Shown here: positions 1-64,000 of the stretch, piece by piece
How positions within the stretch are numbered: position 1 is the first letter of the stretch
How the letters are laid out: each line of letters opens with the position of its first letter
Source of the DNA: Vulcanimicrobiota bacterium
GTDB lineage: Bacteria > Vulcanimicrobiota > Vulcanimicrobiia > Vulcanimicrobiales > Vulcanimicrobiaceae
NCBI GenBank assembly: GCA_963714015.1
Contig: OY970223.1
Location: forward strand, 160,001-224,000
Length of the DNA: 64,000 bases
Direction: 5' to 3'
The notes under the pieces: generated by a model
The model's input: only the letters and a program-made list of their open reading frames with translations
What the model was told of the DNA's origin: nothing
Database searches by the model: none
Translations under genes and position numbers: made by a program

Positions 1-92
1 CTTAGACTGCTCTGCCGTCCCTTCCGATGGGTACTTCGTCGTCACTTTTCAGTCTTAGCGCCGCTCTCTACGATCCGAGGAAAGTTAACGTT

Positions 93-1007
93 CTAAGCGG
101 CTCCGCTCAACTCGATGACGCGCGGCCGCAAGTGCAGCCGCTGCAAGACGCCTTCGTAGTCTTCGGGTTTCACATCGCTCCACTTCTTGTCCAGAAGCGC
201 CAGCAGTGCCGCTTCGACGACGTTCGTTCCGAACGAGCGCCCTTGAAACTCGGGCGTCGTCGTAATGAGCAACTTGACGCCGCGTTTGCGCAATTCTTCG
301 ACGTCGCTCTGCGTCACGGTGTTCGTAAGAACGATCTTGCCTTGCAGATCGTCCGGCATGAACTGCCGCATGAAGTGAAAGTCGCCCGCGATGATGTCGG
401 CATCGTGATAGTACTGCGGATACTTGGGCTCCGGCGGTTTGTCTTGCTTCTTCCCGGTCGGATAAAAGAATTGAAACGGCAGCTTGCACGCGTCGGGGAG
501 ATACTTCTCGGCCATCTCCTCGAACTCGTGTAGACCTTTGACCGGTTTGTCGAGATCGAGCGCAAAAATGAAGTCGCCGAAGAGTACGTCGGCGCCGGCG
601 TCGACGAGCGCCTGGGCCATGCCGAAGCGGTCGAGCGCGCTCACCATCAGCACTTTCTTGCCTTTGAGATCGATGTGAAGGTCTTCTTGCATGAAGCGCA
701 CTGCTTCGCGTTCGAGCGTGTTCTTCAGGCCGCTGCCGTCGACCACGGGCGTTACTTTCGCGGCTTCCAGCAAGCGCACTCCGTCGCGTAATGCATAGCG
801 GTGCTTCCCGGCATACAGATACACGTCGATGCCGCCCAAGCCGATGGCGTCGACTTTGCCGTCTAGTTCGTGCACCTTCGCGATAGCCGCGTCGAGTTTG
901 CCATCGGTTCCCACGCGCGAAATATCGAACGTCTCTCCGAGCAAATCCACCATCGCGTGGTGGTCCCGCGAACTGCTCCCCAATGAAACGCTCACTACGC
1001 GTTTCAT
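93..1007 (-). CDS. Conserved protein of the family often labelled 'quinate 5-dehydrogenase' (function unverified)
   Basis: 304-aa ORF with MKRVVSVSLGSS, DAIGLGG, VVDGSGLKNTLE, DRFGMA and GRSFGTNV motifs; last gene of the aminotransferase operon. Confidence 0.65.
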   Translation of the reverse strand: MKRVVSVSLGSSSRDHHAMVDLLGETFDISRVGTDGKLDAAIAKVHELDGKVDAIGLGGIDVYLYAGKHRYALRDGVRLLEAAKVTPVVDGSGLKNTLEREAVRFMQEDLHIDLKGKKVLMVSALDRFGMAQALVDAGADVLFGDFIFALDLDKPVKGLHEFEEMAEKYLPDACKLPFQFFYPTGKKQDKPPEPKYPQYYHDADIIAGDFHFMRQFMPDDLQGKIVLTNTVTQSDVEELRKRGVKLLITTTPEFQGRSFGTNVVEAALLALLDKKWSDVKPEDYEGVLQRLHLRPRVIELSGAA

Positions 1008-1013
1008 TTGAAA

Positions 1014-1250
1014 AGGCGCTCCGGCCTAGCCTGCGCGCCCCCCACGCTAAAGCGTGGGGCCCCCATTTCCGCAAGGCGCCTCATGCGTTCTGCCACTTCA
1101 AAGCCTCCCCGAGGGCGCCGGAAAGATCAGCGCACACACGGGTGAGGCGCTCCGGCCTAGCCTGCGCGCCCCCCACGCTAAAGCGTGGGGCCCCCATTTC
1201 CGCAAGGCGCCTCATGCGTTCTGCCACTTCAAAGCCTCCCCGAGGGCGCC
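1014..1250. repeat. Two identical 106-bp direct repeats (1014-1119 and 1145-1250, 25-bp spacer), each containing the hairpin CCCCACGCT-AA-AGCGTGGGG
   Basis: Read directly from the sequence; hairpins at 1040-1059 and 1171-1190. Confidence 0.9.
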
Positions 1251-2378
1251 CGCGGGATCGGGATTTGTCCGGCGCTTTTCGGCGGCGGCACGGGTTGCCG
1301 CGATTTGTTCAGGTGTGATTGCGGCGTCGAATGCGCGCATGTCGGCAAGCGTGAACCCGCACCGCGTCGCCATCCGCTCGATCTCGATCACTTTTTCGAG
1401 CTCGATGCCGCGGCCGAGCGTATACGACTCCAAGCGGTTTTCCAGCGCGAGCACCATGGTCTCGCTCATGCATGCCAGCGCGGTGCGCGGCGGCAAATTC
1501 GTATCCCAGTCCAGACCCGGTTCGCGGACGCGCTCGAAACGCACGTTACCGGGAACGAGCATGTTTCCGCCTTCGGTCACGAGCACGTCGGGGCGGTCTT
1601 GGGCGACGCGGCGGCTGACGTCATGCGGCAGCGAGAGTTCGCAGACAACGGCGCCCGTTTGAAGATCTTCGGGTTGAATGACCTCTTGCGTGGAACTGGT
1701 CGCAGTCAGGATCAGCTGACCTTGCCGCACTGCTTGGGAAATGTCCGTCGTGAACGAAGAACTGCACGGTAGATCCGCAGCGATCGATTCGTGAAATTTC
1801 GCGAGGCGCGTGTTGTTGCGCGCGACCATCACGACGTGCTTGACCTTCGGCGCGATGAGCTGCACGCACGCGGAGCCAATCGAACCTGTTGCGCCGACGA
1901 CGACCGCGGTGGACTCTGCCGGATCGACGCCCATCTCGCTCGCGCCGCGGAATAAACTTTGAATGCCGGCAGAAATCGTCAGTGAATTGCCGGTCGTTAC
2001 CGGAATCGGCGAGCGCTCCGCGACCGTAATGCCGCCGTCGCCCACGACGCCGGTGAACGCACCCAAGCCCGCTACCTGCGCTCCGAGTTCGGCGCCAATT
2101 TCGATGGCGCGCAGTATGCGTTTGTAAACTTCCTCGCGCGGAAACTCCATGATCTGTTCGGGGAACAGCGCCGCGGAGACGAACCAGCCTTCGGTTTCGC
2201 GGCCGTCGGGCGTTCGCACGCCCGTAACGTGCACGGCGGCCCACGGCGGCATCCACTCCATGATCTTGCGGATAATCGCGGGGCTTTTGCCTTTGGCGCT
2301 CGGTTCGTATCGCTCGATGTCTTCGAGCGACAGCGGATGAACCACGAAGCAAAACTTCGGTGCCGCGTTTGCGCTCAT
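1212..2378 (-). CDS. COG5322-type NAD(P)-dependent dehydrogenase, acyl-ACP reductase-like
   Basis: FCFVVHP N-terminus, LGAFT, TTGNSLT, Rossmann motif VVGATGSIG and ACMSETMVLALE, as in cyanobacterial acyl-ACP reductase-like proteins. Confidence 0.7.
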   Translation of the reverse strand: MSANAAPKFCFVVHPLSLEDIERYEPSAKGKSPAIIRKIMEWMPPWAAVHVTGVRTPDGRETEGWFVSAALFPEQIMEFPREEVYKRILRAIEIGAELGAQVAGLGAFTGVVGDGGITVAERSPIPVTTGNSLTISAGIQSLFRGASEMGVDPAESTAVVVGATGSIGSACVQLIAPKVKHVVMVARNNTRLAKFHESIAADLPCSSSFTTDISQAVRQGQLILTATSSTQEVIQPEDLQTGAVVCELSLPHDVSRRVAQDRPDVLVTEGGNMLVPGNVRFERVREPGLDWDTNLPPRTALACMSETMVLALENRLESYTLGRGIELEKVIEIERMATRCGFTLADMRAFDAAITPEQIAATRAAAEKRRTNPDPAGALGEALKWQNA

Positions 2379-2810
2379 CGTTCGGCCTCTTTTTTCAGAG
2401 CGGCGAGCATCATCTCGCTGTTCTCGCGCACCTTCCGCTCGAGCGTCGGACCGATCAGTTCGGCGAGCGTCGGTACGCCGAAGTCGAAGTCGACGCCGAG
2501 CATGACGTGCGTCTCGCCGCCGTTTTCGCTGAACGTCCAGGAGCCCTCAAATTTGTCCAAGTCGCCCTCGAGCAGTTTGTAGTCGATTCGCAGCCCCTCG
2601 TCGTCGAACCGGTCTTCTTCAATCCATTCGATCGGCGCCTCTTCGACGAGGGTCTTCCACCGCGAGAGCACGCGGTCCGGATGCCGCTCCAGAATGGAGA
2701 TCGACTCCACGTCCGGCATGAACTGCGGAAAGCGCTCTTGTTCTTTAGCTGAATTCGTACACGGCACGAGCTGAAGCGGCGATCACGATGGATGTTTCGA
2801 CGTAAGGCAT
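2375..2810 (-). CDS. SRPBCC/START (polyketide cyclase-like) lipid-binding protein, one frameshift near 2753
   Basis: ATG at 2810 gives MPYVETSIVIAASARAVYE, continuing in another frame as AKEQERFPQFMPDV...EGDLDKFEGSW. Confidence 0.75.
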
Positions 2811-2813
2811 TCG

Positions 2814-4091
2814 TTACAGGGCGCCGAGCTTCTCGCGAGCGGTTTCCAGCCCTGCCTGCAGCGCCGCGAGCGCGCGGTCGACCTCTTCGGAGGTAACCAC
2901 GAGCGGCGGCTCCAGGCGAATGACGCGCTGCATGTTCAGTGTCCATGCAGCCGTTACGCCCCGCTTGACCATCTCCGGAATAATCCAGCCGCCGTAGCCT
3001 TCGCTCGTGAGTTCGATGCCTGCGAGCAACCCCAAACCACGCGCCTCCTTGACGATCTCCGGATAACGCCGGGCGAGTTCATCGGCGCCCGCGAGCAGCT
3101 GCGCACCACGCTCTCGCGCATTGCGCACGAGATCGTCTTCCAAAAGCACGTTCATCGCTGCAAGCGCAGCCGCGCACGCAAGCTCGTTGCCGCCGAACGT
3201 CGAGGTGTGAATCACCGGATCCTTGGCGTAGGCCGCATTCCAGATGCTCGGCCGTGCAATGTACGCGCCGACCGGAATGATGCCGCCCGACAATCCCTTC
3301 GCCAGCGTCATCACGTCCGGAACGACGTCATCGCGATTGCAGCCGAAAAGGAATCCGCAGCGGCCAAGACCGGTTTGGACTTCGTCGGCGATGAAGAGCG
3401 CGCCGGTTCGATCGCAGATCTCGCGAACGCTGCGCAGATACCCGGCAGGCGGAACGTTAACGCCGCCCTCTCCTTGAACGGGTTCTACCACGAACGCCGC
3501 GGCGTCCCGGAGCGCCGCTTCCAACCCGTCGACGGAACCGAACGGTACGTGCTCGACGTCTACGAGCAATGGAGCGAAGGCGTTCCGAAAGTAGTCGCGT
3601 CCGCTCGCCGAAAGCGCGCCCAGCGTTTTGCCGTGGTAGGCATTGTACGTTGCGACGATCTTGCGCCGCTTCGTCGCGGCACGCGAGAGTTTTATTGCAC
3701 CCTCGACGGCTTCCGTACCGCTGTTTGCGAAAAACGATATCTGAAGATCGCCGGGCGCGAGCTCGGCAAGGCGTTTGGAAGCGCGTCCGAGCATGACGTT
3801 GAACATCGTCTTGCCGGAGAGCGACATCAACTCCATCTGCTCTTTGACCGCTGCGATCACTTTCGGGTGACTGTGACCGAGCGTAAAGACGCCGTAGCCG
3901 CCGGCGAAGTCCAAGTACGCTTTGCCGTTATGATCCCAAATCGTGCAGCCTTTCGCGCGAACTTCGACCGGGCTTCCGGAGACTTTCATGACTCGCGCGA
4001 GCGGCGGATTCACGTAATTCTTGTAGTTCTCGTACGTCTCGTCGTACAAGTCTTGACCGGCACTTACCGCGAAAGCGATACTCTCGGTCAT
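2814..4091 (-). CDS. Class III PLP-dependent aminotransferase (putrescine/acetylornithine aminotransferase-like)
   Basis: YLDFAGGYG, NSGTEAVE, EPVQGEGG, FIADEVQTGLGR, LAKGLSGG and HTSTFGGN motifs. Confidence 0.9.
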   Translation of the reverse strand: MTESIAFAVSAGQDLYDETYENYKNYVNPPLARVMKVSGSPVEVRAKGCTIWDHNGKAYLDFAGGYGVFTLGHSHPKVIAAVKEQMELMSLSGKTMFNVMLGRASKRLAELAPGDLQISFFANSGTEAVEGAIKLSRAATKRRKIVATYNAYHGKTLGALSASGRDYFRNAFAPLLVDVEHVPFGSVDGLEAALRDAAAFVVEPVQGEGGVNVPPAGYLRSVREICDRTGALFIADEVQTGLGRCGFLFGCNRDDVVPDVMTLAKGLSGGIIPVGAYIARPSIWNAAYAKDPVIHTSTFGGNELACAAALAAMNVLLEDDLVRNARERGAQLLAGADELARRYPEIVKEARGLGLLAGIELTSEGYGGWIIPEMVKRGVTAAWTLNMQRVIRLEPPLVVTSEEVDRALAALQAGLETAREKLGAL

Positions 4092-5122
4092 GCGGCTGCC
4101 GCGCGTTCGAGCGACGCGATGGTTTCCTCGACGACCGCGACGACGTCGGCCGCGCGATCCAAGTGCATAATGCGCTCGCGAAGAACGGCGGCGTTTGGAA
4201 TTCCTTTCAAATAGAGCGCCAGATGCTTGCGCATTTGCGGAACCGCGCGCGGCTCGCCCAATTCGTCGACCATCGTCCTATAGTGCACGTGAATCGCGTA
4301 GCGCAGCCGATCGGCAGCGCTCGGCACGGGCTGTTCGGGGCGGCCTTCCATCAGGTCCCGGATTTGCGAGATCAGCCACGGATTCCCCAGCGTCGCGCGC
4401 CCCAGCATGATCGCGTCGACGCCGCTCTCCCGCATTCGCCGCATTGCGCTGAACGGTTCGTCCAGATCGCCGTTGCCGATAACGGGAATGTCGATCGCCT
4501 GCTTGAGCGCTTTGATGTGCTCCCAATCCGCGCTTCCTTTATAGAACTGTTTTGCGGTACGGGCGTGGAGCGTCACCGCCTGGATCCCCACGCGCTGCGC
4601 GCGGCGCGCGACTTCGACGTACACGATCTCCGCCTCGCTCCAGCCTAAGCGCATTTTCATGGTGACCGGACAATCCACTGCGCGCACCACGGCATCCATG
4701 ATCCGCTCGCAGCGCTCGACGTCCCGCAGGCAAGCCGAGCCGCCGTTGATCTTGGTGACCTTCGGTGAGGGGCAGCCGAAATTGATGTCCACGATGTCGG
4801 CGCCGCACTCCCGCACGACCTTCGCCGCCTTGGCCATCACCTCGGGATCGTCACCCCAAAGCTGCGTGCTGACCGGCTTCTCCAGTCCGTGCTGATCGAT
4901 CATCTCCATCGTGCGCTTTGCGCTCGAGGCGTACTGGAGCGCATTTGCGGAGACGAACTCGGTCACGGTGAGCCCCAAACCGAACGGCTTATAGAGCGCC
5001 CGCATCGTGCGGTTGGTCACGCCGGACATCGGCGCCAAAATCAGCGGCGGCCAAATCCGGTGCGGGCCAATCGTTAAGGGAGCGACCGGACGAACGGTCT
5101 GAATTGGGTCGGCGCAAGCCAT
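4088..5122 (-). CDS. dusB: tRNA-dihydrouridine synthase B
   Basis: LAPMSGVT, DINFGCP, KMRLGW, LHART, GNGD and GRATLGNPW motifs; start codon inferred. Confidence 0.9.
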   Translation of the reverse strand: MACADPIQTVRPVAPLTIGPHRIWPPLILAPMSGVTNRTMRALYKPFGLGLTVTEFVSANALQYASSAKRTMEMIDQHGLEKPVSTQLWGDDPEVMAKAAKVVRECGADIVDINFGCPSPKVTKINGGSACLRDVERCERIMDAVVRAVDCPVTMKMRLGWSEAEIVYVEVARRAQRVGIQAVTLHARTAKQFYKGSADWEHIKALKQAIDIPVIGNGDLDEPFSAMRRMRESGVDAIMLGRATLGNPWLISQIRDLMEGRPEQPVPSAADRLRYAIHVHYRTMVDELGEPRAVPQMRKHLALYLKGIPNAAVLRERIMHLDRAADVVAVVEETIASLERAAAA

Positions 5123-5220
5123 ACGGAGCGAGTATAGCACGGGTTGTCATCGCCGAGCAGCAGCGCTTCGACGTAAGGCACGAAGCCTCGGGCCGCCCCA
5201 GGTGATCCGGGAGTCCGTCT

Positions 5221-5994
5221 TCATGACGACAGGGATTGGTAGTACCGGCGTAAGCCCAGCAGACTGAGGTGCGGATTGACTTCATAAACGATGTCGCTGT
5301 TGCGCGCAACGACGTCGGCCATGCCGCCGGTCGCGATCACGCGGGCGTCGGCGCCGAGCTCTTCGCGGAAACGGCGCACCAAGCTCTCCGTCTGGCCGAC
5401 GAAACCGTAGACGATGCCCGATTGCAACGAAGATACCGTATCGGTGCCGAGCGCGCGCTTCGGAGCCTCCAGCGCAATTTGCGGCAACTTTGCGGTGCGC
5501 TCGACGAGTGCTTCGATCGAAGTGTTGATTCCCGGGGCGATCGCTACGCCGACGTATTCGCCCTGCGCGGAGATCGCCATGAAGACCGTCGCCGTTCCGT
5601 AACTGATCACGATTAAAGGCGCGCCATAGCGCTCGCGCGCACCGATGGCGCATGCGACCAAATCGGCGCCTACTTCACCGGGCCGCTCGGTGCGGATCGC
5701 CATGAGGTTCTGCCTGTGCGCTTTGAACAATTGCGGCGCACAACCGAAATAGCGCGCCGAAGCTTGCTCGAGCACGTTGTCGAGTTGCGGGACCACGCTG
5801 GCAATCACGACCTCTTCGACGTCCGAATGCTTCAGATTTGCGGTCGCGAGGAGTTGCGAGAAGAACACGCCGTACTCGTCGGCAGTGCGGCGCGAATCCG
5901 TCGTGACGCGCCAAAATTGCAAGAGCTCGCCGCCGCCCGGCTCGAAGCAGCCGAGCTTGGTTTCGGTGTTGCCGACGTCAATGACGAGAAGCAC
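5221..5994 (-). CDS. coaX: Type III pantothenate kinase
   Basis: IDVGNT, SVVP, GAD and IATGG motifs; GAGGA RBS before a GTG; adjacent to coaBC. Confidence 0.9.
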   Translation of the reverse strand: MLLVIDVGNTETKLGCFEPGGGELLQFWRVTTDSRRTADEYGVFFSQLLATANLKHSDVEEVVIASVVPQLDNVLEQASARYFGCAPQLFKAHRQNLMAIRTERPGEVGADLVACAIGARERYGAPLIVISYGTATVFMAISAQGEYVGVAIAPGINTSIEALVERTAKLPQIALEAPKRALGTDTVSSLQSGIVYGFVGQTESLVRRFREELGADARVIATGGMADVVARNSDIVYEVNPHLSLLGLRRYYQSLSS

Positions 5995-7173
5995 GTAATT
6001 CCTCGATGCAGTCGAGAAGACGCGCAGCAAGCACGCTCTTTGAAGCCGATCCAAGCTCGCGGCGCCCCTCGCGTCCCCACAATACCGTCAGCTCGTTCGT
6101 CTGCGCGCCGAAGCCGCGGTTCCCCGAAACGTCGTTCACGGCGATCGCGTCGAGATTCTTACGCGCAAGCTTCTCGCGAGCATTGGACTCGTGGTTCTGC
6201 GTCTCGGCGGCAAATCCGACGACGAAACTCCGTCCTTTGTTTTTCGCGATCTCCGCCAGCACGTCGGGATTTCGAACCATCCGGACGTTTTGATCCTCGC
6301 CGGTCTTCTTGACCTTCTGTTCTTCGCGACGTTCGGGACGCCAGTCCGAAACTGCCGCCGTAGCGACGATCAGATCGGCGCCGCGCGCGTGCTCGAGAGC
6401 CGCCTGCAGCATTTGCTCGGCGTTCTCAACACGCACGGTCCGCGCACCGGCCGGCGGATCCAAATGGGTCGGGCCCAAGATCAGCGTGACATCGGCGCCG
6501 CGCAGGGCTGCTTCCCGCGCCAAGGCGATTCCCGTTTCGCCCGTCGCCGCATTCCCGACGAACCGCACCGGATCGAACGCTTCGCGCGTCGGACCGGCGG
6601 TGATTGCGACGCGCAGTCCCGCTAATGATTGCGATCGCGCGAGCGCGGCTTCCAGCGCGTCAATCAGCGCTTCCTCCGATGCCAGGCGTCCTACTCCATG
6701 CTCGCGTTCGGCCAAGAACCCGCGCTCCGGCTCGACGAACTCGCACCCCCGCTCGCGCAGCGCACGCAGGTTCTCTTGCGTTGCGGGATTGCGAAACATC
6801 GCATCGTTCATTGCGGGCGCCAGGACGATCGGAATTCGCGCCGCAAGCAGCGCGGTCGTGAGCAGGTCGTCCGCGATGCCGTTCGCGAGCTTGGCGATGA
6901 CGTTCGCCGTTGCCGGAACGACCAGCGCGACGTCGGCTTCGCGCACGAGCCGGATGTGCGGAATGCGCTCCGGCGCGTCCCACAATGAGGTGTACACGGG
7001 GCGCGCGGTCAAGGATGCGAACGTGAGGGGCGCAATGAAACGCTCCGCTTCAGCCGTCATGACGACGTCGATAATCGCTCCGCGTTGGACGAGCGTACTG
7101 GTCAATGCGGCGGACTTGTATGCGGCGATGCCGCCCGTCACGCCCAGCAGAATGCGCGCGCCTACAAGCCCCT

Positions 7174-7177
<4 letters not shown>
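5978..7177 (-). CDS. coaBC: Bifunctional phosphopantothenoylcysteine decarboxylase/ligase
   Basis: GVTGGIAAYK, PATAN, APAMN, TAGPTRE, AAVSD and GFAAET motifs. Confidence 0.95.
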
Positions 7178-8332
<1,155 letters not shown>

Positions 8333-8471
8333 TCATTCTCGCTCTTTCGGCGTCCTCTACAGTAGCCGAGCCGGCTGCGGACGAAGGACCGCGGCAACGG
8401 TTGGCGCACACTGGGTATGATGCTTATTCCGGGGCATTAACAATTCCATGACACCGGACGATATTCAGTAA

Positions 8472-8723
8472 GTGACGTTATGGACATCGGAACCGGGCAC
8501 TGAGGCGGAACGGATGAACGACAGGATCGACGAGTTGCTGCATCTCATTGAGGTCGAGCCCGACGCACTGCGCGAGGCCGAATTCATGCAGGCGCAAGCG
8601 ATTCTCGACACGATGATCGGCAAAACTATTACCACTGCCGAAATCGAAGAAACGCGGATCGTAGTCACGACGTCCGACGGCAACAAATACTTTTTCTACG
8701 GATTCTTAGGAGAAGGCAGCTAG
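8472..8723 (+). CDS. Small acidic hypothetical protein
   Basis: 83-aa ORF filling the intergenic gap; no recognisable motif. Confidence 0.55.
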   Translation: MTLWTSEPGTEAERMNDRIDELLHLIEVEPDALREAEFMQAQAILDTMIGKTITTAEIEETRIVVTTSDGNKYFFYGFLGEGS

Positions 8724-8730
8724 CAGCCGT

Positions 8731-9097
8731 CTAGGCTCGCGTTTTTTGCTGAAGACCGTGGATGAACTCCACGATGGCGCTCTGATCGGCTGCGGCGATC
8801 TGCGTAAACGCCACACCATGCGCGAACTGTTGTTTTCCCGCATCGAAGAACGATAGCACGACGCGCGCGCGGATCATCATCTCGCGTTCGTCGTCGGGGA
8901 GCGTAAACCGCAACGTCACGTTTTGTCCGGGAGCTCAAATCGTTTTTGGTAATGACGCGCACGCCGCCGCCGCTCAAATCGACCGCATTACCGTACATCA
9001 CGAGTTCACCGCCCGGAACGATGACCGTTACGGGGAAATCGACAGGAGCCCTAAAGAAGCGCCGCTGTTGCGGAGTGCCGGATTGATCGGTAGTCAC
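8731..9097 (-). CDS. PilZ domain c-di-GMP receptor, frameshift near 8930
   Basis: QRRFFR (RxxxR) and DLSGGG (DxSxxG) motifs; C-terminal HGVAF lies in a second frame. Confidence 0.8.
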
Positions 9098-9137
9098 TAC
9101 GGCTCTATCGTTCTTGAGAAGTCCGGTTCGCCCTGCG

Positions 9138-10392
9138 TCATTCGGCAACGGCTCGCGCGGCAATGAGGGCGCCCAGCATCGAATGTTCGGCCATGACGCC
9201 GCCTTGCAAATAGACTTCGTACGGCTCGCGCAGGGGCGCGTCGCACGAGAGTTCGATTGTGGCGCCGCCGACGAACGCCCCGCTGGACATGATGACGGGA
9301 TCGACGTATCCCGGCACGGCTCCGGGCTCGGGTCGAAACTGCGCGTTTACGGGCAGCGCCGTTTGTAAAGCCTGGGCAAAGCGCCGGAGACTTTTGCGCA
9401 TCTCCCAAACGCACGGACTGCACGATGTCCGTGCGCGTGTCCCCCGGCTGCGGGTCCACCTCGTACCCCAGCGCGGCGAAAAGCGCAGCCGCAAAATCGA
9501 GCCCGCGCAGCGTCTGTTCCACGATCATCGGCGCGATGAACAAGCCTTGGATCAACGCGCGCCCAAAGCCGAGCGTCGGTCCCAGCGCGTCGCCCAATCC
9601 GGGCGCGTACAAGCGCGCGGCAACGCGTTCGATCAAATCCTCGCGGCCGGCAACGTAACCGCCTGCAGGCGCAAGCGATCCGCCCAAGTTTTTGATCAGC
9701 GATCCCATCACCAAATCAGCGCCGGCATGCGTGGGCTCCCGAGACTCGACAAGTTCGCCGTAGCAATCGTCCACCAGAATTGCAACGTCCGGACGCAGTC
9801 GTTTCGCGAGCGAAAAGATTCGCTCGCACTGCGTTACGTCGACGGACGGTCGAGGGGCATAACCGCGCGATCGCTGGACGAACATGGTCGCGACGCGCGG
9901 ATCTTCCAGCTGCTCTGCGATCGACTGCTCGTCGAACAACGCCGGGCTTGCCGATCGCAGTGCAACTTCGCGATAGATCGCGCCGGTCGACGTCAAGCAA
10001 TGCGGTGCCTGCGCGATCGCATTGTGCAGCGTATCGTAAGGCCGGCCGGTCACGCTCAGCAGAACCTTGCCCGGAGGAGTGCATGCAAAGAGCGCAGCAA
10101 CGATTGCGTGCGTTCCGCTGACGAACGACAGCCGAGCCAGCGCACGAGGCACGCCGAATATTCGCGCCAACAGGGACTCGTAACGCTCCCGCGCCGCATC
10201 GTCGTAACCGTAACCGGTCGATCCCGCGAGATCGTGCTCGGCGACGCCTTCTTTCAGGAAGGCCGCCAAGACGTTGGCCTTTACTCGATCTTGCGCCGGA
10301 TATTTCAAGTCGCGGGTCCGGGCGTGCGCGAGAAGCGCCGCATCGCGTACGTCGCCGCGGATGCCGAAGCGGTCGCAAAGAATCTCGATCAC
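9138..10392 (-). CDS. Methionine gamma-lyase family / YnbB aluminium-resistance PLP enzyme, frameshift near 9395
   Basis: STGYGYDD, SGTHAI, GRPYDTL, QRSRGY, VDDCYGE, GSLIKNLGG and GATIELSCD motifs. Confidence 0.85.
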
Positions 10393-11540
10393 GCGTTGGC
10401 GCGAGCTTCGTGTTGTTCGTATGCGCGAACGAACGGCAGGTACAGCACCGTCGCGACCACTAGGTTCACGCACACGAGGCCGATCGCGCGAACGTCCGAA
10501 GTCGCCAAATACGTCGAAGCGAACGTCGGAATACTCGACGGAATCCACAGGGCCGGCCGTGCTACCAGCCCGCCGGCGATTGTGAAGTAGGAGATCGTTG
10601 CCAAAACGATTGGCACGACGACGAACGGAATCGCGAGGAACGGGTTCAACACGATCGGTAATCCGAACACGAGCGGTTCGTTGATGTTGAAGAGCGCGGG
10701 CACTAAGGTCAAGCGTCCGACTTTACGCAGGCGATCCACCTTGCTCATCGCAAGCAATACGACGAGCGGAAGCGTCGCGCCCGCGCCCCCGGGAAAGACG
10801 AACAGGAAGAGCGAGACGACGACGATATGCGGCAGCGGCTGGTGCACGTCGAAGGCGGCGGTATTCTGCTGCTGAAGCGCCAGATATACGGGCGTTACGA
10901 TCGCGGCGAGCGTCGCGGGTCCGTGAACGCCGAAGATCCACAACACCGTTTCCGCCAGCGTTATGACGATCAGCGCGGCATACGTGTCGCCCAGCCGCCC
11001 CATCGGTGCCAGCGCCCAAATCAATGCGTTGCCGAGCGAGAAGTGTACGTCGAAAAGGGCCGCTGTCAACAAGATCGCGAGTGCGGCGGCGAGCGTCTGC
11101 GCGATGAGCCGCGGTCGAATGACGCGCTGCAGCAATACGCTGGCGCCCGCGATCCCAAGCGCGACGATCAGCGCGAGAAAAAGTCCACTCTGCCCAACGC
11201 GTCCCAAATAGGCCAGCGGATCCGCATAGGTGACGGGGCGTGGCAATGCGAGGGTGAACGCGACGAAGGTTCCGGCAACGAGTATTCCACGCTTCAGGTT
11301 GAGCTGCAGCGCAAGCCGGTACGGCAGAACGATTGCCAGAGTGACCGCCATCACGCCGAACGCCGGCAGCTCGGCCAGCGAGATTCGATCGAGCAAACTT
11401 GAGAAAAATGGCCGATGCACCGGGACGACGGCCATGAAAAAGATCAGGCCGGCGACAAGACCGATGATGCTCCACGGCAGCGCGTCGCGCACGGCAACCA
11501 TGGCCGGAGCATCGCCAAAAGCGCGCAAGACCGGCACCAC
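10389..11540 (-). CDS. PTS transporter EIIC component (cellobiose/lactose family)
   Basis: Multi-TM protein with WIFGVHG, GGAGATLPL and FNINEPLVFGLPIVLNP; start approximate. Confidence 0.85.
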   Translation of the reverse strand: MVPVLRAFGDAPAMVAVRDALPWSIIGLVAGLIFFMAVVPVHRPFFSSLLDRISLAELPAFGVMAVTLAIVLPYRLALQLNLKRGILVAGTFVAFTLALPRPVTYADPLAYLGRVGQSGLFLALIVALGIAGASVLLQRVIRPRLIAQTLAAALAILLTAALFDVHFSLGNALIWALAPMGRLGDTYAALIVITLAETVLWIFGVHGPATLAAIVTPVYLALQQQNTAAFDVHQPLPHIVVVSLFLFVFPGGAGATLPLVVLLAMSKVDRLRKVGRLTLVPALFNINEPLVFGLPIVLNPFLAIPFVVVPIVLATISYFTIAGGLVARPALWIPSSIPTFASTYLATSDVRAIGLVCVNLVVATVLYLPFVRAYEQHEARANA

Positions 11541-11562
11541 GCGCCGGTCGAACCAGATAAAG

Positions 11563-12171
11563 CTAGAGTTTGCGAACCACGGCCTCGACGCGGCCGACGA
11601 TCGTGACATCGTTCGAATAGATTGGCGCCATCGACTGATTCTCCGGCTGGAGCCGCACGCGCCCGTCTTCCTTGTAAAAGCGCTTCACCGTAGCCTCGCC
11701 GTCAAGCATCGCAACGACGATCTCGCCGTTATTCGCGCTTTTCTGCGGGCGTACGACGATGAGATCGCCGTCCAGAATAGCCGCGTCGACCATCGAGTCG
11801 CCCTGAACTCGCAACATGAAGCCGTCCGAGCTGCGCGTGAAGGAGGCCGGCAGCACGAATTCACCTTCGACGTTCTCCTCGGCCGTAATCGGAACGCCGG
11901 CTGCCACTTTGCCGATGACGGGCATTACGATCGTTTCAGGCGCCGGCGGCCCGGGGGGGTTCATCTGGCTGCGCAAGGCGCGCGGTTTGGTGGGATCGCG
12001 GCTGATCAGCCCGTGCTTTTCGAGCGACTTGAGGTGCGCGTGGATCGTCGAGGACGAGGAAAGGCCGACGCGCTCGCCGATCTCGCGGACCGACGGCGGG
12101 TAGCCCCGCTCGGCCGTGAATTGTCGGATAACGTCCAAAATGCGGCGCTGCTTTTCCGTGGCTTGCTGCAT
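11563..12171 (-). CDS. lexA: SOS repressor LexA
   Basis: GYPPSVREI winged HTH, VAAG cleavage site, GDSM and ATVKR catalytic residues. Confidence 0.97.
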   Translation of the reverse strand: MQQATEKQRRILDVIRQFTAERGYPPSVREIGERVGLSSSSTIHAHLKSLEKHGLISRDPTKPRALRSQMNPPGPPAPETIVMPVIGKVAAGVPITAEENVEGEFVLPASFTRSSDGFMLRVQGDSMVDAAILDGDLIVVRPQKSANNGEIVVAMLDGEATVKRFYKEDGRVRLQPENQSMAPIYSNDVTIVGRVEAVVRKL

Positions 12172-12261
12172 GCTCCCCCTGCCTTAGCCGCCGGGGCCCG
12201 CAAAAGGACACCCGTATGGCACAAGTTCCTGGTAAACCCTATCACAAATGCGCCTGCATGG

Positions 12262-12377
12262 CAAACATATGTTCGAGAACCCCTTGACACTACGCGAAAA
12301 GGCTGTGGTAAAATCTAGGGGACGAACAAGCGTTTGGCACAACATATAGGCAGGGTAGTATACCAAACACCAGTTCG
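12262..12377. promoter_or_regulatory. Three LexA (SOS) boxes around a sigma70-like promoter for the LysM gene
   Basis: CAAACATATGTTCG 12262-12275, CGAACAAGCGTTTG 12323-12336 and CAAACACCAGTTCG 12364-12377; TTGACA 12284-12289 and TGnTAAAAT 12306-12314. Confidence 0.85.
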
Positions 12378-12404
12378 TCGCAAGATATAGTCGAGGAGAA
12401 AGCC

Positions 12405-12686
12405 ATGGTCAAGCGTAGACGATTTACCCTGATGCCGCTCATCACCCTGGCGACCCTGAGCGCCGTCGTGACCGTTCCGGCTCTCTCGGGTATGCATCTC
12501 TACGCGGCAACGCCTCAGCATTTTGCCACGATAGTCGTCCATTCCGGAGACTCCCTTTGGAGCATCGCCTCAACCCATACGTCCACCGGTAACGACGTCC
12601 AAGAGACCGTCGATCGCATCAGCGAAGTGAACCACCTTACCACCTCCGCCATCGAGCCCGGACAGCGCCTTCGCGTCCCTGAGTGA
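12405..12686 (+). CDS. Membrane-anchored LysM protein, YneA/ChiZ-like SOS cell-division inhibitor
   Basis: N-terminal TM segment, VVHSGDSLWSIA...IEPGQRLRVP LysM domain; divergent from lexA. Confidence 0.8.
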   Translation: MVKRRRFTLMPLITLATLSAVVTVPALSGMHLYAATPQHFATIVVHSGDSLWSIASTHTSTGNDVQETVDRISEVNHLTTSAIEPGQRLRVPE

Positions 12687-12698
12687 GCGCGTAAAAAC

Positions 12699-12732
12699 AA
12701 AAAAAGGACCGCACCCTCCCGCGGTCTTTTTT
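12699..12732. terminator. Intrinsic terminator, probably bidirectional
   Basis: A-tract, GGACCGC/GCGGTCT stem and T-tract after the LysM gene. Confidence 0.75.
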
Positions 12733-12808
12733 ATTCTCTTCCGGGGAGAGACGCTTGCGCACTGCCGCGGGCCAACCGGAAGAAACCTTGACGAGCAGCG
12801 CCGAAGCG

Positions 12809-13483
12809 ATGTCCATGAGATTTCAGAGATGGAACCGTTCGCTTTGCGCAGGCTTGCTCGCCGCTCTAGCAGCGGCACTGCCTTTTTCTGCCGGCGCAGC
12901 AACGATCGATCCGGCTTTGCTGCACCCGGGTACGCTGACGGCGCAAGCGCCTGCAAAGTACGACGTTACGTTCAAAACGACCGCCGGCACGTTCGTGGTT
13001 CACGTGACGCGGGCATGGGCGCCGCACGGCGCCGATCGGTTTTACAATCTGGTGAAGCATGGATTTTACAACGGAGCAGCGTTTTTTCGTGTGCTGCCCG
13101 GCTTCGTCGCGCAATTCGGACTGAGCCCGGATCCCGCGGTAAACCAAGTTTGGGCGAATGCGACGATCCCGGACGATCCCGTGGCGACGAGCAATCGCGC
13201 GGGTTCCGTCACGTTCGCCGATTCCGGACCCAATTCACGCACGACGCAGCTCTTCATTGATTTTGCGGATAACAAACGGCTCGACGGTCTGGGATTCGCG
13301 CCAATCGGGAGCGTGAGCTCCGGCATGAATATCGTACGCAAACTGTACGGCGGTTATGGCGAGCAGCCGAACCAAGACGCCATCACGGCGTCGGGCAGCA
13401 GCTACCTGCAGCAAAACTTTCCGAAACTCGATCGTATCATCTGGGCGAAGATCCCCTCGCGCTCAAACGTCAGCGGAAAGTAA
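12809..13483 (+). CDS. Secreted cyclophilin-type peptidyl-prolyl isomerase
   Basis: Signal peptide; WAPHGADRF, FFRVLPGFVAQFG and RTTQLFI motifs. Confidence 0.85.
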   Translation: MSMRFQRWNRSLCAGLLAALAAALPFSAGAATIDPALLHPGTLTAQAPAKYDVTFKTTAGTFVVHVTRAWAPHGADRFYNLVKHGFYNGAAFFRVLPGFVAQFGLSPDPAVNQVWANATIPDDPVATSNRAGSVTFADSGPNSRTTQLFIDFADNKRLDGLGFAPIGSVSSGMNIVRKLYGGYGEQPNQDAITASGSSYLQQNFPKLDRIIWAKIPSRSNVSGK

Positions 13484-13563
13484 CTATACTAAGAGAGCAG
13501 GGTTCGGTCGAGTGCGTGGCCCCAAGGGCGCCGTCGCCGCAACGCTAACGGAGGATACGCAAT

Positions 13564-14724
13564 ATGCCCGGCCGGTCAACGCTGTCTTTGTGGGCGGGAG
13601 AGGAAACTCCGCAGCCGTTTGGAGCTTCGCAAGTTCCAATCGTTCAAAGCATCACGTTCGGATTTCCATCAGTGGAAGAGTGGCTCGCCGTGGCGACCCA
13701 TGGGCAAGCCGGCCACATCTACTCTAGAAACACCAACCCGACTGTCGCGACCCTGGAAGAAAAAATCCGGCAGCTCGAAGACGCCCAAGCCGCCACGAGC
13801 TTCTCTTCGGGAATGGCGGCGATCAGCAACACGCTGTTCGCATTGCTGGCGCCCGGAAACCGCGTCGTCGCCGTTCAGGATACATACGGCGGAACGAATC
13901 AGCTCTTCATCGATTTTTTGCCCAAAGCCGGTATCGACGTCGTCCTTTGCGAGACGAGCGATGATGCCGTCGAGCAGGCGCTGCACGACGGAGCGCAGGT
14001 CTTGTACGTTGAATCTCCGACAAACCCGACGCTCAAGGTGCTCGACATCGAGAGGCTCGCGCGCGCCGCGCATGCTTCGGCCGCATTATGCGTGGTCGAT
14101 AATACCGTCGCTACGCCCATTAACCAGCGCCCGATAGCACTGGGCGCCGATCTCGTGATTCACAGCGCTTCGAAGTTCCTCGGCGGACACGGAGACGCGC
14201 TCGGCGGCCTGGTATGCGGCACCGAGGATTTGATTCGGCAGATCTTCCACTATCGCGAGATAACGGGGGCTGCGCTCGATCCGTTTGCGGCGTACTTACT
14301 TTTGCGCGGCATGAAAACGCTATCCATTCGCGTCGAGCGCCAAAATGCCAGTGCGCTGGCCATCGCGCAATTTCTCGAGGAGCATCCTGCCGTCGAGCGC
14401 GTCTTTTATCCCGGTCTTCCGTCGCACTCGCGGCACGCCGTGGCAAAACGTCAGATGTCGGGATTCGGCGGCATGCTGAGCTTCATGCTGAAGGAAGACG
14501 GGCCCAAAGCGGCTGGTGTGCTCGATGCGCTGCAATTTGCTCATCGCGCTGCCTCGCTGGGGCACGTCGAGACGGTGGCCGGATTACCGTCTACGACCAG
14601 TCACGTGGAGTGTTCGGCGGAAGAACGCGCCGCTATGGGCATCCCGGAAACGCTCATTCGCTACTCGGTCGGCATCGAAGACGTAGACGACCTCATCGGC
14701 GATTTGCGCAAAGCGCTCGGTTAG
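13564..14724 (+). CDS. Cystathionine gamma-synthase family (trans-sulfuration PLP enzyme)
   Basis: YSRNTNPT, SSGMAAI, ESPTNP, VDNT and HSASKFLGGHGD motifs. Confidence 0.9.
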   Translation: MPGRSTLSLWAGEETPQPFGASQVPIVQSITFGFPSVEEWLAVATHGQAGHIYSRNTNPTVATLEEKIRQLEDAQAATSFSSGMAAISNTLFALLAPGNRVVAVQDTYGGTNQLFIDFLPKAGIDVVLCETSDDAVEQALHDGAQVLYVESPTNPTLKVLDIERLARAAHASAALCVVDNTVATPINQRPIALGADLVIHSASKFLGGHGDALGGLVCGTEDLIRQIFHYREITGAALDPFAAYLLLRGMKTLSIRVERQNASALAIAQFLEEHPAVERVFYPGLPSHSRHAVAKRQMSGFGGMLSFMLKEDGPKAAGVLDALQFAHRAASLGHVETVAGLPSTTSHVECSAEERAAMGIPETLIRYSVGIEDVDDLIGDLRKALG

Positions 14725-14888
14725 CCATCCACGGTGCCCGGTGCCCCCCGGAGTATTTCTCGATCTGTTAAGCGCGAAGCGGATCCATGGCGTTTTGCAA
14801 CGAGGGAACGCGAACGCCGCAAGTACGAGCGCCCGAGATTGCATGCTCGATCGGCGTCTGCCAACAGTTGGCGGGTTCCGAGCGTCTT

Positions 14889-15458
14889 ATGAGTGTGGCA
14901 TTTACCATCGAGGCTTCGCTCGTAGAGGCGGCCCGTTCACAAGCCGGCGCATTGGAAGCGCTGATCGGCGCGGTTTGGCCTGACGCATATCGTCTGGCGT
15001 ACGGGATTCTCTACGACCGCGGTTTGGCGGAGGATGCGGCGCAAGAGGCGTGCGCGGCGATGGCAATGTCGCTGAATTCGCTCAATCGGCCCGAAGCTTT
15101 TCGTTCGTGGTTTTGCCGCCTGGTCGTCAACGAGTCGATCAGCGCGAACCGCCGGCGCCGCGAGGTGGCTGCGCCGCCTGATGAGATATGTATTGCGGCC
15201 GCGCCCGATTCCACGGACGCTCTTGACTTGGCGATTGCGATTCGCGCGTTATCGCCCGAACAGCGTGCGATCGTACTGCTTCATTATTTTGCCGGTTTGA
15301 ACAGCCGAGAGATCGCGGAGGCGGCGCGCATCCCCGCCTCGACCGTGCGATTCCATCTCATGAAGGCGCGCAACGCGCTTCGCCGCGCACTTGCCGATTC
15401 GACTGCATCATCATCTTCGGAGGCCTTTTCAAATGCTCACGGACTTGCAGATTCGTAA
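14889..15458 (+). CDS. ECF RNA polymerase sigma factor
   Basis: AEDAAQEA and FRSWF (region 2); EIAEAARIPASTVRFHL (region 4). Confidence 0.85.
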   Translation: MSVAFTIEASLVEAARSQAGALEALIGAVWPDAYRLAYGILYDRGLAEDAAQEACAAMAMSLNSLNRPEAFRSWFCRLVVNESISANRRRREVAAPPDEICIAAAPDSTDALDLAIAIRALSPEQRAIVLLHYFAGLNSREIAEAARIPASTVRFHLMKARNALRRALADSTASSSSEAFSNAHGLADS

Positions 15459-16200
15459 CGCAGCGGACGTGCTGTGGCGGTCGATCGACGTACCGCCGCT
15501 GCCCATGCCCCACATCAAACAATCGATGGAACGGCGCGGCGCGAAAGCCCTCGGATCGCGCACACCGCGACTCTCGCGTCCGGCACTAGCCTTTGCGGCT
15601 ATCGTCTTCGCCGCGCTTCCGCTTCTCGCGTATTCGATCGTCTCGTACCAGACTCGTTCGCGCCAAGCGCTCGAAGCACGCGGCGGATGGGCACCGCCGC
15701 CGCCGCCCGCATCGCTATTCGCGCGCCTGAAGCCGAAGGATGTTACGCTGACGCAAGCGCGACTTGGGCTGACGTTTGCGCTTTTGCCGCCGGCGGGTGT
15801 GCCGAGCGACGCGCGGCTATCGAAGATCGAACTCGGCGCCATCGGCCTCTACAACCGCGCGACGAAGGCGTGGCAACTCGGGCCGAACGAGGTCGTATTC
15901 CGATACGACCGTGGCCGCAGCCAATTTTTCAACGTCCTCATTCAACGGTATGACGCATCGGATTTACCCGGGCGGTACATATTCGAGGATGTGGGACCCG
16001 ACCGCAAGGGCAATCCGGTACTCATTCGATACGACCAGTTCGCCTGGCGAAATGGCGATCAGATGACCCAGGCCACCACCAGCGCTGCGATCAACGATCG
16101 CGCCATCCAGGAAATCGCGCGCGCAATGCACGGCACGATGCTGCAGTTGCGGTGGCCGAACAGCGACGCCGCGGCCGGCACACTGCACGTCATCCGGTAA
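15433..16200 (+). CDS. Putative membrane-anchored anti-sigma factor
   Basis: Overlaps the ECF gene; single TM segment followed by an extracytoplasmic domain. Confidence 0.55.
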   Translation: MLTDLQIRNAADVLWRSIDVPPLPMPHIKQSMERRGAKALGSRTPRLSRPALAFAAIVFAALPLLAYSIVSYQTRSRQALEARGGWAPPPPPASLFARLKPKDVTLTQARLGLTFALLPPAGVPSDARLSKIELGAIGLYNRATKAWQLGPNEVVFRYDRGRSQFFNVLIQRYDASDLPGRYIFEDVGPDRKGNPVLIRYDQFAWRNGDQMTQATTSAAINDRAIQEIARAMHGTMLQLRWPNSDAAAGTLHVIR

Positions 16201-16231
16201 CTGGGCGCGAAGCCACACCCCAGAATCGGCG

Positions 16232-18962
16232 TCAATGGGCCTTAGCCTCGCCTAAGGCGATCGCCGCTGCGCGGCCGTGGCTAAGTGCTGCGCCCTCGTC
16301 TGAAAGCTGTGCCAGTTCCTGTTCGGGGAGCATCCCGCGCAGCGCCGCATCGTAGCGCTCGCGAATGCGTCTCGAGGCATGCTGAGAATCATACTGCATT
16401 CGTTCGAACGCGCGCTTGGTGTACGCGGCGATTCTCGCTCCGGTGACGGCGTCGCCTTCCAGCGTGCGGGCGAATCCGAGGTTCTCGATTGCGCGCACCG
16501 ACATGACGCTCTCCGCATGGACGCCCGCGTCGCGCAGAATGGCGCATCCGATTTCCGCAGCCTCTCGGGCACGGCCGGAAAAAGCCAAATAGCCGCAGAG
16601 GTCGACGCGCTGCATCAAAGCGGCCAAACGAAATTTCGTGTCTTCGTTCGGCGGGATCGTTTCCTTTAAAATGTCGATCGCGCGCGAGACGTTTCCGCGC
16701 AGAAATTCGATATCTGCGATATTCAGATCGCAAATCATGACGTTGTCCGCATCGCCGGCCTGGACTTGCGAACGCCGCGTTATCTCAAAGGCTTGCACGG
16801 CCCCCTCGTAATCACCGCACGCAGCGCAAACCAAGCCCTTCGTACTCATGAGTACCATCTGCAGCCGCGTCTCGCCGGGCGGCGCGACGGAGAACGCTTC
16901 GTCTATGGCGGCGCGCGCTTCATCGACTTTGCCGACCATTGCCGCGGCATACGCGTACGCGCGCAAACCGTTTGCAACGTACGCCGCCTTTCCGCACATG
17001 CGGGCGTACCGCAAGGCCTCCGATGCGGCGTGAAGTTGTCCCCTGGCGCCGGGCAGATACCGGACCTGCACCCACAGGCGATACTTCAGTTCGGGATGCG
17101 TATCGGGAATCAATGCGATGTAGCGGTGCAGAAACTCAATCGCTTCGTTGACGATATTCAGATGTCCCCAGACGCTCAGCACCGCGGCGGCGAGTTCTGC
17201 GCCGCGCAGCGGACTGTGCTCCAGACCGCAATTCAGAGCCGCGCGCAGGTCTTGCAGTTGCGAAAATACGGCGTCCCGGAACGGCACGCGATTGCCCGTG
17301 CGCTCCGCGCGTTCCAATTCGCCTTTGAAACGGTCGCGAAAATATTCGAGGTGCCGCTCCGCGGTTTGCTCTAGCGCTCCTGCCGCTTCGAGCTTTTCCC
17401 GGCAGTACGCGCGCGTCGATTCCAGCAGCCGATACCGCATGGGATCGGAGTCGGGCACGGTCGATACGAGCGATTTGTCGACCAGAGATTGCAGCATGTC
17501 GAGCACTTCGAGCTCGTCCGGAGGTTCGTCGCCGGCGACGGCGGCCGCGCCGTCCGCCGTAAACCCGTCTACGAAAATCGAAAGACGTCCAAATACCGAT
17601 CGCTCGGCGTCCGTCAAAAGGTCGTAGACTCCAGTCGATGAGGGCGCGCAGCGTTTGTTGCCGGGGAAGCGTCGTACGCGCGCCTCCCGTAAGCATGCGA
17701 AAGCGCTCGTCGAGCCGATCGCGCAGCTGTTGCGGGCTCAGAATTTTGACGCGGGAGGCGGCAAGCTCTATGGCGAGTGGAATGCCGTCGAGGCGGTTGC
17801 AAACGTCCGCAACGATTGCCGCATTGCTCGGCGTCAATGCGAAGCGGTTGTTCGCCGCGGCCGCGCGGTCTGCGAAGAGTTGAGACGCCTGTTCCGGCGA
17901 CAGTGAGGGGAGCCGGTACGTCGATTCGCCGGCAATTTGAAGACTCTGCCGCGACGTCGCAAGAACGCGGATATTTGGGCACTGATTGAGCAACGCCGAA
18001 ACGACGCGGCTCACGGTATCGACGAGATGTTCGCAGTTATCCAAGATCAACAGCGCTTGCCGCTCTTTGAGCGCTGCCACGAGCGCCTCGAGCGGCTCCC
18101 CACCGCCCCCTGCCGTCGATGAAATCGCCTGCGCGATTGCGGGCGCCACGTAGTCGCCGCTGGTAAGCGGGGCAAGTTCGATGAACCAAACGCCGTCCGT
18201 CGCGCGGTCGATCAGATGGGCGCCGACTTGCAGTGCCGTGCGCGTTTTGCCTACGCCGCCTGCGCCGACAACCGTCACCAGCCGGTGCGCCGCAACGAGG
18301 TCCGCAATTTGCGCCACCTCTTCATCGCGCCCGATGAACGAACTGATCTGCTGCGGCAGATTGTTGGCCAGCGCGCTCATCGATCGAAGCGGCGGAAACT
18401 CGCTCCGCAAGCCGTCTCCAACGAGTTGGTAGACGCGTTCGGGCTGCGAAAGATCCTTAAGCCGGTGCGCCCCCAAATCGAGCACTTCCGGCATTGCATC
18501 CGCGTCCCTCAGGAGATCGCTCGTCGCACCGGAAAGCAGTATTTGGCCGCCATGCGCTATCGCCAGCAATCGAGCCGCTCGATTTACCGCGATGCCGAAA
18601 AAGTCTCCATCCCGCTCTTCGCAAGCACCGGTGTGAATTGCGGCGCGAACGAGCAGTCCGTCGATGGAGCTGAAGTCTTCGGTGCTTAGCGCGCGCTGCG
18701 CGGCGGTCATCGCCGCGACGGCATCAGCGGGCCGGGAAAACGCCGAATAAAACGCGTCTCCGAGGCACTTGAAGATGTGGCCGCCGTGCTCGCTAATTGC
18801 GGCGCGCAAGATCCCATCGTGGCGGCGCAGCGCCTCCTGCATCGCCGCCGCATTGCGATCCCACCGCACGGTGCTGCCTTCGATGTCGGTGAAGGCAAAC
18901 GTCACCGCGGGCGCCGTCGCGGAAGCGGCGCGCTGCGAAAGACGTTCCGAAGACATCTGCAT
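16232..18962 (-). CDS. Adenylate/guanylate cyclase - P-loop ATPase - TPR protein, frameshift near 17620
   Basis: FTDIEGST, GDAF and NRAAR cyclase motifs; GAGGVGKT, LDNCEH and LDGIPLAIELAA; helical C-terminus in the second ORF. Confidence 0.85.
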
Positions 18963-18985
18963 ACCAGCGCCTCGGTGCCTTATTT

Positions 18986-19882
18986 CTACGCAGGAACGGC
19001 TTGGCCCGCGCGGCCGCTTAGCCGCTTTCCAAGCGGGCCCCTATCGACGAGGGGGTAGCTGAAGAAATTCGAGCCGTTGCCCACGTCGTCCCAACGAAAT
19101 CCCTCAGGCAGGTTCAGGCGGTAGTCCATCTCCGTAAGAATTCGCAGCGACTCCTTGGTTGAGTCCGGATACTCGCCGCCCATTTCCAGATAAATTAGCG
19201 GCCTGTCTCGGGCAATCAACTCCCGGGCGCCGTCCAGTACGAACGGTTCGTAGCCCTCAGTGTCGATCTTTATGAGCGCAATGCGCCGCTCGCGCAGTTG
19301 CGTAACGTCGTCGAGACGCACTACTTGAACGGATTCCGATTGTGCGCCCGAGACGTCATGCGTCAGCGTGTCGTTTCCCGACGAGCCGGAGATCCGATTG
19401 AGTGTAAGCGTGGCAGGGCTCGAGCCGCAGCCCATATTCAGCGGAGTGACGCATCCGGAAAGTCCGTTTGCGTCGATGGTGCGAAGCAGCTTCCGAAACG
19501 TTCTCGGCGACGGTTCGAACGAAAAGATCCGCCCCGACGGGCCGGTAATGGACGCCATCAGGACCGTGGTCCACCCGAGGTTTGCGCCGACGTCGATTGC
19601 GGCATCGCCAGGCTTGAGCATCGCCGAGTAGACCGGCAGATCGTTTTGATGGTACTCCGCGTCGTGCATATGATAGGTCAGCTCTTGCACGTCGCCGTCG
19701 TCCGAGTAGATCAGTTTGATCCAGCCGTAATCGGCGAACCGATCGCCGTACGGATCCTTCGGCAAACGCCGGAGCGTTGCGGCGGTCGAGTAGCGATGCG
19801 CGTGGTTGGATAGCTTTTGCAGAAGCCGAAAAGCCAGCGGACGCACGTGCTGAACGGAGAGTCGCGGCGCGCTTAACCCCAT
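18986..19882 (-). CDS. FkbM family methyltransferase
   Basis: IDVGANLG, FEP and IKIDTEGYE motifs. Confidence 0.85.
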   Translation of the reverse strand: MGLSAPRLSVQHVRPLAFRLLQKLSNHAHRYSTAATLRRLPKDPYGDRFADYGWIKLIYSDDGDVQELTYHMHDAEYHQNDLPVYSAMLKPGDAAIDVGANLGWTTVLMASITGPSGRIFSFEPSPRTFRKLLRTIDANGLSGCVTPLNMGCGSSPATLTLNRISGSSGNDTLTHDVSGAQSESVQVVRLDDVTQLRERRIALIKIDTEGYEPFVLDGARELIARDRPLIYLEMGGEYPDSTKESLRILTEMDYRLNLPEGFRWDDVGNGSNFFSYPLVDRGPLGKRLSGRAGQAVPA

Positions 19883-20009
19883 GCGCGGATGATAACACCA
19901 CTGGAAGCGCCGCAAGCGTGTCGCCGGCCCATCTCCGGCGTGGTCATCCTGCCGAAGGCGCATAGCCGAGCATGCCCATCCAAGACCGGGACCCAGCTGC
20001 GGCGCCTGC

Positions 20010-20531
20010 CTAACGCCTCCGCGGTTTTGGAAAGACTTCGGAAACCTCGAACGTCAGCCAGGGAGCGGCCGCGTGCGCAAAGCGTTCGCCGGCGTGGAAC
20101 GTGCGGACGCCGTCGAGTGAATGTGCCGCGATGGCCTTGCAAGCGGGGTCGACGTCGAGCACCAGTATGGATCCGGTTGCCAAATAGCGCTCGATCTTGC
20201 GCCGAAGGTACAGCACGCGTACCGATGGAGAGCGGATTTCTATAGCGATGTCGGGGGCGAATGGCGGCTCTTCGGCTTCTTCGTCGCTTAGCCGCCCCAG
20301 CCGTTCCTTCGAAATGAACGCGATATCGGGCACGAATTCGCTCTCGCTATTATCCGCGGCCCCCACGCAGAAGCGCCACTCGGGCCCAAACTCTCCACGT
20401 TCCGCTGCGCAACGATCGAGAATGCGTAAGAGCGCCGCCTGCACCAAGGCGTGCGTCCGCCGGGGGCTCACTTTGGGATAGGGCCGTCCGTCGAGATATT
20501 CGAGTTCCGGCGGATCGTACAACGTAACCAT
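20010..20531 (-). CDS. Uma2 family (PD-(D/E)xK) endonuclease-like protein
   Basis: EYLDG, SP..H, VPDIAF and APDIAIEIRSP motifs. Confidence 0.85.
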   Translation of the reverse strand: MVTLYDPPELEYLDGRPYPKVSPRRTHALVQAALLRILDRCAAERGEFGPEWRFCVGAADNSESEFVPDIAFISKERLGRLSDEEAEEPPFAPDIAIEIRSPSVRVLYLRRKIERYLATGSILVLDVDPACKAIAAHSLDGVRTFHAGERFAHAAAPWLTFEVSEVFPKPRRR

Positions 20532-20534
20532 GGC

Positions 20535-20744
20535 TTACCTCCTAGACACCACGATGATGCTGTGCCCTTGGTGATCGTTCAGGAACTGGAGTCCCTCGAC
20601 GATCCAGCTGTCCAGGCCTCCGTGCGAATGTTTGGCTACTTCGCGCACGACGTGAATGCGATCTTTGAGCCAGGCCAGTTCCGAGCGAGTCGTCGGCGGC
20701 CAAATAGCAACCTCGCAATCTTCGCATTGATAGCCGTTAGCCAT
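20535..20744 (-). CDS. Small putative Zn-binding protein
   Basis: 69 aa with CEDC near the N-terminus and HQGH near the C-terminus. Confidence 0.55.
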   Translation of the reverse strand: MANGYQCEDCEVAIWPPTTRSELAWLKDRIHVVREVAKHSHGGLDSWIVEGLQFLNDHQGHSIIVVSRR

Positions 20745-20871
20745 GGCCCACTCTGCGCTGTCGCAAAAAGAGCGTCCTCCAATCGGACTACAATTCATGC
20801 GGCAGACGTCTCAGCGCTTCATGGTGCGAGGAGACGTATAGTTTGCCGATGCAGTTCGATACGCTCGTGAA

Positions 20872-22670
20872 GTGGCGCTGCCCTCAATTGCTTTTGACGT
20901 AGTTCCAATTCGCCGCGAGCCGTATTCGTTCTACGAAGACTTTCCAGGCTGCCCGCAGCCGCCGCTGATTTCCCTTCCCCCAGAAAGTCGACGCATTGGC
21001 GAAGCGTTCGCTCGGTGTCAAAGACACGCCGCTCTCCCGCATGGTTCTCCAGCTCGGCGTTCAACGCAACGGGCCTTTCGGCGTTCCTGCGCAGTGCTTC
21101 AGCGCGGCTCCCGGAGCTGTTGAACAGCGTGGATATTCGGCGGTCGGCCGGGGACATTCAAAACGCCGCAACGGTAGCGATCGAGGATGACCCGGCCTGC
21201 GCCGATGCGTTTGTCCGAAGCGCAAGTCTTCTCAAAGCGGCTTGGTCGATGTATGCGGACATCTTCAGCGGCCGCTTTGCACCCGACGAACTCAACGGAG
21301 TGCCGCTCGAGATGCGGCAGTATCCGAACGTGTTCGGAACGACGTCCTGCTACGAGAACGGCGCGATCCGCCGGCGCAAGAGCGCCGCCGTTTCTCGAGT
21401 TTTGGTTCTTGCGCGCGGACAAACGTTCGTGCTCGACTTCGGCCGGGATTGGGCCAATCTGGCAATCGATGATATTGCGAGCGCCTTCAAGAAAACGTGG
21501 AGCGAATCGTACGCATCGGATGCAGCCAATCGCGGAGCGAGCCTTGGTCTAGTATCGGCGACGAACGATAAACTGCAGCGATCGCTATTCGAAACGACCC
21601 TCCGTCATGCGACGAATCGCCAATCGCTCGCGGAGCTCCAGAATACCTTCTTGACGATTTGTCTAGATTTGGATGCGGAGCCGCGATCCTACGCTGAAGC
21701 GCTGCAGATTGCTCATGGAGGAAACACGCCGAATCGCTGGTTCAACGCAAGCACGCAAATTGTGGTTTTCGGTAACGCGCGGTCTTGCGGGATTTTCAAT
21801 TTCTCCGCTTGCATCGACGGCAACGTGATGATGCGCACCGCAAGCGAGCTGCGCGCCCGTGCGGCTCGGTACACTTCCCAGGCGGAGCATCGTGCGGAGC
21901 GGATGGGGGAGTCCCCGCCGAAAGCGCGGCGGCTCCGCTGGCTCATAGATGCGCAGGTTATCAAACGGGCGCAATCCGATCTCGCACAACTCGCCGACAG
22001 CGCGCAGTTCACTTTTGAACTTCCAGGCTATGGAAGCGCGCGATTCCATTCCCGAGGATTGGAACCGGTTTCAGCCTTCGTCATGGCGGTCAATATTGCG
22101 GCGTCCCGGATACTCCGCCGAGCACCCATCGTGTCGGAGTTTCTTACGCAGTCGCGATACCGGTACATGGGCGTCCGGTCAATCGTAACGACCACTCCTG
22201 AACATTTACGTTTTTTCGAGGCATTAGAATTACCCCAGCGAGATGTTCGTCATGCGCGGGCCGCTTTCGAAAACGCCTGCGCGAAACGGGCGCAGGCCTG
22301 CCGCAATGCTCGCTCCGTCTTGGCAATTCTTCCCGCGATCGATCTCTTCCGGAGCACCCTAGACACGCGCGGCCGAAAGACGTTCAATCGCAAGCTCTAC
22401 GGGTGCGTCGCCTTGCTGAGACGGCTGGGCCTTTCGGTGCCGCCGACCGACGTCACCCTCTCCTCTCCGGCGCTCGCGCCGGGAGTCCGATTCGTGGGAC
22501 GTTCGGGTGTGCGAACGCGCAGCACCGGCGGATTCCTGATGCATTATCACCTCTTAGAAGATCGGCTGGTGGTCACCGTTATGCCCGGCATCGAATGCCG
22601 CCATTCCAACGAGACTGATGGTTGCAGAAATTCGCCGGGCTCTGGACGATCTGCTGAACCTTTTTACTAA
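20872..22670 (+). CDS. Choline/carnitine O-acyltransferase family protein; ends uncertain, probable frameshifts
   Basis: PLEMRQYPNVFGTT, VLARGQTF, ICLD and NRWFNASTQIVVFGN...IDG match the PLCMxQY..F.TT and NRWxD..Q....NG....EHS..DG family motifs. Confidence 0.75.
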
Positions 22671-22726
22671 TAGTAATTGCTCCTCCGCCGAAGGTGCGGA
22701 CGGCTGAATCGCAAACACAGATGGTT

Positions 22727-22768
22727 GCCGGCTCATTACGCACGCCGGCTTGCGTACTAAAACGGAGG
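22727..22768 (+). promoter_or_regulatory. Hairpin plus AAACGGAGG RBS upstream of precursor P1
   Basis: GCCGGC-N11-GCCGGC followed by TGCGTACTAAAACGGAGG; similar element precedes P2. Confidence 0.55.
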
Positions 22769-22777
22769 CGCCATCTC

Positions 22778-22948
22778 ATGGAGTACGCCGCACCGAACGT
22801 CCTGACGTCTTACCTCGTTCCGGAGCTCTCTCGGGATGCAAGGGGCTTTGCCAGCGATCCCGTCTTCTGCGATCGTGACGAGCGCGCAGACTCGGGCCAT
22901 TATCCGGACTGCACGTATACCTTCGTGCCTCGCGGCGGGTACGACTAG
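22778..22948 (+). CDS. Putative RiPP precursor P1 (56 aa): MEYAAPNVLTSYLVPELSRDARG-FASDPVFCDRDERADSGHYPDCTYTFVPRGGYD
   Basis: GGAGG RBS; YxxP leader; paralogous to three other small ORFs; immediately upstream of a JmjC gene. Confidence 0.85.
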   Translation: MEYAAPNVLTSYLVPELSRDARGFASDPVFCDRDERADSGHYPDCTYTFVPRGGYD

Positions 22949-23064
22949 CCCGCCGCTTTTGCGGCATCTCGCCAAACGGCCCATTAATCCGACCGCAGAC
23001 GGCTCAGCGCTCTATAGTACGACGGCACGTATGGCCGTCCGTTGCCCTCGGATACGCTCATTTT

Positions 23065-24301
23065 ATGTGGAGCACTTCGCCTGCGGGGCGCGCCGCTTTG
23101 GCATGGCTGCTCACGCCGCTTTCGATTGAAGAGTTTCAATCGCAGTACTACGAGCGTGCGCCGATGCACGTTGCCCGCGACCGAGCTGGATATTACCAGC
23201 GCGTCTTCGATCTGCTCGAAGTGGAACGCATTCTCTACGCCAGCGAGCTTCACAAAGCCGATATCCGCCTGGTCAAAGACGGCGTGCCGGTGCGGCCGGA
23301 GTCATACCTGGTTCCGAAGCCGGTCTGCAAAGAGAACGAGCTCGAGCCGTATACCGATCGGGTCGACGCCGATCGGATCAGTGCGCTGTTTGCGAGCGGG
23401 TGCTCTATCGTCATGCACGACGTGCGCTCGCTTTCGGCTCCCGCGGCAAATTTCTGCCGTGAGTTGGAGATGCTCTTTCATCACCGCGTCTCGCCCAACA
23501 TGTATCTTACGCCCCCCGGTAATCAGGGCTTCGACGCGCACTACGACACGCACGATACGGCGATCGTGCAGATCGAGGGAACCAAGCACTGGCGCGTCTA
23601 CGAGTCGGCGTTTCCGCTTCCGCTGGACGATCAAACGTTCGATAAGCGCCTACACACTCCGGGAAAAGTTTGCATCGAGGCAGACCTGCGCCCCGGCGAT
23701 TTCCTCTACATCCCTCGCGGTTTTTTGCACGAGGCCAAGGCGAACGAGGACCTTTCGCTTCATTTGACGCTGGGTTTATATCCGCGTCGCTGGATCCAGG
23801 TGCTAAAGAAAGCGCTGGACGATGCCGGCGAGGCAGCGGAGAACGCGCTGCTGCGAGAGACGGCCACAGCCGAGAGCGTTCCGGCGCTGCACGCACTGCT
23901 GCAAAGCATCTTGGCGCATAGCGCGCTCTGCGCTGCCGAAGTCGCGATCGAAAACCAATTCGTGCGAGAACGGCGAAACGGGCTGGACGGCCAGATGAAT
24001 CAGATTTCCCGCTTGCGGGAGCTGGGCGAGGAATCGCTGGTTGCGCTGCGGCCGAACGTGCTGTACGAGCTGACCGAGAGCGAGAAAACCGCGCGGTTGG
24101 CGTTCTCCGGAAAGAATTTGGTGTTCGGAGCCGGCGCAAGCGGCATCATCCGGGAACTCGAAGGCGCGGCTTCGCGCGCGGGCCGGCGATCTGCTCAAGC
24201 ACGATCCCAAAGCGCTGGCGATCCTGCGTAAGCTGATTCAGGAAGGCTTTGCCGTTCAACTTCCTCCCGCGCAGCAGCGCGCAGCGCGAACGGTAGCCTA
24301 A
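23065..24301 (+). CDS. JmjC/cupin_4 (YcfD/NO66-like) Fe(II)/2OG oxygenase 1, frameshift near 24180
   Basis: YLTPPGNQGFDAHYDTHD, GTKHW and YIPRGFLHEA; C-terminus ALAILRKLIQEGFAVQ lies in a shifted frame ending TAA at 24301. Confidence 0.9.
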
Positions 24302-24556
24302 CTAAACACCGGCACGCTCGCCGAAACGTCCGTTCTGCACGTGCCGCGCAACCACCCGGGATAATACAGCCGGTATTGCAGTTTAGCCGCCGTCCGACCT
24401 TAGCGCCGGCTGCACCACATAACGCATAGTCCGATCGGCCCTCACGCCGAACATTTCACGTGTTTCTCAGGTCTTTCTCAGCAGCGGACGCCCCAGCGCA
24501 AGATGGTGCGCAGGGCGTTTGTGGCTCTCTCCACCGGTGCGTTATGCTCTGGTTGT

Positions 24557-24596
24557 GCCGGTGTATGCGCAACACCGGCGTGCTTACAAACGGAGG
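24557..24596 (+). promoter_or_regulatory. Hairpin plus AAACGGAGG RBS upstream of precursor P2
   Basis: GCCGGTGT-N7-ACACCGGC followed by GTGCTTACAAACGGAGG; possible -10 TATGCT at 24543-24548. Confidence 0.55.
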
Positions 24597-24606
24597 CACT
24601 ATTCTT

Positions 24607-24783
24607 ATGGAGTACACCGCACCCAAACTCCTGACGTCGTATGCGGTTCCAGATCTTTACAGCGATGCCAAAGGCTTTGCCAGCGACCCGCTGTATTGCG
24701 ACCCGAACCGGAGTGGCGATCTGGGTAACTACCCGAATTGCAACCCAAGCGCCAACATCGTTTGGCACCAACCGTACGACTAA
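24607..24783 (+). CDS. Putative RiPP precursor P2 (58 aa): MEYTAPKLLTSYAVPDLYSDAKG-FASDPLYCDPNRSGDLGNYPNCNPSANIVWHQPYD
   Basis: GGAGG RBS; clear paralog of P1; followed by a terminator and a JmjC gene. Confidence 0.88.
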   Translation: MEYTAPKLLTSYAVPDLYSDAKGFASDPLYCDPNRSGDLGNYPNCNPSANIVWHQPYD

Positions 24784-24812
24784 CGGATTACCGGCGGCTG
24801 GCGCCGCCATCG

Positions 24813-24850
24813 ACGAAGACCCGGCAAGTTCGTGCCGGGTCTTCGTTTTT
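24813..24850 (+). terminator. Intrinsic terminator after precursor P2
   Basis: 14-bp perfect stem ACGAAGACCCGGCA / TGCCGGGTCTTCGT followed by a T-run. Confidence 0.85.
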
Positions 24851-24964
24851 GCATGGGCTATCCGGCCTATGTGAGTTAAGTGTTCCAGGTCACGCCTACG
24901 TGAGGCCGGCGCCCGTTGGCGGCTCGCTCTTCGCGGACTACGCTAGAGGAAAAGGAGCCGACTG

Positions 24965-26191
24965 ATGGCCGCTGTTTCGCGCGATCGCACGACCCTGGCG
25001 TATCTGCTTGCGCCTCTTTCGATCGACGAATTCCTCAATGGGTACGCGCAGAGATCGCCTTTGCACGTCCGACGGGACGTCGAAGCGTATTATGAGCGAT
25101 ACTTCAACCTGAGCGAGTTCGAACGCGTCATATTCGGCTGTAAAATCACGACCGATGATCTGCGGATGATCAAGGACGGAACGCCGGTGCGTGAGGAGTC
25201 CTACATCTGGGAAGCTCCGAAAAAGTATACACCGCCTACGGTAACGTATCGCAGCAGCGTCGTGGACGCAGACCGCTTGGCCGGGCAGTTCGCGCACGGC
25301 TGCACGGTCAACATGAACAACATCGAACGCTACTCGCCTGGCGCGGCGTCGCTCGCCCGCGATCTTTCCGCGTTCTTTCAGAGCGGGGTTGGCGCAAATG
25401 TCTATCTGACGCCGCCGGGAAACCAAGGGTTCGGCGCCCACTACGACACGCACGACACAATGATCTTACAGATCGAGGGATCCAAGCGCTGGCGAGTATA
25501 CGAGCCGACGATCGAGTTGCCGCTCGACCATCAAATTTATCATCGCATCGGACATACGGTGCCCGGTCCATTGCTCTTCGAAACCGATTTGATGCCCGGC
25601 GATTTGCTCTACTTGCCGCGCGGCTTCTTTCACGAAGGGAAAGCCAACGAGGAACTCTCACTCCACGTCACATACAGCATCGCTCAGCCGCGCTGGGTGC
25701 AAGTTGCAATCGAAGCCCTCATGCGAGCCGCGGAATCGGACGTCCGCCTGCGCCGCTTCGCGGTCGATAGTCCTTCCGACGTCCCGGCCGCCCTCGCCGC
25801 GGCGTTGACCCCGGAGTTGCTGCAAGCCGCGCTGGACCGGTTGCGCGCTGAATTCCATGCCGTGTACCGCAGCGAGCTGGACGGCCAGCTGCGCCAGGTT
25901 GCGGCCTTGAACGATCTCTCGGAGCATTCGTTTATCTCCAAACGGCCTAGCGTTCTCTATGACGTCGAGGAAACTCCGAACGGCGTGCGCCTGACCTTCG
26001 CGGGCAAGACGGTCGGTCTTCCAGCCTCTGCAAAAGCCGTTGTCAACGAGCTCGACAGCGTTTCGGCCGTTGCCGTTTCCTCGCTGGTTGCGCACGATCC
26101 TAAGGCGCTCAACATCGTCCGGCGCCTCATTCAGGAAGGCTTTGCCGTTCAATTGCGGCCCGAGCGCAACCACAGCGCATCGGTTGCCTGA
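24965..26191 (+). CDS. JmjC/cupin_4 oxygenase 2
   Basis: GFGAHYDTHD, GSKRW and YLPRGFFHEG; AAAGGAG RBS. Confidence 0.92.
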   Translation: MAAVSRDRTTLAYLLAPLSIDEFLNGYAQRSPLHVRRDVEAYYERYFNLSEFERVIFGCKITTDDLRMIKDGTPVREESYIWEAPKKYTPPTVTYRSSVVDADRLAGQFAHGCTVNMNNIERYSPGAASLARDLSAFFQSGVGANVYLTPPGNQGFGAHYDTHDTMILQIEGSKRWRVYEPTIELPLDHQIYHRIGHTVPGPLLFETDLMPGDLLYLPRGFFHEGKANEELSLHVTYSIAQPRWVQVAIEALMRAAESDVRLRRFAVDSPSDVPAALAAALTPELLQAALDRLRAEFHAVYRSELDGQLRQVAALNDLSEHSFISKRPSVLYDVEETPNGVRLTFAGKTVGLPASAKAVVNELDSVSAVAVSSLVAHDPKALNIVRRLIQEGFAVQLRPERNHSASVA

Positions 26192-26213
26192 GCGGCCATG
26201 AACTGCGCATAAA

Positions 26214-27176
26214 ATGATCCCCCAATCAGCCGTGCCGATCCGTCTTATCCGCCGCGAAGGAGAAATCGGCGTCGATTGGCTCCGGCTCACTGCGTCGAAC
26301 ATGTCCGAACCGTTCTTCTTTCAGACCGTAAAACGGCTCAGGGAAGCCGGAGAACGCTACGTTTTCACCGGAGCCGACGAGTTGACGGCCTTTGCCGAAC
26401 GCTCGCACGACGTGAAGACCGCCTTTATTTTTCACGTTTCGCACTGCGGGTCGACGCTTCTCGCAAATGCGTTGAAAACCGTGGCAAATGCAGTTGTGAT
26501 CTCGGAACCGGCGTTGATGACGCCTGGTCAGCTTTTGTCGCCCTCGGCACGAAAGGCGTTCGGCCGATCTACGCTCGAGGCGCTCATCCTGGGCGCCGTC
26601 AACGCTTACGCTCTGAACGGGCCGCCAAAGCGTTACGTGTTTTTTAAGTTCATGGACTTGGCCAGCCTTGCGCTACCGACGCTGCGCCGCATGTTTCCGG
26701 CCGTCCCGTTTGTGTTCATCTATCGCGAACCCAGCCACGTCATTGCCTCGAACCTTGAGGAGGTGCCGGAAGATCTGCGTCTGAGCGCTGCGCCCGACAT
26801 TAAAGCCTTGCTCGGGAAGGATCAGGCTTGGGAGCCTTCCGCGACGGCCTGGTGGTCAGCAATATACGAGGCCGAGTGTCTGCGGGCGGCCGTAGCGCCG
26901 AACACGGTTATGGTAGACTACTGTGATCTGAACGATACCCGCGCAGTTCAGTTGATGTGCCACCTGGGAATGAACAGTGGCGACATCGACAAGGCTGCAG
27001 TCTCGACAACATTCGGGCGCTACTCGAAGGCCTCGCCAACCCAGAACATGACGTTCTCGCCGGCAGCGGACTACGAGCGCCGCCGCACTACGGCAGAACG
27101 AATGGATCCTGGAGAGTATCTCCCCGCAAGCGCAGCTTACCGGCGTCTGCGCGCGATGAAAGCGCGAATCGCATAG
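26214..27176 (+). CDS. Sulfotransferase-like (PAPS-binding P-loop) protein
   Basis: FIFHVSHCGSTLL (5'-PSB-like), ISEP and FVFIYREP..VIAS (3'-PB-like) motifs. Confidence 0.7.
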   Translation: MIPQSAVPIRLIRREGEIGVDWLRLTASNMSEPFFFQTVKRLREAGERYVFTGADELTAFAERSHDVKTAFIFHVSHCGSTLLANALKTVANAVVISEPALMTPGQLLSPSARKAFGRSTLEALILGAVNAYALNGPPKRYVFFKFMDLASLALPTLRRMFPAVPFVFIYREPSHVIASNLEEVPEDLRLSAAPDIKALLGKDQAWEPSATAWWSAIYEAECLRAAVAPNTVMVDYCDLNDTRAVQLMCHLGMNSGDIDKAAVSTTFGRYSKASPTQNMTFSPAADYERRRTTAERMDPGEYLPASAAYRRLRAMKARIA

Positions 27177-27183
27177 GAGCGTT

Positions 27184-28416
27184 ATGTGGAACTTTAAGTA
27201 TGACCAAGTGCTGCGCCGTTTCCTGACCCCGGTTCCGCTTGAACGTTTCCTGTCCGAATACTACGAGCGCAAAGTTCTGTACCTTCCGCGAAATGACGCG
27301 CAGTTTTTTCAGGGCGATTTCAGTCTGGCCGAGGTCGATCGATTCCTTCACAGCGTTGAGATTTCGGCCTCTTTTCTGCATGTCCTAAAAGACGGCGTCG
27401 GGACACCCGTCGCGGAGTATTCGCGCAACGTTCCGCGTTCCGATCCCGTTACGCATACCAGCGGCCAGGCGGCGATACTGGACCCGGGTCTCGTCGGCGA
27501 CTTTTTTGCCCGCGGCCATACGCTGCACTTCGATCATATACGTTCGTATAGTCCACAAGCAGCAGCGCTCTGCCGCGAGCTCGAGGGTTTCTTCGGCCAT
27601 CGCATCCGATGCACCGCATTCTTGACGCCGTCGCACAGTAAGGGATTTCGACTTCACTACGACGTGTACGATACATTCATTCTGCAGATTCACGGCTCCA
27701 AACGCTGGCGCGTGTCCGAAACGATGTTTCCGCTGCCGCTCGTGAGCCAGTTTTACACGCCTGACATGCAACCCGGCCCGTTGCTTCTGGATACCGTGCT
27801 GCGCCCTGGGGACTTCTTGTATATGCCGCGCGGCACGTTTCACGAAGCGGCAGCGGACGACGAAGCCTCGCTGCACTTGTCGATCGTGCCGGACCCCCTG
27901 CGATGGGAAGCGGTATTTCACCGCGTGCTGTCGGAGGTTGCGAAGGAAGAACTCCCGCTCCGTAGCAGCACGGCGACTCCGCTGAACGAGGAGGAGCTGG
28001 AAGTCATCGGAAGGCGCGTCTTTTCACGGGTGAGATCCGAAACCGCCAAGGACGAGCTGGAACTCGATTTTTACACGACGCGGCGAAACGACGGCAGCGG
28101 GCAGCTGCAGCAGATCTTGGATGCCGATCGGATCACGCCGCTTACGCAGATCTCCATTCGCGCCGGGTCGCTGTACAGCCTAAGCGAATCGGACCTGACC
28201 GCAACGGTGCGCTTTTCGGCAAAAGTCCTTCAGCTGCCGCGGAGTGCAGCGGAAATCGTCCGAGCTCTCGAATTGAACGGCCCGATGCCCGTGGCGGCGT
28301 TTCTCAAGTACGACGGAAACGCGCTTGCAATCGCGCGCACGTTGCTCAAGAGCGGCTTCTTAATGATGTCCGCGGAGCCGGAGAAGACCGGTGCAGTGCG
28401 CGTCCGATTGGGCTAA
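27184..28416 (+). CDS. JmjC/cupin_4 oxygenase 3
   Basis: GFRLHYDVYD, GSKRW and YMPRGTFHEA motifs. Confidence 0.92.
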   Translation: MWNFKYDQVLRRFLTPVPLERFLSEYYERKVLYLPRNDAQFFQGDFSLAEVDRFLHSVEISASFLHVLKDGVGTPVAEYSRNVPRSDPVTHTSGQAAILDPGLVGDFFARGHTLHFDHIRSYSPQAAALCRELEGFFGHRIRCTAFLTPSHSKGFRLHYDVYDTFILQIHGSKRWRVSETMFPLPLVSQFYTPDMQPGPLLLDTVLRPGDFLYMPRGTFHEAAADDEASLHLSIVPDPLRWEAVFHRVLSEVAKEELPLRSSTATPLNEEELEVIGRRVFSRVRSETAKDELELDFYTTRRNDGSGQLQQILDADRITPLTQISIRAGSLYSLSESDLTATVRFSAKVLQLPRSAAEIVRALELNGPMPVAAFLKYDGNALAIARTLLKSGFLMMSAEPEKTGAVRVRLG

Positions 28417-29053
28417 AGAGTACGCCGTCGCTTTAGAGGCGCGAGCAAATCCCTGGCCCCGCGCGCTGCAGCCCGGCTCCCTGGGAGCGCTCCTTTCTCC
28501 GGACGAGCGTGAGCCGGACTGCCATCGCTGGCTAGCGCATCGTATCTCCGAGGCGAGGTCGCAGCAGGCATCCCTTGTCGGCCGCGCGCAGGACGCGGTT
28601 CGCATGGAGTTCACGTTGCGCTATTCCTGGTCGATACCGACGCGTGAAGCACTCGATGCAATCGCACGCGCTCGCCGGGTGGAGTCTTAGAGGTCGGCGC
28701 CGGAAACGGCTACTGGTCGTTTCTGCTGCGCTCCCGCGGCATGCCGTTCGTTGCGGTCGACCGTTTTCCGGTTGAGAGCGGTTCAAACCCGGCCTGGAAG
28801 CTCCGATCCGCAGCCCGCTCGCGCCCAATCTCACGCGCCCTGGACGGCCGATGGAGCCGGTAAACGGAAAAGAGATCGCGACAGTACGGCAGCCGAGCCG
28901 GCGCTGCTCATCTGCTGGCTCTATTCGGCGCGCACGCTTCAAACGTATGAAGGCGGCACAATCGTGTTCGTCGGAGAGCCTCGCGGCCGTAACGATTTTC
29001 TACGAATTCTACGACGAACTGCTCGGCGAACTGGAGCGTCGCGGGGCGAGTGA
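28391..29053 (+). CDS. Class I SAM-dependent methyltransferase-like gene, several frameshifts (sequencing error or decay)
   Basis: YSWSIPTREALDAIA, then in a shifted frame VLEVGAGNGYWSFLLRSRG..VAVD, later LLICW and IVFVGE. Confidence 0.55.
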
Positions 29054-29200
29054 GCGCGATTCCGCGCTTCTTCAACTCCCACGATTCACTTTGGATTTTC
29101 CGCCGAAGAAGCGGCTCCGGACGGCCCGGCCCGATCGGCCCATTCCGGCATGATGCGCCGGTTTGATGGCTCCCGAAGGTTTCCGCGCTAAGCTGCCGCT

Positions 29201-30421
29201 ATGTGGAGCTCATCGGCAGCCGAACGGGCCGTTTTTTCTTGGCTGGTCGCGCCTCATTCCATCGACGATTTCGCCGGGCATTACGAGCGCGCGCCGTTTC
29301 ACATATCGCGCAACGAGTCCGGACGCTACGATCGATATTTCAGTTTGCAGGAGATGGAGCGCGTGCTCTTCGGGTGCGAGCTGAACGTCAAGGATCTGCA
29401 GATCATCAAAGACGGCACCGCCGCTCGCCCCGAGACCTACACTCGCTCGCATTCCGAACCGAAACATCCGCTCGATCAGGCCGCCGGTGAAATCGTGAAC
29501 CCCGACCGCGCGAGCGCCCTCTTCGCAAGCGGGTGCACGGTCGTGCTCGACAACGTCAACAAATATTCCGCGTCGATGGCGTCGCTGTGCCGCGATCTGG
29601 AGATGTTTTTCGGCTGCCACGTCAACCCGAACGTCTACATGACGCCGCCGGGAAATCAAGGCTTCGCGGTTCATTACGACACGCATGACGCGCTGATCGT
29701 CCAAATCCGCGGATCGAAGCACTGGCGCGTGTACGAGTCCGCATTCCGGCTGCCGCTCGAGCATCAATACTGGGACAAGAAACTCTACCCCGCCGGCAAT
29801 ATGGTGCTCGATATGGAGATGCGGCCCGGGGACTTCCTTTACATTCCGCGCGGCTGCCTGCACGAGGCGAAGGCCAATGACGAGCTTTCGCTGCACGTAA
29901 CCATCGGACTCTATCCGACCCTTTGGACGCACGTCGCCGCGCAAGCGCTGATGAGGGCGGCGGAGGCGCTTCCATCGCTGCGGCAGGCGGCCGACGAAGA
30001 CGCAGCGGAGGCAATCTCGGCCGAGCTCGCGCAGGTCCTTGCGCCCGCGCGTCTGACCGAAGCTCTGCGCGCAGCCCGGCGAAGCTGGCGCAACGATCGC
30101 GACAACGGCCTCGAAGGACAACTCGAACAACTCGCCGCGCTGCCGCATCTGAACGAAGCGTCGATCGTGCGCAGGCGTCCGAACCTCTCTTACGAGTGGA
30201 TGGAGACCGAGCGCGGCGTCACGCTCACGTTTTCGGGAAAAACGGTGATACTCTCCAAGTCCGCGGCCGTCGTCATTCGCAAACTCGAAGCGGCCTCCGA
30301 ACTGGACGTCGCCGCACTCTGCGAACAAGACGAAAGTGCGCTCAAAGCGGTGCGCAAGCTGATTCAGGAAGGGTTCGCGATTCAGGAGCTCGGCGGCGAA
30401 CGCCGCTATAGAATCGCGTAG
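29201..30421 (+). CDS. JmjC/cupin_4 oxygenase 4
   Basis: GFAVHYDTHD, GSKHW, YIPRGCLHEA and C-terminal KLIQEGFA. Confidence 0.92.
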   Translation: MWSSSAAERAVFSWLVAPHSIDDFAGHYERAPFHISRNESGRYDRYFSLQEMERVLFGCELNVKDLQIIKDGTAARPETYTRSHSEPKHPLDQAAGEIVNPDRASALFASGCTVVLDNVNKYSASMASLCRDLEMFFGCHVNPNVYMTPPGNQGFAVHYDTHDALIVQIRGSKHWRVYESAFRLPLEHQYWDKKLYPAGNMVLDMEMRPGDFLYIPRGCLHEAKANDELSLHVTIGLYPTLWTHVAAQALMRAAEALPSLRQAADEDAAEAISAELAQVLAPARLTEALRAARRSWRNDRDNGLEGQLEQLAALPHLNEASIVRRRPNLSYEWMETERGVTLTFSGKTVILSKSAAVVIRKLEAASELDVAALCEQDESALKAVRKLIQEGFAIQELGGERRYRIA

Positions 30422-31668
30422 ATCGTGTGACCGTCGGCGATCAAGATCGTATTTCCTAACAAAACGGGCGGCGAAACGGAAAACGGTTCATTGAACGGCT
30501 GCTCGCGCAACACGCTTCCCGTTGCGGCGTTCAATGTGTAGAACATTCCCGCCGTATCGCCGACGAATACACGCCCTCCGGCGGTCACGGGGCTCATCTT
30601 AATCGGAGCGATCGACGTGAAGCGCCAGCGCACGGCTCCCGATCGCGCGTCGAAGGCGATCAACTCGTCGCTCGTGGGCATTGCTTGAAAATACATGCCC
30701 GCGGCATAGGTGCCGGCGATGGCGCGCTCCGACGATCCGACTTCGGTGTAGGGACCGGTGCGCGGACTGCGGTAGGTCCAGCGAACTGCGCCCGTATGCG
30801 CATCCAGCGCGGTCACGATCGTGCGCCCTTCCTTGCGGCTCGACCAGTTGCTCGCGTCGTTTTCGACGTTGCTTACGAAAATCGATCCCGCGCCGTAGGC
30901 CGGCGAGCAATCCGAATTGCCGAAGGGCGCGCTCCACAGCTGTTTTCCCGATTCCGGGTCGAGCGCATACGTGCGGCAATGATAAGGCCACGTGTAGTCG
31001 CATGCGGAAACGTAGCCCACTCCGCCGGCCAGCGTCGAAGAGGCCATGGTAGCGGGACCGACCAGCGCGTCTTTCCAGCGCAGGTTGCCGGATGCTGCGT
31101 CCAAACCGTAGGCGTGAAAGTCACCGTTCGCAAAAAAGATCGTGCCGCCGTCGATCGCCGGAGAAGGCATGTCTTCGCCGACAGTCGGGAAGGCCCACCG
31201 CTGCGCGCCGGTGCGCGCGTCGAACGCGATCAAACGATCGCCGCCGGGCCGCCCCCAGACGAGATTTCCGCTGTGCTCCGGATCGGTCGAGAGTTTCGGA
31301 TTGGGGATTCGCGCATTCGTCCCGGAACCGACGTACACGATGCCGTTTGCCAGAACCGGCGTCGACATCAATACGTCGTTTGTATGAGTGCGCCACAGCA
31401 CTTTGCCGTTCTTGGCATTAATTGCCAAAAGCTCGTTCGCAAAGGTGTCGACGAAAAGCGTCGTGCCCGCCACCGCGAATCCGCCGTTGACCTGCTGACC
31501 GACGTCGAGCTTCCAATGCGTGCTGAAACCGTCCAGAGGCACGACGGCGTTGTGATCGGGCGTGCGTTGAAACATCGCCCAAGAGTCGGATGGCGACACG
31601 TTCGCGGTCGCGCCATGACTGCACGCGCAGAGAACGGCGAGCAGAGCAAGTACTGAAAGCCTTACCAT
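30406..31668 (-). CDS. PQQ-like beta-propeller repeat lipoprotein
   Basis: Lipobox-like LCAC; repeated A.DA.TG...W blades. Confidence 0.8.
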   Translation of the reverse strand: MVRLSVLALLAVLCACSHGATANVSPSDSWAMFQRTPDHNAVVPLDGFSTHWKLDVGQQVNGGFAVAGTTLFVDTFANELLAINAKNGKVLWRTHTNDVLMSTPVLANGIVYVGSGTNARIPNPKLSTDPEHSGNLVWGRPGGDRLIAFDARTGAQRWAFPTVGEDMPSPAIDGGTIFFANGDFHAYGLDAASGNLRWKDALVGPATMASSTLAGGVGYVSACDYTWPYHCRTYALDPESGKQLWSAPFGNSDCSPAYGAGSIFVSNVENDASNWSSRKEGRTIVTALDAHTGAVRWTYRSPRTGPYTEVGSSERAIAGTYAAGMYFQAMPTSDELIAFDARSGAVRWRFTSIAPIKMSPVTAGGRVFVGDTAGMFYTLNAATGSVLREQPFNEPFSVSPPVLLGNTILIADGHTIYAIL

Positions 31669-31779
31669 ACTCGAAGGTTCTTTTTGCAGCCCGATACTCC
31701 CCGCATGCAAACGTCTCATTCTGCCGTAAGCCATTACGCCCATGAAGTCACGACGCCGGGGCTTTACTATCAAAAGAGC

Positions 31780-32910
31780 ATGCGCATCGCCTTCGTCTGT
31801 CCTTTGCTTCCGCCGCATTATAACGGATGCGGAGACGCAACGGATCGGCTTGTGCGCGAGTTCCGGGAACGCGGCGACGAAACGCTCGTGCTTACCGACG
31901 ACGTCGCCGGCGTACTGCATCCCTTTCCGATGAAGAGCGTCGGCGGGTGGGGCGTGCGCTCGCTCTTCGAAACGAAACGCGCGGTGGCGGCCTTCCGGCC
32001 CGACGCGGTGATGATGCAGTATACGCCTTTTCTCTATCCGCCGCGGTCGTTGTATCCGGCGCTGGCATTGCGAGGATTACGCGGTTATCGCCGCATCCTG
32101 TACGCGCACGAGTTCTTCTATTCCGCGCAGAGCGTTGCCGTGCGGGGTCGCGCAAAAGCCGCCTACCTCGCGCTGCGCGACAAGGCCGCCCTGAGCGCCG
32201 CCGATTGGATCTACGTGGCAGGCACCGCACGGCGCGATGCTTTACTGCAGAAGCTGCCCGCGCTCGCCTCTCGCGTGAAGGTCGTTCCGTTCGGCGCAAA
32301 TGTGGAGCCGCGTCTGCCGCTCGCCGGCCGCCGCGTGCCCTATGCGCCCTACCGGCTGACGGCGTTCGGCATCGTCATGGCCCGCCGGCGAATCGAACTG
32401 CTCGTGCGCACGATTGCCGCCCTGGCGATCTCGGGCCTCGATGCGCAGCTGACCGTCGTCGGACGCGTACAAGAGCCGCAGTACCGCGAAGAATGCGAAA
32501 ACTTGGCGCGCCGCCTGCACGTCGGCGAACGGGTGCGCTTCAGCGGCCCGCTGCCCGGACCGCAATTGGCGGATGAATTCGCGCAGACCGACTTATTCGT
32601 GCACGCCGCCGCCGAAGGAGCGATTCCGTCCGCCGGAAGTTTGCTGGCCGCGCTTGCGCACGGCGTTCCGGTCCTTTGTGCTCGCACCGATTCCGACGAT
32701 GCGCTGTTTTCCGATGCTGCCGTTATCGCCGAAGCAGATCCGGATGCACTCGCCTCAGCAGCGCGTGCGCTTTTAACGAACGCCGAAGAGCTTCAGCGCC
32801 GCGCCGGACTTTGCCGCAAACTCTACGAGCGCGAGTTCGGTTGGCCCCGGATGGCGGACGCCATCGCGCGAGACTCGGCGCACGACGTCCCGATCTATGC
32901 CGCGCTGTAA
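31780..32910 (+). CDS. GT4 family glycosyltransferase
   Basis: MRIAFVCP N-terminus; GT-B C-terminal motif EGAIPSAGSLLAALAHGVPV. Confidence 0.8.
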   Translation: MRIAFVCPLLPPHYNGCGDATDRLVREFRERGDETLVLTDDVAGVLHPFPMKSVGGWGVRSLFETKRAVAAFRPDAVMMQYTPFLYPPRSLYPALALRGLRGYRRILYAHEFFYSAQSVAVRGRAKAAYLALRDKAALSAADWIYVAGTARRDALLQKLPALASRVKVVPFGANVEPRLPLAGRRVPYAPYRLTAFGIVMARRRIELLVRTIAALAISGLDAQLTVVGRVQEPQYREECENLARRLHVGERVRFSGPLPGPQLADEFAQTDLFVHAAAEGAIPSAGSLLAALAHGVPVLCARTDSDDALFSDAAVIAEADPDALASAARALLTNAEELQRRAGLCRKLYEREFGWPRMADAIARDSAHDVPIYAAL

Positions 32911-33872
32911 ATCGCGGTTTGTCTGACGAACCAGGCGACGGTCTTGGCGATGCCCTCGTCCACACTGGTCGACGGCGCCCATCCGTACTGCCGGGCGCGC
33001 GCGAGATCCGGCCGGCGGCGAGACGGATCTTCCGGCCGCGGCGGCAGCTGCTCCACTTCAAACGGAACGCCGAGCGTTCGCGCCACGCGTGAGGCGATCT
33101 CGTTCACCGAGAGTTCCTCGTCGTTGCCCAGGTTCACCGGAGTCAACTTCGGCATCGCGCATTGCGCGACGTGCAGAATACCTTCCACGACGTCGTCGAC
33201 ATACGTCAGCGAACGAGTTTGCTTGCCGGTCCCGTGAATCGGCAGCGGTTTGCGCTCCATCGCCGCAGTAATCAGCGCCGGAATCAGGCGCCCGTCATCG
33301 GCCTTCATGCGAGGCCCGTAACAGTTGAACAAACGCACGACCCTCGCATTGAGGTTTCGGGAGGCGACGGCAACGGATATCGCCGCCTCACCGAAACGCT
33401 TGCCTTCGTCGTAGCATGCGCGCGGCCCGACCGGGTTCACGTTGCCGAAGTACGTCTCCGGCTGTGGATTGACGAGCGGATCGCCGTAGACTTCCGACGT
33501 GGACGTGTAAACGAGCAGTGCGCCCTGCTCGAGCGCCACCTCTACCAAGGCCATCGTGCCGAGCGCGTTTACCGCGAGCGTCTCCCACGGGCGCGCACCG
33601 TAGGCTTCAGGACTGGCCGGAGAGGCTAAATGATAGATCGCTTCGAGCGGTTCACCGCTCGCGTGGAGTAACTCGGCTTTGATCCGCTCGGCCGGCGAGG
33701 CAACGTCACAGTAGACTAAGGTCGCGCCGCCGCGTTCGATCGCCCACTCCAGATTGCCGATGCAGCCGCTTGAGAGATCGTCCATAACCACGACGTGCTT
33801 TCCGTCTTTGCAAAGCCGATCGACCAAATGACTTCCGACGAACCCGGCACCGCCGGTAACCAAGACAGCCAT
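32895..33872 (-). CDS. UDP-glucuronate decarboxylase-like NAD-dependent epimerase/dehydratase
   Basis: TGGAGFVGS, HLASPASP, STSEVYGDP, CYDEGKR and FNCYGPRM motifs. Confidence 0.88.
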   Translation of the reverse strand: MAVLVTGGAGFVGSHLVDRLCKDGKHVVVMDDLSSGCIGNLEWAIERGGATLVYCDVASPAERIKAELLHASGEPLEAIYHLASPASPEAYGARPWETLAVNALGTMALVEVALEQGALLVYTSTSEVYGDPLVNPQPETYFGNVNPVGPRACYDEGKRFGEAAISVAVASRNLNARVVRLFNCYGPRMKADDGRLIPALITAAMERKPLPIHGTGKQTRSLTYVDDVVEGILHVAQCAMPKLTPVNLGNDEELSVNEIASRVARTLGVPFEVEQLPPRPEDPSRRRPDLARARQYGWAPSTSVDEGIAKTVAWFVRQTAIYSAA

Positions 33873-33873
33873 G

Positions 33874-35202
33874 TTACGTTGTTTCTCCCTCGACGCGTTT
33901 GGGAAGTGCGACGATGCCTGAAAGTAGCCAGAAGATCTGCGCCACCGGCGCGTACTCGAACGATCCTTGCGTCCATATCCCGCTCACGAGCAATGCGCCT
34001 TGCAGCGATGCAAAGGTGATGTAGGCGGCGCGCGATTCGATCGACTTGGCCGCTCGCGAAGCGCGAACGGCGAGCATGAAGAACGTACCTTGACAGAGCA
34101 GCAAGACCACCACACCCGGTATCCCCGATTGATACAGGGTAGCGTAGTATAAATTGTCGACGAGCAACGGTGGTTGGCCGCTGTTCTTGTTCAGACGGCC
34201 TCCGGCTCCGGTGGATCCCAAGCCCATCCCGAACAAATGCCGCGGCAGCGTCATCAGCACGATGTGTTCGCTGCGCCGGCGGGTCTCCGCGCTGTAATCG
34301 ATGTTCGCCGAGCCGTAGCGCGTGCTCAGAAGGCCGCCTCCGGCGCGCAGGGCGAGCGGAATCGCGAGCAGCAGAATACTGAACGCGAGCACGGCCGGCA
34401 CGCGCATCGAACGGTGGCGCCACGATAGGACCAAGAAGACGAGCAGGCCGCCGCCCAACGCGGCGGACGACGCGCGAGAGCCCGACAAGAGCAGCGCAAT
34501 TGCCATGCAGGGCAGGCAGATCGCGAACCAAAGCCGCCCTAAACCGCGCGACCGCGCAAGCGCACCGGCCGCCAGAATAAATCCGGCGCACATCGCAAGC
34601 CCGAGCGATGCCGGATCGACGAGCGTTCCGTACGCGCGCATGAACTGCGCCGCCAACCCCCCGCCGTCCGGCGTTTGGTATGACGAAAACTTCTGCGAGA
34701 GGGCAAAGAGTGAAGGCGAGATTGAGTTCCACGTGTCGGGCGCAATGCTTTGAAAGATTCCCGCCAGCGCCGGAATCATCATGAAGAGGATCGCCGCATT
34801 GATGGTGTTCGTCACCCGCCTGGGATTGGTGAAGTAGACGACGCCGACCACGAACAGCAGCGCAAACAGCAGCAGCGCGCGAAATCCGGCAACGCCGGAC
34901 ATCATATCCGATTGTGCCGGATTGATGATCTGCGCGGTCATGTACCCAACGTAAAGGCCCCAAGCCCAAAGACCTTGCCATTTCCCTTGCGGACGGTCCC
35001 ACGGCTTGAGCGCGATCGTCAGCAACGCCGCTACGAGGAGAAAGACGAGCGCGCTGTCCTTGAGCACGAAGAAGACCGGATTGCCGTGCGTGTTTTTCAG
35101 AAACCCGTCGACGCACGAAATGAACAGCAGGGAGATGCCGACGGCCGCCGTGGCCATCACCCTGCGGTTCGGTCGTTGACTAACGAGTTGCAACGACCTC
35201 AC
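33874..35202 (-). CDS. O-antigen ligase / Wzy polymerase family membrane protein
   Basis: Multi-TM; RAYGTL, LSGSRAS, GMGLG and DNLY...YQSGIPG motifs. Confidence 0.75.
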   Translation of the reverse strand: MRSLQLVSQRPNRRVMATAAVGISLLFISCVDGFLKNTHGNPVFFVLKDSALVFLLVAALLTIALKPWDRPQGKWQGLWAWGLYVGYMTAQIINPAQSDMMSGVAGFRALLLFALLFVVGVVYFTNPRRVTNTINAAILFMMIPALAGIFQSIAPDTWNSISPSLFALSQKFSSYQTPDGGGLAAQFMRAYGTLVDPASLGLAMCAGFILAAGALARSRGLGRLWFAICLPCMAIALLLSGSRASSAALGGGLLVFLVLSWRHRSMRVPAVLAFSILLLAIPLALRAGGGLLSTRYGSANIDYSAETRRRSEHIVLMTLPRHLFGMGLGSTGAGGRLNKNSGQPPLLVDNLYYATLYQSGIPGVVVLLLCQGTFFMLAVRASRAAKSIESRAAYITFASLQGALLVSGIWTQGSFEYAPVAQIFWLLSGIVALPKRVEGETT

Positions 35203-35878
35203 CCGCCGTCGCCACTATGGGGAGCGTAGGAAGCGTCATCACCGGTTCTACCGTCGTTTCGGGCACGGCCGGCGCTTCGGCTCCGGCGCGCATTGCCGGT
35301 TCCGGACGTCGATCGGTCGCGCGTCCGATAGCGACGACGCCGAGAATCGATCCGCCTACGTGCCGCAGCGACGCCATGAGTTCTTGATCGGCGCGCGCCG
35401 GTTTGCGTCCGAAGCGGAAGCCCAGAATCACCCCTTGACTGCCGGCGGCGAACTGCATTGCCATCGGATTGTTGGCGATGACGCCGGCGCTGATAATCGT
35501 CACGTCGTAACTGCTGCGCAGGTCGCCCAGGATCGAGCACAATTTAACGAACGAGGTGTTGGTATGCGGCGCATTCTTCGCAACGGCCACCGCGGACAAA
35601 TTCTTGATCGTGCCGTTGACGGCGCTCTTCGGAATAGCCGCGATCTCCGAGGCAGCCGGGACCTTTAGTCCGAGTTCATCCTTGAGCATTTCGCCGCCGT
35701 ACGGATCCACCACGACGGTTCGATAGCCGGCTTCGGCGAACGCTTTGCTCAAGTTGCCCGCGACCATCCCGGGATCGTCCTCTTCGGTCGCGGCCCCCAC
35801 CACGACAATGGCCGGCATCGTGAGTGCCGCTTCGAGGGTGACGCGCAGTGCCGCGTATTCTTCGCTTACGGGTTTCAT
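35180..35878 (-). CDS. CpsD/Wzc-like BY-kinase domain with degenerate Walker A
   Basis: NLSKAFAEAGYRTVVVD, YDVTII and ILGVV motifs; follows the co-polymerase gene. Confidence 0.6.
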   Translation of the reverse strand: MKPVSEEYAALRVTLEAALTMPAIVVVGAATEEDDPGMVAGNLSKAFAEAGYRTVVVDPYGGEMLKDELGLKVPAASEIAAIPKSAVNGTIKNLSAVAVAKNAPHTNTSFVKLCSILGDLRSSYDVTIISAGVIANNPMAMQFAAGSQGVILGFRFGRKPARADQELMASLRHVGGSILGVVAIGRATDRRPEPAMRAGAEAPAVPETTVEPVMTLPTLPIVATAGEVVATR

Positions 35879-35894
35879 GTTGAATGGCTCCTGA

Positions 35895-37223
35895 CTAGTC
35901 GGTGGTGATGGTCCCGAGCACGGGACGTCCGTAGAGATTCTCGACTGCTGCGACTGTGCGGATCCGCGGATCCATCAGTTCGAGCAGGAACGCTAAGGCG
36001 AATGCCACGATGACGAATCCGCCGAAGGTTCCGACGATCCCGACCATCGTGCGTTTGTCGATCGATTGAAAGGCCATGGACGCGCGGTCGATGATGGCGA
36101 CGGAACCAACGTCCGCTTCTTGCGCCGTCGTCGCGAGAACGTCGACGTACTTGCCGGCAAGCGTTTGATACTCGGTGACCATCAGGTCGCGCTGGCGCCG
36201 CAAATCACCGAGCTTCACGCCCATGCCCGGCACCGCTTGAAGATGATCTTCGGTTTGCGCGATTTGACTGTCGATGGCGTTCACGCGCGCGGTGTCGGAC
36301 GCAAGTTTGGCGTCGACGCTACCCTGAGCGGAGAGCGCCGCGACGTAGGAGGGGCTGACAGTGGTCTTGGATGTCAGCGCCGATTGCTGCGCCGCCGCCA
36401 GCTGAGCTTTCTCTTGCGCAACCGTCGCTTGAAGACCGGGCAGGCCCGGGTAGCCGTTCCTGTAGTCGGACCGCATCGTCGCAAGCTCTGCTTCGTCGGA
36501 AGATGCTTGCGCCTTCAGCTTTTCATAGTACGGATCGCTCGCGGCCTTCTCTTGCTCGATAACCGGTGCGATCTCGGCAAGATGCCGGGCTAGGGCTGCC
36601 CCTTGCGCGCGGTCGCCGATCATCTCCGCCTGAAGGCTGTCACGCTGGCTCTGCAGGCCGACGATCTGCTGCGCGAGGGCCTGCGCCGCGTCGCTGTCGG
36701 CATTGTACGGGTCCTGGATCGTCGCCTGCTGCAGCTTCGCATCGACTTTCTCGATCTGGGCGCGCTTCAGGTCCATTTGTTTCTGCAAGTAACTCGAAAC
36801 GACGTCGAAGCGCTGCGAGGCGATCTGCTTGTAATACTTCTCCAGTTCTATGGCCGCTGCGTTCGCGCCCCGGACCGCCTCTCTCGGTGAACGATCGCTA
36901 TACGCGATCGGCATCACGTTCGAGCCGAAATTCACGTGCGCGACGATTCGGCCCTGAATGACGGGCAACGGCACGTCCTCATGGAGGTTACGCTTGACGC
37001 CCTCCAGCACGACGGAACTCGTAGCGAGCGTCTGCAAGTCGATCCCGGTGGTGATCGGAGAACCGCCTGCGTGCACGCCGATCGCAAGAACTTGCGCCGT
37101 CGCCGTGTACTGCTTCGGCGACGTCGCGAAGATCGCCGCAGCGAGCACGAAGCCGATGACCACGACGTACGCGATCAGCCACTTACGGCGCTTGAGAATG
37201 TCTATTACGGTTCCAAAATCCAT
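35895..37223 (-). CDS. Polysaccharide co-polymerase (Wzz/GumC/Wzc N-terminal part)
   Basis: LKRRKWLI-TM, long coiled coil, C-terminal TM and DPRIRT....YGRPVLG. Confidence 0.8.
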   Translation of the reverse strand: MDFGTVIDILKRRKWLIAYVVVIGFVLAAAIFATSPKQYTATAQVLAIGVHAGGSPITTGIDLQTLATSSVVLEGVKRNLHEDVPLPVIQGRIVAHVNFGSNVMPIAYSDRSPREAVRGANAAAIELEKYYKQIASQRFDVVSSYLQKQMDLKRAQIEKVDAKLQQATIQDPYNADSDAAQALAQQIVGLQSQRDSLQAEMIGDRAQGAALARHLAEIAPVIEQEKAASDPYYEKLKAQASSDEAELATMRSDYRNGYPGLPGLQATVAQEKAQLAAAQQSALTSKTTVSPSYVAALSAQGSVDAKLASDTARVNAIDSQIAQTEDHLQAVPGMGVKLGDLRRQRDLMVTEYQTLAGKYVDVLATTAQEADVGSVAIIDRASMAFQSIDKRTMVGIVGTFGGFVIVAFALAFLLELMDPRIRTVAAVENLYGRPVLGTITTD

Positions 37224-37235
37224 GACGCTCTACTT

Positions 37236-38547
37236 TCAAACGGCGTTGGCAAGTGAGATCTGTTCGTTGAGTACGCTTCGACCGATTCCGCGATAAAGTA
37301 ATCCCGCCGAGGCGATCCGTTCGGGATCCAGGAGATTGCGGCCGTCCACCACCAAACGCCCGCGCAGGCGCCCGGCATACTCGGCCGGGTCGATTGCCGC
37401 GAACATCGGCCATTCGGTGAGCACGAGCAGCGCGTCCGCATCGGTGACGGCCAGGGGCGAGTTGAGAACCTTGCAGGGAACGTTCATCGGAAGTGCATGC
37501 ACGCCCGGATCGTACGCTTGCAGCGTCGCACCGCGCGCCGCCAAGTCGCGAATAATGCGCAGAGCCAGCGAGTCGCGGACGTCGTTAGTACCCGCTTTGA
37601 ACGCGAGTCCCCAAATGCCGATCGTTCGTCCCGCGAGATCCCCGAGTTCCGCCTCCAGCGCTTGGACGACGACGTTCGGCTGCCGATCGTTTACTTCTAG
37701 AATCGCAGTGAGCAAAGAGCGGCCGGCGCCCAAACGGGTGGCGACGTGATGCAGGCTTTTCACGTCTTTTTCGAAGCAAGGGCCGCCGAAACCGATTCCC
37801 GGATTCAGAAACAACGACCCGATACGCTTGTCGTAGCCGACGCCGCGCAGCACGTCGTCGGCGCTGGCGTCGGTCTTGGCGCAAAAGTTCGCGACTTCGT
37901 TCGCGAAGTCTGATCTTGAGCGCCAAGAATGCATTGGACCACCCTTTGATCAGCTCCGCTTCCCGTAATTCCGTGATCAAGATCGGGCGGTGCAGCGCCT
38001 CGAAGAGCCGCGCATACGCGATTGCCGCTCCGTTGCGCCGGCAGCCGATCACGATGCGATCGGGATGCAGAAAATCGTTGAGGGCCGTGCCCTCGCGCAG
38101 GAATTCCGGATGGTAGAGGACCGTGTGCCGGCCATGCAGCCGCCGTTCGATCAGATCGCTGGTCCCGACCGGGACCGTGGAACGAACGACGACGATCGAC
38201 CACTTCGGAAGCTGCGCGTCCAAAATGGCTTGAATCGCCGCATCGAGCCCGCTTAAATCCGCCGAACCGTCCTCGGATGCGGGCGTCCCCACCGTCAGGA
38301 CGATGAAGCGCGCACCCTCGAGCGCCGATGCGGGATCGTCTACGAATGAAATGCGGTCCGAGGCGAGATGTTTGTGCAGCATCTCGGTAATACCGGCCTC
38401 GTGGTACGGCGTAACGCCCGCACGCAGTCCGGCGATCCTATCGCGCAGGACGTCGTAGCCGACGACTTTGCAGCCGAGTTCGGCGAAACCGATTGCGGAA
38501 GCCATGCCGACGTAACCCGTGCCGACGATACAGATTTTGCTTTCCAT
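37236..38547 (-). CDS. ugd: UDP-glucose 6-dehydrogenase, frameshift near 37912
   Basis: GTGYVG, PEFLREG and NAFLALKI in one frame; GFGGPCFEKD and GLAFK in the next. Confidence 0.88.
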
Positions 38548-38554
38548 GCGTTCT

Positions 38555-39163
38555 CTAAAAGGCTCCGTTGGCAGAGATGACGGCTTTGAAAGTACGGGCC
38601 AGAAGAATTCCGTCCGTGATCGGTGAGGCCGTTTCGATGTAGTGAAGATCGAGCAGTGTCGCTTCGGGGAGCGCCAGCGGCAGATTCGAACGCTCGCTGA
38701 TTTGCCAAAGCCCCGTCACGCCGGGCTCGACCAGATGACGCAAATGCTGCCACTTCGCGTACTTTTCGACCACGAAGGGCATCTCGGGCCTCGGCCCGAC
38801 CAGCGACATCTCGCCGCGCAAGACGTTTACGAGCTGCGGCAGCTCGTCGATCGAGGTCTTCCGAAGCAATTTCCCCACCCGCGTGATCCGCTCGTCTTGC
38901 GGGTCTGCCGGCGAGAGTTCGTCGCCGCAGCGCTGTTTGCGCATCGTGCGCAGTTTGTACATGACGAACGGACGCTCGAATTTTCCGATGCGGCGCTGCT
39001 TGAAGACGACCGGAAATCCATCTTCCATCGCGATCGCCGCTACGGCCAGCAACAGCACCGGCGCAGCCGCGCATAGCGCGAGGCTCGCGAGCACGACGTT
39101 CATGAAACGCCGCGCCCGCATGTAAACCCGCCGTTCGCGGTAGACGAGCGTCCGAACGTGCAT
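38555..39163 (-). CDS. Priming sugar (phosphoglycosyl) transferase
   Basis: KLRTM, DERITRVG, SIDELPQL and MSLVGPRPE motifs. Confidence 0.92.
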   Translation of the reverse strand: MHVRTLVYRERRVYMRARRFMNVVLASLALCAAAPVLLLAVAAIAMEDGFPVVFKQRRIGKFERPFVMYKLRTMRKQRCGDELSPADPQDERITRVGKLLRKTSIDELPQLVNVLRGEMSLVGPRPEMPFVVEKYAKWQHLRHLVEPGVTGLWQISERSNLPLALPEATLLDLHYIETASPITDGILLARTFKAVISANGAF

Positions 39164-39164
39164 T

Positions 39165-40247
39165 CTAGAGGCGTCCACCCGGCAGCAGCCACCGCGCCCA
39201 GACCGCGTTTTGGAAGAACGATTTAAAATCGATCTTGTGGCCTTCGGGCACGAACACGACGTCGCCGTCCTCGATTGCCGGATTGCTCACCGGATTGCCG
39301 TGCTCCAAGTTCGCTAGGTTGTACGAGCGCGTTACGCCGTTATGCTTGACCATAACGGACTTGAGGTCGGCCCATTTGTTCGGTCCGCCTGCGGCATAGA
39401 CCGCACTGGCAAGCGTGAAGTCTTGTTTCAGGACGACTTCTCCGCCGCCGTTCACCGCTCCGATCACTTGAACGTGCTCTTCGGACGGAATCACCAGCGA
39501 ATCTCCGGGCTGCGCCGGAGCGCTGAATTCCGGGCTCGACTGCCCGATGTCGATTTCGGTACCGTTGCGCTTGAGCAGTATCTGTCCGTACGACGCACTG
39601 TCCGTCAATCCGCCGAGCTGATCGATCGCTGCCGAGAGGGGCTGTCCGGCGCTTAGATATGCCATACCGGGTGCTTTGACTGCGCCTTTGACCGAGACTC
39701 CGATCGGGCGATCGACGAACGTAATACGATCGCCGGGCTGCAGCGAGGGGCCGGCATCGCCGGTGGATTTCAGGGTTTCGATATCGTATGGGCCGAGCGC
39801 AAAACCGTCGCGGACGACCTTGACGCGTGTCGTGTCGCCGCGCGAGACGGACAGCGAGCACGTACACTCTTTCTCGATCTCGCCCATAGCGTTGAGCAGC
39901 GTCTCGCCGGGGCGATACTGCAGCATTCCGCCGGGGCCGCCGACGACGGACATGTCGAGCGACTGAGAGATGAGTACGACGTCGACGGCCGGATAGCGCA
40001 CGTACGATGCGAGTCGATCCTGAATCCTCGACGCGAGCTCCTTCTCGGTTACTCCGACCGCCGGCACCTCTCCGGCGAGCGGAATGGAAACCAAACCTTC
40101 CGCATTGACGACTGCTTGCGTCGCCAGTTCGGGATGGTTATAGACCGAGATTCGAAGTGTGTCGCCCGGATGGAGCGCCGCCTGGGCGGCGGCACCCATC
40201 GAGAGCGCGAGCACGGTTGCGGCAATTGCGGTACGCCAGAGCTGCAT
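39165..40247 (-). CDS. Polysaccharide export protein (Wza-like, Poly_export plus SLBB)
   Basis: Signal peptide; PGDTLRISV, GLVSIPLAG and repeated V.GAV..PG / GD.V.VP motifs. Confidence 0.85.
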   Translation of the reverse strand: MQLWRTAIAATVLALSMGAAAQAALHPGDTLRISVYNHPELATQAVVNAEGLVSIPLAGEVPAVGVTEKELASRIQDRLASYVRYPAVDVVLISQSLDMSVVGGPGGMLQYRPGETLLNAMGEIEKECTCSLSVSRGDTTRVKVVRDGFALGPYDIETLKSTGDAGPSLQPGDRITFVDRPIGVSVKGAVKAPGMAYLSAGQPLSAAIDQLGGLTDSASYGQILLKRNGTEIDIGQSSPEFSAPAQPGDSLVIPSEEHVQVIGAVNGGGEVVLKQDFTLASAVYAAGGPNKWADLKSVMVKHNGVTRSYNLANLEHGNPVSNPAIEDGDVVFVPEGHKIDFKSFFQNAVWARWLLPGGRL

Positions 40248-40269
40248 GATTCATCAATCCCGTTTCGGT

Positions 40270-41259
40270 TTAGGGTGTATTGAACGTCGTGATCGGCGAG
40301 ACGGCGAAGTCGATCTCTCCGGGAAGCTTCGGCGCCTGAACGGCACCTTGCGACGTGTAGACGTTGATGTACGGAACGTCGGAAGAGATCAGCATCACCT
40401 GGTACTGCGCCTTCGAGTAGAAATTGCCGGCCTCGACGCACTCGCTCGTCGAATTGGTGATCACGAAGCCGACCGTGATGAAACCGTTCTTCGGATTGTT
40501 GTTGAAGTGCGTAAGGAAATCCAAGAAGTATTCGTCGGATCCGGCCACCGGGTTCCAACTAACGTAAGCACTGCCCGCAGGGCATCCCGCCAGCGCGTTG
40601 CCTTTGAACGTTACCGAGGCCGCGGTTTGTCCTCCCAACATCGGCGCGTTCTGGGAGAGCAGGAACGACGCAGAACCGGCCGGCTTGGGAACGTTAGCGG
40701 CGTACGTGCCGCCGTGGTTTGAAGAGTCTTGATTTGCTTTATCGCCGATCAGCAACACTGTCGTGGAGGCCTTAGCCGGGAACGGCTGGCCCTTGATCCA
40801 TAACGGATTGCTGACCGTCATGTTATACGGTTTGGGGAGCTTCGGATTGTCGTTCGAGCACTCGCACAAACCGCTCGAGTCCCGGAACGTCATCAAGAAA
40901 GCGACTGCGGGTTCGATCTTGTTCTTCGCGCGCAAAATTGAAGCGGTTCCGCCGGTGACCTGCAGGCTGAACTTCGGCCCCGGGTTTTGGGAGAGCGTGT
41001 GGACCGATTGCATCGAGCGCACAGAGAGCGGCTGCGCGGTGTATCCGGCGTCCTGCTCCAGCTCGCTGAGCACGTCCGAACCGTCCAGGCTGAAGAGATC
41101 TTCGGCTGTGATGCTTTGGCTCTGCGGACTACCGCTGCCGCCGGAGTTGGCATTGGAGATGGCGCTCGATGCGCCGCCTCCGCTGCATCCGGTAAGCACG
41201 AGCAAAAGAGCAACCGACCCTAACCAGAAAGCATTTTTATGCATAAAATTCTCCGGCAT
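40270..41259 (-). CDS. Hypothetical lipoprotein
   Basis: Lipobox LTGC followed by a Ser/Gly linker. Confidence 0.65.
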   Translation of the reverse strand: MPENFMHKNAFWLGSVALLLVLTGCSGGGASSAISNANSGGSGSPQSQSITAEDLFSLDGSDVLSELEQDAGYTAQPLSVRSMQSVHTLSQNPGPKFSLQVTGGTASILRAKNKIEPAVAFLMTFRDSSGLCECSNDNPKLPKPYNMTVSNPLWIKGQPFPAKASTTVLLIGDKANQDSSNHGGTYAANVPKPAGSASFLLSQNAPMLGGQTAASVTFKGNALAGCPAGSAYVSWNPVAGSDEYFLDFLTHFNNNPKNGFITVGFVITNSTSECVEAGNFYSKAQYQVMLISSDVPYINVYTSQGAVQAPKLPGEIDFAVSPITTFNTP

Positions 41260-41375
41260 CTATAGATTTAAGAATCATAACCAAAGGCCGGCTGCGGCAT
41301 AAGAGCGGCCTGCACCAGGCCGGCAATAGGTATCTCACGACGACGCACAGCGCAGTTGGCGCGAGTCGTATGAGA

Positions 41376-41763
41376 CTAACGGCGTATGCTCAGGTGATAC
41401 TTCAGCGCTAAGCGCGCGCGCAAAAACATCGCACGAAACGGCGATCGCAGAGACGAACGGATTATGCGGCCGCCGCGCCGCACTTCGATGACGGTGCCCA
41501 GCAGCATCCGGGGGTCGACCGTTTCGCGAACGGTCACGCTCGCGTCTCCCGCCGTCAGCAGTGAGGCACCCGTTCCGACGAGCCGGTGAGCTGATCAGCA
41601 AATCGCGGTGTGCAAACACCACAACGTCACCGAAACGCGCCTTGCGATGCGGATCGACCAGCAGCTCGTCGCCGTCACGAATTCCCGGCGCCATACTCTT
41701 GCCGCTCAAACGCATGCGCCAAGGCTGCGTGGGACGTGCCATCGAGAGAACCTCGGCCAGCAT
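41376..41763 (-). CDS. S24/S26 family (signal peptidase I-like) peptidase, frameshift near 41592
   Basis: GKSMAPGIRDGD and GDVVVF, then in a shifted frame HRLV...LTAGDA; stop TAG at 41376. Confidence 0.75.
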
Positions 41764-41765
41764 TA

Positions 41766-42630
41766 CTACGCTACTGCGGATTCGGCGCCCGCGGTGAGCC
41801 GCCCGACGAGCTCGACGCTGTCCTGCGGCGCCCCTAGAGTCAAGGCGTAGAGCCGGCACTTCGAGAGCGCGTTGATCACGCGATCGACGACGCGCAGACG
41901 ATTGCTGTCGATCGTCGTTTGAATCTCGCTGCCGACGGCCATGAAAATCGCTTCCGAAAGCGGCAGTGGACGCGCGCGCGCGCTTCGTCCTCTGCCGACG
42001 ACAAAGAAGAAGGCCGTTCGCTTAGCGGTTGCCGCCCACTCGGAGGTCAGCGTTCCGGAGGGATCGACGCTCTCCCAATTCAGATCGAGCGACGTCAGTC
42101 CGAGCAGCCGCCGGGCGCCGGCGCGGACCGAAAACAGGCGCGGAAAAGCTTCGACTTCGTCGGTCGCGGTATTGACCAACGCAAACTCGTCCGACAGCGG
42201 ACGATTCTCCGGAGAGGCTGAGAATGAGCGCCATCGACGTGGTGCTCTTACCGCTCGTCGTCGGCCCGACTATCACCGCAGCCCGGTCGCCAAGCGCCAC
42301 CGCTCCGGCGTGAAAGACCACAAGTTCCGGACGCAGACGGAAAATGCGCGCGTTGATGGCAAGCATCGCGCGCCCTTCGATCGACGCGGGCGAGAGCCGC
42401 CCCGAGGCAAACGGTTCGTCGTCGAACACGCGGATGAACTCGTCGCCGATCAAAACGCCGGCGGATCGCCCGTGCGTGATAATATACGCGCTAAGTACCG
42501 GATCCGCTGTCGAACGGTTCAGCATGCGCGCATACCGGCGCTCGATAAGCTCGGTAACGCGGTCGTCGTCACACCCAATTTGGACGGGAATGCCCGCGAT
42601 CGATAGGCGTGCGATGACCGAACCCTCCGC
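41766..42630 (-). CDS. HprK-related kinase 1, frameshift near 42215; start uncertain
   Basis: FHAGAV and Walker A GPTTSGKST, then LSDEFALV...AFPR in a shifted frame. Confidence 0.78.
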
Positions 42631-42636
42631 TCAGTC

Positions 42637-42897
42637 CTACGCTACGACTTCTCGAACCAAACCTTGCTCGATGAAGACATGCATGATGTCGCTCACGTCC
42701 TGATCGACGTCGTGGCCATCCGCGTCATAACAGGTGCGCAGATAGTCGCCGAGCTCTCCAGCCGTCTTCCCCGAACAGTTCCGCAGCAAGTCGGCCGCGG
42801 TTTGATTGACCACGTGAACTTTTTCACGCGCGGAATCGTACACGAGCATCTCGGTGCCGACTTCGCGCATCTCCAAACCTTCGATCGCTTGAAACAT
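42637..42897 (-). CDS. Stand-alone PqqD family RiPP recognition element
   Basis: 86 aa with REVGTEMLVYD, VHVVNQTAA, Y.......DV and FIEQGLV pattern. Confidence 0.9.
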   Translation of the reverse strand: MFQAIEGLEMREVGTEMLVYDSAREKVHVVNQTAADLLRNCSGKTAGELGDYLRTCYDADGHDVDQDVSDIMHVFIEQGLVREVVA

Positions 42898-42906
42898 TCC
42901 TAATCC

Positions 42907-43050
42907 TTACTGATGAGTGATGTCACATTGCGGATTCGGCGGGCCTTGCTCGAAGCAGATGATCGACGCAAAGCCGGATGCATCTTTGAACAAATCGCGC
43001 ACGTCGACCGTGTCGACAATCGCCGGCCGGGCATATTCGGATTTTTGCAT
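42907..43050 (-). CDS. Putative RiPP precursor P4 (47 aa, not in ORF track): MQKSEYARPAIVDTVDVRDLFKDASG-FASIICFEQGPPNPQCDITHQ
   Basis: Translated by hand; ATG overlaps the P3 stop (TAATG); shares EY..P and DA.GFAS with P1/P2; directly upstream of PqqD. Confidence 0.88.
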   Translation of the reverse strand: MQKSEYARPAIVDTVDVRDLFKDASGFASIICFEQGPPNPQCDITHQ

Positions 43051-43151
43051 TACGAACATACCTCAGGCGGAGAGCAAAAATTGCCGGAGACTTCGGCGAA
43101 TAATGCTGAGAGATCGAAGCTGGCTACCAGAGCCGGTCTCGAATAGCGCAT
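43050..43151 (-). CDS. Putative RiPP precursor P3 (33 aa, not in ORF track): MRYSRPALVASFDLSALFAEVSG-NFCSPPEVCS
   Basis: Translated by hand; GAAAGGA RBS; YxxPxL leader aligns without gaps to P1, P2 and P4. Confidence 0.82.
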   Translation of the reverse strand: MRYSRPALVASFDLSALFAEVSGNFCSPPEVCS

Positions 43152-43248
43152 GGCGGTGGTCCTTTCCGGGCTTTCTCTTATTCTATCTGCGAGCAACCAA
43201 GGTCCAAAGTGCAGGAAGACACTTCGAGCACCGTGCCGTCGGCTTCAT

Positions 43249-44049
43249 CTACGTATAAGCCAACGAGCCTACGCGTCTGGAGTAACGCACCGAAAAAACG
43301 AAGAGCGCAAGAGCCAAAGGAATCCCCACTGCCGCAAAGCCGCCGAGAATGAGCAGGTTGCCGCCCAGCTCGGGCAAGCTCGCCCCGCGCAGCACCGCTT
43401 CGCGCAGCGCCGATAGGCCGTGCGTTATCGGAAAGACTGCCGAGAGCAGTTTCAAGGGCGCAGGCAGCGCGGCGATGGGAAAATATACGCCTCCCAGGAC
43501 GTTGGTGAGGCTCGCAACCATTGCGACGGCCGCGTCTCCCTGCTTGAACGCGATGACGGATGCGGCTGCGCAGATGCCGATCGGGGAGATGGCCAGCATA
43601 GAGAGCACGAGGACGACGGTCGCCGACAACGCGTTGGCGTGGTGGAGGTTGACCCCAAAGACCGAGGCGCCGACGATCAGGAAGAGCACGGCCTGCACCG
43701 CCGTGAAGATGAAAGCCGACGCCGCCGCGCCGGAGACGAATGCCGGCACGGAAGCCCGCGAAACCAGAATAGCCTCGAGCGTGCCCGACGATTGATCCCG
43801 GCGAATCGCGGATGCAAACGAGTGCAGCGCTACCGACTGAAATCGCGCAAACACAATGCCGATGAGCACGAACTCGAAGTACGGACCGTGAATGGATTTG
43901 AGCGCGCTCGAACTGGATCCGAAGGTCTTGCCGATAAAGAACATCATTGCGCACATGATCAGAACGGATGCGAGTTGCCCGACGACGGCAAACTTCGACA
44001 TCGTCTGAAACGCCCAATCGCGGCAGATGAACGCGGCGAGGATGCGCAT
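43249..44049 (-). CDS. ABC-2 type transporter permease
   Basis: About 6 TM segments; GTLEAIL and GGVYFP...LP..L...P.THGL motifs. Confidence 0.85.
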   Translation of the reverse strand: MRILAAFICRDWAFQTMSKFAVVGQLASVLIMCAMMFFIGKTFGSSSSALKSIHGPYFEFVLIGIVFARFQSVALHSFASAIRRDQSSGTLEAILVSRASVPAFVSGAAASAFIFTAVQAVLFLIVGASVFGVNLHHANALSATVVLVLSMLAISPIGICAAASVIAFKQGDAAVAMVASLTNVLGGVYFPIAALPAPLKLLSAVFPITHGLSALREAVLRGASLPELGGNLLILGGFAAVGIPLALALFVFSVRYSRRVGSLAYT

Positions 44050-44840
44050 CAGCCGACGCCTCCGGCGACGTGGCGGAAGTATCCGAACAAGGGATGCTCG
44101 CGCGTTCCGGCGGGCGCCTTCGCCTCGATTTCAATTGGTGTTCCGACCGCCGCGACGCGGCGTTCGTGAAGAATCGCCATTCGATCGCACATGGACCACG
44201 CCTCGTCGAGCTGATTGGTAGCGAGCAGGACGGTCTTGCGCTCCTGAACGACGAGCCGATCGCGCACCGATTGCCGGAAGTTCAACGCGGCAATCGGATC
44301 GAGGGCCTTCGTCGGCTCGTCGAGCAGCAGGATCGGCGGATCGGCCACCATCGCTCGAATCAGCGCCAGGCGCTGCTTCATGCCGGTGCTGAACGATCGC
44401 ACGCTGGAGTGCATGCGATCGGCGATGCCAAGCCACTCGGCCAGTTCCGAGATGCGCTTTTTCGAGGCACGCTCGCTCAGACCGTTGAGGCGCGCAAAAA
44501 ACGCCATGTTGTCCCAGGCGCTCAAGCGCATGTAGTACGCCCGCTCGTCGGAACTGCAAATCCCGATCGATGCGCGTGCCGGTGCGGCTTGTTTGTCGGC
44601 GTCGTATCCGAGGACGCTCACGCTGCCGGTATCGGGAATGATCAGCGTGGAGATGATCTTCAGCAGCGTCGTCTTTCCCGCCCCGTTGATTCCCAGCACG
44701 CCGAAGCATTCGCCTCTGTGGATCGTGAGCGAAACGTCGTCCAACGCCGGGCGGCGCTCGCGCCGGCGGAAGAGTTGCTTCACGCCTTGGTCGACGGGGT
44801 AGGCCTTGCTCACCCCGCGGACTTCGATCGCCTCAAGCAT
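44049..44840 (-). CDS. ABC transporter ATP-binding protein
   Basis: GINGAGKTT, FSTGMKQRL and LLLDEPT motifs. Confidence 0.92.
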   Translation of the reverse strand: MLEAIEVRGVSKAYPVDQGVKQLFRRRERRPALDDVSLTIHRGECFGVLGINGAGKTTLLKIISTLIIPDTGSVSVLGYDADKQAAPARASIGICSSDERAYYMRLSAWDNMAFFARLNGLSERASKKRISELAEWLGIADRMHSSVRSFSTGMKQRLALIRAMVADPPILLLDEPTKALDPIAALNFRQSVRDRLVVQERKTVLLATNQLDEAWSMCDRMAILHERRVAAVGTPIEIEAKAPAGTREHPLFGYFRHVAGGVG

Positions 44841-45978
44841 GATGGATGAACGGAGCCGCCGCGCGGCGCAGACCGCCCGCCAAACGCTTTGCGAGCGGCG
44901 GACGTTTGTCGAATTCTTCAAACTCCACGGAGCCGAAGTTTTGTTTGAGCAGGTGCAACCGTTCTCCGAGGCGCTCCATCCAGAAAAGACGCATCAGCGT
45001 GCGGTGGCCTTCGCCGCCGGTGAGCACCCGCGACTGTCCGATGCGCGTAGCGGAACGCGAGAGCAGCCCGCCGCGCAGTCTTTGAAGCCGCGAGAGCGCG
45101 CGCTCGTCTATGCCGGCATCGAGCAGCCAGTGCGCGAGCTCGATCGCCGGAACGGCGACTTGTGCGGTATTGCTCGCGCGCACGCGCTCTTCGAAGACGT
45201 TCCAATCGATGCCCCGGCGCAAAACTTCGGCGATGTCGACGATGCCGCGGACGTGTCCATCGAAGCCGTTCCCCCAAGCAAGGTGCACCGCGAGATGCAG
45301 CAGCTGGTCCTCCGGATCGAGAACGTGAACGGGAACGCCTGCGGCCATGGCGGCGACGGCCCGCGCGCGCATCGCCGCGACGTCGATTCGAAAAGGATTC
45401 GGCCGGCGGCCTAGATCCCAGTGCAGTTCGATGCAGAAAGACGCGCCCGGACGAGCGTAGCGCGGGAGCTGGTAGTAGTTGACGAAGTACCATTCACGCG
45501 TGTGCGGCGTCGGTTCAGAACGATAGCCGAGGTCTTCGAGCACGCGTTCGGCGCGGTCCAGATCTTCGATCGGAAGCAGAACGTCGAGATCGCAGAAAGC
45601 GCGCAAGCCGATGTCGCCGTACAAGTTCTCTACGAGCGCGACGCCTTTGAGCACTACCGGTGCCAAATCGTCGCGCGCGAAGGCCCGCAGCACTTCTCCG
45701 GCGCGCTGCAGATACACCGCGTTGAGCGCAACGGTTTTCTGTCTGGCCAAACGCAACTGCTCGCGCACCGGCTGCGGTATCGGCGCGTAGGGCGCGGCAT
45801 CGGCCGACCGCGAGAGCAGCGGCAGCAGATGATGCCGGCGCGCCTCTTGAATTACCCGTTCCCACGAATCGACGCCGCGCGCTGCCGACGCGACCGCCGA
45901 CGGATCGGCGTCCAGTCGAGCGCACGCGAGCATGAATTTTCGCTCGCCCGTGAGCGTGCGCGCTAAACGCCGGTGCAT
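44833..45978 (-). CDS. Nucleotidyltransferase family protein (NTP_transf_5 type)
   Basis: VVLKG..L...LYGD.GLR..CDLDVLL, IELHW and LLHLAVH motifs. Confidence 0.85.
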   Translation of the reverse strand: MHRRLARTLTGERKFMLACARLDADPSAVASAARGVDSWERVIQEARRHHLLPLLSRSADAAPYAPIPQPVREQLRLARQKTVALNAVYLQRAGEVLRAFARDDLAPVVLKGVALVENLYGDIGLRAFCDLDVLLPIEDLDRAERVLEDLGYRSEPTPHTREWYFVNYYQLPRYARPGASFCIELHWDLGRRPNPFRIDVAAMRARAVAAMAAGVPVHVLDPEDQLLHLAVHLAWGNGFDGHVRGIVDIAEVLRRGIDWNVFEERVRASNTAQVAVPAIELAHWLLDAGIDERALSRLQRLRGGLLSRSATRIGQSRVLTGGEGHRTLMRLFWMERLGERLHLLKQNFGSVEFEEFDKRPPLAKRLAGGLRRAAAPFIHHA

Positions 45979-45996
45979 AGAGAAATCTCCCGGTGC

Positions 45997-46665
45997 TTAG
46001 ATGAGGCCTGCCCGAACCGCATGCACCGCGGCTTGAGATCTCGCCGTGATGCTGAGTTTCGAGAAGATGTGGCTCACGTGATTCTTGACGGTCTTGTCGG
46101 ACAGGCGCAGCTGCTCGCTGATCTCTTTGTTCGAGAGTCCTTGCGCGATCAGACGAATCACCTCGTTTTCTCGCTGCGTCAGTTCGTACATGTGCGCGCG
46201 GCTGGTCGACGAGCGGCGGCGCAACAGTTCACCGGCGATTCGGGGATCGACGTACGAGCCGCCGGTCGCGATGATCTTGAGCGCCCGAATGAGCTCCTTG
46301 GGAGCGATGTCCTTGATGATATAGCCGTTCGCTCCGGCCGAGAGTCCACGCTGTAAAACCTCGGGCTGCAACTGGGTGGAGAGCAGGCAAATCTTCACCG
46401 CGGGAACCTCGCGGCCGCACGATGCGATCGCCTCGTCCATCTTCAGTATCTGCCCATCGACGTCGAAAACGATCAAATCCGGTACCAACGACCGCAAAGC
46501 GACCTTCTCAAGCGACTCGGCATCGCCGACGATTTCCAGTTCGGAGTCCAGCGAGAGCAACTGACAAAGCGCCTTGGCGAAGATTCCTTGTCCGGCGACG
46601 ACTACCACTCGCGTTGGGCGGGGGGCGGCTTCCGTATCGTTGACTCTTACTGCCGTAGCGGTCAT
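45997..46665 (-). CDS. NarL/LuxR family response regulator with atypical receiver domain
   Basis: PDLIVFD, GANGYIIK and LTQRENEV...GLSNKEI...TVKNHV motifs. Confidence 0.9.
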   Translation of the reverse strand: MTATAVRVNDTEAAPRPTRVVVVAGQGIFAKALCQLLSLDSELEIVGDAESLEKVALRSLVPDLIVFDVDGQILKMDEAIASCGREVPAVKICLLSTQLQPEVLQRGLSAGANGYIIKDIAPKELIRALKIIATGGSYVDPRIAGELLRRRSSTSRAHMYELTQRENEVIRLIAQGLSNKEISEQLRLSDKTVKNHVSHIFSKLSITARSQAAVHAVRAGLI

Positions 46666-46922
46666 AGCAAACCTCCGTCTGCTTCATAGCAAACCATCGT
46701 ACTAAAGGCTTTCACTCGCCGATAGAACGGCGAGTTGTGACGCAAATCATGCCACACCGAAAAGCCCATAGCCATCCCGCTTTCGCGGGATTTTTTGGGA
46801 AAAGGGACTAAAATATCGACGATTCTCCGGGCCATTCGCTCCCCCGCGTCCCGGTCCCACGGCATTGCGGACCATTTGCTCATGAGCGATCTGTCGCTCA
46901 CGCACGATGCGCTTCGAACGTT

Positions 46923-47837
46923 ATGATACATTCAGACCTGCGTCATGGAGTAACCGTGTCCGAAACATTACAGTATCGCATCGTCGACGTCGACATCGCC
47001 ATCGAAGCGCCCGCCGAGATTCTCTCGATCATCGTAGAGTCGTACCGGCGGTTTCCTATGACGAAGAATCGCACGCACCCGCATGTAACCGTCAGGGCGT
47101 CGCTCGTAGACGACGGTCAACTCGCCTTAACCATCGGTAACGTTCACTACAAAAACCTTTCCGCCGCTGCCGGCCATGGGCTGATCGGACTAGAACTTTC
47201 GAACGCGATCATCACCGGCGTAGCCGGGCATTCGCGTTTCATGATTCTCCACGCCGCGGCCGTCGAACGCGACGGGCAGGCGCTGTGCATCGCCGCAAGC
47301 GGCCACACCGGAAAGACGCTGCTGGCCTCGCACCTGGTTTCCCGCGGCTGGAGAGTCCTGAGCGACGAGTACGCTTTCATCGAACCGGCCGGCGGCCGTG
47401 TCGTCCCGTTTCCGAAGCTGCTGTACGTGCGATCGTCCTCACTTCCGCATATCCCGCGAAGCTTTCGCAAATGCGTTGAATCGTCGCCGTGGTACGGCAT
47501 GGGCGACTGGCCCGGTCTGGTGTTCTCCGGCGTCGATCCGGCGGACAGCTATTCCGAGGCAATTTGGTCGCAAGGCGCCCGGTTATCGCGCCTGCTCGTG
47601 ATGATTGAACGCAACGCTTCGGGACCTGCGATTACGCCCTGTAAACCTTGGTCGCTCATACCGGACCTCAACAGTTTGGTGTGGCAGCCTCCGGATTTAC
47701 TGGATGGTTTATCACGAATCGCCTCTGCGCTGCGCGGCGTCGAAGTCGCTCGAGTCGTTGCCGGAGATCCGATTCGCACCGTGAACGCGATCGAGCGCTG
47801 GGCGCTGCCCGAGAGTCAGGTTTTGCTGCATGCCTAA
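46923..47837 (+). CDS. HprK-related kinase 2
   Basis: LHAAAVERDG, SGHTGKT and GWRVLSDE...PFPK motifs; real start may be the GTG near 46956. Confidence 0.8.
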   Translation: MIHSDLRHGVTVSETLQYRIVDVDIAIEAPAEILSIIVESYRRFPMTKNRTHPHVTVRASLVDDGQLALTIGNVHYKNLSAAAGHGLIGLELSNAIITGVAGHSRFMILHAAAVERDGQALCIAASGHTGKTLLASHLVSRGWRVLSDEYAFIEPAGGRVVPFPKLLYVRSSSLPHIPRSFRKCVESSPWYGMGDWPGLVFSGVDPADSYSEAIWSQGARLSRLLVMIERNASGPAITPCKPWSLIPDLNSLVWQPPDLLDGLSRIASALRGVEVARVVAGDPIRTVNAIERWALPESQVLLHA

Positions 47838-48393
47838 GCGCGGCATCGCGCGCGGGGTTCTCAAACTCGCGCAGGATGCCGGCTTCTTTGCGCGCCTTTT
47901 CCGTTACGATCTTTTCATCGGAACCCGCGAGGGACTCGCGAAAATCAGCCCCGGCGTCACCGCGACGGGTGAGGTCGCGGTCCGCTTGGGAAGACGCGTG
48001 TATTTAGGCCGCAACGGCGTGTTTCAGGGAACGGGCGAGATCTCGATCGGAAGCGGAACCTACGTCGGGAATTACTTCGACTTCAACTGCCGGACTTCGA
48101 TCGCGATCGGCGAGAATTGCATGTTCGGAAACTTCGTGTCGATCGTCGATAACAATCACGGCACCGATCCCGCGAGCGACATGAAAGAGCAGCCTTTCGA
48201 GGTCGCCCCAGTCGTCGTAAGGCGCAACTGCTGGATCGGCGAGAAAGCCACACTCCTCGCCGGCGTTACGCTGAACGAGAACGTCATTGTCGCCGCCGGC
48301 TCGGTCGTGACGCGCGACGTTCCGGCGAACGCGATCGTCGCGGGCGTTCCGGCGCGGGTCTTGCGGCTGCGAGCGGCCAGCGCGGCCAGCTGA
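47830..48393 (+). CDS. Hexapeptide-repeat (LbH) O-acyltransferase
   Basis: IGENCMFG, CWIG and VAAGSVVTRDVPANAIVAGVPARV motifs. Confidence 0.88.
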   Translation: MPKRGIARGVLKLAQDAGFFARLFRYDLFIGTREGLAKISPGVTATGEVAVRLGRRVYLGRNGVFQGTGEISIGSGTYVGNYFDFNCRTSIAIGENCMFGNFVSIVDNNHGTDPASDMKEQPFEVAPVVVRRNCWIGEKATLLAGVTLNENVIVAAGSVVTRDVPANAIVAGVPARVLRLRAASAAS

Positions 48394-49989
48394 ATGCAGG
48401 CCAAGCACCACAGCGCCAAGCAAGTCTTTCTGAATACGTTCGCCGGCCTTGCCAGCAACGGCGGTTCGGCGATCGTCGGGTTGATCGTCACGCCGCTGCT
48501 GATCGCAAAGCTCGGCGTAGAACAGTTCGGATTTTGGGCGGTCGTTACCGCAATGGTCAACTACGCGGGCCTGCTGGACGGCGGGCTGAACAGCACCTTT
48601 ATGAAATACGTGGCGGAATACGCCGCTCGTAACGAGACGGCGCGAATCCGCCAAGTTACGACGTTCGGCACGGCATTCTACGTCGTGCTGGGTCTGCTGA
48701 TAGCACCGGCGGCCGCCGCTGCTGCGCCGTACGCGATCGGCGTGATGCACCTCGATCCCGGCCTTGCGCGCCGCGGACCGATGATTTTCGGATATGTCGT
48801 GCTCTCGCTTTTTCTGACTAGTGCGGCCGGCGCGATCGCATCGGTGCTCAGCGGCTTCGGCAAGCTGCGTACCGTCTGGACGAGTAATTTTCTAAGCCGT
48901 ACCGTCTTTTCGATAGCCGCCCTAATCGCGTGCACCTTAGGCTTCGGACTGGACGGCATGGTGTTCGCCACGTTCGCGCAGCTCGCGGTTTTTGCCGGCA
49001 TAACCTACATCGCAGCACGGCGCCTGTTCGGCCCGCTTTTCTGTCCGCCTTGGCAGTGGGAACGCAGCGTGATCGCCGGCCTCTTCAAGCTGGGCGGCTG
49101 GGTTCAGGTAACGAACACGTGCAGCACGATTGTGGTTGAGAGCAACCGTTTCATCATCTCGGCATTCGTTTCAACCTCGGCCGTTACGTACTTTGAGGTC
49201 GCCAGCCGTTTGACTCGCGCCGCACGCTCGTTGCCTTTCAACTTCATCGTGGCGCTGCTGCCGGCCGTTTCGGCGCGCAACGCCTCGCTGCCCGACGACC
49301 GCTTCAACGAGACCTACGTGCGCGCAAGCCGCTACGTCAATTACGCAACGCTCTTTCTCGTGGGCTTCATCATCGCGGCCGGTACGCCGATCTCGTACGT
49401 CTGGATCGGAACGGTCTATCCGGACATCGGCGTGATCTGCGCGTGCGTCGGGCTTTCGTTCATCTTCATCAACGCGACCATGGTCGGAACGACGATGCTG
49501 CGCGCCGTCGCGCTAGCCCGTTATGAAGCGTATTACTACATCGTCTGGACCGTTGCCAGCATCGCGCTGATGATTGCGACGGTACCGTTCTTTGGTCTCA
49601 TGGGCGTGCTCGCAGGAATCGCGGGCGGAGCAGCCATAGGGACGGTCTACTTCTTGCGCGTGCTGCACGGTTTGCGCCGCTTGGACGTCCGGAGTGGTTT
49701 GCTGAATTGGGCCGTCCCGCTTTGCGTCATTGCGGCTGCGTCGATCGCCGGCACGGCCTTTGCCGCCGCCCATTTGGCGCCGCACTTTCACGGACGCGTG
49801 CAGTGCGCGCTGGAAGTGCTCATCTTGGGCGTGCTCTACGTCGTGCTCTTTGCAGCCGGAACACTCGCGTCGCGCTTCTTCGGGCCCTCCGATTGGGAGG
49901 TCGCCCGCCGCGTGCTTCCCGGGCCAATCGCCTCATTTGGGCGTAGGCAAAGCGTCTCTGCCGGGTCCGAAGGCGTCTTGATACGGTGA
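48394..49989 (+). CDS. Wzx-like polysaccharide flippase
   Basis: About 12-14 TM segments; TPLLIAKLG.EQFG and DGGL motifs. Confidence 0.8.
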   Translation: MQAKHHSAKQVFLNTFAGLASNGGSAIVGLIVTPLLIAKLGVEQFGFWAVVTAMVNYAGLLDGGLNSTFMKYVAEYAARNETARIRQVTTFGTAFYVVLGLLIAPAAAAAAPYAIGVMHLDPGLARRGPMIFGYVVLSLFLTSAAGAIASVLSGFGKLRTVWTSNFLSRTVFSIAALIACTLGFGLDGMVFATFAQLAVFAGITYIAARRLFGPLFCPPWQWERSVIAGLFKLGGWVQVTNTCSTIVVESNRFIISAFVSTSAVTYFEVASRLTRAARSLPFNFIVALLPAVSARNASLPDDRFNETYVRASRYVNYATLFLVGFIIAAGTPISYVWIGTVYPDIGVICACVGLSFIFINATMVGTTMLRAVALARYEAYYYIVWTVASIALMIATVPFFGLMGVLAGIAGGAAIGTVYFLRVLHGLRRLDVRSGLLNWAVPLCVIAAASIAGTAFAAAHLAPHFHGRVQCALEVLILGVLYVVLFAAGTLASRFFGPSDWEVARRVLPGPIASFGRRQSVSAGSEGVLIR

Positions 49990-50846
49990 GAGCGATGAAA
50001 CTCAGCGTGGTGATTCCAACCAAGAACTGTGTCGAGCTCATGCGGCGAACGCTCGCGGCGCTCGACTTTGCGGACGAAATCGTCGTCGTGGATATGTTTT
50101 CTACCGACGGCACCGCCGAGCTGGTGCAGGCGCACCCCAAAGGGCGGCTGATCCAGCGCAACGGGCACATTTACGAAAACGTGAACCATGGCTTCGATGC
50201 GGCAACCGGCGACTGGCTGCTGCGCTTGGATTCCGATGAAGTAGCGACTCCTGAGATGGGACGCGAAATTCGGGAACGCATCGAAACCGCTCCCGCGGAT
50301 CTATGCGGTTTCTACATTCCGAATCGCACCTATTACTCCAACCGCTGGCTGCGGTACGGCCCCGCGTACGACGAACGTTCGCCAATCCCCGGAGAGCGCT
50401 TCCGCTTGAGCCTGTTCCGCAAAGGCGCCGGGCGGTATGAATCCGAGCTCTCGCATGCCGATCTCACCGTGCACGGCCGCTGCGAGTATCTGAAGCACCG
50501 CTACGATCACTATTCGGTTCGATCGTTCTCGCACTACATTGCGAAGAACAACTACTACACCGACATGGACACCGAGCGAATGGAGAGCGGCGAATTGGAC
50601 CCTCGCCGGGAAGCCTGGGCGATGCTCTGGGGACCGCTCAAAGAGTTTCTGGTCTTCTTCATCAAGCGCAAAGGGTACAAGGACGGCGCCCTCGGGATCG
50701 TCGCATGCGGCGGTTACGCTATCCTGCGCTTTATGATCCACGCCAAACGCTGGGAGCGGCTAACGGCGCAGCAGAACGAGGTCGAGGATCTCGACAAGCG
50801 CAAGATGCTCGAATACGTGCCGGCAAGCCACGTCACGAACGCCTAA
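49986..50846 (+). CDS. GT2 family glycosyltransferase
   Basis: SVVIPTKN, VVDMFSTDGT and WLLRLDSDE motifs. Confidence 0.88.
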   Translation: MRAMKLSVVIPTKNCVELMRRTLAALDFADEIVVVDMFSTDGTAELVQAHPKGRLIQRNGHIYENVNHGFDAATGDWLLRLDSDEVATPEMGREIRERIETAPADLCGFYIPNRTYYSNRWLRYGPAYDERSPIPGERFRLSLFRKGAGRYESELSHADLTVHGRCEYLKHRYDHYSVRSFSHYIAKNNYYTDMDTERMESGELDPRREAWAMLWGPLKEFLVFFIKRKGYKDGALGIVACGGYAILRFMIHAKRWERLTAQQNEVEDLDKRKMLEYVPASHVTNA

Positions 50847-52399
50847 GAGCGTTTGATCCAAAGCAGCATCGCGTCGGGACGCTCGCGCGGAAGCACGATC
50901 GGTATCTGACGCACGCAACAGCCGACGGAATCGGAAAGTTCGAGCGCGTCGTGCATGTCGCCCAACAGATAAGCGTTCGTCCGTAGCGGTATCGAGGATG
51001 CGTTCTGCGCGACAAGCTGCATTCGCACGTCCGGAGAAAGATAGAACGCCAAATCGAGCGCGTCCGCCCAGCGACCCGAGGATTGCGGAACGATCACGAG
51101 CGCATTGCGTGTCGCGTCGAGGGGCTTGCTGTCCGCAAGGACCCAGCCGTTGAAGTCGTTGTCCCACCACACCGGCGCGCGCAGGCCCGTATAGCCGCAG
51201 AGCGCTCCTGCCGCCATGAGCAGCGCTGCGGCGCCGATCCAAGCCGAACGCGGCGCGCCCTCATGCCTGCGGATCTCGAAGGCAAGGTATCCGGCGACGC
51301 ATACGATGAGCATCAGCCAGATCGGCGTCCCGTACCGCGGCACGGTCGAGCGATGATCGTGCAGCACGAGGTCCGAGATGACGAGCGCAAGTACGGGAAC
51401 CGCCAGGAGCGCCGCGATCATCGTCCGATTTGCTGCCCCGCTTCGCGCGACGCACCAGTAGATCGCCGCACAGACCAGCAGCGCCAAAGGCAAGAGCATG
51501 AGCGCAGCTTTACCGTGCGCGTACTGCAGGTCGAAAAAGGTCGCGCCCGCTTCGAACGTCCAGCTCTTCAAGTACCAGACCAGCGGCCAAGCACCGGCAC
51601 TCCACGAAAGCGAATCCGCTAAGCCGGTGCGCGTGCGAGCGATGACGACCGCCCACGGAATGAATGCGGCAATGGCGATGCAGGCCGCTATGGCGAAGCG
51701 GCGCAGATCGGAGGCGCGCAACCGAAACGCGGCGTAAACGGCATGCGCGGCAAGCGTAATCACAAAAAGGCCGTCGGTGTACATTCCCAACACCGCGACG
51801 ACGCCGTACAGAATCCACCACCGCGGCCTTCCTGTCCGCTGCGCCCGCAATAGCGCCGCGGTTGCGACTGCGAATAGCAGCGCCCAGAGACTATATTCCT
51901 TTGCCTGCTGCGAATACACGATCAGCATCGGCGAGACCGCCGCAAGTGAAAAGCCGAGCAGCGCCGCGAGTCTATTTCCGAAGATCTCCAAGCACAGCCA
52001 GCCCGCGGCAAACGGGACGAGCAATCCGAAGATCAGCGCCGGCAAGCGCAGGCTGACGATCGACGTGCCCGCAATACGCGTCCATAACGCGGAGACCACG
52101 TAGTACAGCGGCGGATGTTTCGCGTCTTCAGCGGCAAGCGACGAGACCGTCTTACTAATAGGCTCCCGCTCGCTGCTGCGCCCGGCGAACGCCAGCACTT
52201 CAGCCGCAGTCGCGGTTCGGCCTTGCAACGCATCCAAGAATTCGCTGCGGGTGTGGCCCGCAATGCGAAGAGCGGTGACGGCTTCGTCGCTCCAAAAGAG
52301 GCGCGAATGTTCGCCGGCGACGCGCAGCGCGAAACCGCCCAGCGCAAATGCCGCGCAGATTGCGACCAGCGCGAAGAGCGCGGGATTAAGCCGCGGCAC
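50843..52399 (-). CDS. GT-C (GT39/PMT-like) membrane glycosyltransferase
   Basis: FWSDE, HPPLYY, RLP and YSQQAKEYS motifs; multi-TM. Confidence 0.8.
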   Translation of the reverse strand: MPRLNPALFALVAICAAFALGGFALRVAGEHSRLFWSDEAVTALRIAGHTRSEFLDALQGRTATAAEVLAFAGRSSEREPISKTVSSLAAEDAKHPPLYYVVSALWTRIAGTSIVSLRLPALIFGLLVPFAAGWLCLEIFGNRLAALLGFSLAAVSPMLIVYSQQAKEYSLWALLFAVATAALLRAQRTGRPRWWILYGVVAVLGMYTDGLFVITLAAHAVYAAFRLRASDLRRFAIAACIAIAAFIPWAVVIARTRTGLADSLSWSAGAWPLVWYLKSWTFEAGATFFDLQYAHGKAALMLLPLALLVCAAIYWCVARSGAANRTMIAALLAVPVLALVISDLVLHDHRSTVPRYGTPIWLMLIVCVAGYLAFEIRRHEGAPRSAWIGAAALLMAAGALCGYTGLRAPVWWDNDFNGWVLADSKPLDATRNALVIVPQSSGRWADALDLAFYLSPDVRMQLVAQNASSIPLRTNAYLLGDMHDALELSDSVGCCVRQIPIVLPRERPDAMLLWIKRS

Positions 52400-53624
52400 G
52401 GCCGCCGGAGAGAAGCGGCCGCAGCCACTCCGTCATGTGCAGAATGTACCAATCCCGGCGGAAAGCCTCGCCGTTGCGCGATCCGGCACGGGCGGCGCCC
52501 TGCTCCACTGCAATCTCGAGCGGCATGTCCTGCAATGCCAGTTCGAGCAAAACGCCGGGGCGATCGCTCGAGAACGGAATACCGCGCAGGCGGACGATTT
52601 GTTCGAAGAGTTCGCCGAGCTTCGCTGCCGGACTTGCCTTCGGAAAACGATCGGCGGTGAGGCTCAAGGCCACGGGGCGATCGGGCGCACTGCTCACGAG
52701 CGCGAGGAAGAAACGCAGGTCCGGCTCCCGCACGGCGTTCATTGCATCCTTGACGAACCGCAGCCTAACGCGTTGTGAGAGTGCCGAATCGAGCACAGCG
52801 GCCAGCTCTCGATGATGCGGTGCGATGTGTGCGATCAAACCGGAGAGGATCGAAGGCTCGGTCCCGCTGCCTCCGGCCTCAAGCCGCTGGCGAACAATCC
52901 GCTGCGCCGCCCATAGATCGCCTGAATCGATCAGTCGCAGCGCTTCCCGCTCGTACAAGCGAGGATCCGCTTTGTACAGCGTGCGCAGCAGGGCCAGGTG
53001 CGTGCGCAGCGGTTCCATTTCAAATTGCGGATCGAACGCCAGACCCGGAGTGATAAAGTTATACGGCTCGTACTTGAGGTCGTGCAGCGTCCGGATGACC
53101 AGGCTGATCGAAGGCGCGTCCAAATGCAGAAGCGCGTGTATAAACTTTCCGCCTTGTTCGATCGTCCGCACGTCCCCCGCGCGCAGATGTTCCGCACGTT
53201 TGAATCGCAGATCGCCCAGCGCCAGCTGCGGCGTGACGCGCTCGTGCCGATCGAAGGTGTACTCCGCGTGAACGCTCGATCCCCGAACGACGCCCCAGGC
53301 TCCGGCAAACTGGTGCTGATGGATCGCCGTGGGAGCGTCGATCCAGAACAGCAACTGCATCACCATCATATCCGTGCGGTACACGAAGACCGGCGGCTGA
53401 GCGTTGAATCCGAGCCGCTGGGGAACGCCGCAATGTCCGAAAATCCAATCGGTTATTCGATCGAGCGGGATCGACCGCCAGTCGCCGTTTTCGAGCAAAG
53501 CTTCCTGCGCGATGCGCGGGAAGAGGGCTGCATCAAACGCACAGGCCTCCCAACGCCGCGAAACCGCGTCGCCGAGAGACCTGAAGACGTCGAGGTCTTC
53601 TGAAACCGGGGCGGAAGCCGTCAT
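52386..53624 (-). CDS. Cupin (cysteine-dioxygenase-like) domain protein with a helical C-terminal extension
   Basis: FW....TAIHQHQFAGAWGVVRG ... FIHALLH metal-binding pattern. Confidence 0.55.
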   Translation of the reverse strand: MTASAPVSEDLDVFRSLGDAVSRRWEACAFDAALFPRIAQEALLENGDWRSIPLDRITDWIFGHCGVPQRLGFNAQPPVFVYRTDMMVMQLLFWIDAPTAIHQHQFAGAWGVVRGSSVHAEYTFDRHERVTPQLALGDLRFKRAEHLRAGDVRTIEQGGKFIHALLHLDAPSISLVIRTLHDLKYEPYNFITPGLAFDPQFEMEPLRTHLALLRTLYKADPRLYEREALRLIDSGDLWAAQRIVRQRLEAGGSGTEPSILSGLIAHIAPHHRELAAVLDSALSQRVRLRFVKDAMNAVREPDLRFFLALVSSAPDRPVALSLTADRFPKASPAAKLGELFEQIVRLRGIPFSSDRPGVLLELALQDMPLEIAVEQGAARAGSRNGEAFRRDWYILHMTEWLRPLLSGGRAAA

Positions 53625-53693
53625 AATCCGATTTCAGAATACAGGGAACGGTTTAGACCCTTATACCTGCAAGGTGCCTATGAAGGCATGATA

Positions 53694-55358
53694 CTAAAGG
53701 GCCCAGCTCCCGAAGGATTGGTAACGGGGATCGTTCACCCAGGAGCCGCTCGTGGTAGACCCCAGGCCGATCGCGCTATATGAGCCGCCGCCGTCGTCGC
53801 CGTCCCAGATGCTGGCGTTGACGATACATGCGATCTGGGGATCGGCAAAAGCCGTGCCGTACGCGAGCGACATGTCGAGCGCGGCGACCTGCGGATCCTC
53901 GGACCACGCATCGTTTTGGTCGCTGGCAAAACCGGATTCGGTCAGGCAGATTTTGACCCCCGAATCGTTATTGGCGTTCGCGATCGCCTCGATGCCTTTG
54001 TAGTTCTGCCATTGTCCTTCGAACGTGGGTCCCCAGTACACCGTCGGGTCCATCTGCCAGGCGAAGTTGTGAATCGAAATCCCGTCCCAACAGTTTCCGG
54101 TGCGGCATCCGGCTGCGTAGATGTTCGTCATATCGCTGAACATGTTCGTGTGCTCGCCGCCGCCGTTGGCTAGCGCCGGGCCGTAGACGAATAGGCTGGG
54201 ATCGTTCGCCTTTACGGCCGCATAACCGGCTCGGAGGAAGGCGGCAATTCCGGGTCCGGTATCCGAATCGTAGAACCAATAGCTTTGGTTCGGCTCGTTC
54301 AACAGCTCGACTTGGGTGATCTGCGGAAGGTTCTGCTGCGCCATCTGCTGGTTATGCTGCACGATCCATTGCGTCACCGTTCCGGCGTACGTACCGTAGT
54401 CCGAAACGTTTGCAAAGGCTTTGTTCATGCCGACCGTCTGCTGAAATCTCGTTCCGCCATACTGGAGAATAATAGGAAACATCGAGATGCCGTGCTGCGC
54501 CAAATGCGTGGCGATGTAGTCGTAAGTGGTCCAGTTTGCGTCTAGGCCGTTGAGATTGCCTTGCAAGCCGCCCCAAATGAACGAAGCCTGAATCTCTACG
54601 CGGGCACACGTCGCGCCGGCGTTCGCCGCGGCTTGTTCCGCTGAATCGATGAGCGCGTTCGCCGGACCGTTCGGAATGTTTTGGCACGGATTCTGGTCAC
54701 AATTGCGGATTGTTTGCTCCTGCAACGTCCACGTGTGCCCCATGACGCAGTAGCGGCTGCGCGGCGACGGCGGATGGTTCACCTGCGGCATGGGAACGGG
54801 CGACTGCGTCGTCACGTTGAACGTTGCACCATTGGTCGTGATAGTGTACATGACCCCGGGCGTGCGGCGCCAGCGAATGCCGACGCTGTTGGCGCCGACG
54901 CCGCCGTAAGCGTAAACGGTTTCGGAAGGCGAGACACTGGCGACGGTTTGAACCGGGCCTTTTGCCAAGTGCAGAATGAGCGGCGCGTCATAAGGAACTG
55001 CCGACGCGTTGGAAACGGGTGCGCACACGCTCGGGCCGGTTTGCACGCACGCCGACAAAACGCCGAACGGCGTCGGTACTGCCGAAGGCGTCGGCACCGG
55101 ACTGGCGGTCGGAGACGGCGTGTGATATGGCGATCCGGTCGGGTACGGCGTGTGAAACGGCGATCCGGTCGGGTACGGCGTGCGGTACGGTGAGGGCGAA
55201 ACGGATGGACGAGGCGTCGGAGTGCCGCTCGCGATGCCGGTGCCTCCTTGCGCACTGTTCGCGGGAGGTGTAAGTCCGCCGCCTGCGCCTCCGCAAGCGG
55301 TTAGCGCTGCAGCCGAAACGGCCAAGAGCAGCGCGAAAGCGGAACCATTGATTTTCAC
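53694..55358 (-). CDS. Lipoprotein clan GH-A glycoside hydrolase (GH5/GH39-like) with Pro/Thr linker
   Basis: Lipobox LTAC; ELLNEPN acid/base, ISIH and ICLTESG nucleophile motifs. Confidence 0.7.
   Translation of the reverse strand: MKINGSAFALLLAVSAAALTACGGAGGGLTPPANSAQGGTGIASGTPTPRPSVSPSPYRTPYPTGSPFHTPYPTGSPYHTPSPTASPVPTPSAVPTPFGVLSACVQTGPSVCAPVSNASAVPYDAPLILHLAKGPVQTVASVSPSETVYAYGGVGANSVGIRWRRTPGVMYTITTNGATFNVTTQSPVPMPQVNHPPSPRSRYCVMGHTWTLQEQTIRNCDQNPCQNIPNGPANALIDSAEQAAANAGATCARVEIQASFIWGGLQGNLNGLDANWTTYDYIATHLAQHGISMFPIILQYGGTRFQQTVGMNKAFANVSDYGTYAGTVTQWIVQHNQQMAQQNLPQITQVELLNEPNQSYWFYDSDTGPGIAAFLRAGYAAVKANDPSLFVYGPALANGGGEHTNMFSDMTNIYAAGCRTGNCWDGISIHNFAWQMDPTVYWGPTFEGQWQNYKGIEAIANANNDSGVKICLTESGFASDQNDAWSEDPQVAALDMSLAYGTAFADPQIACIVNASIWDGDDGGGSYSAIGLGSTTSGSWVNDPRYQSFGSWAL
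55105..55195 (-). repeat. About three tandem 30-nt in-frame repeats encoding SP[YF][RH]TPYPTG
   Basis: Repeated GGCGATCCGGTCGGGTACGGCGTG units within the GH linker; boundaries approximate. Confidence 0.75.
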
Positions 55359-55495
55359 CGGGGGAGGTCTCCTAAAAATGCAGCAAGGAATCTCCCCTCA
55401 ATGTCGGCACTTGGCGCCGTTTAAGTTACGTTAATGCGTCAACGGGCAAGCGTTTTATGTTACGTGTTCGTAAAAGAGGCGCCTATTCGAGGGCT

Positions 55496-56668
55496 CTACG
55501 GTAACGTAGCGGACGCCGTGGCGCCGTGCGCCGCGAATTTTGCAAACACCTGGTAGCGCTCATTCGGTACGAAACGATCGTCTTGCAGCGTTCCCAAACC
55601 AATTGCGCCGAAGGGGCCGCCGCCGTCGTCGCCATTCCAAATGCTCGCATTGACGATACACGCAACCTGCGGATCGGCGGCGGAAATCGCGTACGCTTGC
55701 GCCATATGCTGCGCAGCAACGGCGGGGTCTTCGCCCCACGAGGCGTCCCCGCTCGCGAATCCGGTTTCCGTTAGACAGATCTTTACGCCGCGATCGCCGT
55801 TCGCCGCAGCGATCGCTTCAGCGCCGCGATAGTTTAGCCACTGATTTTCGTAGTCGGGGCCACGGTACTCTTGAGGATTCGTTCGCCAAGCAAAGTTGTG
55901 CACCGAGATCCCGTCCCAGCACACGCCCCTTCTGCAACCCGCGGCGTACAAGCCGCTCAAAATGGCAAACATGTTCGTGTGATGGCGGCCGCCGTCGGCA
56001 AGCCCCGGTGCGAAAACGAACAGATCCGGATCCGCCGATTTTACCGCTGCGTATCCGGCTTTCAGGAACTGCGCGATCGTGGGCGCGTCGTCGGGCTGCA
56101 TGAACCAGTAGCTTTGATTCGGTTCGTTCATCAGTTCGACGCGCGTAATCTGCGGCAAGTGCTCGCCGGCCATCTCGCCGTTGTGGCGGAGGATCCAATT
56201 CGTGACGGTGCGCGCAAACTCAGCGTAATCGCCGGCGCTCGTAAACGCACGGTTTCCACCATCGGCGGTGGGAACGAAGCGCGCGCCGCCGTACTGCAGG
56301 ATGATCGGAAACATGGCAATGCCATGCTGCGCGAGATGATCGGCGATGTAATCGTAGCGCCCGAAGCCGGCGCGATCCCCGCTCAAGCTCCCCTGCAGAC
56401 CGCCCCAAATGAATGAAGCCTGAATCTCCACCCGGGCGCACGTTGCGCCGGCTTGGGCGGCCGCTTCTTCGGCCGAGTCGATCGCCGCATTGCGCGACTC
56501 CACGGGAACGTTTTGGTTTCCGACGCGCATTGTCTGCTCTTGCAGCGTCCAGGAATGTCCCATGACGCAGTAGCGTCCCGCCGAAGACGCCGTCGTCACG
56601 GGAGCGGCGCTGGTGGGTGCAAGCGAAAGTAGCAACGCAACGGCGGCCGCGAACACCGCCGCTTTCAT
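55496..56668 (-). CDS. Secreted clan GH-A glycoside hydrolase, paralog of the adjacent GH
   Basis: Signal peptide; RYCVMGH.WTLQEQT, ELMNEPN and ICLTETG shared with 53694-55358. Confidence 0.7.
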   Translation of the reverse strand: MKAAVFAAAVALLLSLAPTSAAPVTTASSAGRYCVMGHSWTLQEQTMRVGNQNVPVESRNAAIDSAEEAAAQAGATCARVEIQASFIWGGLQGSLSGDRAGFGRYDYIADHLAQHGIAMFPIILQYGGARFVPTADGGNRAFTSAGDYAEFARTVTNWILRHNGEMAGEHLPQITRVELMNEPNQSYWFMQPDDAPTIAQFLKAGYAAVKSADPDLFVFAPGLADGGRHHTNMFAILSGLYAAGCRRGVCWDGISVHNFAWRTNPQEYRGPDYENQWLNYRGAEAIAAANGDRGVKICLTETGFASGDASWGEDPAVAAQHMAQAYAISAADPQVACIVNASIWNGDDGGGPFGAIGLGTLQDDRFVPNERYQVFAKFAAHGATASATLP

Positions 56669-57774
56669 AAGGCAGGCACCGATTGCGCGACGTCATCGAG
56701 CGTCGACGATCCGTACACCAGATCCGCAATGGTCTCTTTGAATCGCTGGGTCGAGAAACGCTCGGCGTTCTGCCGGATTGCGGCGGAATTGAAATCCGTG
56801 GATTCGAAGCGCCGAATCGCGAGCGCGAACGCACCGGCGCTTTGCTCTTCGACCAGAATGCCGGTAACGCCGTCGATTACCGTTTCAAGCGCTCCGCCGC
56901 GGCCGAATGCGATCACCGGACGGCCGCAGGCCATCATCTCGACGGGCGCCATGCCGAAGTCTTCGTAGCCCGGGAAGATCATGGCCTTCGCGCCGCGCAT
57001 CAGCGTCAAAAGTTCCTCGTCCGTTACGTGTCCGAGCTGCGTCACGTGGGAAGCGGCAAATGCGGGCGACGTGCAGCCGGCGATCCGCAGCTTTCGCCCC
57101 GCCAGCCGCGTTGCCTGAACTGCAATATCGATCCGTTTATAAGGCACGTTCCGGGATGCGACGAGATAATAATCGCCGGGTGACTGAGCGGCCGGCGTGA
57201 ATCTCTCGACCGAACACGGCGGATAGACGATCATGCTCATACGCGCGTAGTGTTTGGAGATGCGCGTTCGGGTAATCTCGCTGTTGGCCAGAAAGAGGTC
57301 GACGCGATTCGCGGTCATGACGTCCCACTGCCGCATTCGCCGCATGGCTGATGCGCCGAACGGACGCATCGGAGCGGGCAGCGTTCGAAGCTCTTCGTGC
57401 GGGCGTTCCCAAATCGCCCGCATGGGGGTGTGGCAGTAACAGATGTGGCGCTGCCCGGCATGGCGCAGCAAGCCCTTCGCGGCGGTGTGATGCGAGGAAA
57501 CGATCACGTCAAACTCCGAGAGATCGAAGGACTCCACTGCAGCCGGATACAGCGGAACGAATAAGCGGTGGCGTCGTGCCGCGCCGGGAATGCGCTGCAG
57601 GAACGATGGTATCACGCGATCTTTGAGCGAGGCCGGACCGGTTTTCTCCGAGTACAGAATCGCATAGATCGGCGCATCCGGAAAAACTTCGGCAAGACGC
57701 TCGACGACGCGTTCGGCGCCGCCGCGCTGAACCAGCGGGTCGGAGACAATCGCAACGCGCGGCGAGCGTCTCAT
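56665..57774 (-). CDS. GT4 family glycosyltransferase
   Basis: GGAERV, CYCHTPMR and EDFGMAPVEMMACGRPV motifs. Confidence 0.88.
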   Translation of the reverse strand: MRRSPRVAIVSDPLVQRGGAERVVERLAEVFPDAPIYAILYSEKTGPASLKDRVIPSFLQRIPGAARRHRLFVPLYPAAVESFDLSEFDVIVSSHHTAAKGLLRHAGQRHICYCHTPMRAIWERPHEELRTLPAPMRPFGASAMRRMRQWDVMTANRVDLFLANSEITRTRISKHYARMSMIVYPPCSVERFTPAAQSPGDYYLVASRNVPYKRIDIAVQATRLAGRKLRIAGCTSPAFAASHVTQLGHVTDEELLTLMRGAKAMIFPGYEDFGMAPVEMMACGRPVIAFGRGGALETVIDGVTGILVEEQSAGAFALAIRRFESTDFNSAAIRQNAERFSTQRFKETIADLVYGSSTLDDVAQSVPAL

Positions 57775-58919
57775 GCTGCCGCTCGCAGCAAGATGTCCGC
57801 AACGCTTTGCGCGTGCGCCTCGGCCGCAAACTGCTGCGCCCAAGCCTTGGCGGCATCGCGATAGGCTTGGCGCCGGTCTTGTGCGAGCAGATCGATTATC
57901 GCCTGCGCGAACGCCGGTTCGTCTGCGCACGGCACCACGCGTCCGCTGACGCCGTCCTGGAGGACTTCGCTTACGCCCGCGTCGGCAAAACAAACGCTTG
58001 GAACGCCGCAAGCGGCCGCTTCGATAACGGATCTTCCGAACGGCTCCCGGTCCGAGCAATTCACATGCACGTCCAATACGGCGTATGCGTTGCGCACGTC
58101 GTCGGTCCATGGAATGAAGCGTACGCAATCCTCGAGCCCCAGTTCCCGCACGGAGCAATGGAGTTCGTCCACGAATTCCGCGTCGCGAAACACAGCCGAG
58201 CCGAAGACGAAGAAACGCGCCGGCATGCGGTCGCGCACGGCGCGAGCAATACGCAGGAACCGGTCGTGGCCCTTCCAGCGATTGATACGCCCGACGATGC
58301 CGATGTGCGGCACGTGCGGTTCGTCCGGGATCTGCATTGCATCGCACGCTTGCGCTCGCGAGGGTACTGCGCGGTACGCAGCCAGATCGAGTGGATTGAA
58401 CACGACTGTCGTTAGCGGGAGAGCGTAGGCGCGCGCGACGGAATCGGATATGGCAATGTGCTGCTGCGCGCAAAAGGAGCAGATCGTCCGCAGAGCGGCA
58501 AGCGGACGCCCTTCTAAAATATCTCGCAGATGCGTCACGCACCGCGTACCGGCCAGGCGCGATGCGGGCGCCCCGACGAAGTGCGCTTTGACGGTGTGCG
58601 TGTAAACGACTTCGATCCGGTTCGCGCGCAGCCACGCTGCCAGACGAATGACCGCCGAAGGCATCGTCACCATGCCGCCCAATCGCGGCCTCTCGCGCTT
58701 AGAGGCGGCTAACGCCGCCGAAACCGAAAGCACCGAAACGTTCAGCCCCAGGTCCCGCAGCCGCTGCGCGTACTTACCGTCGTGAAATACCAGGACGCGC
58801 GGATCGATCGACGACGGCAGATGGGTCAACAGCAGCGCGAAACTCTCCTGAGCTCCGCCCGCTTCGTCGCCGGTCTGATCGACGAACGCTACGCGGAGGC
58901 GCCCGTTGCGGGAAGTCAT
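57771..58919 (-). CDS. GT4 family glycosyltransferase
   Basis: GGAQES, GRINRWKG and EPFGRSVIEAAACGVP motifs. Confidence 0.88.
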   Translation of the reverse strand: MTSRNGRLRVAFVDQTGDEAGGAQESFALLLTHLPSSIDPRVLVFHDGKYAQRLRDLGLNVSVLSVSAALAASKRERPRLGGMVTMPSAVIRLAAWLRANRIEVVYTHTVKAHFVGAPASRLAGTRCVTHLRDILEGRPLAALRTICSFCAQQHIAISDSVARAYALPLTTVVFNPLDLAAYRAVPSRAQACDAMQIPDEPHVPHIGIVGRINRWKGHDRFLRIARAVRDRMPARFFVFGSAVFRDAEFVDELHCSVRELGLEDCVRFIPWTDDVRNAYAVLDVHVNCSDREPFGRSVIEAAACGVPSVCFADAGVSEVLQDGVSGRVVPCADEPAFAQAIIDLLAQDRRQAYRDAAKAWAQQFAAEAHAQSVADILLRAAA

Positions 58920-58972
58920 CTGTTCGATTATAGAGGCCTGGTCCGCAAGGCCGCGAGAGAAGAACGCCGCCC

Positions 58973-59639
58973 GTGTGTGGTACGCTCGGCATGGTCGCAT
59001 TGCACCATGCCGAGGTGAACGCGTCGGCGTGGGCCGCGTGGCACTTCTGCCGCTCGCTCCGTAGCCGTAACGTTGACTGGATGCAGCCGATACTGCGGCG
59101 CGCCGCCGATGCCGTTTCAGGTACGCGCGCTTTGCTGTTGGATCGCGACGGCGTAATCAACCGGAAGATCGACCGCGGATACGTGCTCGACTACGATCGG
59201 GATTTTCGATTCGAGCCGGCCTTTCTTTCCGCAGTGCGCCGTTTCTCACGCGCGCGGATCCCGCTCATCGTTGTCTCTAATCAAAGCCTGCATAGAGCGC
59301 GGCTTGATTTCGGCGTCGGGAGAGGTGGGGATCATGCAGCGCATGATCGAGGAGTTGAAAATTTACGAGATCGAGATTTCCGGCTATGCCGTCTGTCCGC
59401 ATCAACCCACCACCGGGTGCGGCTGCCGCAAGCCCGCGGCCGGATTAATTTACGCGGCCGCGGCGCTCTTCGAATTGACGCTCGCGCAGTGCGCGCTCGT
59501 CGGCGACTCCCGAACCGACGTCGAGGCTGCCTCGCTCGCCGGATGCCGGGGAATCCTCGTGCGGCGCGACGATTCCGACTCATTCAGGAGTGCGTTCGAA
59601 GAAGCGTTCGCATTCGTAAACCCGGAGATCGCCGCATGA
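58973..59639 (+). CDS. gmhB: HAD-IIIA phosphatase, heptose 1,7-bisphosphate phosphatase-like; frameshift near 59287, start uncertain
   Basis: LDRDGVIN and VSNQ, then CPH....CGCRKP and VGD...D in the next frame. Confidence 0.78.
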
Positions 59640-60763
59640 AGTTTCTGAACAGTCTTCCGCTGCGCAATGCGTATACCGTCGTGCGAAGCCGCTCGCCGCT
59701 GCGCATCAGACTTCTGCGGCGGCGGCACCGACGTTCCGCCGTATCCGGAAAAGTTCGGCGGCTGCGTGCTCTCGTGCACGATCGACAAATACGCTTACGT
59801 TTCCGTACGGCCGTATGTGAACAGCAAGATTCACGTCATCTCCGAGGATCAAGGGCTGGACATTTACTTCGAGCCCAACGGCGGAGATCGGCTCGAAGGA
59901 CGCCTCGATTTGGCTCAGGCGATCTTCCGGCGGTTTTCGAGCGTCGGACTGGAGTGCCACATTGCAGCCGACGCGCCGCCCGGAAGCGGACTCGGGTCGT
60001 CTTCGAGCATGATCGTCGCGCTCATCGAGGCGCTCTGCCGCGAGCAGGGCGTAACGCTTTCGAAGTATCAGAAGGCCGAGCTCGCCTTTCAAATCGAGCG
60101 CGGGGATCTCGGAATCGTCGGCGGGATGCAGGATCAATATGCGGCTTCGTTCGGCGGCTTCAATTTCATCGAGTTCGACCGCAACGGCGTCTACGTGACG
60201 CCGCTTGCGCTGCAGCCCCGAACTGCTCTCCGAACTGCATTATCATCTGCTGCTGTGCTATACCGGGACGACGCGCGTCTCCAGCAACATTCTTGCCGAG
60301 CAAACCGCCAACGTCGTTCAAGAGCGGGCCGGAAGTCATGGACAGCCTGGCAGGCATGAAACAGCTGGCTCATGCGCTCAAACGGGCGTTTCTGAAAGCG
60401 CAGTTCCTCGACTTCGGACACCTGCTCGACGAGGCATGGGCCCTCAAGCGCGGCTTGGCGTCCGCAATCACCAATCCTCATATCGAGGAGCTGTACGATA
60501 CCGCGAAGACTGCAGGGGCAATCGGCGGCAAGATCCTCGGCGCCGGGGGCGGCGGGCATTTGCTGCTCTTCACGCCGTTCAACAAACGGGGAAAGGTTCG
60601 CGGCGCGCTCGAGGCGGCCGGCGCGCGCATCATCGACTTCCAGTTCGAGGATCAGGGCGCTACGAGCTGGGTGACGACGGACGAAACGTGGGCGCCGGCA
60701 ATTCATCCGGCATCGCCTTCGAACGGAGCTCGCAAAGGGGATCTCGTCCAAGCGCCGTCATGA
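59636..60763 (+). CDS. hddA: GHMP kinase, D-glycero-alpha-D-manno-heptose 7-phosphate kinase-like; several frameshifts
   Basis: SPLRI, GGGTD, PPGSGLGSSS, GGMQDQYAASFGG and GGKILGAGGGG spread over different frames. Confidence 0.78.
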   Translation: MKFLNSLPLRNAYTVVRSRSPLRIRLLRRRHRRSAVSGKVRRLRALVHDRQIRLRFRTAVCEQQDSRHLRGSRAGHLLRAQRRRSARRTPRFGSGDLPAVFERRTGVPHCSRRAARKRTRVVFEHDRRAHRGALPRAGRNAFEVSEGRARLSNRARGSRNRRRDAGSICGFVRRLQFHRVRPQRRLRDAACAAAPNCSPNCIIICCCAIPGRRASPATFLPSKPPTSFKSGPEVMDSLAGMKQLAHALKRAFLKAQFLDFGHLLDEAWALKRGLASAITNPHIEELYDTAKTAGAIGGKILGAGGGGHLLLFTPFNKRGKVRGALEAAGARIIDFQFEDQGATSWVTTDETWAPAIHPASPSNGARKGDLVQAPS

Positions 60764-61856
60764 TGTTCTGCGCGGCATTGCGCCACGCAAATTCGCCGAG
60801 CGCTCTTTCACGTCCATAGGTGCCCATCGCTGCCGCTAACGCGCGCTGCGTAATGAGCGTGCGCAGTGCGGTCGCAATCGCTTGCGGACTGTTGCCGTCG
60901 ACCAAAAATCCCGATTTTCCGTCGGCGATGGCATCTTCGGCTCCGGAATCCACTCCGCCGACGGACGCCAGGCGCGCCATTGCCGCCTCGAGGTAGACGA
61001 TTCCGAATCCCTCAACGTCGCCTGCGCCGACGCGCCGGGTCGCAAGCGAGAAGCACCAAGCGCGCGCGTATGCATCTTCGAGTTCGGCATCGCTGACGTC
61101 GCCGAGGAAATGCACGTTTTGCGAGGCGCCTACGCGCTTTGCAAGTTCGCGCAGATACCCCTCCGCCGGACCGATACCGACGATCTCGTACCGCAGGTCG
61201 GGAAACTCGGCAAGCATCAGGGCAATGGCTTCGATCGTTTTATCAAATCCTTTGCGCAGCACCAAGCGCCCGACGGAGAGGATCGTCGGAACCGGCGCCG
61301 GCCGGCGCGTAAAGTCCTTCGAATCGATGCCGCACCGGCCAAGCACGGCGCGGCTGGTGATGCCCGCTTCGCGCAGTAAGCGCGCCGTAAATGTGCTGTT
61401 CGCGACCGCGACGTCCGCTCGCGCGAAGACGGCGCGCATCATACTTCGCCGCAGAAGCGATTGCTGCGAGAGTATCTCGGAACCGTGCGCGACGATCGCG
61501 AGTTTTCCGCGCACGCTGCGCGGCAGCGTTGCGCATGCCAAGCCGCTGCGCAGCCAGGACGATGCAATCGTGCATTTATCAGGCATCGAGCGATGCGCTT
61601 GCGCAACCGCTTGCCGCACACGAAACGACCAAAGGGGCAGCGGCTCGGGCCGATCGTGTCCCGGGAACGGAAAGCGCATGACGCGATACGGCTGCTGCGC
61701 GTCGAAATCTTCGCAATCGGGCATCCACGGCGCGACGACCGTCAGCGGATGGCCGGCTGCAGCAATCTCGCCCGCCAGCCGGAACATGTAGCGTTCGATT
61801 CCGCCGTAGCCGGGCGGCGGAAACTCGGTGGTTGCCAAGACAGCCATCGCGTTCAA
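60660..61856 (-). CDS. GT4 family glycosyltransferase
   Basis: EFPP..GGIE, GRLVLRKG and EGFGIVYLEA motifs; 3' end overlaps the convergent kinase gene. Confidence 0.85.
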   Translation of the reverse strand: MNAMAVLATTEFPPPGYGGIERYMFRLAGEIAAAGHPLTVVAPWMPDCEDFDAQQPYRVMRFPFPGHDRPEPLPLWSFRVRQAVAQAHRSMPDKCTIASSWLRSGLACATLPRSVRGKLAIVAHGSEILSQQSLLRRSMMRAVFARADVAVANSTFTARLLREAGITSRAVLGRCGIDSKDFTRRPAPVPTILSVGRLVLRKGFDKTIEAIALMLAEFPDLRYEIVGIGPAEGYLRELAKRVGASQNVHFLGDVSDAELEDAYARAWCFSLATRRVGAGDVEGFGIVYLEAAMARLASVGGVDSGAEDAIADGKSGFLVDGNSPQAIATALRTLITQRALAAAMGTYGRERALGEFAWRNAAQNIMTALGRDPLCELRSKAMPDELPAPTFRPSSPSS

Positions 61857-61959
61857 GTATACGGGGCGTGTAGGACGGCTCGCATGGGCCGGATGCTTCA
61901 GGCCCGCGCCGGTGGACGTCTCATTCTACGGCAAAACTGCCCGTGCTACGATTGCGCTC

Positions 61960-62367
61960 GTGAACCTCGCGCTCGGACGCATGCGGCCGCTCATTTCCGT
62001 CCTGACTGCGCTCCTGCTCGCGGCGCTTTTCGCTCTTGCGGTGAGCCGCAACTTTGAAAAGTACACGACGCCGAGTACGGATGGAGCGCTCGTTCACATC
62101 TATCTGCGTAAGGTTTTCAGCATCGGCGCATTCGCAGGGGTGGGGTACCTGATCGCCTCTTTGCGAGGGCGCGGACGCGGGGACGTCCTCCCCGTTACAC
62201 TCATCGTGGGCGCGTTCAGTGCGTTGATCGAAATCGGGCAGCGGCTGCACGGAGAACGCGAAGGATTGTACTGGAACGCGATCGATACGCTGTGCGGGGC
62301 CGCGGGGGGATTTTTGGGCGTTTACTTCCGGGCGCTAGTTCGTCGAATCTTCGGAACGGGTGCGTAA
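61960..62367 (+). CDS. VanZ-like membrane protein
   Basis: Four TM segments; LRK, FSALIEIGQ and D...GAAGG.LG motifs; start inferred. Confidence 0.6.
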   Translation: MNLALGRMRPLISVLTALLLAALFALAVSRNFEKYTTPSTDGALVHIYLRKVFSIGAFAGVGYLIASLRGRGRGDVLPVTLIVGAFSALIEIGQRLHGEREGLYWNAIDTLCGAAGGFLGVYFRALVRRIFGTGA

Positions 62368-62628
62368 CTCCTCGAACGTCATGACTCGCAGCGGCTTCTC
62401 CCCTACCAGCGGCGTTATACGCATGACGACGGAAAGATTGAGCACCGCTACTCCGCCCGCGGGTCCGAGGAGCTTTGCGGCGCTTTCGACGTGACGCGAT
62501 ATGGAAGGCGCATCGGTGGCGTTGTCCACGACCAATGCGGGAGGTGCGTGCATCGCAAGGACGTGAAAGTCGTCGTCGACGATCAAGGTGAGGGCAAGCG
62601 ATGGCCGCCGCTCTCGCGCATCCGTCAT
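62335..62628 (-). CDS. Hypothetical protein
   Basis: ORF MTDARERRPSLALTLIVDDDFHV downstream of the esterase gene; start inferred. Confidence 0.4.
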   Translation of the reverse strand: MTDARERRPSLALTLIVDDDFHVLAMHAPPALVVDNATDAPSISRHVESAAKLLGPAGGVAVLNLSVVMRITPLVGEKPLRVMTFEELRTRSEDSTN

Positions 62629-64000
62629 GTCAGGATCCGGCGCGCTGCATCTGCTCAGCAATGCGCTGCACCAAACCGCCGGCGTAGATATTGTAGTGGT
62701 TACGGCCGGCAACGAAATCGAAGGGTTCGGCCGAACCGAGCTCTCGCAATCGCCGCTCGAAAAGCGCCGCGGGCTCGTTCAGCAGATAGGTGTCGTCCGT
62801 ACCGACGACGATGTGCAATCTGCCGGCCAGTTCTCGTCGCAACGGCCGGCCGCTCTTTGCCAATATCGCGGAGATGTCATAGGCCTTCCAGGCCTGACGC
62901 GACGTTGCGCGAAGATGCGTCCCGTCCGGCGGTCGAAAAGCGGTTCCGGAGCACCATCGGACCCCCGCGGACTGAAAACGGCCTCGAACGAAGCGAGCTG
63001 TCCGCCGAAACGTCCTTCGACGGACTCGAGAGCGGCGGCATTCCGTGTCGTCATCAGCGTATGCCCATGCTGCTGTTCATAGGCCGTTTCACGGCCTCTT
63101 ACTTCATAGAGATTGGCGCCCCGCGAATAGATGTCGACCCCCAAAAAACTCCGGAAATCGACGGGATCCGGCGAAACCGCCCACGCACCGGCAAAGAGCC
63201 CGGGGTAGCGCAGTTGCAGCCAGAGCGCGGACCAGCCGCCCGAAGAGTGGCCGGTGAGAAATTGCGCGTCGGAACGAACGCGGTAGCTGCGCTGAACGTA
63301 CCCGACGACGTCGTTTACGAATGCCGTTCCCCATGGACCGTTATTGGCGGAATCCGCGAATTCGGTATGTCCCAGCGACCAATGCGCGTCGGGATAGACG
63401 TAAATCATTTTCGGAATCATGCCGGCGCGCATCTCGTACAGAATCTGACGCGCGTCCATCGGCCCTCGGTCGAACGCTGCGCTTTCCGCCGTCGCGTGGA
63501 AGGCGTGAATCACGTAAACGACGGGATAACGGCCTGCGTTCCGTTTGTAATCCGGCGGCAAGACGACGACGGCCCGGATACTCACGGGTTTGCGCCAAAA
63601 ACGCGAGAGGCTCGGGGCTGGGAACGTCGACGGCGTCGATGGAGTCTTTGTACGGGAAACGGTGTCCAAACGCCGGCCGTGAGATCGTAATGGTCAGTTG
63701 CGTTCCCGGGGTGACGTTTACTTGCGAAACGGCGCTCAGATCCATCCCCGTTCCCGCGCCGGAGTAGCCGTAGGAGCCGCTTCGGTCCAGCAGCGCCATG
63801 ACGTAGTACTTGCCGGCCGGCAGCCGATCCGGGGGATTCGGAAAATAATGACCTGCGGCATCAAATGATATCGTGCTGCCTGGCCCGGTTGACCGTACGT
63901 CCTCGGAGTAGACTGCGACGCTCGTAGATCGGTTGCGGATCGTATTGCAGCACGTGCCCCGGCGCGCGCGAAACCACGACGATCGCCCGGCCCGCTCCGT
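62625..64000 (-). CDS. Alpha/beta-hydrolase (enterochelin-esterase-like); frameshifted, 5' end beyond the window
   Basis: VVLPPDY, YPVVY, DSANNGPWG, GHSSGG nucleophile elbow, SPDPVDF and VGTDDTYLL over several frames. Confidence 0.75.

Follow-up and report, generated by a model that had tools for sequence, protein, structure and literature searches.

The stretch of DNA analysed here (the window, 64,000 nucleotides) raises the question of whether four small ORFs, P1 to P4, which share one leader, join two sets of enzyme genes, locus A and locus B, in a single peptide pathway, and to which class such a pathway would belong. The host is an uncultivated soil bacterium of Candidatus Eremiobacterota, with a genome of 3.56 Mb in one contig and 89.6% marker completeness. 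Here we document the gene content of the two loci (Table 1), their common leader, its conservation and its co-occurrence with enzyme genes.

Table 1. Features of locus A, locus B and the intervening genes, numbered along the window
Feature	Position	Strand	Basis
Choline/carnitine O-acyltransferase-family protein, 551 aa, start uncertain	21015..22670	+	Pfam PF00755, E 3.4e-36
Precursor P1, 56 aa	22778..22948	+	Leader MEYAAPNVLTSYLVPELSRDARG; predicted core begins FAS
JmjC oxygenase 1, ribosomal-oxygenase type, 388 aa	23065..24231	+	PF08007, E 1.1e-25
Precursor P2, 58 aa	24607..24783	+	ORF translation, alignment, leader HMM
JmjC oxygenase 2, 408 aa	24965..26191	+	PF08007, E 2e-27
Sulfotransferase-like protein, 320 aa	26214..27176	+	Weak PF13469 match, E 0.0065, below cut-off
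JmjC oxygenase 3, 410 aa	27184..28416	+	PF08007, E 3.1e-24
JmjC oxygenase 4, 406 aa	29201..30421	+	PF08007, E 3.7e-28
Exopolysaccharide genes, between loci A and B	31684..40247		Glycosyltransferase, epimerase, Wzy_C, Wzz, tyrosine-kinase-like, UDP-glucose dehydrogenase (split), Bac_transf, Poly_export
Conserved 329-aa protein	40270..41259	-	Orthologs at same place in G211 and G204, 52-55% identity
Signal-peptidase-I-like leader peptidase (S24/S26, SipW/archaeal type)	41335..41859	-	PF00717, E 4.3e-8
HprK-like kinase B	41769..42585	-	tblastn vs G211 ortholog; weak TIGR04352 match
PqqD-family RiPP recognition element (RRE), 86 aa	42637..42897	-	PF05402, E 6.7e-9
Precursor P4, 47 aa	42907..43050	-	Orthologs in G211 and G204
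Precursor P3, 33 aa	43050..43151	-	Orthologs in G211 and G204
ABC-2 type permease	43249..44049	-	tblastn, 77% identity to G204 permease bearing PF01061
ABC transporter ATPase	44049..44921	-	PF00005, E 3.9e-31
PF14907 nucleotidyltransferase (NTase), PsmN/LppN type	44833..45978	-	PF14907, E 1.6e-52
LuxR-type response regulator	45997..46665	-	Conserved here in G211, G204, G037
HprK-like kinase A, 304 aa, divergently transcribed	46923..47837	+	TIGR04352, E 5.3e-17

Four precursors and their leader family

The four ORFs translate as originally predicted, and in their alignment Y3, P6, L17, G23, F24, S26 and C31 are invariant, with two Cys in each predicted core. When the six-frame translation of the genome, 84,099 segments in all, was searched with an HMM built from the four leaders, just P1–P4 matched (E 2e-16 to 4e-15), and the candidate next in rank had E 0.33. 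As these are self-hits, leave-out HMMs provided the non-circular test: P4 was the top non-self match of the P1+P2 HMM (E 0.0077), and P2 was ranked top by the P3+P4 HMM (E 0.1). The assignment of P1–P4 to one leader family is thereby supported.

A ribosome-binding motif (GGAGG, AAGGA or GAGG) lies 7-12 nt 5' of each ATG, being GGAGG in both P1 (9 nt upstream) and P2. The pN/pS ratio was 0.29 between P1 and P2 and 0.41 between P4 and its ortholog in the related genome G211; the P4 core is conserved as FAS..CFE.GP.NP.C in the G211 and G204 orthologs. Judged from their sequences, P1–P4 are real genes evolving under purifying selection.

The leader family is present in 36 of 385 Candidatus Eremiobacterota genomes, and about 60 distinct homologous peptides were collected from 45 loci of 20 other genomes. 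The conserved Gly is carried by 55 of these 60 peptides, 44 of the 55 having a Ser at +3 or +4, and exactly two core Cys were counted in 43 of the 60. In 14 aligned GF-type precursors, the G, F and S of the junction are invariant.

Gene content of loci B and A

The identities originally given to the neighbouring genes stood, while three gene models required amendment. Specifically, 43178-44134 was rejected as the permease frame in favour of that listed in Table 1, and the genes for kinase B and the peptidase proved to be frameshifted in this assembly. The kinase B frameshift consists of a single base, 42216, which is absent from a short-read contig of a public run; without it, the gene forms an open 287-aa frame that aligns with the whole G211 ortholog at 70% identity. 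The peptidase gene is interrupted near 41590, a frameshift that no read evidence resolves. Its product weakly matches TIGR02228 (archaeal-type SPase I), and the GxSMxP, AHR and GD motifs are conserved in its orthologs and in a Cohnella homolog.

The locus B PqqD is the sole one of the whole genome; its D67 is invariant, and it has an LN motif in common with the RRE of a Cohnella LPP cluster (see below). D130 and D132 of the nucleotidyltransferase are invariant, and kinase A is 75% identical to its G211 ortholog. The 329-aa protein gave no match in Pfam and NCBIfam searches and Atlas search leads all below 0.9; alternatively, it could be part of the polysaccharide gene set.

At locus A, the acyltransferase-family gene sits directly 5' of P1. 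A search of 5.8 billion proteins yielded no more than 7 homologs of its product at E<=1e-5, none was found in the 45 related loci, and no His is invariant among 8 aligned members; as far as can be read from the sequence, the protein is atypical. In JmjC oxygenase 1, H159, D161 and H222 are invariant across 61 homologs, and its AlphaFold model (pLDDT 94.1) matches NO66 over the full length with a TM of 0.69. Two paralogous homologs of the sulfotransferase-like protein adjoin a JmjC-precursor pair in G211 (locus L059), one of them, with 27.5 bits, just above the cut-off of 27.

A candidate common pathway and its alternatives

By analogy with the linear polyphosphorylated peptides (LPP) of Bacillota, we consider it probable that locus B is an LPP-type gene cluster and locus A a satellite of the same pathway. 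Each chemical step is proposed from this analogy and from gene content. The PqqD protein would bind the YxxP leader, and one or both HprK-like kinases would phosphorylate the conserved Ser just past it (G|F-x-S, core position 3). Cleavage by the SipW-type signal peptidase would follow the small residues [A/V]-x-G, the nucleotidyltransferase would attach a further group to the phosphate, and the ABC-2 pump would export a linear, probably disulfide-looped, peptide. The satellite would contribute P1 and P2 as additional precursors, which share the leader and the G|F-x-S junction. Because locus A combines JmjC, sulfotransferase-like and acyltransferase-family genes but encodes neither a recognition protein nor a kinase, peptidase or pump, its peptides would probably be hydroxylated, likely on Asp/Asn-rich cores, possibly decorated further, and then probably matured in trans by locus B. 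We infer the division of labour originally proposed, with recognition, cutting and export at locus B, and precursors and tailoring at locus A.

The scan of this and related genomes with the leader HMM, and the tabulation of neighbours, revealed an association of the leader with both PF14907 and JmjC genes, so that the predicted linkage of the two kinds of loci recurs beyond this genome. By hand comparison of two genome listings, PF14907 was present in 32 of 36 leader-positive versus 58 of 349 leader-negative genomes (28 of 32 leader-positive when only published genomes are counted), and in 21 published genomes a leader match lies <=5 kb from the NTase. PF14907 was not found in four leader-positive genomes, G268, G347, G064 and G067 (completeness 93, 79, 96 and 62%, respectively). 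In a six-frame scan, all 14 B-type loci, window included, held an SpI-like and a PqqD-like frame. As for JmjC_2, 16 of 17 matches in the 8 published leader-positive genomes with this domain fall within 5 kb of a leader match, and 9 of the 45 loci are precursor-JmjC pairs. None of 8 mapped A-type loci has an NTase or ABC exporter, and one (L078) has an HprK-like ORF. JmjC_2 is also present in 76 genomes with no leader match, and none of 12 sampled JmjC_2 loci of leader-negative genomes showed a leader-like ORF; therefore, the JmjC_2 family as a whole is not specific to the system.

A rather unlikely alternative is that two independent pathways inherited a similar leader, locus B making P3 and P4 only. 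Each JmjC protein would then read the leader via a C-terminal winged-helix domain of its own, and housekeeping proteases would release unphosphorylated hydroxylated peptides. Consistent with this, the JmjC model terminates in a beta-beta-beta-alpha-alpha segment (residues 335-378), and PMC12710340 describes fusions of PF08007 domains to RRE-like folds, bacterial homologs of which occur in RiPP-like settings. Profile-profile comparison of the PqqD and JmjC families, however, returned a probability of 1.3%, which leaves an RRE-like relation unsupported by sequence. The genomic layout speaks on both sides: A-type and B-type loci lie on separate contigs in G037, no B-type locus lies near the A-type loci L057, L059 and L062 of G211 and G204, and G268 has an A-type locus with no PF14907 match, whereas PF14907 occurs in 6 of 7 published genomes with A-type loci, and the order A, polysaccharide genes, B is kept across three genera, the same exopolysaccharide genes lying between the two loci in G211, at a distance of 13 kb, and in G204, at 11.5 kb. 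Furthermore, A-type precursors carry G|F-x-S without exception, and with it the Ser that an LPP kinase would target, which is hard to explain if hydroxylases alone read these precursors.

It is very improbable that P1–P4 are ordinary lasso peptides with a cyclase and B2 peptidase encoded elsewhere, even though YxxP leader, PqqD, HprK-like kinase, PF14907 NTase and ABC pump make up an accessory set of the paeninodin/pseudomycoidin type (PMC6993621), and NTase homologs of other phyla often adjoin cyclase-sized AsnB-like genes. The original prediction had found no cyclase in the window, and this absence extends to the whole genome. The one full Asn_synthase-family protein of the genome is a true AsnB, which exceeds the cut-off of 267 on TIGR01536 with 395 bits and stays below that of 525 on the lasso-cyclase model with 184.8 bits, and a second match is marginal (E 5.2e-4; model positions 13-82; 20.6 bits alone and 21.7 bits with neighbours, against a cut-off of 21). 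Transglut_core3 had no match genome-wide. An AsnB-seeded HMM found 0 matches among 631 ORFs around the 45 leader loci, while in a positive control the same seed gave 5 cyclase-sized matches in NTase loci of other phyla. Moreover, Asp/Glu at positions 7-9 is absent from many cores, and a signal-peptidase-type protease replaces B2 in every B-type locus. By these searches the genome has neither a lasso cyclase nor a B2 peptidase, which argues against P1–P4 being lasso peptides.

Finally, although spurious ORFs are plentiful in all frames of DNA of about 61% G+C and no RNA run holding this stretch is listed, it is scarcely credible that the small ORFs are chance frames and the enzymes act elsewhere, e.g. 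on polysaccharide intermediates, given the number of homologous peptides and their recurrent Cys pairs, the pN/pS values, the preceding Shine-Dalgarno motifs and the fixed peptide position beside PqqD or JmjC genes.

Relation to known systems

The NCBIfam 'HPr-rel-A system' (TIGR04352 kinase A, TIGR04353 PqqD chaperone, TIGR04355 kinase B) has its folds and kinase-PqqD pairing in common with locus B. Both kinase genes have their best NCBIfam match among its models, which also supply one of three weak matches of nearly equal score for the PqqD gene, but the scores lie far under the curated cut-offs (61.8 bits vs 200 for kinase A on TIGR04352; 18.7 vs 35 and 22.7 vs 200 for the others). No use of these system names was found in the literature.

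JmjC-type Fe/2-oxoglutarate tailoring of RiPPs is described for BipG, an ornithine hydroxylase (PMC12707348), and CzlI, a Phe hydroxylase (PMC11575548). As in those accounts, a JmjC-fold oxygenase gene lies here beside a ribosomal precursor and core hydroxylation is expected; in contrast, the locus A enzymes are of the three-domain ribosomal-oxygenase type (NO66/MINA53/YcfD), and four paralogs are paired with an LPP-type leader in a separate locus.

With phosphorylated lasso peptides (paeninodin type; pseudomycoidin, PsmK/PsmN), as described in PMC6993621, the system has in common a YxxP-type leader with PqqD/B1 binding, an HprK-like kinase, which there acts on Ser, a PF14907-type NTase, there required for hexose addition to the phosphate, and an ABC exporter. 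It differs in the host's lack of macrolactam cyclase and B2 cysteine peptidase, and in the conserved Ser, near the core N-terminus here and C-terminal there.

The original prediction could name no fitting RiPP class. Locus B, however, matches gene for gene the LPP family (lppA-K-B-S-D-N; Popov et al., Nat Commun, May 2026, PMC13381572), and the system is therefore not an undescribed class. LPP clusters are defined there by SpI, RRE, HprK kinase, NTase, exporter and YxxP leader with no cyclase; cleavage follows residue -1, S3 is polyphosphorylated, and the loci lie within polysaccharide loci. Locus B holds every one of these core genes, from YxxP precursors, PqqD and HprK-like kinases to SipW-type peptidase, PF14907 NTase and exporter. 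Both also have a conserved Ser at 3-4 residues beyond the point of predicted cleavage, clusters of one to three precursors whose cores vary, the setting inside a polysaccharide biosynthesis locus and a patchy distribution. We compared locus B with a Cohnella panacarvi cluster (L117), found through its NTase, whose precursor carries the published FET|xxS motif. BLASTP linked the NTases (E 4.9e-12), peptidases (E 1.5e-8) and kinases (E 2.5e-5), and the two peptidases have Ser, His and Asp motifs in common; between the two RREs BLASTP detected no sequence similarity, and against solved structures the locus B RRE gave no match better than E 0.38.

Relative to LPP as described in that paper, the leader here has a longer spacer (Tyr-to-Ser distance of 23 residues vs 14 in the Cohnella precursor), Gly in place of Thr at -1, and Phe not at -3 but at +1. 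There are two kinase paralogs, the exporter is a two-part ABC-2 pump and not MsbA-like, the cores are short and mostly have two Cys, and the precursor genes of the family are many and dispersed. In a single genome family, at the f3 loci of G051, G060 and G068, and in several f1 genomes (G012, G017, G033, G253), peptidase and NTase are fused, the peptidase forming the N-terminal part. The satellite loci with JmjC oxygenases, sulfotransferase-like and acyltransferase-family genes are a further difference; the words JmjC, cupin and sulfotransferase are absent from the main text of the LPP paper, and locus A, with its precursors of the same leader, appears to be undescribed.

In conclusion, although LPPs were reported as 'restricted to the Bacillota' (PMC13381572), an LPP-type gene set occurs here in Candidatus Eremiobacterota, and the leader of P1–P4 connects these cyclase-free genes for peptide phosphorylation, of a class known since 2026, with a second locus that encodes JmjC oxygenases.

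Precursor peptides and their leader family

Translation of the window yields the four small ORFs of the original prediction, P1 and P2 in locus A (the side with the JmjC oxygenase genes) and P3 and P4 in locus B (the side with the PqqD and exporter genes), and their alignment shows invariant Y3, P6, L17, G23, F24 and S26 together with a Cys. An HMM built from the four leaders, proposed earlier as a check, was run on the six-frame translation of the genome (one contig, 3.56 Mb; 84,099 segments) and recovered only P1–P4, the next best match having an E-value of 0.33. As these matches are self-hits, leave-out HMMs were also run: genome-wide, the P1+P2 model scored P4 above every other segment outside its own seeds (E 0.0077), and P2 ranked first with the P3+P4 model (E 0.1). 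The observation is confirmed.

A GGAGG, AAGGA or GAGG motif lies upstream of each precursor ORF, and the substitution counts (pN/pS 0.29 for P1 versus P2, and 0.41 for P4 versus its ortholog in the related genome G211) indicate purifying selection on the precursors. Scans of both loci found no promoter-like sites, and terminator-like sites did not exceed the shuffle expectation. The sequencing runs listed include one DNA run with 0.34 of the words of the window, and no RNA run among them.

Searching the class with an alignment of 11 sequences, we found the leader in 36 of 385 genomes, including four unpublished ones (G234, G070, G059 and G010), and in 20 of 89 genera. In class-wide searches the leader, the nucleotidyltransferase (NTase) family PF14907 and JmjC_2 were all absent from both genomes that share a genus with the window, which marks the island as accessory. 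About 60 distinct peptides were recovered from 45 loci of 20 published genomes. The family combines a YxxPx[VIL][VIL] leader with a Ser at +3 or +4 past the predicted cut: the Gly is kept in 55 of 60 peptides, 44 of these 55 have the Ser at one of the two positions, and exactly two Cys are present in 43 of 60. Two types were distinguished, the first with a G↓F-x-S junction (arrow, predicted cut) and longer cores rich in Asp, Asn and Gly, the second with 'MYSTPKIIASLD...ALG' and cores of 8–15 residues.

Gene neighbourhoods in the window and across the class

Locus A, on the + strand, comprises in order a choline/carnitine acyltransferase-family gene, P1, a JmjC gene, P2, a JmjC gene, a sulfotransferase-like gene (weak match) and two further JmjC genes. 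Locus B, on the − strand, contains genes for a LuxR-type response regulator, the PF14907 NTase, an ABC ATPase and an ABC-2 permease, as well as P3, P4, PqqD, an HprK-like kinase, an S24/S26 peptidase and a conserved 329-aa protein, for which an ESM Atlas search gave only leads below 0.9. The coordinates of further features are collected in the table.

Features of the window and of fetched loci (L numbers) in related and other genomes
Feature	Position	Strand	Remark
FkbM-type methyltransferase	18986-19963	−	just upstream of locus A
Uma2-family putative endonuclease	20010-20531	−	just upstream of locus A
ORFs	20451-20870 and 20872-21123		no family match
Choline/carnitine acyltransferase-family protein	21015-22670	+	
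PQQ_2 beta-propeller protein	30406-31920	−	recurs beside precursor–JmjC loci of three other genomes: L013:10801-11769; L057; L014:13121-15400
Polysaccharide genes	31684-40247		glycosyltransferase, epimerase, Wzy_C, Wzz, UDP-glucose dehydrogenase, Bac_transf, Poly_export
UDP-glucose dehydrogenase	37585-38547 and 37236-37934		split by frameshift
ABC-2 permease	43249-44049	−	true frame
Second HprK-like kinase	46923-47837		divergent from locus B genes
Peptidase–NTase fusion	L015:6265-7920	−	also in L066, L075, L079, L080, L084, L065
Cohnella panacarvi locus	L117:8854-13451		NTase, ABC exporter, 30-aa precursor with published LPP motif, kinase, RRE, signal-peptidase-like gene

Compared with their orthologs, the inner kinase and peptidase genes of locus B are each broken by a single frameshift in what looks like an indel-prone assembly. 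Base 42216 is absent from a short-read contig of a public run, and without it the inner kinase becomes an open 287-aa frame with 70% identity over the full-length G211 ortholog. Since the short-read contig restores the kinase frame, the break at 42216 probably reflects either an error of the assembly or variation between strains. Near 41590, none of the contigs listed (8 of 43) spans the break in the peptidase gene.

Neighbours of the leader were tabulated with iterated local HMMs on 631 ORFs, corrected by six-frame HMM scans and class-wide family searches, which place a JmjC gene in L014 and an NTase gene in L085. Of the 45 loci, 13 are B-type, where one or more kinase genes accompany PF14907 and ABC genes, and nine are A-type, with a JmjC gene adjoining the precursor; the precursors of the other 23 loci are orphans, with surroundings of neither type. 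Class-wide listings were compared by hand; related genomes are non-independent in them, and proportions therefore overstate the statistical strength. Among genomes with the leader, 32 of 36 contain PF14907 (28 of 32 when only published ones are counted), versus 58 of 349 among genomes lacking it, and in 21 published genomes the distance between a leader match and the PF14907 match is at most 5 kb. JmjC_2 occurs in 84 of 385 genomes; eight published genomes combine it with the leader, and 16 of their 17 JmjC_2 matches are no further than 5 kb from a leader match. In a sample of 12 JmjC loci taken from genomes lacking the leader, no leader-like ORF was found.

Six-frame scans also revealed, in several loci, a peptidase domain fused to the N-terminus of the NTase; the resulting signal-peptidase-like/PF14907 protein, of 504–565 aa, occurs in the sister genome family f3 and in several genomes of family f1. 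In the predicted fusion, leader removal and the NTase are joined within one polypeptide.

In six loci (L048, L069, L071, L074, L076 and L083), a ~920-aa protein lies at a median of ~0.7 kb from orphan precursors. It joins an adenylate/guanylate cyclase domain to a STAND/NB-ARC NTPase and TPR repeats, and may have a sensory or regulatory role connected with the peptides. In addition, two related genomes have orphan precursors between runs of DUF4760 paralogs of ~200 aa (L049, L048, L068 and L069).

Putative tailoring enzymes of locus A and the proposed source of maturation

By structure modelling, the JmjC proteins fit the three-domain ribosomal oxygenases (ROX) NO66, MINA53 and YcfD, in which the JmjC core is followed by a helical domain for dimerisation and, at the C-terminus, a winged-helix domain. 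Specifically, the HxD...H triad is invariant (H159, D161 and H222), and the model (pLDDT 94.1) matches NO66 over its full length with a TM-score of 0.69. A ribosomal-protein substrate is unlikely because of the gene context. The JmjC proteins BipG (PMC12707348) and CzlI (PMC11575548) have been described as tailoring hydroxylases of RiPPs. Cores encoded beside a JmjC gene contain much Asp, Asn, Gly, Ser, Thr and Pro, and hydroxylation on Asp/Asn would be our guess.

The acyltransferase-family protein represents a group that is rare among bacteria, with seven homologs at E ≤ 1e-5. Catalysis in the choline/carnitine acyltransferases relies on a His base, and the eight-member alignment contains no invariant His, which is odd for the family.

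In the window, locus A holds no RRE, kinase, peptidase or pump gene. The neighbour ORF HMMs detected an NTase or ABC exporter gene in none of the 8 mapped A-type loci, and an HprK-like ORF in one of them (L078). The A-type precursors keep the G↓F-x-S junction, and the order locus A, polysaccharide genes, locus B recurs in two related genomes, with 13 kb between the loci in G211 and 11.5 kb in G204. On the grounds of the maturation genes missing from locus A in the window, the junction and the recurring order, we read locus A as a putative satellite, whose peptides would be matured in trans by locus B. Such satellites would make the JmjC ROX relatives, the sulfotransferase and the odd acyltransferase leader-guided peptide tailoring enzymes.

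RRE-like folds fused to PF08007 domains have been reported (PMC12710340), and locus A might instead be an independent pathway working via the winged-helix domain of the oxygenases themselves. This seems rather unlikely. A profile–profile comparison of the PqqD and JmjC families gave a probability of 1.3%, lending no sequence support to an RRE relation. The complex predicted for JmjC 1 and P1, both supplied as alignments, scored 0.00 against a mark of 0.32, a result that speaks neither for binding nor against it.

The conserved arrangement of satellite, polysaccharide genes and locus B, found in three genera, sharpens the question of whether the peptides act with or on an exopolysaccharide. Quite improbably, the peptides might not be free products at all, and be covalently joined to the exopolysaccharide encoded between the two loci. 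In such a conjugate, sugar or polymer would be attached at the polyphosphorylated Ser3 by the PF14907 enzyme, perhaps together with the Wzy_C/O-antigen-ligase-like protein, and JmjC hydroxylation, sulfation and acylation would then provide further decoration sites; if true, the result would be a ribosomal peptide–polysaccharide conjugate for the cell surface or the biofilm matrix.

Locus B and the Linear Polyphosphorylated Peptides

Lasso peptides were rejected, as the genome contains no lasso cyclase passing the model and no B2 peptidase. Its sole full Asn_synthase (PF00733) protein passes the true AsnB model (395 bits, cut-off 267) and fails the lasso-cyclase model NF033535 (184.8 bits, cut-off 525), while a second PF00733 match is marginal (20.6 bits alone and 21.7 with neighbours, cut-off 21). 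Transglut_core3 (B2, PF13471) had no match in the genome, whose marker completeness is 89.6%, and PqqD is present in one copy. Among the 631 ORFs around the 45 leader loci, an AsnB-seeded HMM found none; the method can see cyclases, since the same seed recovered five cyclase-sized proteins in NTase loci of other phyla. The earlier claim that the window lacks a cyclase therefore extends to the genome and to the neighbour ORFs, and the product is predicted to be linear, with no macrolactam cyclase. The NCBIfam HPr-rel-A models all scored below their curated cut-offs (TIGR04352, 61.8 versus 200; TIGR04353, 18.7 versus 35; TIGR04355, 22.7 versus 200).

Linear Polyphosphorylated Peptides (LPP) were first described in 2026, in Bacillota only, and are called 'restricted to the Bacillota' in the source; in Bacilli, their clusters form part of the loci for capsular polysaccharide (Popov et al., Nat Commun 2026, PMC13381572). 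As described there, they encode LppS (an archaeal-type signal peptidase), LppB (a discrete RRE), LppK (an HprK-like kinase), LppN (an NTP transferase) and LppD (an MsbA-like exporter), and no cyclase. The precursor motif is YxxPxVLxHQxIxFETxxS, with a cut after T-1 and polyphosphorylation on S3; LppB, in which D70 and N33 fix the leader Pro and Tyr, must present the leader to LppS (PMC13381572).

Each kind of protein in that description has a counterpart at locus B, with an exporter of a different type. The peptidase is SpI-like (PF00717, E 4.3e-8, with a weak TIGR02228 match) and has motifs with Ser (GxSMxP), His (AHR) and Asp (GD) in common with the peptidase of a Cohnella LPP cluster; signal-peptidase-like domains and PqqD-like frames were each found in 14 of 14 B-type loci by six-frame scans, the window counted. 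Signal peptidases require small residues at −3 and −1, a rule that the predicted cut site [A/V]-x-G↓ obeys. Cleavage there would make the invariant Ser core position 3 (F1-x2-S3), as in LppA. The PqqD protein is a discrete RRE adjoining a precursor (PF05402, E 6.7e-9), and gave nothing better than E 0.38 against PDB sequences. When the window and Cohnella RREs were aligned, an Asp was invariant and an Asn common to both; through this homolog, the two residues appear to correspond to D70 and N33 of the published LppB. Both HprK-like kinases of the window are TIGR04352-like (E 5.3e-17 for the divergently transcribed one), and the NTase matches PF14907 (E 1.6e-52) with an invariant DxD motif.

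A search for NTase relatives with an alignment of five close sequences led to L117, a compact Bacillota cluster from Cohnella panacarvi that serves here as the comparator, whose small ORF reads ...YAAPAVIEQRPFAFET↓RQS. The window proteins match those of L117 by BLASTP with E-values of 4.9e-12 for the NTase, 1.5e-8 for the peptidase, and 2.5e-5 and 2.8e-4 for the two kinases.

The original interpretation stands in part: the single leader family and its linkage of the two loci, JmjC genes included, are borne out, whereas the assignment to no known RiPP class is not, because locus B has the LPP set of peptidase, RRE, kinase and NTase, along with an exporter. A wholly new RiPP class was dropped in view of the LPP definition given in PMC13381572, and the predicted core pathway is probably a further member of the class published in 2026. 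By analogy with LPP, core Ser3 would be expected to be polyphosphorylated and the leader to be cut off after residue −1.

Neither the literature searched nor the main text of the LPP paper (PMC13381572) describes JmjC/sulfotransferase-like/acyltransferase satellites with a common leader, peptidase–NTase fusions, which here tie an LPP-type NTase to leader removal, dispersed precursors, or a conserved sandwich around polysaccharide genes.

Compared with LPP as published, the window belongs to a phylum outside the Bacillota, so that LPP enzyme logic is now seen in an uncultivated soil phylum. The HQxIxFET middle of the LPP leader is absent from the window leaders, whose spacer from YxxP to Ser is nine residues longer than in the Cohnella precursor, and position −1 is Gly instead of Thr. 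Two kinases are present, and export is assigned to a separate ABC ATPase and ABC-2 permease, with no fused MsbA-like pump. In addition, the family has many dispersed precursors and short two-Cys cores, for which structure determination by mass spectrometry should be easier than for the LPPs of Bacillota.

Follow-up and report, generated by a model that had tools for sequence, protein, structure and literature searches.

The analysed window, a stretch of 64,000 nucleotides, derives from a soil-dwelling member of Eremiobacterota, an uncultured phylum. Its segment 22778-30421 contains, all on the forward strand, genes for four JmjC oxygenase paralogues (J1-J4) together with two homologous precursor peptides (P1 and P2), one sulfotransferase and one methyltransferase. 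The gene order proposed in the initial annotation, precursor-JmjC followed by precursor-JmjC-sulfotransferase-JmjC-methyltransferase-JmjC, was borne out by the open reading frames and the Pfam matches. The genes of this segment and its immediate neighbours are the following:

21015..22670, + strand: choline/carnitine O-acyltransferase-family gene (PF00755, E 3.4e-36)
22778..22948, + strand: precursor P1, 56 aa, with a 26-residue leader containing YxxP and a 30-residue Asp-rich core with two Cys and three Tyr
23065..24301 (annotated ORF to 24231), + strand: JmjC oxygenase J1 (PF08007, E 1.1e-25)
24607..24783, + strand: precursor P2, 58 aa (leader alignment, orthologues)
24965..26191, + strand: JmjC oxygenase J2, 408 aa (PF08007, E 2e-27)
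26214..27176, + strand: PAPS-type sulfotransferase-like protein, 320 aa (PF13469, E 0.0065, a weak match)
27184..28416, + strand: JmjC oxygenase J3, 410 aa (PF08007, E 3.1e-24)
about 28420..29153, + strand: SAM-methyltransferase-like remnant (PF13489 match of one piece, below the cut-off)
29201..30421, + strand: JmjC oxygenase J4, 406 aa (PF08007, E 3.7e-28)
30406..31920, - strand: PQQ-repeat (BamB-like) beta-propeller (PF13360, E 3.2e-41)

The acyltransferase gene lies 108 bp upstream of P1 on the same strand, and a homologue was absent from all related loci examined; its membership in the cluster is uncertain. At the other end, the propeller gene is convergent with J4. In five further loci (L048, L049, L028, L024 and L027) the last JmjC gene is likewise followed by one for a PQQ_2 protein, so that 6 of the 11 examined clusters have one. 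The propeller of the window scores far below the PQQ-dehydrogenase model cut-offs, with the best likeness to BamB, and represents a recurrent neighbour whose functional link to the cluster is unproven. Pfam searches detected neither a protease nor a dedicated exporter among the genes of the window cluster, and NCBIfam gave no match for J2, J3, the sulfotransferase or the acyltransferase. Between positions 20500 and 31000, no sigma-70-like promoters were predicted (2.7 expected), and the seven terminator-like sites (12.2 expected) give no signal. No RNA run containing the stretch was found among public sequencing runs; the single DNA run that matched it (0.07 of sampled words) has reads covering scattered pieces only.

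Both precursors, P1 with a GGAGG motif about 10 nt 5' of its ATG, consist of a 26-residue leader and an Asp-rich core of 30-32 residues. Four precursors, P1-P4, had been initially assumed, but tblastn of both peptides against the whole 3.56 Mb genome yielded P1 and P2 alone and thus does not bear this number out. Alignment of 10 peptides revealed invariant leader positions M1, Y3, P6, Y12, L17, G23, F24 and S26, with the YxxP motif present in every leader, and a variable core. As is typical of RiPPs, the precursors are short and join a conserved leader to a hypervariable core. YxxP is a mapped recognition sequence of RiPP recognition elements (RREs) (PMC12710340). Two orthologues of P2 were found, P0269 (88% identity) and L050:7784-7960 (83% identity). 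Between P2 and the latter, 17 codons differ synonymously and 10 non-synonymously (8 and 1 in the leader, 9 and 9 in the core, respectively). The differences at codon positions 1/2/3 number 9/6/25, a third-position bias, and P2 is under purifying selection. The 17 cores compared are rich in Asp, Asn and Gly. Asp is the sole residue common to all 17 and accounts for 16.9% of core residues (Glu, 0.5%). Cys occurs in 15 cores, mostly as two residues, and is absent from two; Tyr is absent from 10, with three residues each in P1 and P2. One stretch of the P2 core, which we took to resemble plant PSY-type sulfated peptides, was dropped from consideration as it is not conserved in the orthologues P0269 and L050.

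The four JmjC proteins share 33-48% pairwise identity by tblastn (34-47% for J2-J4 aligned to J1) and match PF08007 (JmjC_2) at 85-98 bits (cut-off 22; E about 1e-24 to 4e-28). The HxD...H iron triad, initially annotated in all four, is indeed kept: H159, Y160, D161, K174, H222 and E223 (J1 numbering) are invariant across J1-J4, and H159, D161, K174 and H223 are invariant in an alignment of 59 homologues. By analogy, K174 presumably binds the C5 carboxylate of 2-oxoglutarate (2OG). The variable insert noted before the cupin core is likewise real; it occupies alignment columns 83-100 and is the internal part of the J2 model predicted with the lowest confidence (blocks 81-100, pLDDT 82 and 72). 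The length of about 410 residues attributed to all four proteins is correct for J2 (408), J3 (410) and J4 (406), but not for the J1 ORF, which has 388 residues because of a frameshift near 24160. Three-frame translation showed that the C-terminal RRE-like domain of J1 carries on in a different frame up to about 24301, and tblastn matched J2 residues 353-405 to 24131-24286 in another frame. J3 is the divergent paralogue (33-37% identical to J1, J2 and J4) and forms a J3-like clade with the second JmjC proteins of G366:C17 and G294:C1 (SH-aLRT 98, the supports being those of a quick tree in which the row G366C22 is out of frame and meaningless).

The AF2 model of J2 (pLDDT 93.2) comprises a JmjC domain, a helical domain and a C-terminal RRE-like domain, and it aligns with full-length NO66 (Foldseek E 3e-27, TMq 0.72, 466 aligned columns, about 21% identity), displaying the three-domain ROX architecture of JmjC domain, dimerisation helices and C-terminal winged helix. 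Profile searches with the JmjC family matched NO66 (E 1e-62), MINA53 (9e-55), YxbC (8e-31) and E. coli YcfD (3e-14). From the designation "ROX/YcfD-type" we thus retain the ROX architecture, whereas the likeness to YcfD gives way to the far stronger matches to NO66 and MINA53. In the model of the C-terminal domain, DSSP assigned strands at residues 18-23, 26-31 and 34-38, followed by helices at 42-51, 57-63 and 67-77, with an additional strand at either end; the same beta3-alpha3 order is found in the full J2 model and corresponds to the N-to-C succession of three strands and three helices by which RREs are defined (PMC12710340). The top structural matches of this domain were ROX winged helices (Z 8.3-10.6; MINA53 10.6, NO66 8.8). 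Matches to RREs (PqqD Z 7.3, TbtB 7.1, PbtF 7.0, MccB 7.0, TbiB1 6.7 and lasso B1 6.3) had Z values below 8, which may reflect a common arrangement, and Foldseek against solved RREs gave E values of at least 0.04. All ROX enzymes possess this C-terminal domain, also those whose substrates are ribosomal proteins. Bregman et al. (2025, mSystems, PMC12710340) describe PF08007 proteins fused to RRE-like folds and, citing Xia et al. (2025), JmjC homologues of bacteria in RiPP-like contexts; the present domain and YxxP leader fit both points of this account, whose available text does not link the RRE-fused PF08007 proteins to a named precursor family, a product or a cluster architecture.

Of the two putative tailoring enzymes, the sulfotransferase scored 17.2 bits against PF13469, compared with 23.1 for its orthologue in L048 (50% identity) and 27.5 for a paralogue in L022 (cut-off 27). 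All six PDB profile matches with E below 0.05 were protein-tyrosine sulfotransferases 1 and 2 (E 0.0017-0.046). Directly 5' of the L048 orthologue lie genes for TauE, CysD (PF01507, 1.5e-27) and CysN/APS kinase (PF01583, 8e-59), a cassette that links the enzyme genomically to PAPS supply. The L049 locus contains a CysQ-like PF00459 gene and a MatE exporter adjoining the sulfotransferase, and in the genome of the window CysD and CysN/C are located outside the cluster. Tyr is present in 6/6 cores of sulfotransferase-bearing clusters versus 0/7 cores of those without the enzyme, an association in which just two independent cluster lineages carry the sulfotransferase. The position of Tyr differs between G294:C2 and L049. 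Sulfation, omitted from the initial annotation, is a supported second modification, with Tyr as its probable site.

Three-frame translation of the methyltransferase gene showed that, in this assembly, its coding sequence is spread across three or more frames. Its 56-aa motif-I piece (28681-28848) matched PF13489 with E 0.0012, under the cut-off, as did the L048 orthologue, which is one open frame (E 2.4e-4). A soil contig 95-99% identical to the region has 8 letters fewer in 28837-29112, and removal of these 8 letters gave a single reading frame, which aligns with the L048 methyltransferase over its residues 59-286. The gene was probably broken by assembly indels, and as J1 and the methyltransferase are both frameshifted in the assembly, some of the cluster could be undergoing decay. 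When 301 genomes of the family were searched at the DNA level for the methyltransferase region, the matches were all short and at chance level.

Comparison of related loci supported the pairing of peptide and oxygenase genes. A leader-bearing peptide was found upstream of JmjC in all eight close-homologue loci outside the window (L001 and L003-L009, of which L007 rests on the unpublished genome G247) and three more in metagenome loci, L049 and L050 being among the loci with precursor and JmjC; the 12 loci of homologues with 31-33% identity (L010-L021) yielded no such peptide. Precursor and modifying enzyme are thus co-localised across genomes, as expected of a RiPP cluster. The whole array is kept at 50-70% identity in a metagenome relative, represented by L050 and L048 (1738 bp overlap, 100% identity). 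There the JmjC genes number six, the methyltransferase is intact and the PAPS-synthesis cassette lies beside the sulfotransferase; identities of the orthologues are 67% for J1 (L050), 68% for J2, 50% for J3 (L048) and 70% for J4 (L048). The synteny proposed for checking at the outset is observed both in the close loci and in this relative. Close homologues were found in 8 of 401 genomes of the phylum. Distant ones (31-33% identity) are present in 18/18 genomes of the genus g21 and have no leader-bearing peptide beside them. Three ORFs retrieved with a loose leader pattern (two in L001, one in L004) were discarded, as the rest of the leader is absent and a stricter pattern misses them.

With gene content, homology, fold, leader conservation, synteny and purifying selection on P2 established, we consider it probable that the locus is a RiPP cluster in which leader-guided JmjC oxidation, most likely Asp/Asn hydroxylation, is combined with Tyr O-sulfation and methylation. 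The C-terminal beta3-alpha3 domain of J1-J4 would act as the RRE holding the YxxP leader, and the Fe(II)/2OG-dependent JmjC domain would oxidise core side chains. The likeliest chemistry would be beta-hydroxylation of Asp, plus Asn where present, and the diverged paralogues may take different positions or residues. The sulfotransferase would then O-sulfate the product from PAPS, most likely on Tyr, and the methyltransferase would add a methyl group; export and a function of the product are presumed. The products are most likely oxidised, sulfated acidic peptides of a family so far uncharacterised. The initial view of the JmjC proteins as the main maturases of ribosomal peptides gains plausibility from the precursor-JmjC adjacency, the YxxP leader, the RRE-like domain and the array kept in the relative. 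Since Asp alone is found in all 17 cores, the shared target would by elimination be Asp, with Asn close behind, rather than the Arg or His of ribosomal oxygenases, an argument that presumes one target type among all orthologues.

Within the same kind of RiPP cluster, some or all JmjC paralogues could instead cross-link the core (Cys-Tyr or other macrocyclisation) or hydroxylate His, Arg, Pro or Tyr/Phe, which we regard as unlikely. An alpha-KG-dependent Cys-Tyr cross-link in a RiPP has been reported as the first of its kind (PMC12636437, citing Xia 2025), and the paired Cys of most cores and the three Tyr each of P1 and P2 would suit such a reaction; known RiPP JmjC enzymes target Orn and Phe, and 4-6 diverged paralogues per two peptides are compatible with several chemistries. 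Yet the two cores without Cys and the 10 without Tyr are each accompanied by JmjC, and the nearest solved relatives, NO66, MINA53 and YcfD, are hydroxylases according to their PDB titles. It is very unlikely that the peptides are not secreted natural products but give rise to a cofactor, a ligand or a metal chelator that works with the PQQ-repeat propeller. The convergent PQQ_2 gene does occur in at least two different wider contexts, the window cluster encodes no exporter or protease, and the cores are Asp/Asn/Gly-rich; against this, the genomes are related and could owe their shared synteny to inheritance, the propeller is missing from five clusters, the protein itself is BamB-like and under the PQQ-dehydrogenase cut-offs, and L049 includes a MatE exporter.

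Peptide-JmjC pairing in 8/8 close and three metagenome loci, purifying selection on P2, 4-6 paralogues per cluster, the sulfotransferase and PAPS cassette inside the array, and an occurrence in 8/401 phylum genomes, too patchy for ribosome maintenance, make it extremely improbable that the JmjC proteins act as ordinary oxygenases of ribosomal or other proteins and that the small ORFs are not their substrates, even though JGI names some of them "L16 Arg81 hydroxylase", their ROX architecture is full-length and the distant homologues of g21 lack the peptide. The present enzymes do share the three-domain architecture and the HxD...H triad with NO66, MINA53 and YcfD; their genomic partner, however, is a small leader-core peptide and not a ribosomal protein, and they occur as 4-6 paralogues per operon together with tailoring enzymes. 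Going beyond the preferred reading of leader-guided Asp/Asn hydroxylation with sulfation and methylation, the cluster could represent a separate RiPP class, with ROX-type JmjC maturases carrying a built-in recognition element and with disulfide-looped, polyanionic peptides of beta-hydroxy-Asp/Asn and sulfotyrosine that could chelate metal, possibly with the propeller; we consider this decidedly unlikely. Beta-hydroxy-aspartate is a siderophore ligand, and products of a poly-hydroxy-Asp type, should they be made, may be ribosomal metallophores.

RiPP pathways with JmjC enzymes have been described before, and the present cluster is a variation on that theme. Hydroxylation of precursor residues by JmjC-type enzymes is proven for Orn with BipG of biphenomycin (PMC12707348) and for Phe with CzlI of curacozole (PMC11575548), both likewise encoded beside the precursor. 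As far as their descriptions allow comparison, BipG and CzlI are single tailoring enzymes in systems with class-defining MNIO/rSAM or YcaO-type enzymes, whereas here JmjC proteins are the sole recurrent maturases. The structure nearest to CzlI is YxbC (PMC11575548), which the present family matches at 8e-31 compared with 1e-62 for NO66. The Cys-Tyr macrocyclisation of Xia et al. (2025, J Am Chem Soc) similarly employs a 2OG oxygenase as a RiPP maturase. Since JmjC and ribosomal oxygenases are known mainly from ribosomal proteins and histones, and in RiPPs as single tailoring enzymes, the cluster offers a candidate defined substrate for an enzyme family with mostly unknown bacterial functions. 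The cluster is also relevant to the question, raised for eukaryotic JmjC proteins (PMC12710340), of whether the ROX winged helix is generally a peptide-recognition element. It would further add a rare modification, sulfation served by a dedicated PAPS supply, to a phylum without cultured natural-product chemistry of such kind.

RaxX/RaxST of Xanthomonas is a sulfated RiPP system with RaxPQ, a dedicated CysD and CysN/C, beside it, which resembles the arrangement of dedicated CysD and CysN/C next to the sulfotransferase in the L048 relative. A PAPS-dependent sulfotransferase is also part of the RiPP cluster of sulfonated lanthipeptides (PMC11143521). From these sulfated RiPPs the present cluster differs in the family placement of the sulfotransferase (weak TPST-like match), in its precursors and in the combination with JmjC. 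Within the phylum itself, pythonamide (precursor EreA) of marine Eremiobacterota is a RiPP that is hydroxylated by EreI, of the Asp/Asn beta-hydroxylase family, and methylated (Paoli et al., 2022, PMC9259500). Its maturases differ from those described here, the terms JmjC, cupin and sulfotransferase having 0 occurrences each in the available text of that study.

The JmjC-precursor cluster is real and coherent. The stretch (G000:C1:160001-224000) belongs to a genome consisting of a single contig of 3.56 Mb; public records list its relatives under the names Candidatus Eremiobacterota, Vulcanimicrobiaceae or Baltobacteraceae. The cluster genes from P1 to J4, together with an acyltransferase gene 5' of P1, all lie on the + strand (21015-30421), with one gene convergent to J4:

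Genes of the cluster and its convergent neighbour (window positions)
from 21015, + strand, choline/carnitine O-acyltransferase-family gene, first in the row (PF00755, E 3e-36)
22778-22948, + strand, precursor P1 (ORF)
23065-24231 as ORF, + strand, JmjC oxygenase J1 (Pfam JmjC_2)
24607-24783, + strand, precursor P2 (ORF)
24965-26191, + strand, JmjC oxygenase J2 (Pfam JmjC_2)
26214-27176, + strand, sulfotransferase-like gene
27184-28416, + strand, JmjC oxygenase J3 (Pfam JmjC_2)
about 28420-29153, + strand, methyltransferase-like gene, broken
29201-30421, + strand, JmjC oxygenase J4 (Pfam JmjC_2)
30406-31920, - strand, PQQ-repeat (BamB-like) beta-propeller gene, convergent with J4

Read from its sequence, the cluster probably encodes a RiPP with JmjC maturases, here class-defining and multiplied, and with sulfation in addition, the chemistry being putative. 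The initial annotation had described four JmjC paralogues interleaved with precursors in this gene order, which is borne out by the ORF positions and by the JmjC_2 matches of all four J proteins (E 1e-24 to 4e-28). It had also counted four precursors, P1-P4; whole-genome tblastn with P1 and P2 returned two only.

Profile and structure searches uphold the ROX (ribosomal oxygenase) half of the earlier ROX/YcfD-type assignment and rank YcfD well behind other ROX enzymes. The AlphaFold2 model of J2 (mean pLDDT 93.2, input alignment of 59 homologues) has its best solved matches in full-length NO66 (Foldseek E 3e-27, TM-score on query 0.72) and MINA53, with YcfD of Rhodothermus and E. coli far behind (E about 1e-17 to 1e-18), and searching the family profile against PDB sequences gave NO66 at 1e-62, MINA53 at 9e-55, YxbC at 8e-31, Rhodothermus ROX at 2e-21 and YcfD at 3e-14. 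Given these rankings, the J proteins are three-domain ROX-type JmjC oxygenases, with the eukaryotic histidyl hydroxylases as closer relatives than YcfD. The iron triad claimed for all four proteins (H-Y-D...H-E) is indeed present, K174 is likewise kept in the alignment, and the enzymes look catalytically competent, because H159, D161, H223 and K174 are invariant among the 59 homologues.

The last ~90 residues of the J proteins, about 315-402 in J2, form strands 18-23, 26-31 and 34-38 followed by helices 42-51, 57-63 and 67-77 (model pLDDT 85), the strand-then-helix order that defines the RiPP recognition element for Bregman et al. (RRE; PMC12710340). The best structural matches of this domain are the winged helices of MINA53 (Z 10.6) and NO66 (Z 8.8), and the next are rich in RREs (PqqD 7.3, TbtB 7.1, PbtF 7.0, MccB 7.0, TigE 6.9, TbiB1 6.7; further down, lasso B1 6.3, McbB 6.1 and TruD/LynD 5.7-6.0), although Z values of 6-7 to RREs are not decisive alone. 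The same source treats RRE-like folds as legitimate in PF08007 proteins, with bacterial homologues in RiPP-like contexts, and lists YxxP among the mapped recognition sequences, as one that several RRE groups use (PMC12710340); the invariant Y3-x-x-P6 of the precursor leaders matches it. We infer that the C-terminal RRE-like domain binds the 26-residue YxxP leader.

JmjC homologues at E <= 1e-20 occur in 64/401 genomes of the phylum, a tally including the window's genome and the unpublished G247 and G230, and close homologues (39% identity or more) in only eight (G000, G294, G366, G151, G400, G247, G142, G055). The expectation that small ORFs generally accompany such genes was confirmed for the close homologues, a short ORF with the shared N-terminal region lying just upstream at 8/8 loci (L001, L003-L009; L007 rests on the unpublished G247). 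At 12 loci of 31-33% homologues (L010-L021, mostly one genus), a leader-bearing peptide was absent from the upstream 700 nt. This distant subfamily, its identity reckoned to J2, is present in 18/18 sampled genomes of that genus, g21, and may represent a housekeeping ROX ancestral to the RiPP enzymes.

Ten distinct aligned peptides share invariant M1, Y3, P6, Y12, L17, G23, F24 and S26, followed by a variable tail. The precursor family is rare, since its profile found 11 members only among 5.8 billion proteins. P2 and its orthologue on the metagenome contig L050 are 77% identical in DNA; 27 codons differ, 17 of them synonymously, and the differences at codon positions 1/2/3 number 9/6/25. The leader carries eight synonymous changes and one non-synonymous change, the core nine of each, and GGAGG stands about 10 nt 5' of the ATG of both P1 and P2. 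Judged by these features, the small ORFs are translated, and constraint falls on the leader more than on the core, as is typical of RiPP precursors. At L024 (10723-11475, genome G151), where the core is without Cys, an ATP-grasp_5 gene (E 7.6e-7) directly 3' of the JmjC gene may encode an extra maturase of that cluster. ORFs without a Pfam match (389, 189 and 213 aa) also lie inside precursor-JmjC operons (L022 10479-12233, in G294:C2; L001 9210-9851).

Two metagenome contigs, L050 and L048, share an overlap of 1738 bp (100% identity) and together carry, in order, a precursor (PA), a JmjC gene, the J1 orthologue (67%), a J3-like JmjC gene, the P2 orthologue (83%), the J2 orthologue (68%), a TauE-family membrane protein, CysD, CysN/APS kinase, the sulfotransferase (50%), the J3 orthologue (50%), an intact one-frame methyltransferase, the J4 orthologue (70%) and a PQQ-repeat protein, beyond which, just as in the window, come the glycosyltransferase and the epimerase. 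Each window JmjC is 50-70% identical to its orthologue versus 33-48% to its paralogues (pairwise identity among J1-J4). A quick tree gives J2, J4 and J1 different partners among the database proteins (SH-aLRT 100, 100 and 97) and sets J3 apart, in a J3-like clade (SH-aLRT 98) that also contains the second JmjC of the two-JmjC clusters. Since the paralogues are nearer to their orthologues than to each other, and from these pairings, the duplications are ancient and have been retained, consistent with functional specialisation.

The genes next to the cluster (window 31684-37223; L001 1909-7445), which encode a glycosyltransferase, an NAD-epimerase and O-antigen-ligase-like, tyrosine-kinase-like and chain-length-determinant proteins, are syntenic in G366, G142 and L048; at L001 the RiPP cluster is opposite in orientation to these neighbours. 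The PQQ-repeat gene converges on the last JmjC in 6/11 clusters, some of which differ in their wider neighbourhoods (window 30406-31920; L024 12121-14400; L027 10801-11769; L028 3621-5063; L048 8797-10320; L049 10495-11784).

Sulfation, at a predicted site, is better supported than the hydroxylation chemistry. Among the 401 genomes, close sulfotransferase homologues were found in G000 and G294 only, both beside precursor-JmjC units. In the PDB the profile had six matches at E < 0.05, every one a protein-tyrosine sulfotransferase. A PAPS-synthesis cassette directly precedes the sulfotransferase orthologue in L048, and a CysQ-like gene is present in L049. Tyr occurs in 6/6 cores of clusters with the sulfotransferase versus 0/7 of those without it in the examined flanks, an association that is suggestive and short of proof, because the enzyme-bearing clusters represent only two independent lineages. 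The window's genome also encodes CysD, CysN/APS-kinase (matched in two pieces) and TauE elsewhere (G000:C1 about 2816600-2820000), so PAPS supply need not sit in the cluster.

Asp is the sole residue found in all 17 cores (13 with known context and four database-only), making up 16.9% of core residues versus 0.5% for Glu; Asn occurs in 15/17, Cys in 15/17 and Pro in 16/17. Provided that orthologous enzymes act on one type of residue, Asp would be the target, and likely Asn too. JmjC enzymes such as FIH are reported to hydroxylate Asn and Asp (PMC11575548), and because of this precedent and the ubiquity of Asp we tentatively favour beta-hydroxylation of Asp/Asn by the J enzymes, at somewhat less than even chances. 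The extra paralogues may act on other residues or form cross-links: JmjC enzymes are described as hydroxylating Orn (BipG, PMC12707348) and Phe (CzlI, PMC11575548) in RiPP precursors, and a 2OG dioxygenase forming a Cys-Tyr cross-link has been cited (PMC12636437).

J1 is frameshifted near 24160, its last ~50 residues continuing in another frame to about 24301, and pieces of the methyltransferase lie in at least three frames. Parts of the cluster are matched at 95-99% identity by contigs from a soil-metagenome run. The contig spanning 28837-29112 has eight letters fewer than the window, at seven places, while seven other listed pieces are gap-free. With these eight letters removed, the covered part translates in one frame that aligns with residues 59-286 of the unbroken methyltransferase in L048, and we read the breaks as mostly assembly indels. 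Real decay is conceivable. One methyltransferase shift is left outside the stretch covered by the soil contig, and the J1 site also lies outside that coverage. At 16232-18962 (- strand), two long overlapping ORFs (608 and 461 aa), the first ending in Arg-rich nonsense, look like parts of a single large regulator gene that a frameshift has interrupted. Such a break is in keeping with an assembly prone to indels: the genome scores 89.6% complete though it is one contig.

JmjC modification of RiPP precursors is already established; the new element would be a multiplied, class-defining JmjC array with sulfation, a modification called rare in RiPPs (PMC11143521). RRE-JmjC fusions have been reported bioinformatically (PMC12710340). 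The literature searched describes neither this precursor family nor arrays of several JmjC genes, though subscription papers or supplements could do so, and the one paper found on a characterised Eremiobacterota RiPP (PMC9259500) makes no mention of JmjC, cupin or sulfotransferase. In that marine RiPP, pythonamide, an FkbM enzyme is described as a maturase (PMC9259500). An FkbM-family methyltransferase gene (PF05050, E 2.7e-20) lies at 18986-19963 (- strand), 3 kb upstream of the cluster and on the opposite strand, and a Uma2-family putative endonuclease gene (PF05685, E 2.4e-17; 20010-20531, - strand) stands between it and the acyltransferase gene.

Follow-up and report, generated by a model that had tools for sequence, protein, structure and literature searches.

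Two short tandem reading frames directly upstream of a discrete PqqD-family RRE gene, ORF1 and ORF2, are interpreted here as precursors of a linear phosphopeptide pathway that resembles the LPP pathway (LppA/K/B/S/D/N) of Paenibacillus alginolyticus (Popov et al., Nat Commun 2026, PMC13381572; PDB 9X8Z). They lie on the minus strand of the window, by which we mean the whole 64,000-nucleotide stretch of Vulcanimicrobiota DNA that was analyzed. We put the probability of this interpretation at roughly 70%. It draws on gene content, conservation, selection, motifs, co-occurrence, and the LPP precedent. For a common cassette of a soil phylum whose members are mostly uncultured, it would supply putative substrates, a probable phosphosite, and a proposed site of leader cleavage (after A/V-x-G).

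Two Tandem Precursor ORFs Precede the RRE Gene

ORF1 (43050..43151, minus) encodes 33 amino acids from an ATG at 43151, with the sequence GAAAGGA sitting 8 nt before it. In the sequence TAATG, its stop codon (TAA, 43052-43050) shares a base with the start codon of ORF2 (42907..43050, minus; 47 amino acids), and the PqqD/RRE gene starts with an ATG at 42897, 9 nt past the ORF2 stop. An earlier note on this DNA had described two tandem ORFs with this ribosome binding site, coupling, and spacing; every element was confirmed, and both of its translations were exact. Its description of the pair as hidden was correct for ORF1, the exact sequence of which had no match in the protein collection, but not wholly for ORF2, the 47-residue sequence of which is present there in identical form, unnamed, from an NCBI source. 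The ORF1 leader ends in V-S-G and would be followed by a 10-residue core, NFCSPPEVCS, with serine at +4 (x-aromatic-x-Ser). The ORF2 leader ends in A-S-G, and the predicted 21-residue core starts with F-A-S (Ser at +3) and contains two conserved cysteines.

The hexamer coding score was +14.2 for ORF2 and -5.4 for ORF1, the other frames of which scored -11 to -20. Searching this genome with a leader-only profile gave four matches of 23.6-27.7 bits, and the best match in the reversed genome reached 15.9 bits. A 319-nt short-read contig of run X1, perhaps the source sample, was identical to positions 43002-43320. We consider it highly probable that ORF1 and ORF2 are real precursors.

Four of four orthologous cassettes preserve both ORFs uninterrupted and in unchanged order and position: those of G140, G142, and G109, and one on a JGI metagenome contig pair (L143/L144) that represents one organism and was counted as one cassette. 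Absence from orthologous loci, or interruption by stop codons, which the earlier note had named as evidence against its proposal, was seen in none of them. Selection at the codon level pointed the same way, with pN/pS below 1 for both ORFs. Over the six pairs of four loci (window, G140, G142, G109), the values were 0.32-0.64 for ORF1, 0.34-0.66 for ORF2, and 0.19-0.48 for PqqD; they are uncorrected, and synonymous sites are near saturation. The core start N-F-C-S of ORF1 is common to all five cassettes (the window and the four orthologous ones) and reads as the aromatic-x-Ser of the ORF2 type, shifted by one residue. Upstream of ORF1, a non-coding element, TCTTCCTGCACTTTGG ... TAGAAT/TACAAT (43175..43216, minus), recurs in four of the five loci and is a promoter candidate by conservation only; a sigma-70 consensus scan of 41000-43500 called no promoter.

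The unpublished genome G109 contributes to the four orthologous cassettes, the four pN/pS loci, alignments A1, A2, and A4, and the JmjC-bearing genomes described below. Two other unpublished genomes (G021 and G041) add rows to the JmjC-proximity, cassette-content, and core-start counts, and four more (G028, G029, G096, and G337) enter tallies only. The conclusions stand without the unpublished genomes, and three orthologous cassettes then remain.

Gene Content of the Cassette

The gene order on the minus strand is LuxR-type regulator, NTP_transf_5, ABC ATPase, ABC-2 permease, ORF1, ORF2, RRE, HprK-like kinase 1, S24/S26 peptidase, and a lipoprotein-like gene, beyond which lie Wza, a priming transferase, UDP-glucose dehydrogenase, Wzz, and Wzy. 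Kinase 2, an acetyltransferase, a flippase, and a GT2 gene are encoded in the opposite orientation. The RRE (42637..42897, minus; PF05402, 36.4 bits) and the NTP_transf_5 protein (44833..45978, minus; PF14907, 179 bits, DLD motif) are the sole matches to their respective families in the genome. Asn31 and Asp67 of the RRE were invariant in 19/19 and line up by eye with Asn33 and Asp70 of LppB. The SpI-like S24/S26 peptidase (41376..41763, minus; PF00717 match) carries GxSM, AHR, and GD motifs. The first two of these keep the serine and histidine of LppS Ser29/His68; at the position of LppS Asp93, alignment by eye led either to a glutamate one residue later or to no acid.

Export would fall to the ABC-2 permease (43249..44049, minus) and the separate ABC ATPase (44049..44840, minus), the best NCBIfam match of which was DrrA, under its cut-off. 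The LuxR-type response regulator (45997..46665, minus) is kept in orthologous cassettes. HprK-like kinase 2 (46923..47837, plus; GHTGKT and SDE motifs) is 24% identical to kinase 1 of an orthologue. HprK-like kinase 1 itself (41766..42621, minus) shows Walker A GPTTSGKST and an SDE motif. No ATG, GTG, or TTG was found in frame between the RRE stop and its conserved N terminus. Conservation of kinase 1 begins at an ATC preceded by AGGA/GGAGG in 4/4 loci (42621 minus in the window, L036, L037, and L143), and a non-canonical ATC start is possible.

Several neighboring features were also recorded. The lipoprotein-like gene (40270-41259) encodes 329 residues of no known family and comes immediately after the peptidase gene in every orthologous cassette. 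The genes at 53694-55358 and 55496-56668 encode two secreted paralogues that weakly resemble glycoside hydrolase family 5. Far from the cassette, an orphan second tandem pair of HprK-like kinase genes lies at G000:C1:3236348-3238122 (L145), with both RRE and family precursor absent nearby.

Two Interrupted Genes in the Assembly

In this assembly, a +1 frameshift interrupts kinase 1 near 42216, and another interrupts the peptidase near 41593. Because just 2 of 55 conserved control genes were split, two adjacent breaks need explaining. One explanation is that the cassette is decaying in this strain, with kinase 1 and the peptidase reduced to pseudogenes and the ORFs real but left unprocessed; the two breaks, together with a third in the UDP-glucose dehydrogenase gene, would fit such decay when set against the control rate. 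However, a single contig of run X1 at each break (depths 2.4x and 2.55x) is one base shorter than the assembly, at 42216 and, with a loose end, at 41593; both genes are intact in the orthologues L036 and L143, and other low-contig-number assemblies (G140 and G142) are broken in different genes. Because the short-read contigs lack the extra base and the orthologues are intact, the breaks are read as probable assembly errors, which the X1 contigs favor without proving it, and decay of the cassette appears improbable.

Other apparent frameshifts were noted in the UDP-glucose dehydrogenase gene (37236-38547), at the C terminus of the first JmjC gene (23098-24290), and in a gene at 7174-8011, which we take to be pantothenate-synthetase-like.

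A Precursor Family in Vulcanimicrobiota

A leader pattern applied to RRE-centered loci gave 24 seed peptides, which together with two more from the window formed alignment A1 (26 peptides); one spurious pattern match and one near-duplicate were left out. The A1 search yielded 103 representatives at 50% identity, and 118 unique peptides were obtained after one 675-residue match had been removed and A1 duplicates had been merged. Their family leader is YxxPx[VI][LI]A[ST][FY]D[AV]x[ED]LLGEAxG. Position -3 is occupied by alanine in 105 and by valine in 12 of the 118 (117 together), and position -1 by glycine in 96. A small-x-small pattern is the recognition signal of type I signal peptidases.

The cores have a median length of 15 residues, and 117 of the 118 contain a serine somewhere. 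Serine stood at core position +3 in 55 peptides (47%), compared with a mean of 18.8 and a maximum of 34 in 2000 shuffles, an enrichment that is biased upward because the profile includes core columns. Among the 24 seeds, which had been selected by a leader-only pattern, Ser3 was present in 14. Many cores place G-S or G-N-G-S further down.

Searches of Pfam and NCBIfam assigned no family to the 26 A1 peptides at E up to 1, and the 49 homologues carried no Pfam label and at most the name "hypothetical protein." The best ESM Atlas matches of a relative, P0013, scored 0.87-0.88 (unnamed clusters) and 0.85 (lasso-leader cluster DUF5972); they are leads only because all are under 0.9. A search of the open-access literature returned no description of this precursor family in this phylum, and the strings "Eremiobact," "Vulcanimicrob," and "WPS-2" had 0 occurrences in six of the seven supplements of PMC13381572, those that the search covered. 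Judged by their sequences, ORF1 and ORF2 belong to an unnamed precursor family of Vulcanimicrobiota (Eremiobacterota).

The peptide was present in 35 of 201 genomes of the family. It occurred in 27 of the 41 genomes with this RRE type versus 8 of the 160 without it, an association that is partly circular because the seeds were taken from RRE loci. PF14907 scored over its cut-off in 32/35 peptide-positive genomes versus 16/166 others. No P value is attached to the co-occurrence because related genomes are not independent. At the level of loci, homologous cassettes had been proposed in the earlier note as the place to look for short YxxP ORFs upstream of PqqD genes; 28 of 39 RRE-centered loci were found to hold a peptide, as were 17 of the 20 loci that had been fetched on an RRE match alone. 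The 28 peptide-plus-RRE loci contained a kinase in 27 cases, NTP_transf_5 in 26, an S24 peptidase in 24, and an ABC-2 permease in 22, with kinase, S24/S26 peptidase, and NTP_transf_5 all present in 24. Within the phylum, the profile matched 3 of 21 families (30/206, 2/3, and 7/22 genomes) and none of the 69 genomes in the other 18 families. Related-locus searches, which probed the range beyond the phylum only weakly, returned two loci in genome contigs and two in metagenomes.

The earlier note had put the ORFs forward as direct substrate candidates. This proposal gained support from the YxxP motif, the conservation of the RRE asparagine and aspartate, and the co-occurrence of peptide and cassette, and ORF1 and ORF2 are very likely substrates of the RRE/kinase/peptidase/NTP-transferase cassette.

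The YxxP leader would also suit lasso-peptide precursors whose cyclase is encoded elsewhere. With a core starting at glycine, ORF2 could geometrically form a Gly1-Glu9 ring; B2-like PF13471 proteins occur in 24/201 relatives, and the genome (3.56 Mb) is 89.6% complete. Yet the genome contained no match to PF13471 (B2 peptidase), and no cyclase was found near the cassette: the two PF00733 matches of the genome (2.48 Mb, a 638-residue frame; 1.42 Mb, weak) lie more than 1 Mb away, and no Asn_synthase occurred among 56 scanned cassette-neighbor proteins. The peptides themselves speak against it as well, with threonine at -2 in 0/118 and only 23-32 of 118 combining an acidic residue at ring position 7, 8, or 9 with a tail of sufficient length. 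A lasso identity is thus largely refuted and hardly to be expected.

Variants of the family and of its setting were observed. In L097, L098, and L126 (G015), L100 and L101 (G346), and L104 (G326), precursor copies stood alone or in tandem, and the fetched loci contained no cassette gene; several genomes hold 4-6 precursor copies. Four peptides (P0006, P0077, P0089, and P0091) share the leader shape, but in them the leader ends in A-x-A/V and is followed by a Cys-led core; among them are a tandem double precursor and a peptide with an SDRDLK tail. A sister cassette in L086-L091 (G044, G015, G099, G198, G142, and G072) comprises a longer PqqD-like RRE, an HprK-like kinase, one or two GT2 genes, a B2-like PF13471 protein, and NTP_transf_5; no lasso cyclase was seen in it, and no precursor of this family lay inside.

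Satellite Precursors and Candidate Tailoring Enzymes

The finding in the earlier note included neither the S24/S26 leader peptidase nor two further precursors at about 20 kb from the cassette. ORF3 (22778..22948, plus; 56 amino acids) and ORF4 (24607..24783, plus; 58 amino acids) have a leader of the same family and cores that start with F-A-S and contain two cysteines. A putative satellite tailoring module (23098..30421, plus) comprises four JmjC oxygenases (PF08007, NO66/YcfD-like) at 23098, 24965, 27184, and 29201 and a sulfotransferase-like gene at 26232.

With the JmjC protein encoded at 29201 as query, 44 of 201 genomes gave matches at E up to 1e-30. The matches fell into two groups with a gap between them, one of 14 places in 6 genomes (E ≤ 2e-58) and one at 8e-47 or worse; all 6 genomes with a close JmjC carry the peptide. 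Ten of the 79 scored peptides lay within 600 bp of such a JmjC gene, and all 10 had an F-x-S start and at least two cysteines. Two more JmjC neighbors scored too low to pass the threshold. The L117 peptide, one of the two, lacks cysteine, and a strict two-Cys rule for JmjC neighbors was rejected on this single failure. At core position 1 or 2, [FYM]-x-S was found in 20/20 peptides from 7 JmjC-bearing genomes versus 0/58 from 36 others (16/16 versus 0/56 when the unpublished genomes were left out). The apparent tie between an aromatic/Met-x-Ser start and JmjC-bearing genomes is a lead only, because the pattern was defined post hoc and the clusters may share one origin.

A 412-residue protein (52386..53624, minus) is predicted to fold as a thiol-dioxygenase-like cupin (invariant His102, His104, and His163) with an added helical domain; pLDDT was 83.7 with an alignment and 45.5 from the single sequence. 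In Foldseek, it came closest to 3-mercaptopropionate dioxygenases and cysteine dioxygenases (E about 4e-6, identity 11-18%). G140 and G142 encode homologues of the protein next to peptides of the family and JmjC genes. The JmjC enzymes and the thiol-dioxygenase-like protein are candidate new peptide-modifying enzymes with their putative substrates adjoining.

The cupin is rare (8 matches) and neighbors a GT-C/PMT_2 glycosyltransferase gene (50843-52399); both recur beside peptides and JmjC genes in G140 (L094 and L095). A choline/carnitine acyltransferase-family gene (21120-22670) lies directly upstream of ORF3, with an FkbM methyltransferase gene (18986-19915) nearby. A PQQ-type beta-propeller protein (30406-31920) also occurs beside pairs of peptide and JmjC genes in L092, L094, and L103.

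Proposed Pathway

In the LPP-like pathway that we propose, the discrete RRE would bind the YxxP-x-hydrophobic leader, as suggested by the motif and the LPP precedent. An HprK-like kinase would (poly)phosphorylate the conserved core serine, that is, Ser3 in ORF2 and Ser4 in ORF1. The SpI-like S24/S26 peptidase, assisted by the RRE, would cut after A/V-x-G, 21 residues after the tyrosine, a site deduced from conservation only. The products would be linear cores of 10 (ORF1) and 21 (ORF2) residues, with the Cys pair probably closed by a disulfide. Their calculated monoisotopic masses without modification are about 1081.42 Da (ORF1) and 2344.06 Da (ORF2), or 2 Da lower with the disulfide. On the weaker precedent of PsmN, NTP_transf_5 might cap the phosphoserine with one or more hexoses or make the donor. 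Finally, the ABC-2 transporter would export the product. Since no other RRE or NTP_transf_5 was found in the genome, ORF3 and ORF4 are probably matured by this core as well, and the JmjC oxygenases would then tailor both further.

A predicted complex of the RRE with ORF2 scored 0.40, versus 0.00 for the best of three controls. The runs agreed in at least 92% of contacts, and partner pLDDT was at least 54. Of 157 solved complexes, 116 reached the mark, as did 2 of 215 mismatches; only 18 of the solved complexes, but both mismatches, did so at 0.60 or under. The prediction lends weak support to the pairing, and it may pass through likeness to solved lasso RRE-leader complexes.

Several observations count against the LPP-like reading. 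Kinase 1 and the peptidase are frameshifted, and kinase 1 is without a usual start codon. The ORF1 serine is at +4 instead of +3, and the coding score of ORF1 is negative; within the family, Ser3 is found in 47%. In addition, an equivalent of LppS Asp93 is not clearly kept, and LppN was inactive in the LPP study.

The ORFs might instead be regulatory or signaling peptides, or kinase inhibitors, that bind the RRE and are not released as modified products. The LuxR-type regulator kept beside the cassette would be in line with this, as would the short and hypervariable cores and the lone copies far from enzyme genes (L097, L098, and L100-L102). The conserved A-x-G site, the core serine, and the dedicated peptidase and exporter nevertheless point to processing and export, and we give this explanation very little weight. 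A signaling role of the mature product would be compatible with processing and export.

The phosphopeptide could also serve as primer or carrier for a surface polysaccharide, with NTP_transf_5 adding the first sugar, glycosyltransferases extending it, and the glycopeptide being exported and displayed. In the window and in three orthologues, a complete Wzy-type EPS locus surrounds the cassette, and co-location with capsule loci is noted by the LPP authors (PMC13381572). The PsmN-dependent hexose-phosphate provides a precedent (PMC6993621), an S24-NTP_transf_5 fusion is found in 11 of 12 relatives (those where the motif pattern caught the called gene), and the sister cassette places two GT2 genes between kinase and NTP_transf_5. 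On the other hand, when the EPS proteins of the window served as queries, just 11 of the 28 peptide-plus-RRE loci gave an EPS-gene match; the EPS setting given in the earlier note holds for this locus but is not obligatory. The EPS locus moreover encodes a priming transferase, a flippase, Wzy, and Wza of its own, and the best matches of the ABC ATPase are of the DrrA/NodI types. A priming role is thus judged unlikely.

A broader and speculative model, which we regard as doubtful, is a two-tier RiPP system, of a type absent from the literature that was searched, in which one RRE/kinase/SpI/NTP-transferase core would serve four precursors over 20 kb. The aromatic-x-Ser two-Cys branch would be oxidized by a dedicated JmjC subclade (perhaps at Phe1, as with CzlI) and by a peptide-acting thiol dioxygenase, and might be sulfated. 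The phosphoserine-sugar would anchor a glycan from the polysaccharide locus, giving a peptide-primed surface glycoconjugate.

Comparison with Known Systems

The best NCBIfam label for kinase 2, and one label for the RRE, came from the HPr-rel-A system (HprK-related kinase A plus PqqD chaperone). The two kinases matched TIGR04352 at E 1.6e-4 and 5e-17, under the cut-off. Membership in this system (TIGR04352/TIGR04353) was rejected because the scores, 61.8 of 200 bits for kinase 2 and 18.7 of 35 bits for the RRE, are far under the cut-offs.

JmjC enzymes are known from two RiPP pathways: CzlI hydroxylates Phe to Tyr (PMC11575548), and BipG is an ornithine hydroxylase (PMC12707348). As in those pathways, a JmjC Fe/2OG gene adjoins a precursor gene here, whereas the pathway classes differ.

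The phosphorylated lasso peptides paeninodin (PadeK) and pseudomycoidin (PsmK/PsmN) share with the cassette a discrete RRE and an HprK-like kinase plus NTP_transf_5 acting on a peptide serine, and the addition of one or two hexoses to the phosphoserine of pseudomycoidin depends on PsmN (PMC6993621). In contrast to these systems, neither macrolactam cyclase nor B2 peptidase accompanies the present cassette, and the conserved serine is near the N terminus of the core, not at its C terminus; 8 of 118 cores end in serine.

The closest parallel is the LPP pathway. There, the HprK kinase LppK phosphorylates Ser3 in the core of a YxxP-leader precursor up to four times, the RRE uses a conserved Asn and Asp to hold YxxP, the SpI-like peptidase LppS removes the leader only when the RRE is present, and the NTP transferase LppN showed no activity (PMC13381572). 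The clusters hold 1-3 precursors each, often lie beside capsular polysaccharide loci, and are described as restricted to Bacillota (PMC13381572). The statement in the earlier note that such cassettes are usually annotated with no substrate peptide has been overtaken by that work, which reported both the precursors and their processing. Shared with LPP are the discrete RRE with Asn/Asp, the YxxP leader, the HprK-like kinase, a putative SpI-like peptidase, the NTP transferase, an exporter, 1-3 precursors per cluster, a serine near core position 3, a frequent polysaccharide-locus setting, and the dispensability of a lasso cyclase. The RRE profile matched 9X8Z weakly (E 0.031).

The two systems also differ. 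The leader tyrosine is at -21 and the leader ends in A/V-x-G here, whereas LPP has Tyr at -16 and ends in F-E-T. The LPP consensus YxxPxVLxHQxIxFETxxS (Px9Fx[T/A]) was found in full in 0 of 118 peptides, and none had FET; only YxxPx[VI][LI] and the core serine are shared. An ABC-2 permease with a separate ATPase takes the place of the MsbA-like transporter of LPP. Two kinases are often present (17/28 loci with at least two kinase segments, a count inflated by frameshifts), and the peptidase-NTP-transferase fusion, the Cys-pair cores, and the JmjC, cupin, and sulfotransferase satellites are further features that set the system apart. Together with the short cores, the fusion offers a compact test system for the final product of LPP and the role of NTP_transf_5. 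Because the leader consensus is met in 0/118, an MsbA-type exporter is absent, and the host belongs to Vulcanimicrobiota and not to Bacillota, the cassette is classed, on its sequence, as a variant of LPP and not as a member, and the LPP logic would extend beyond Bacillota with a different leader code.
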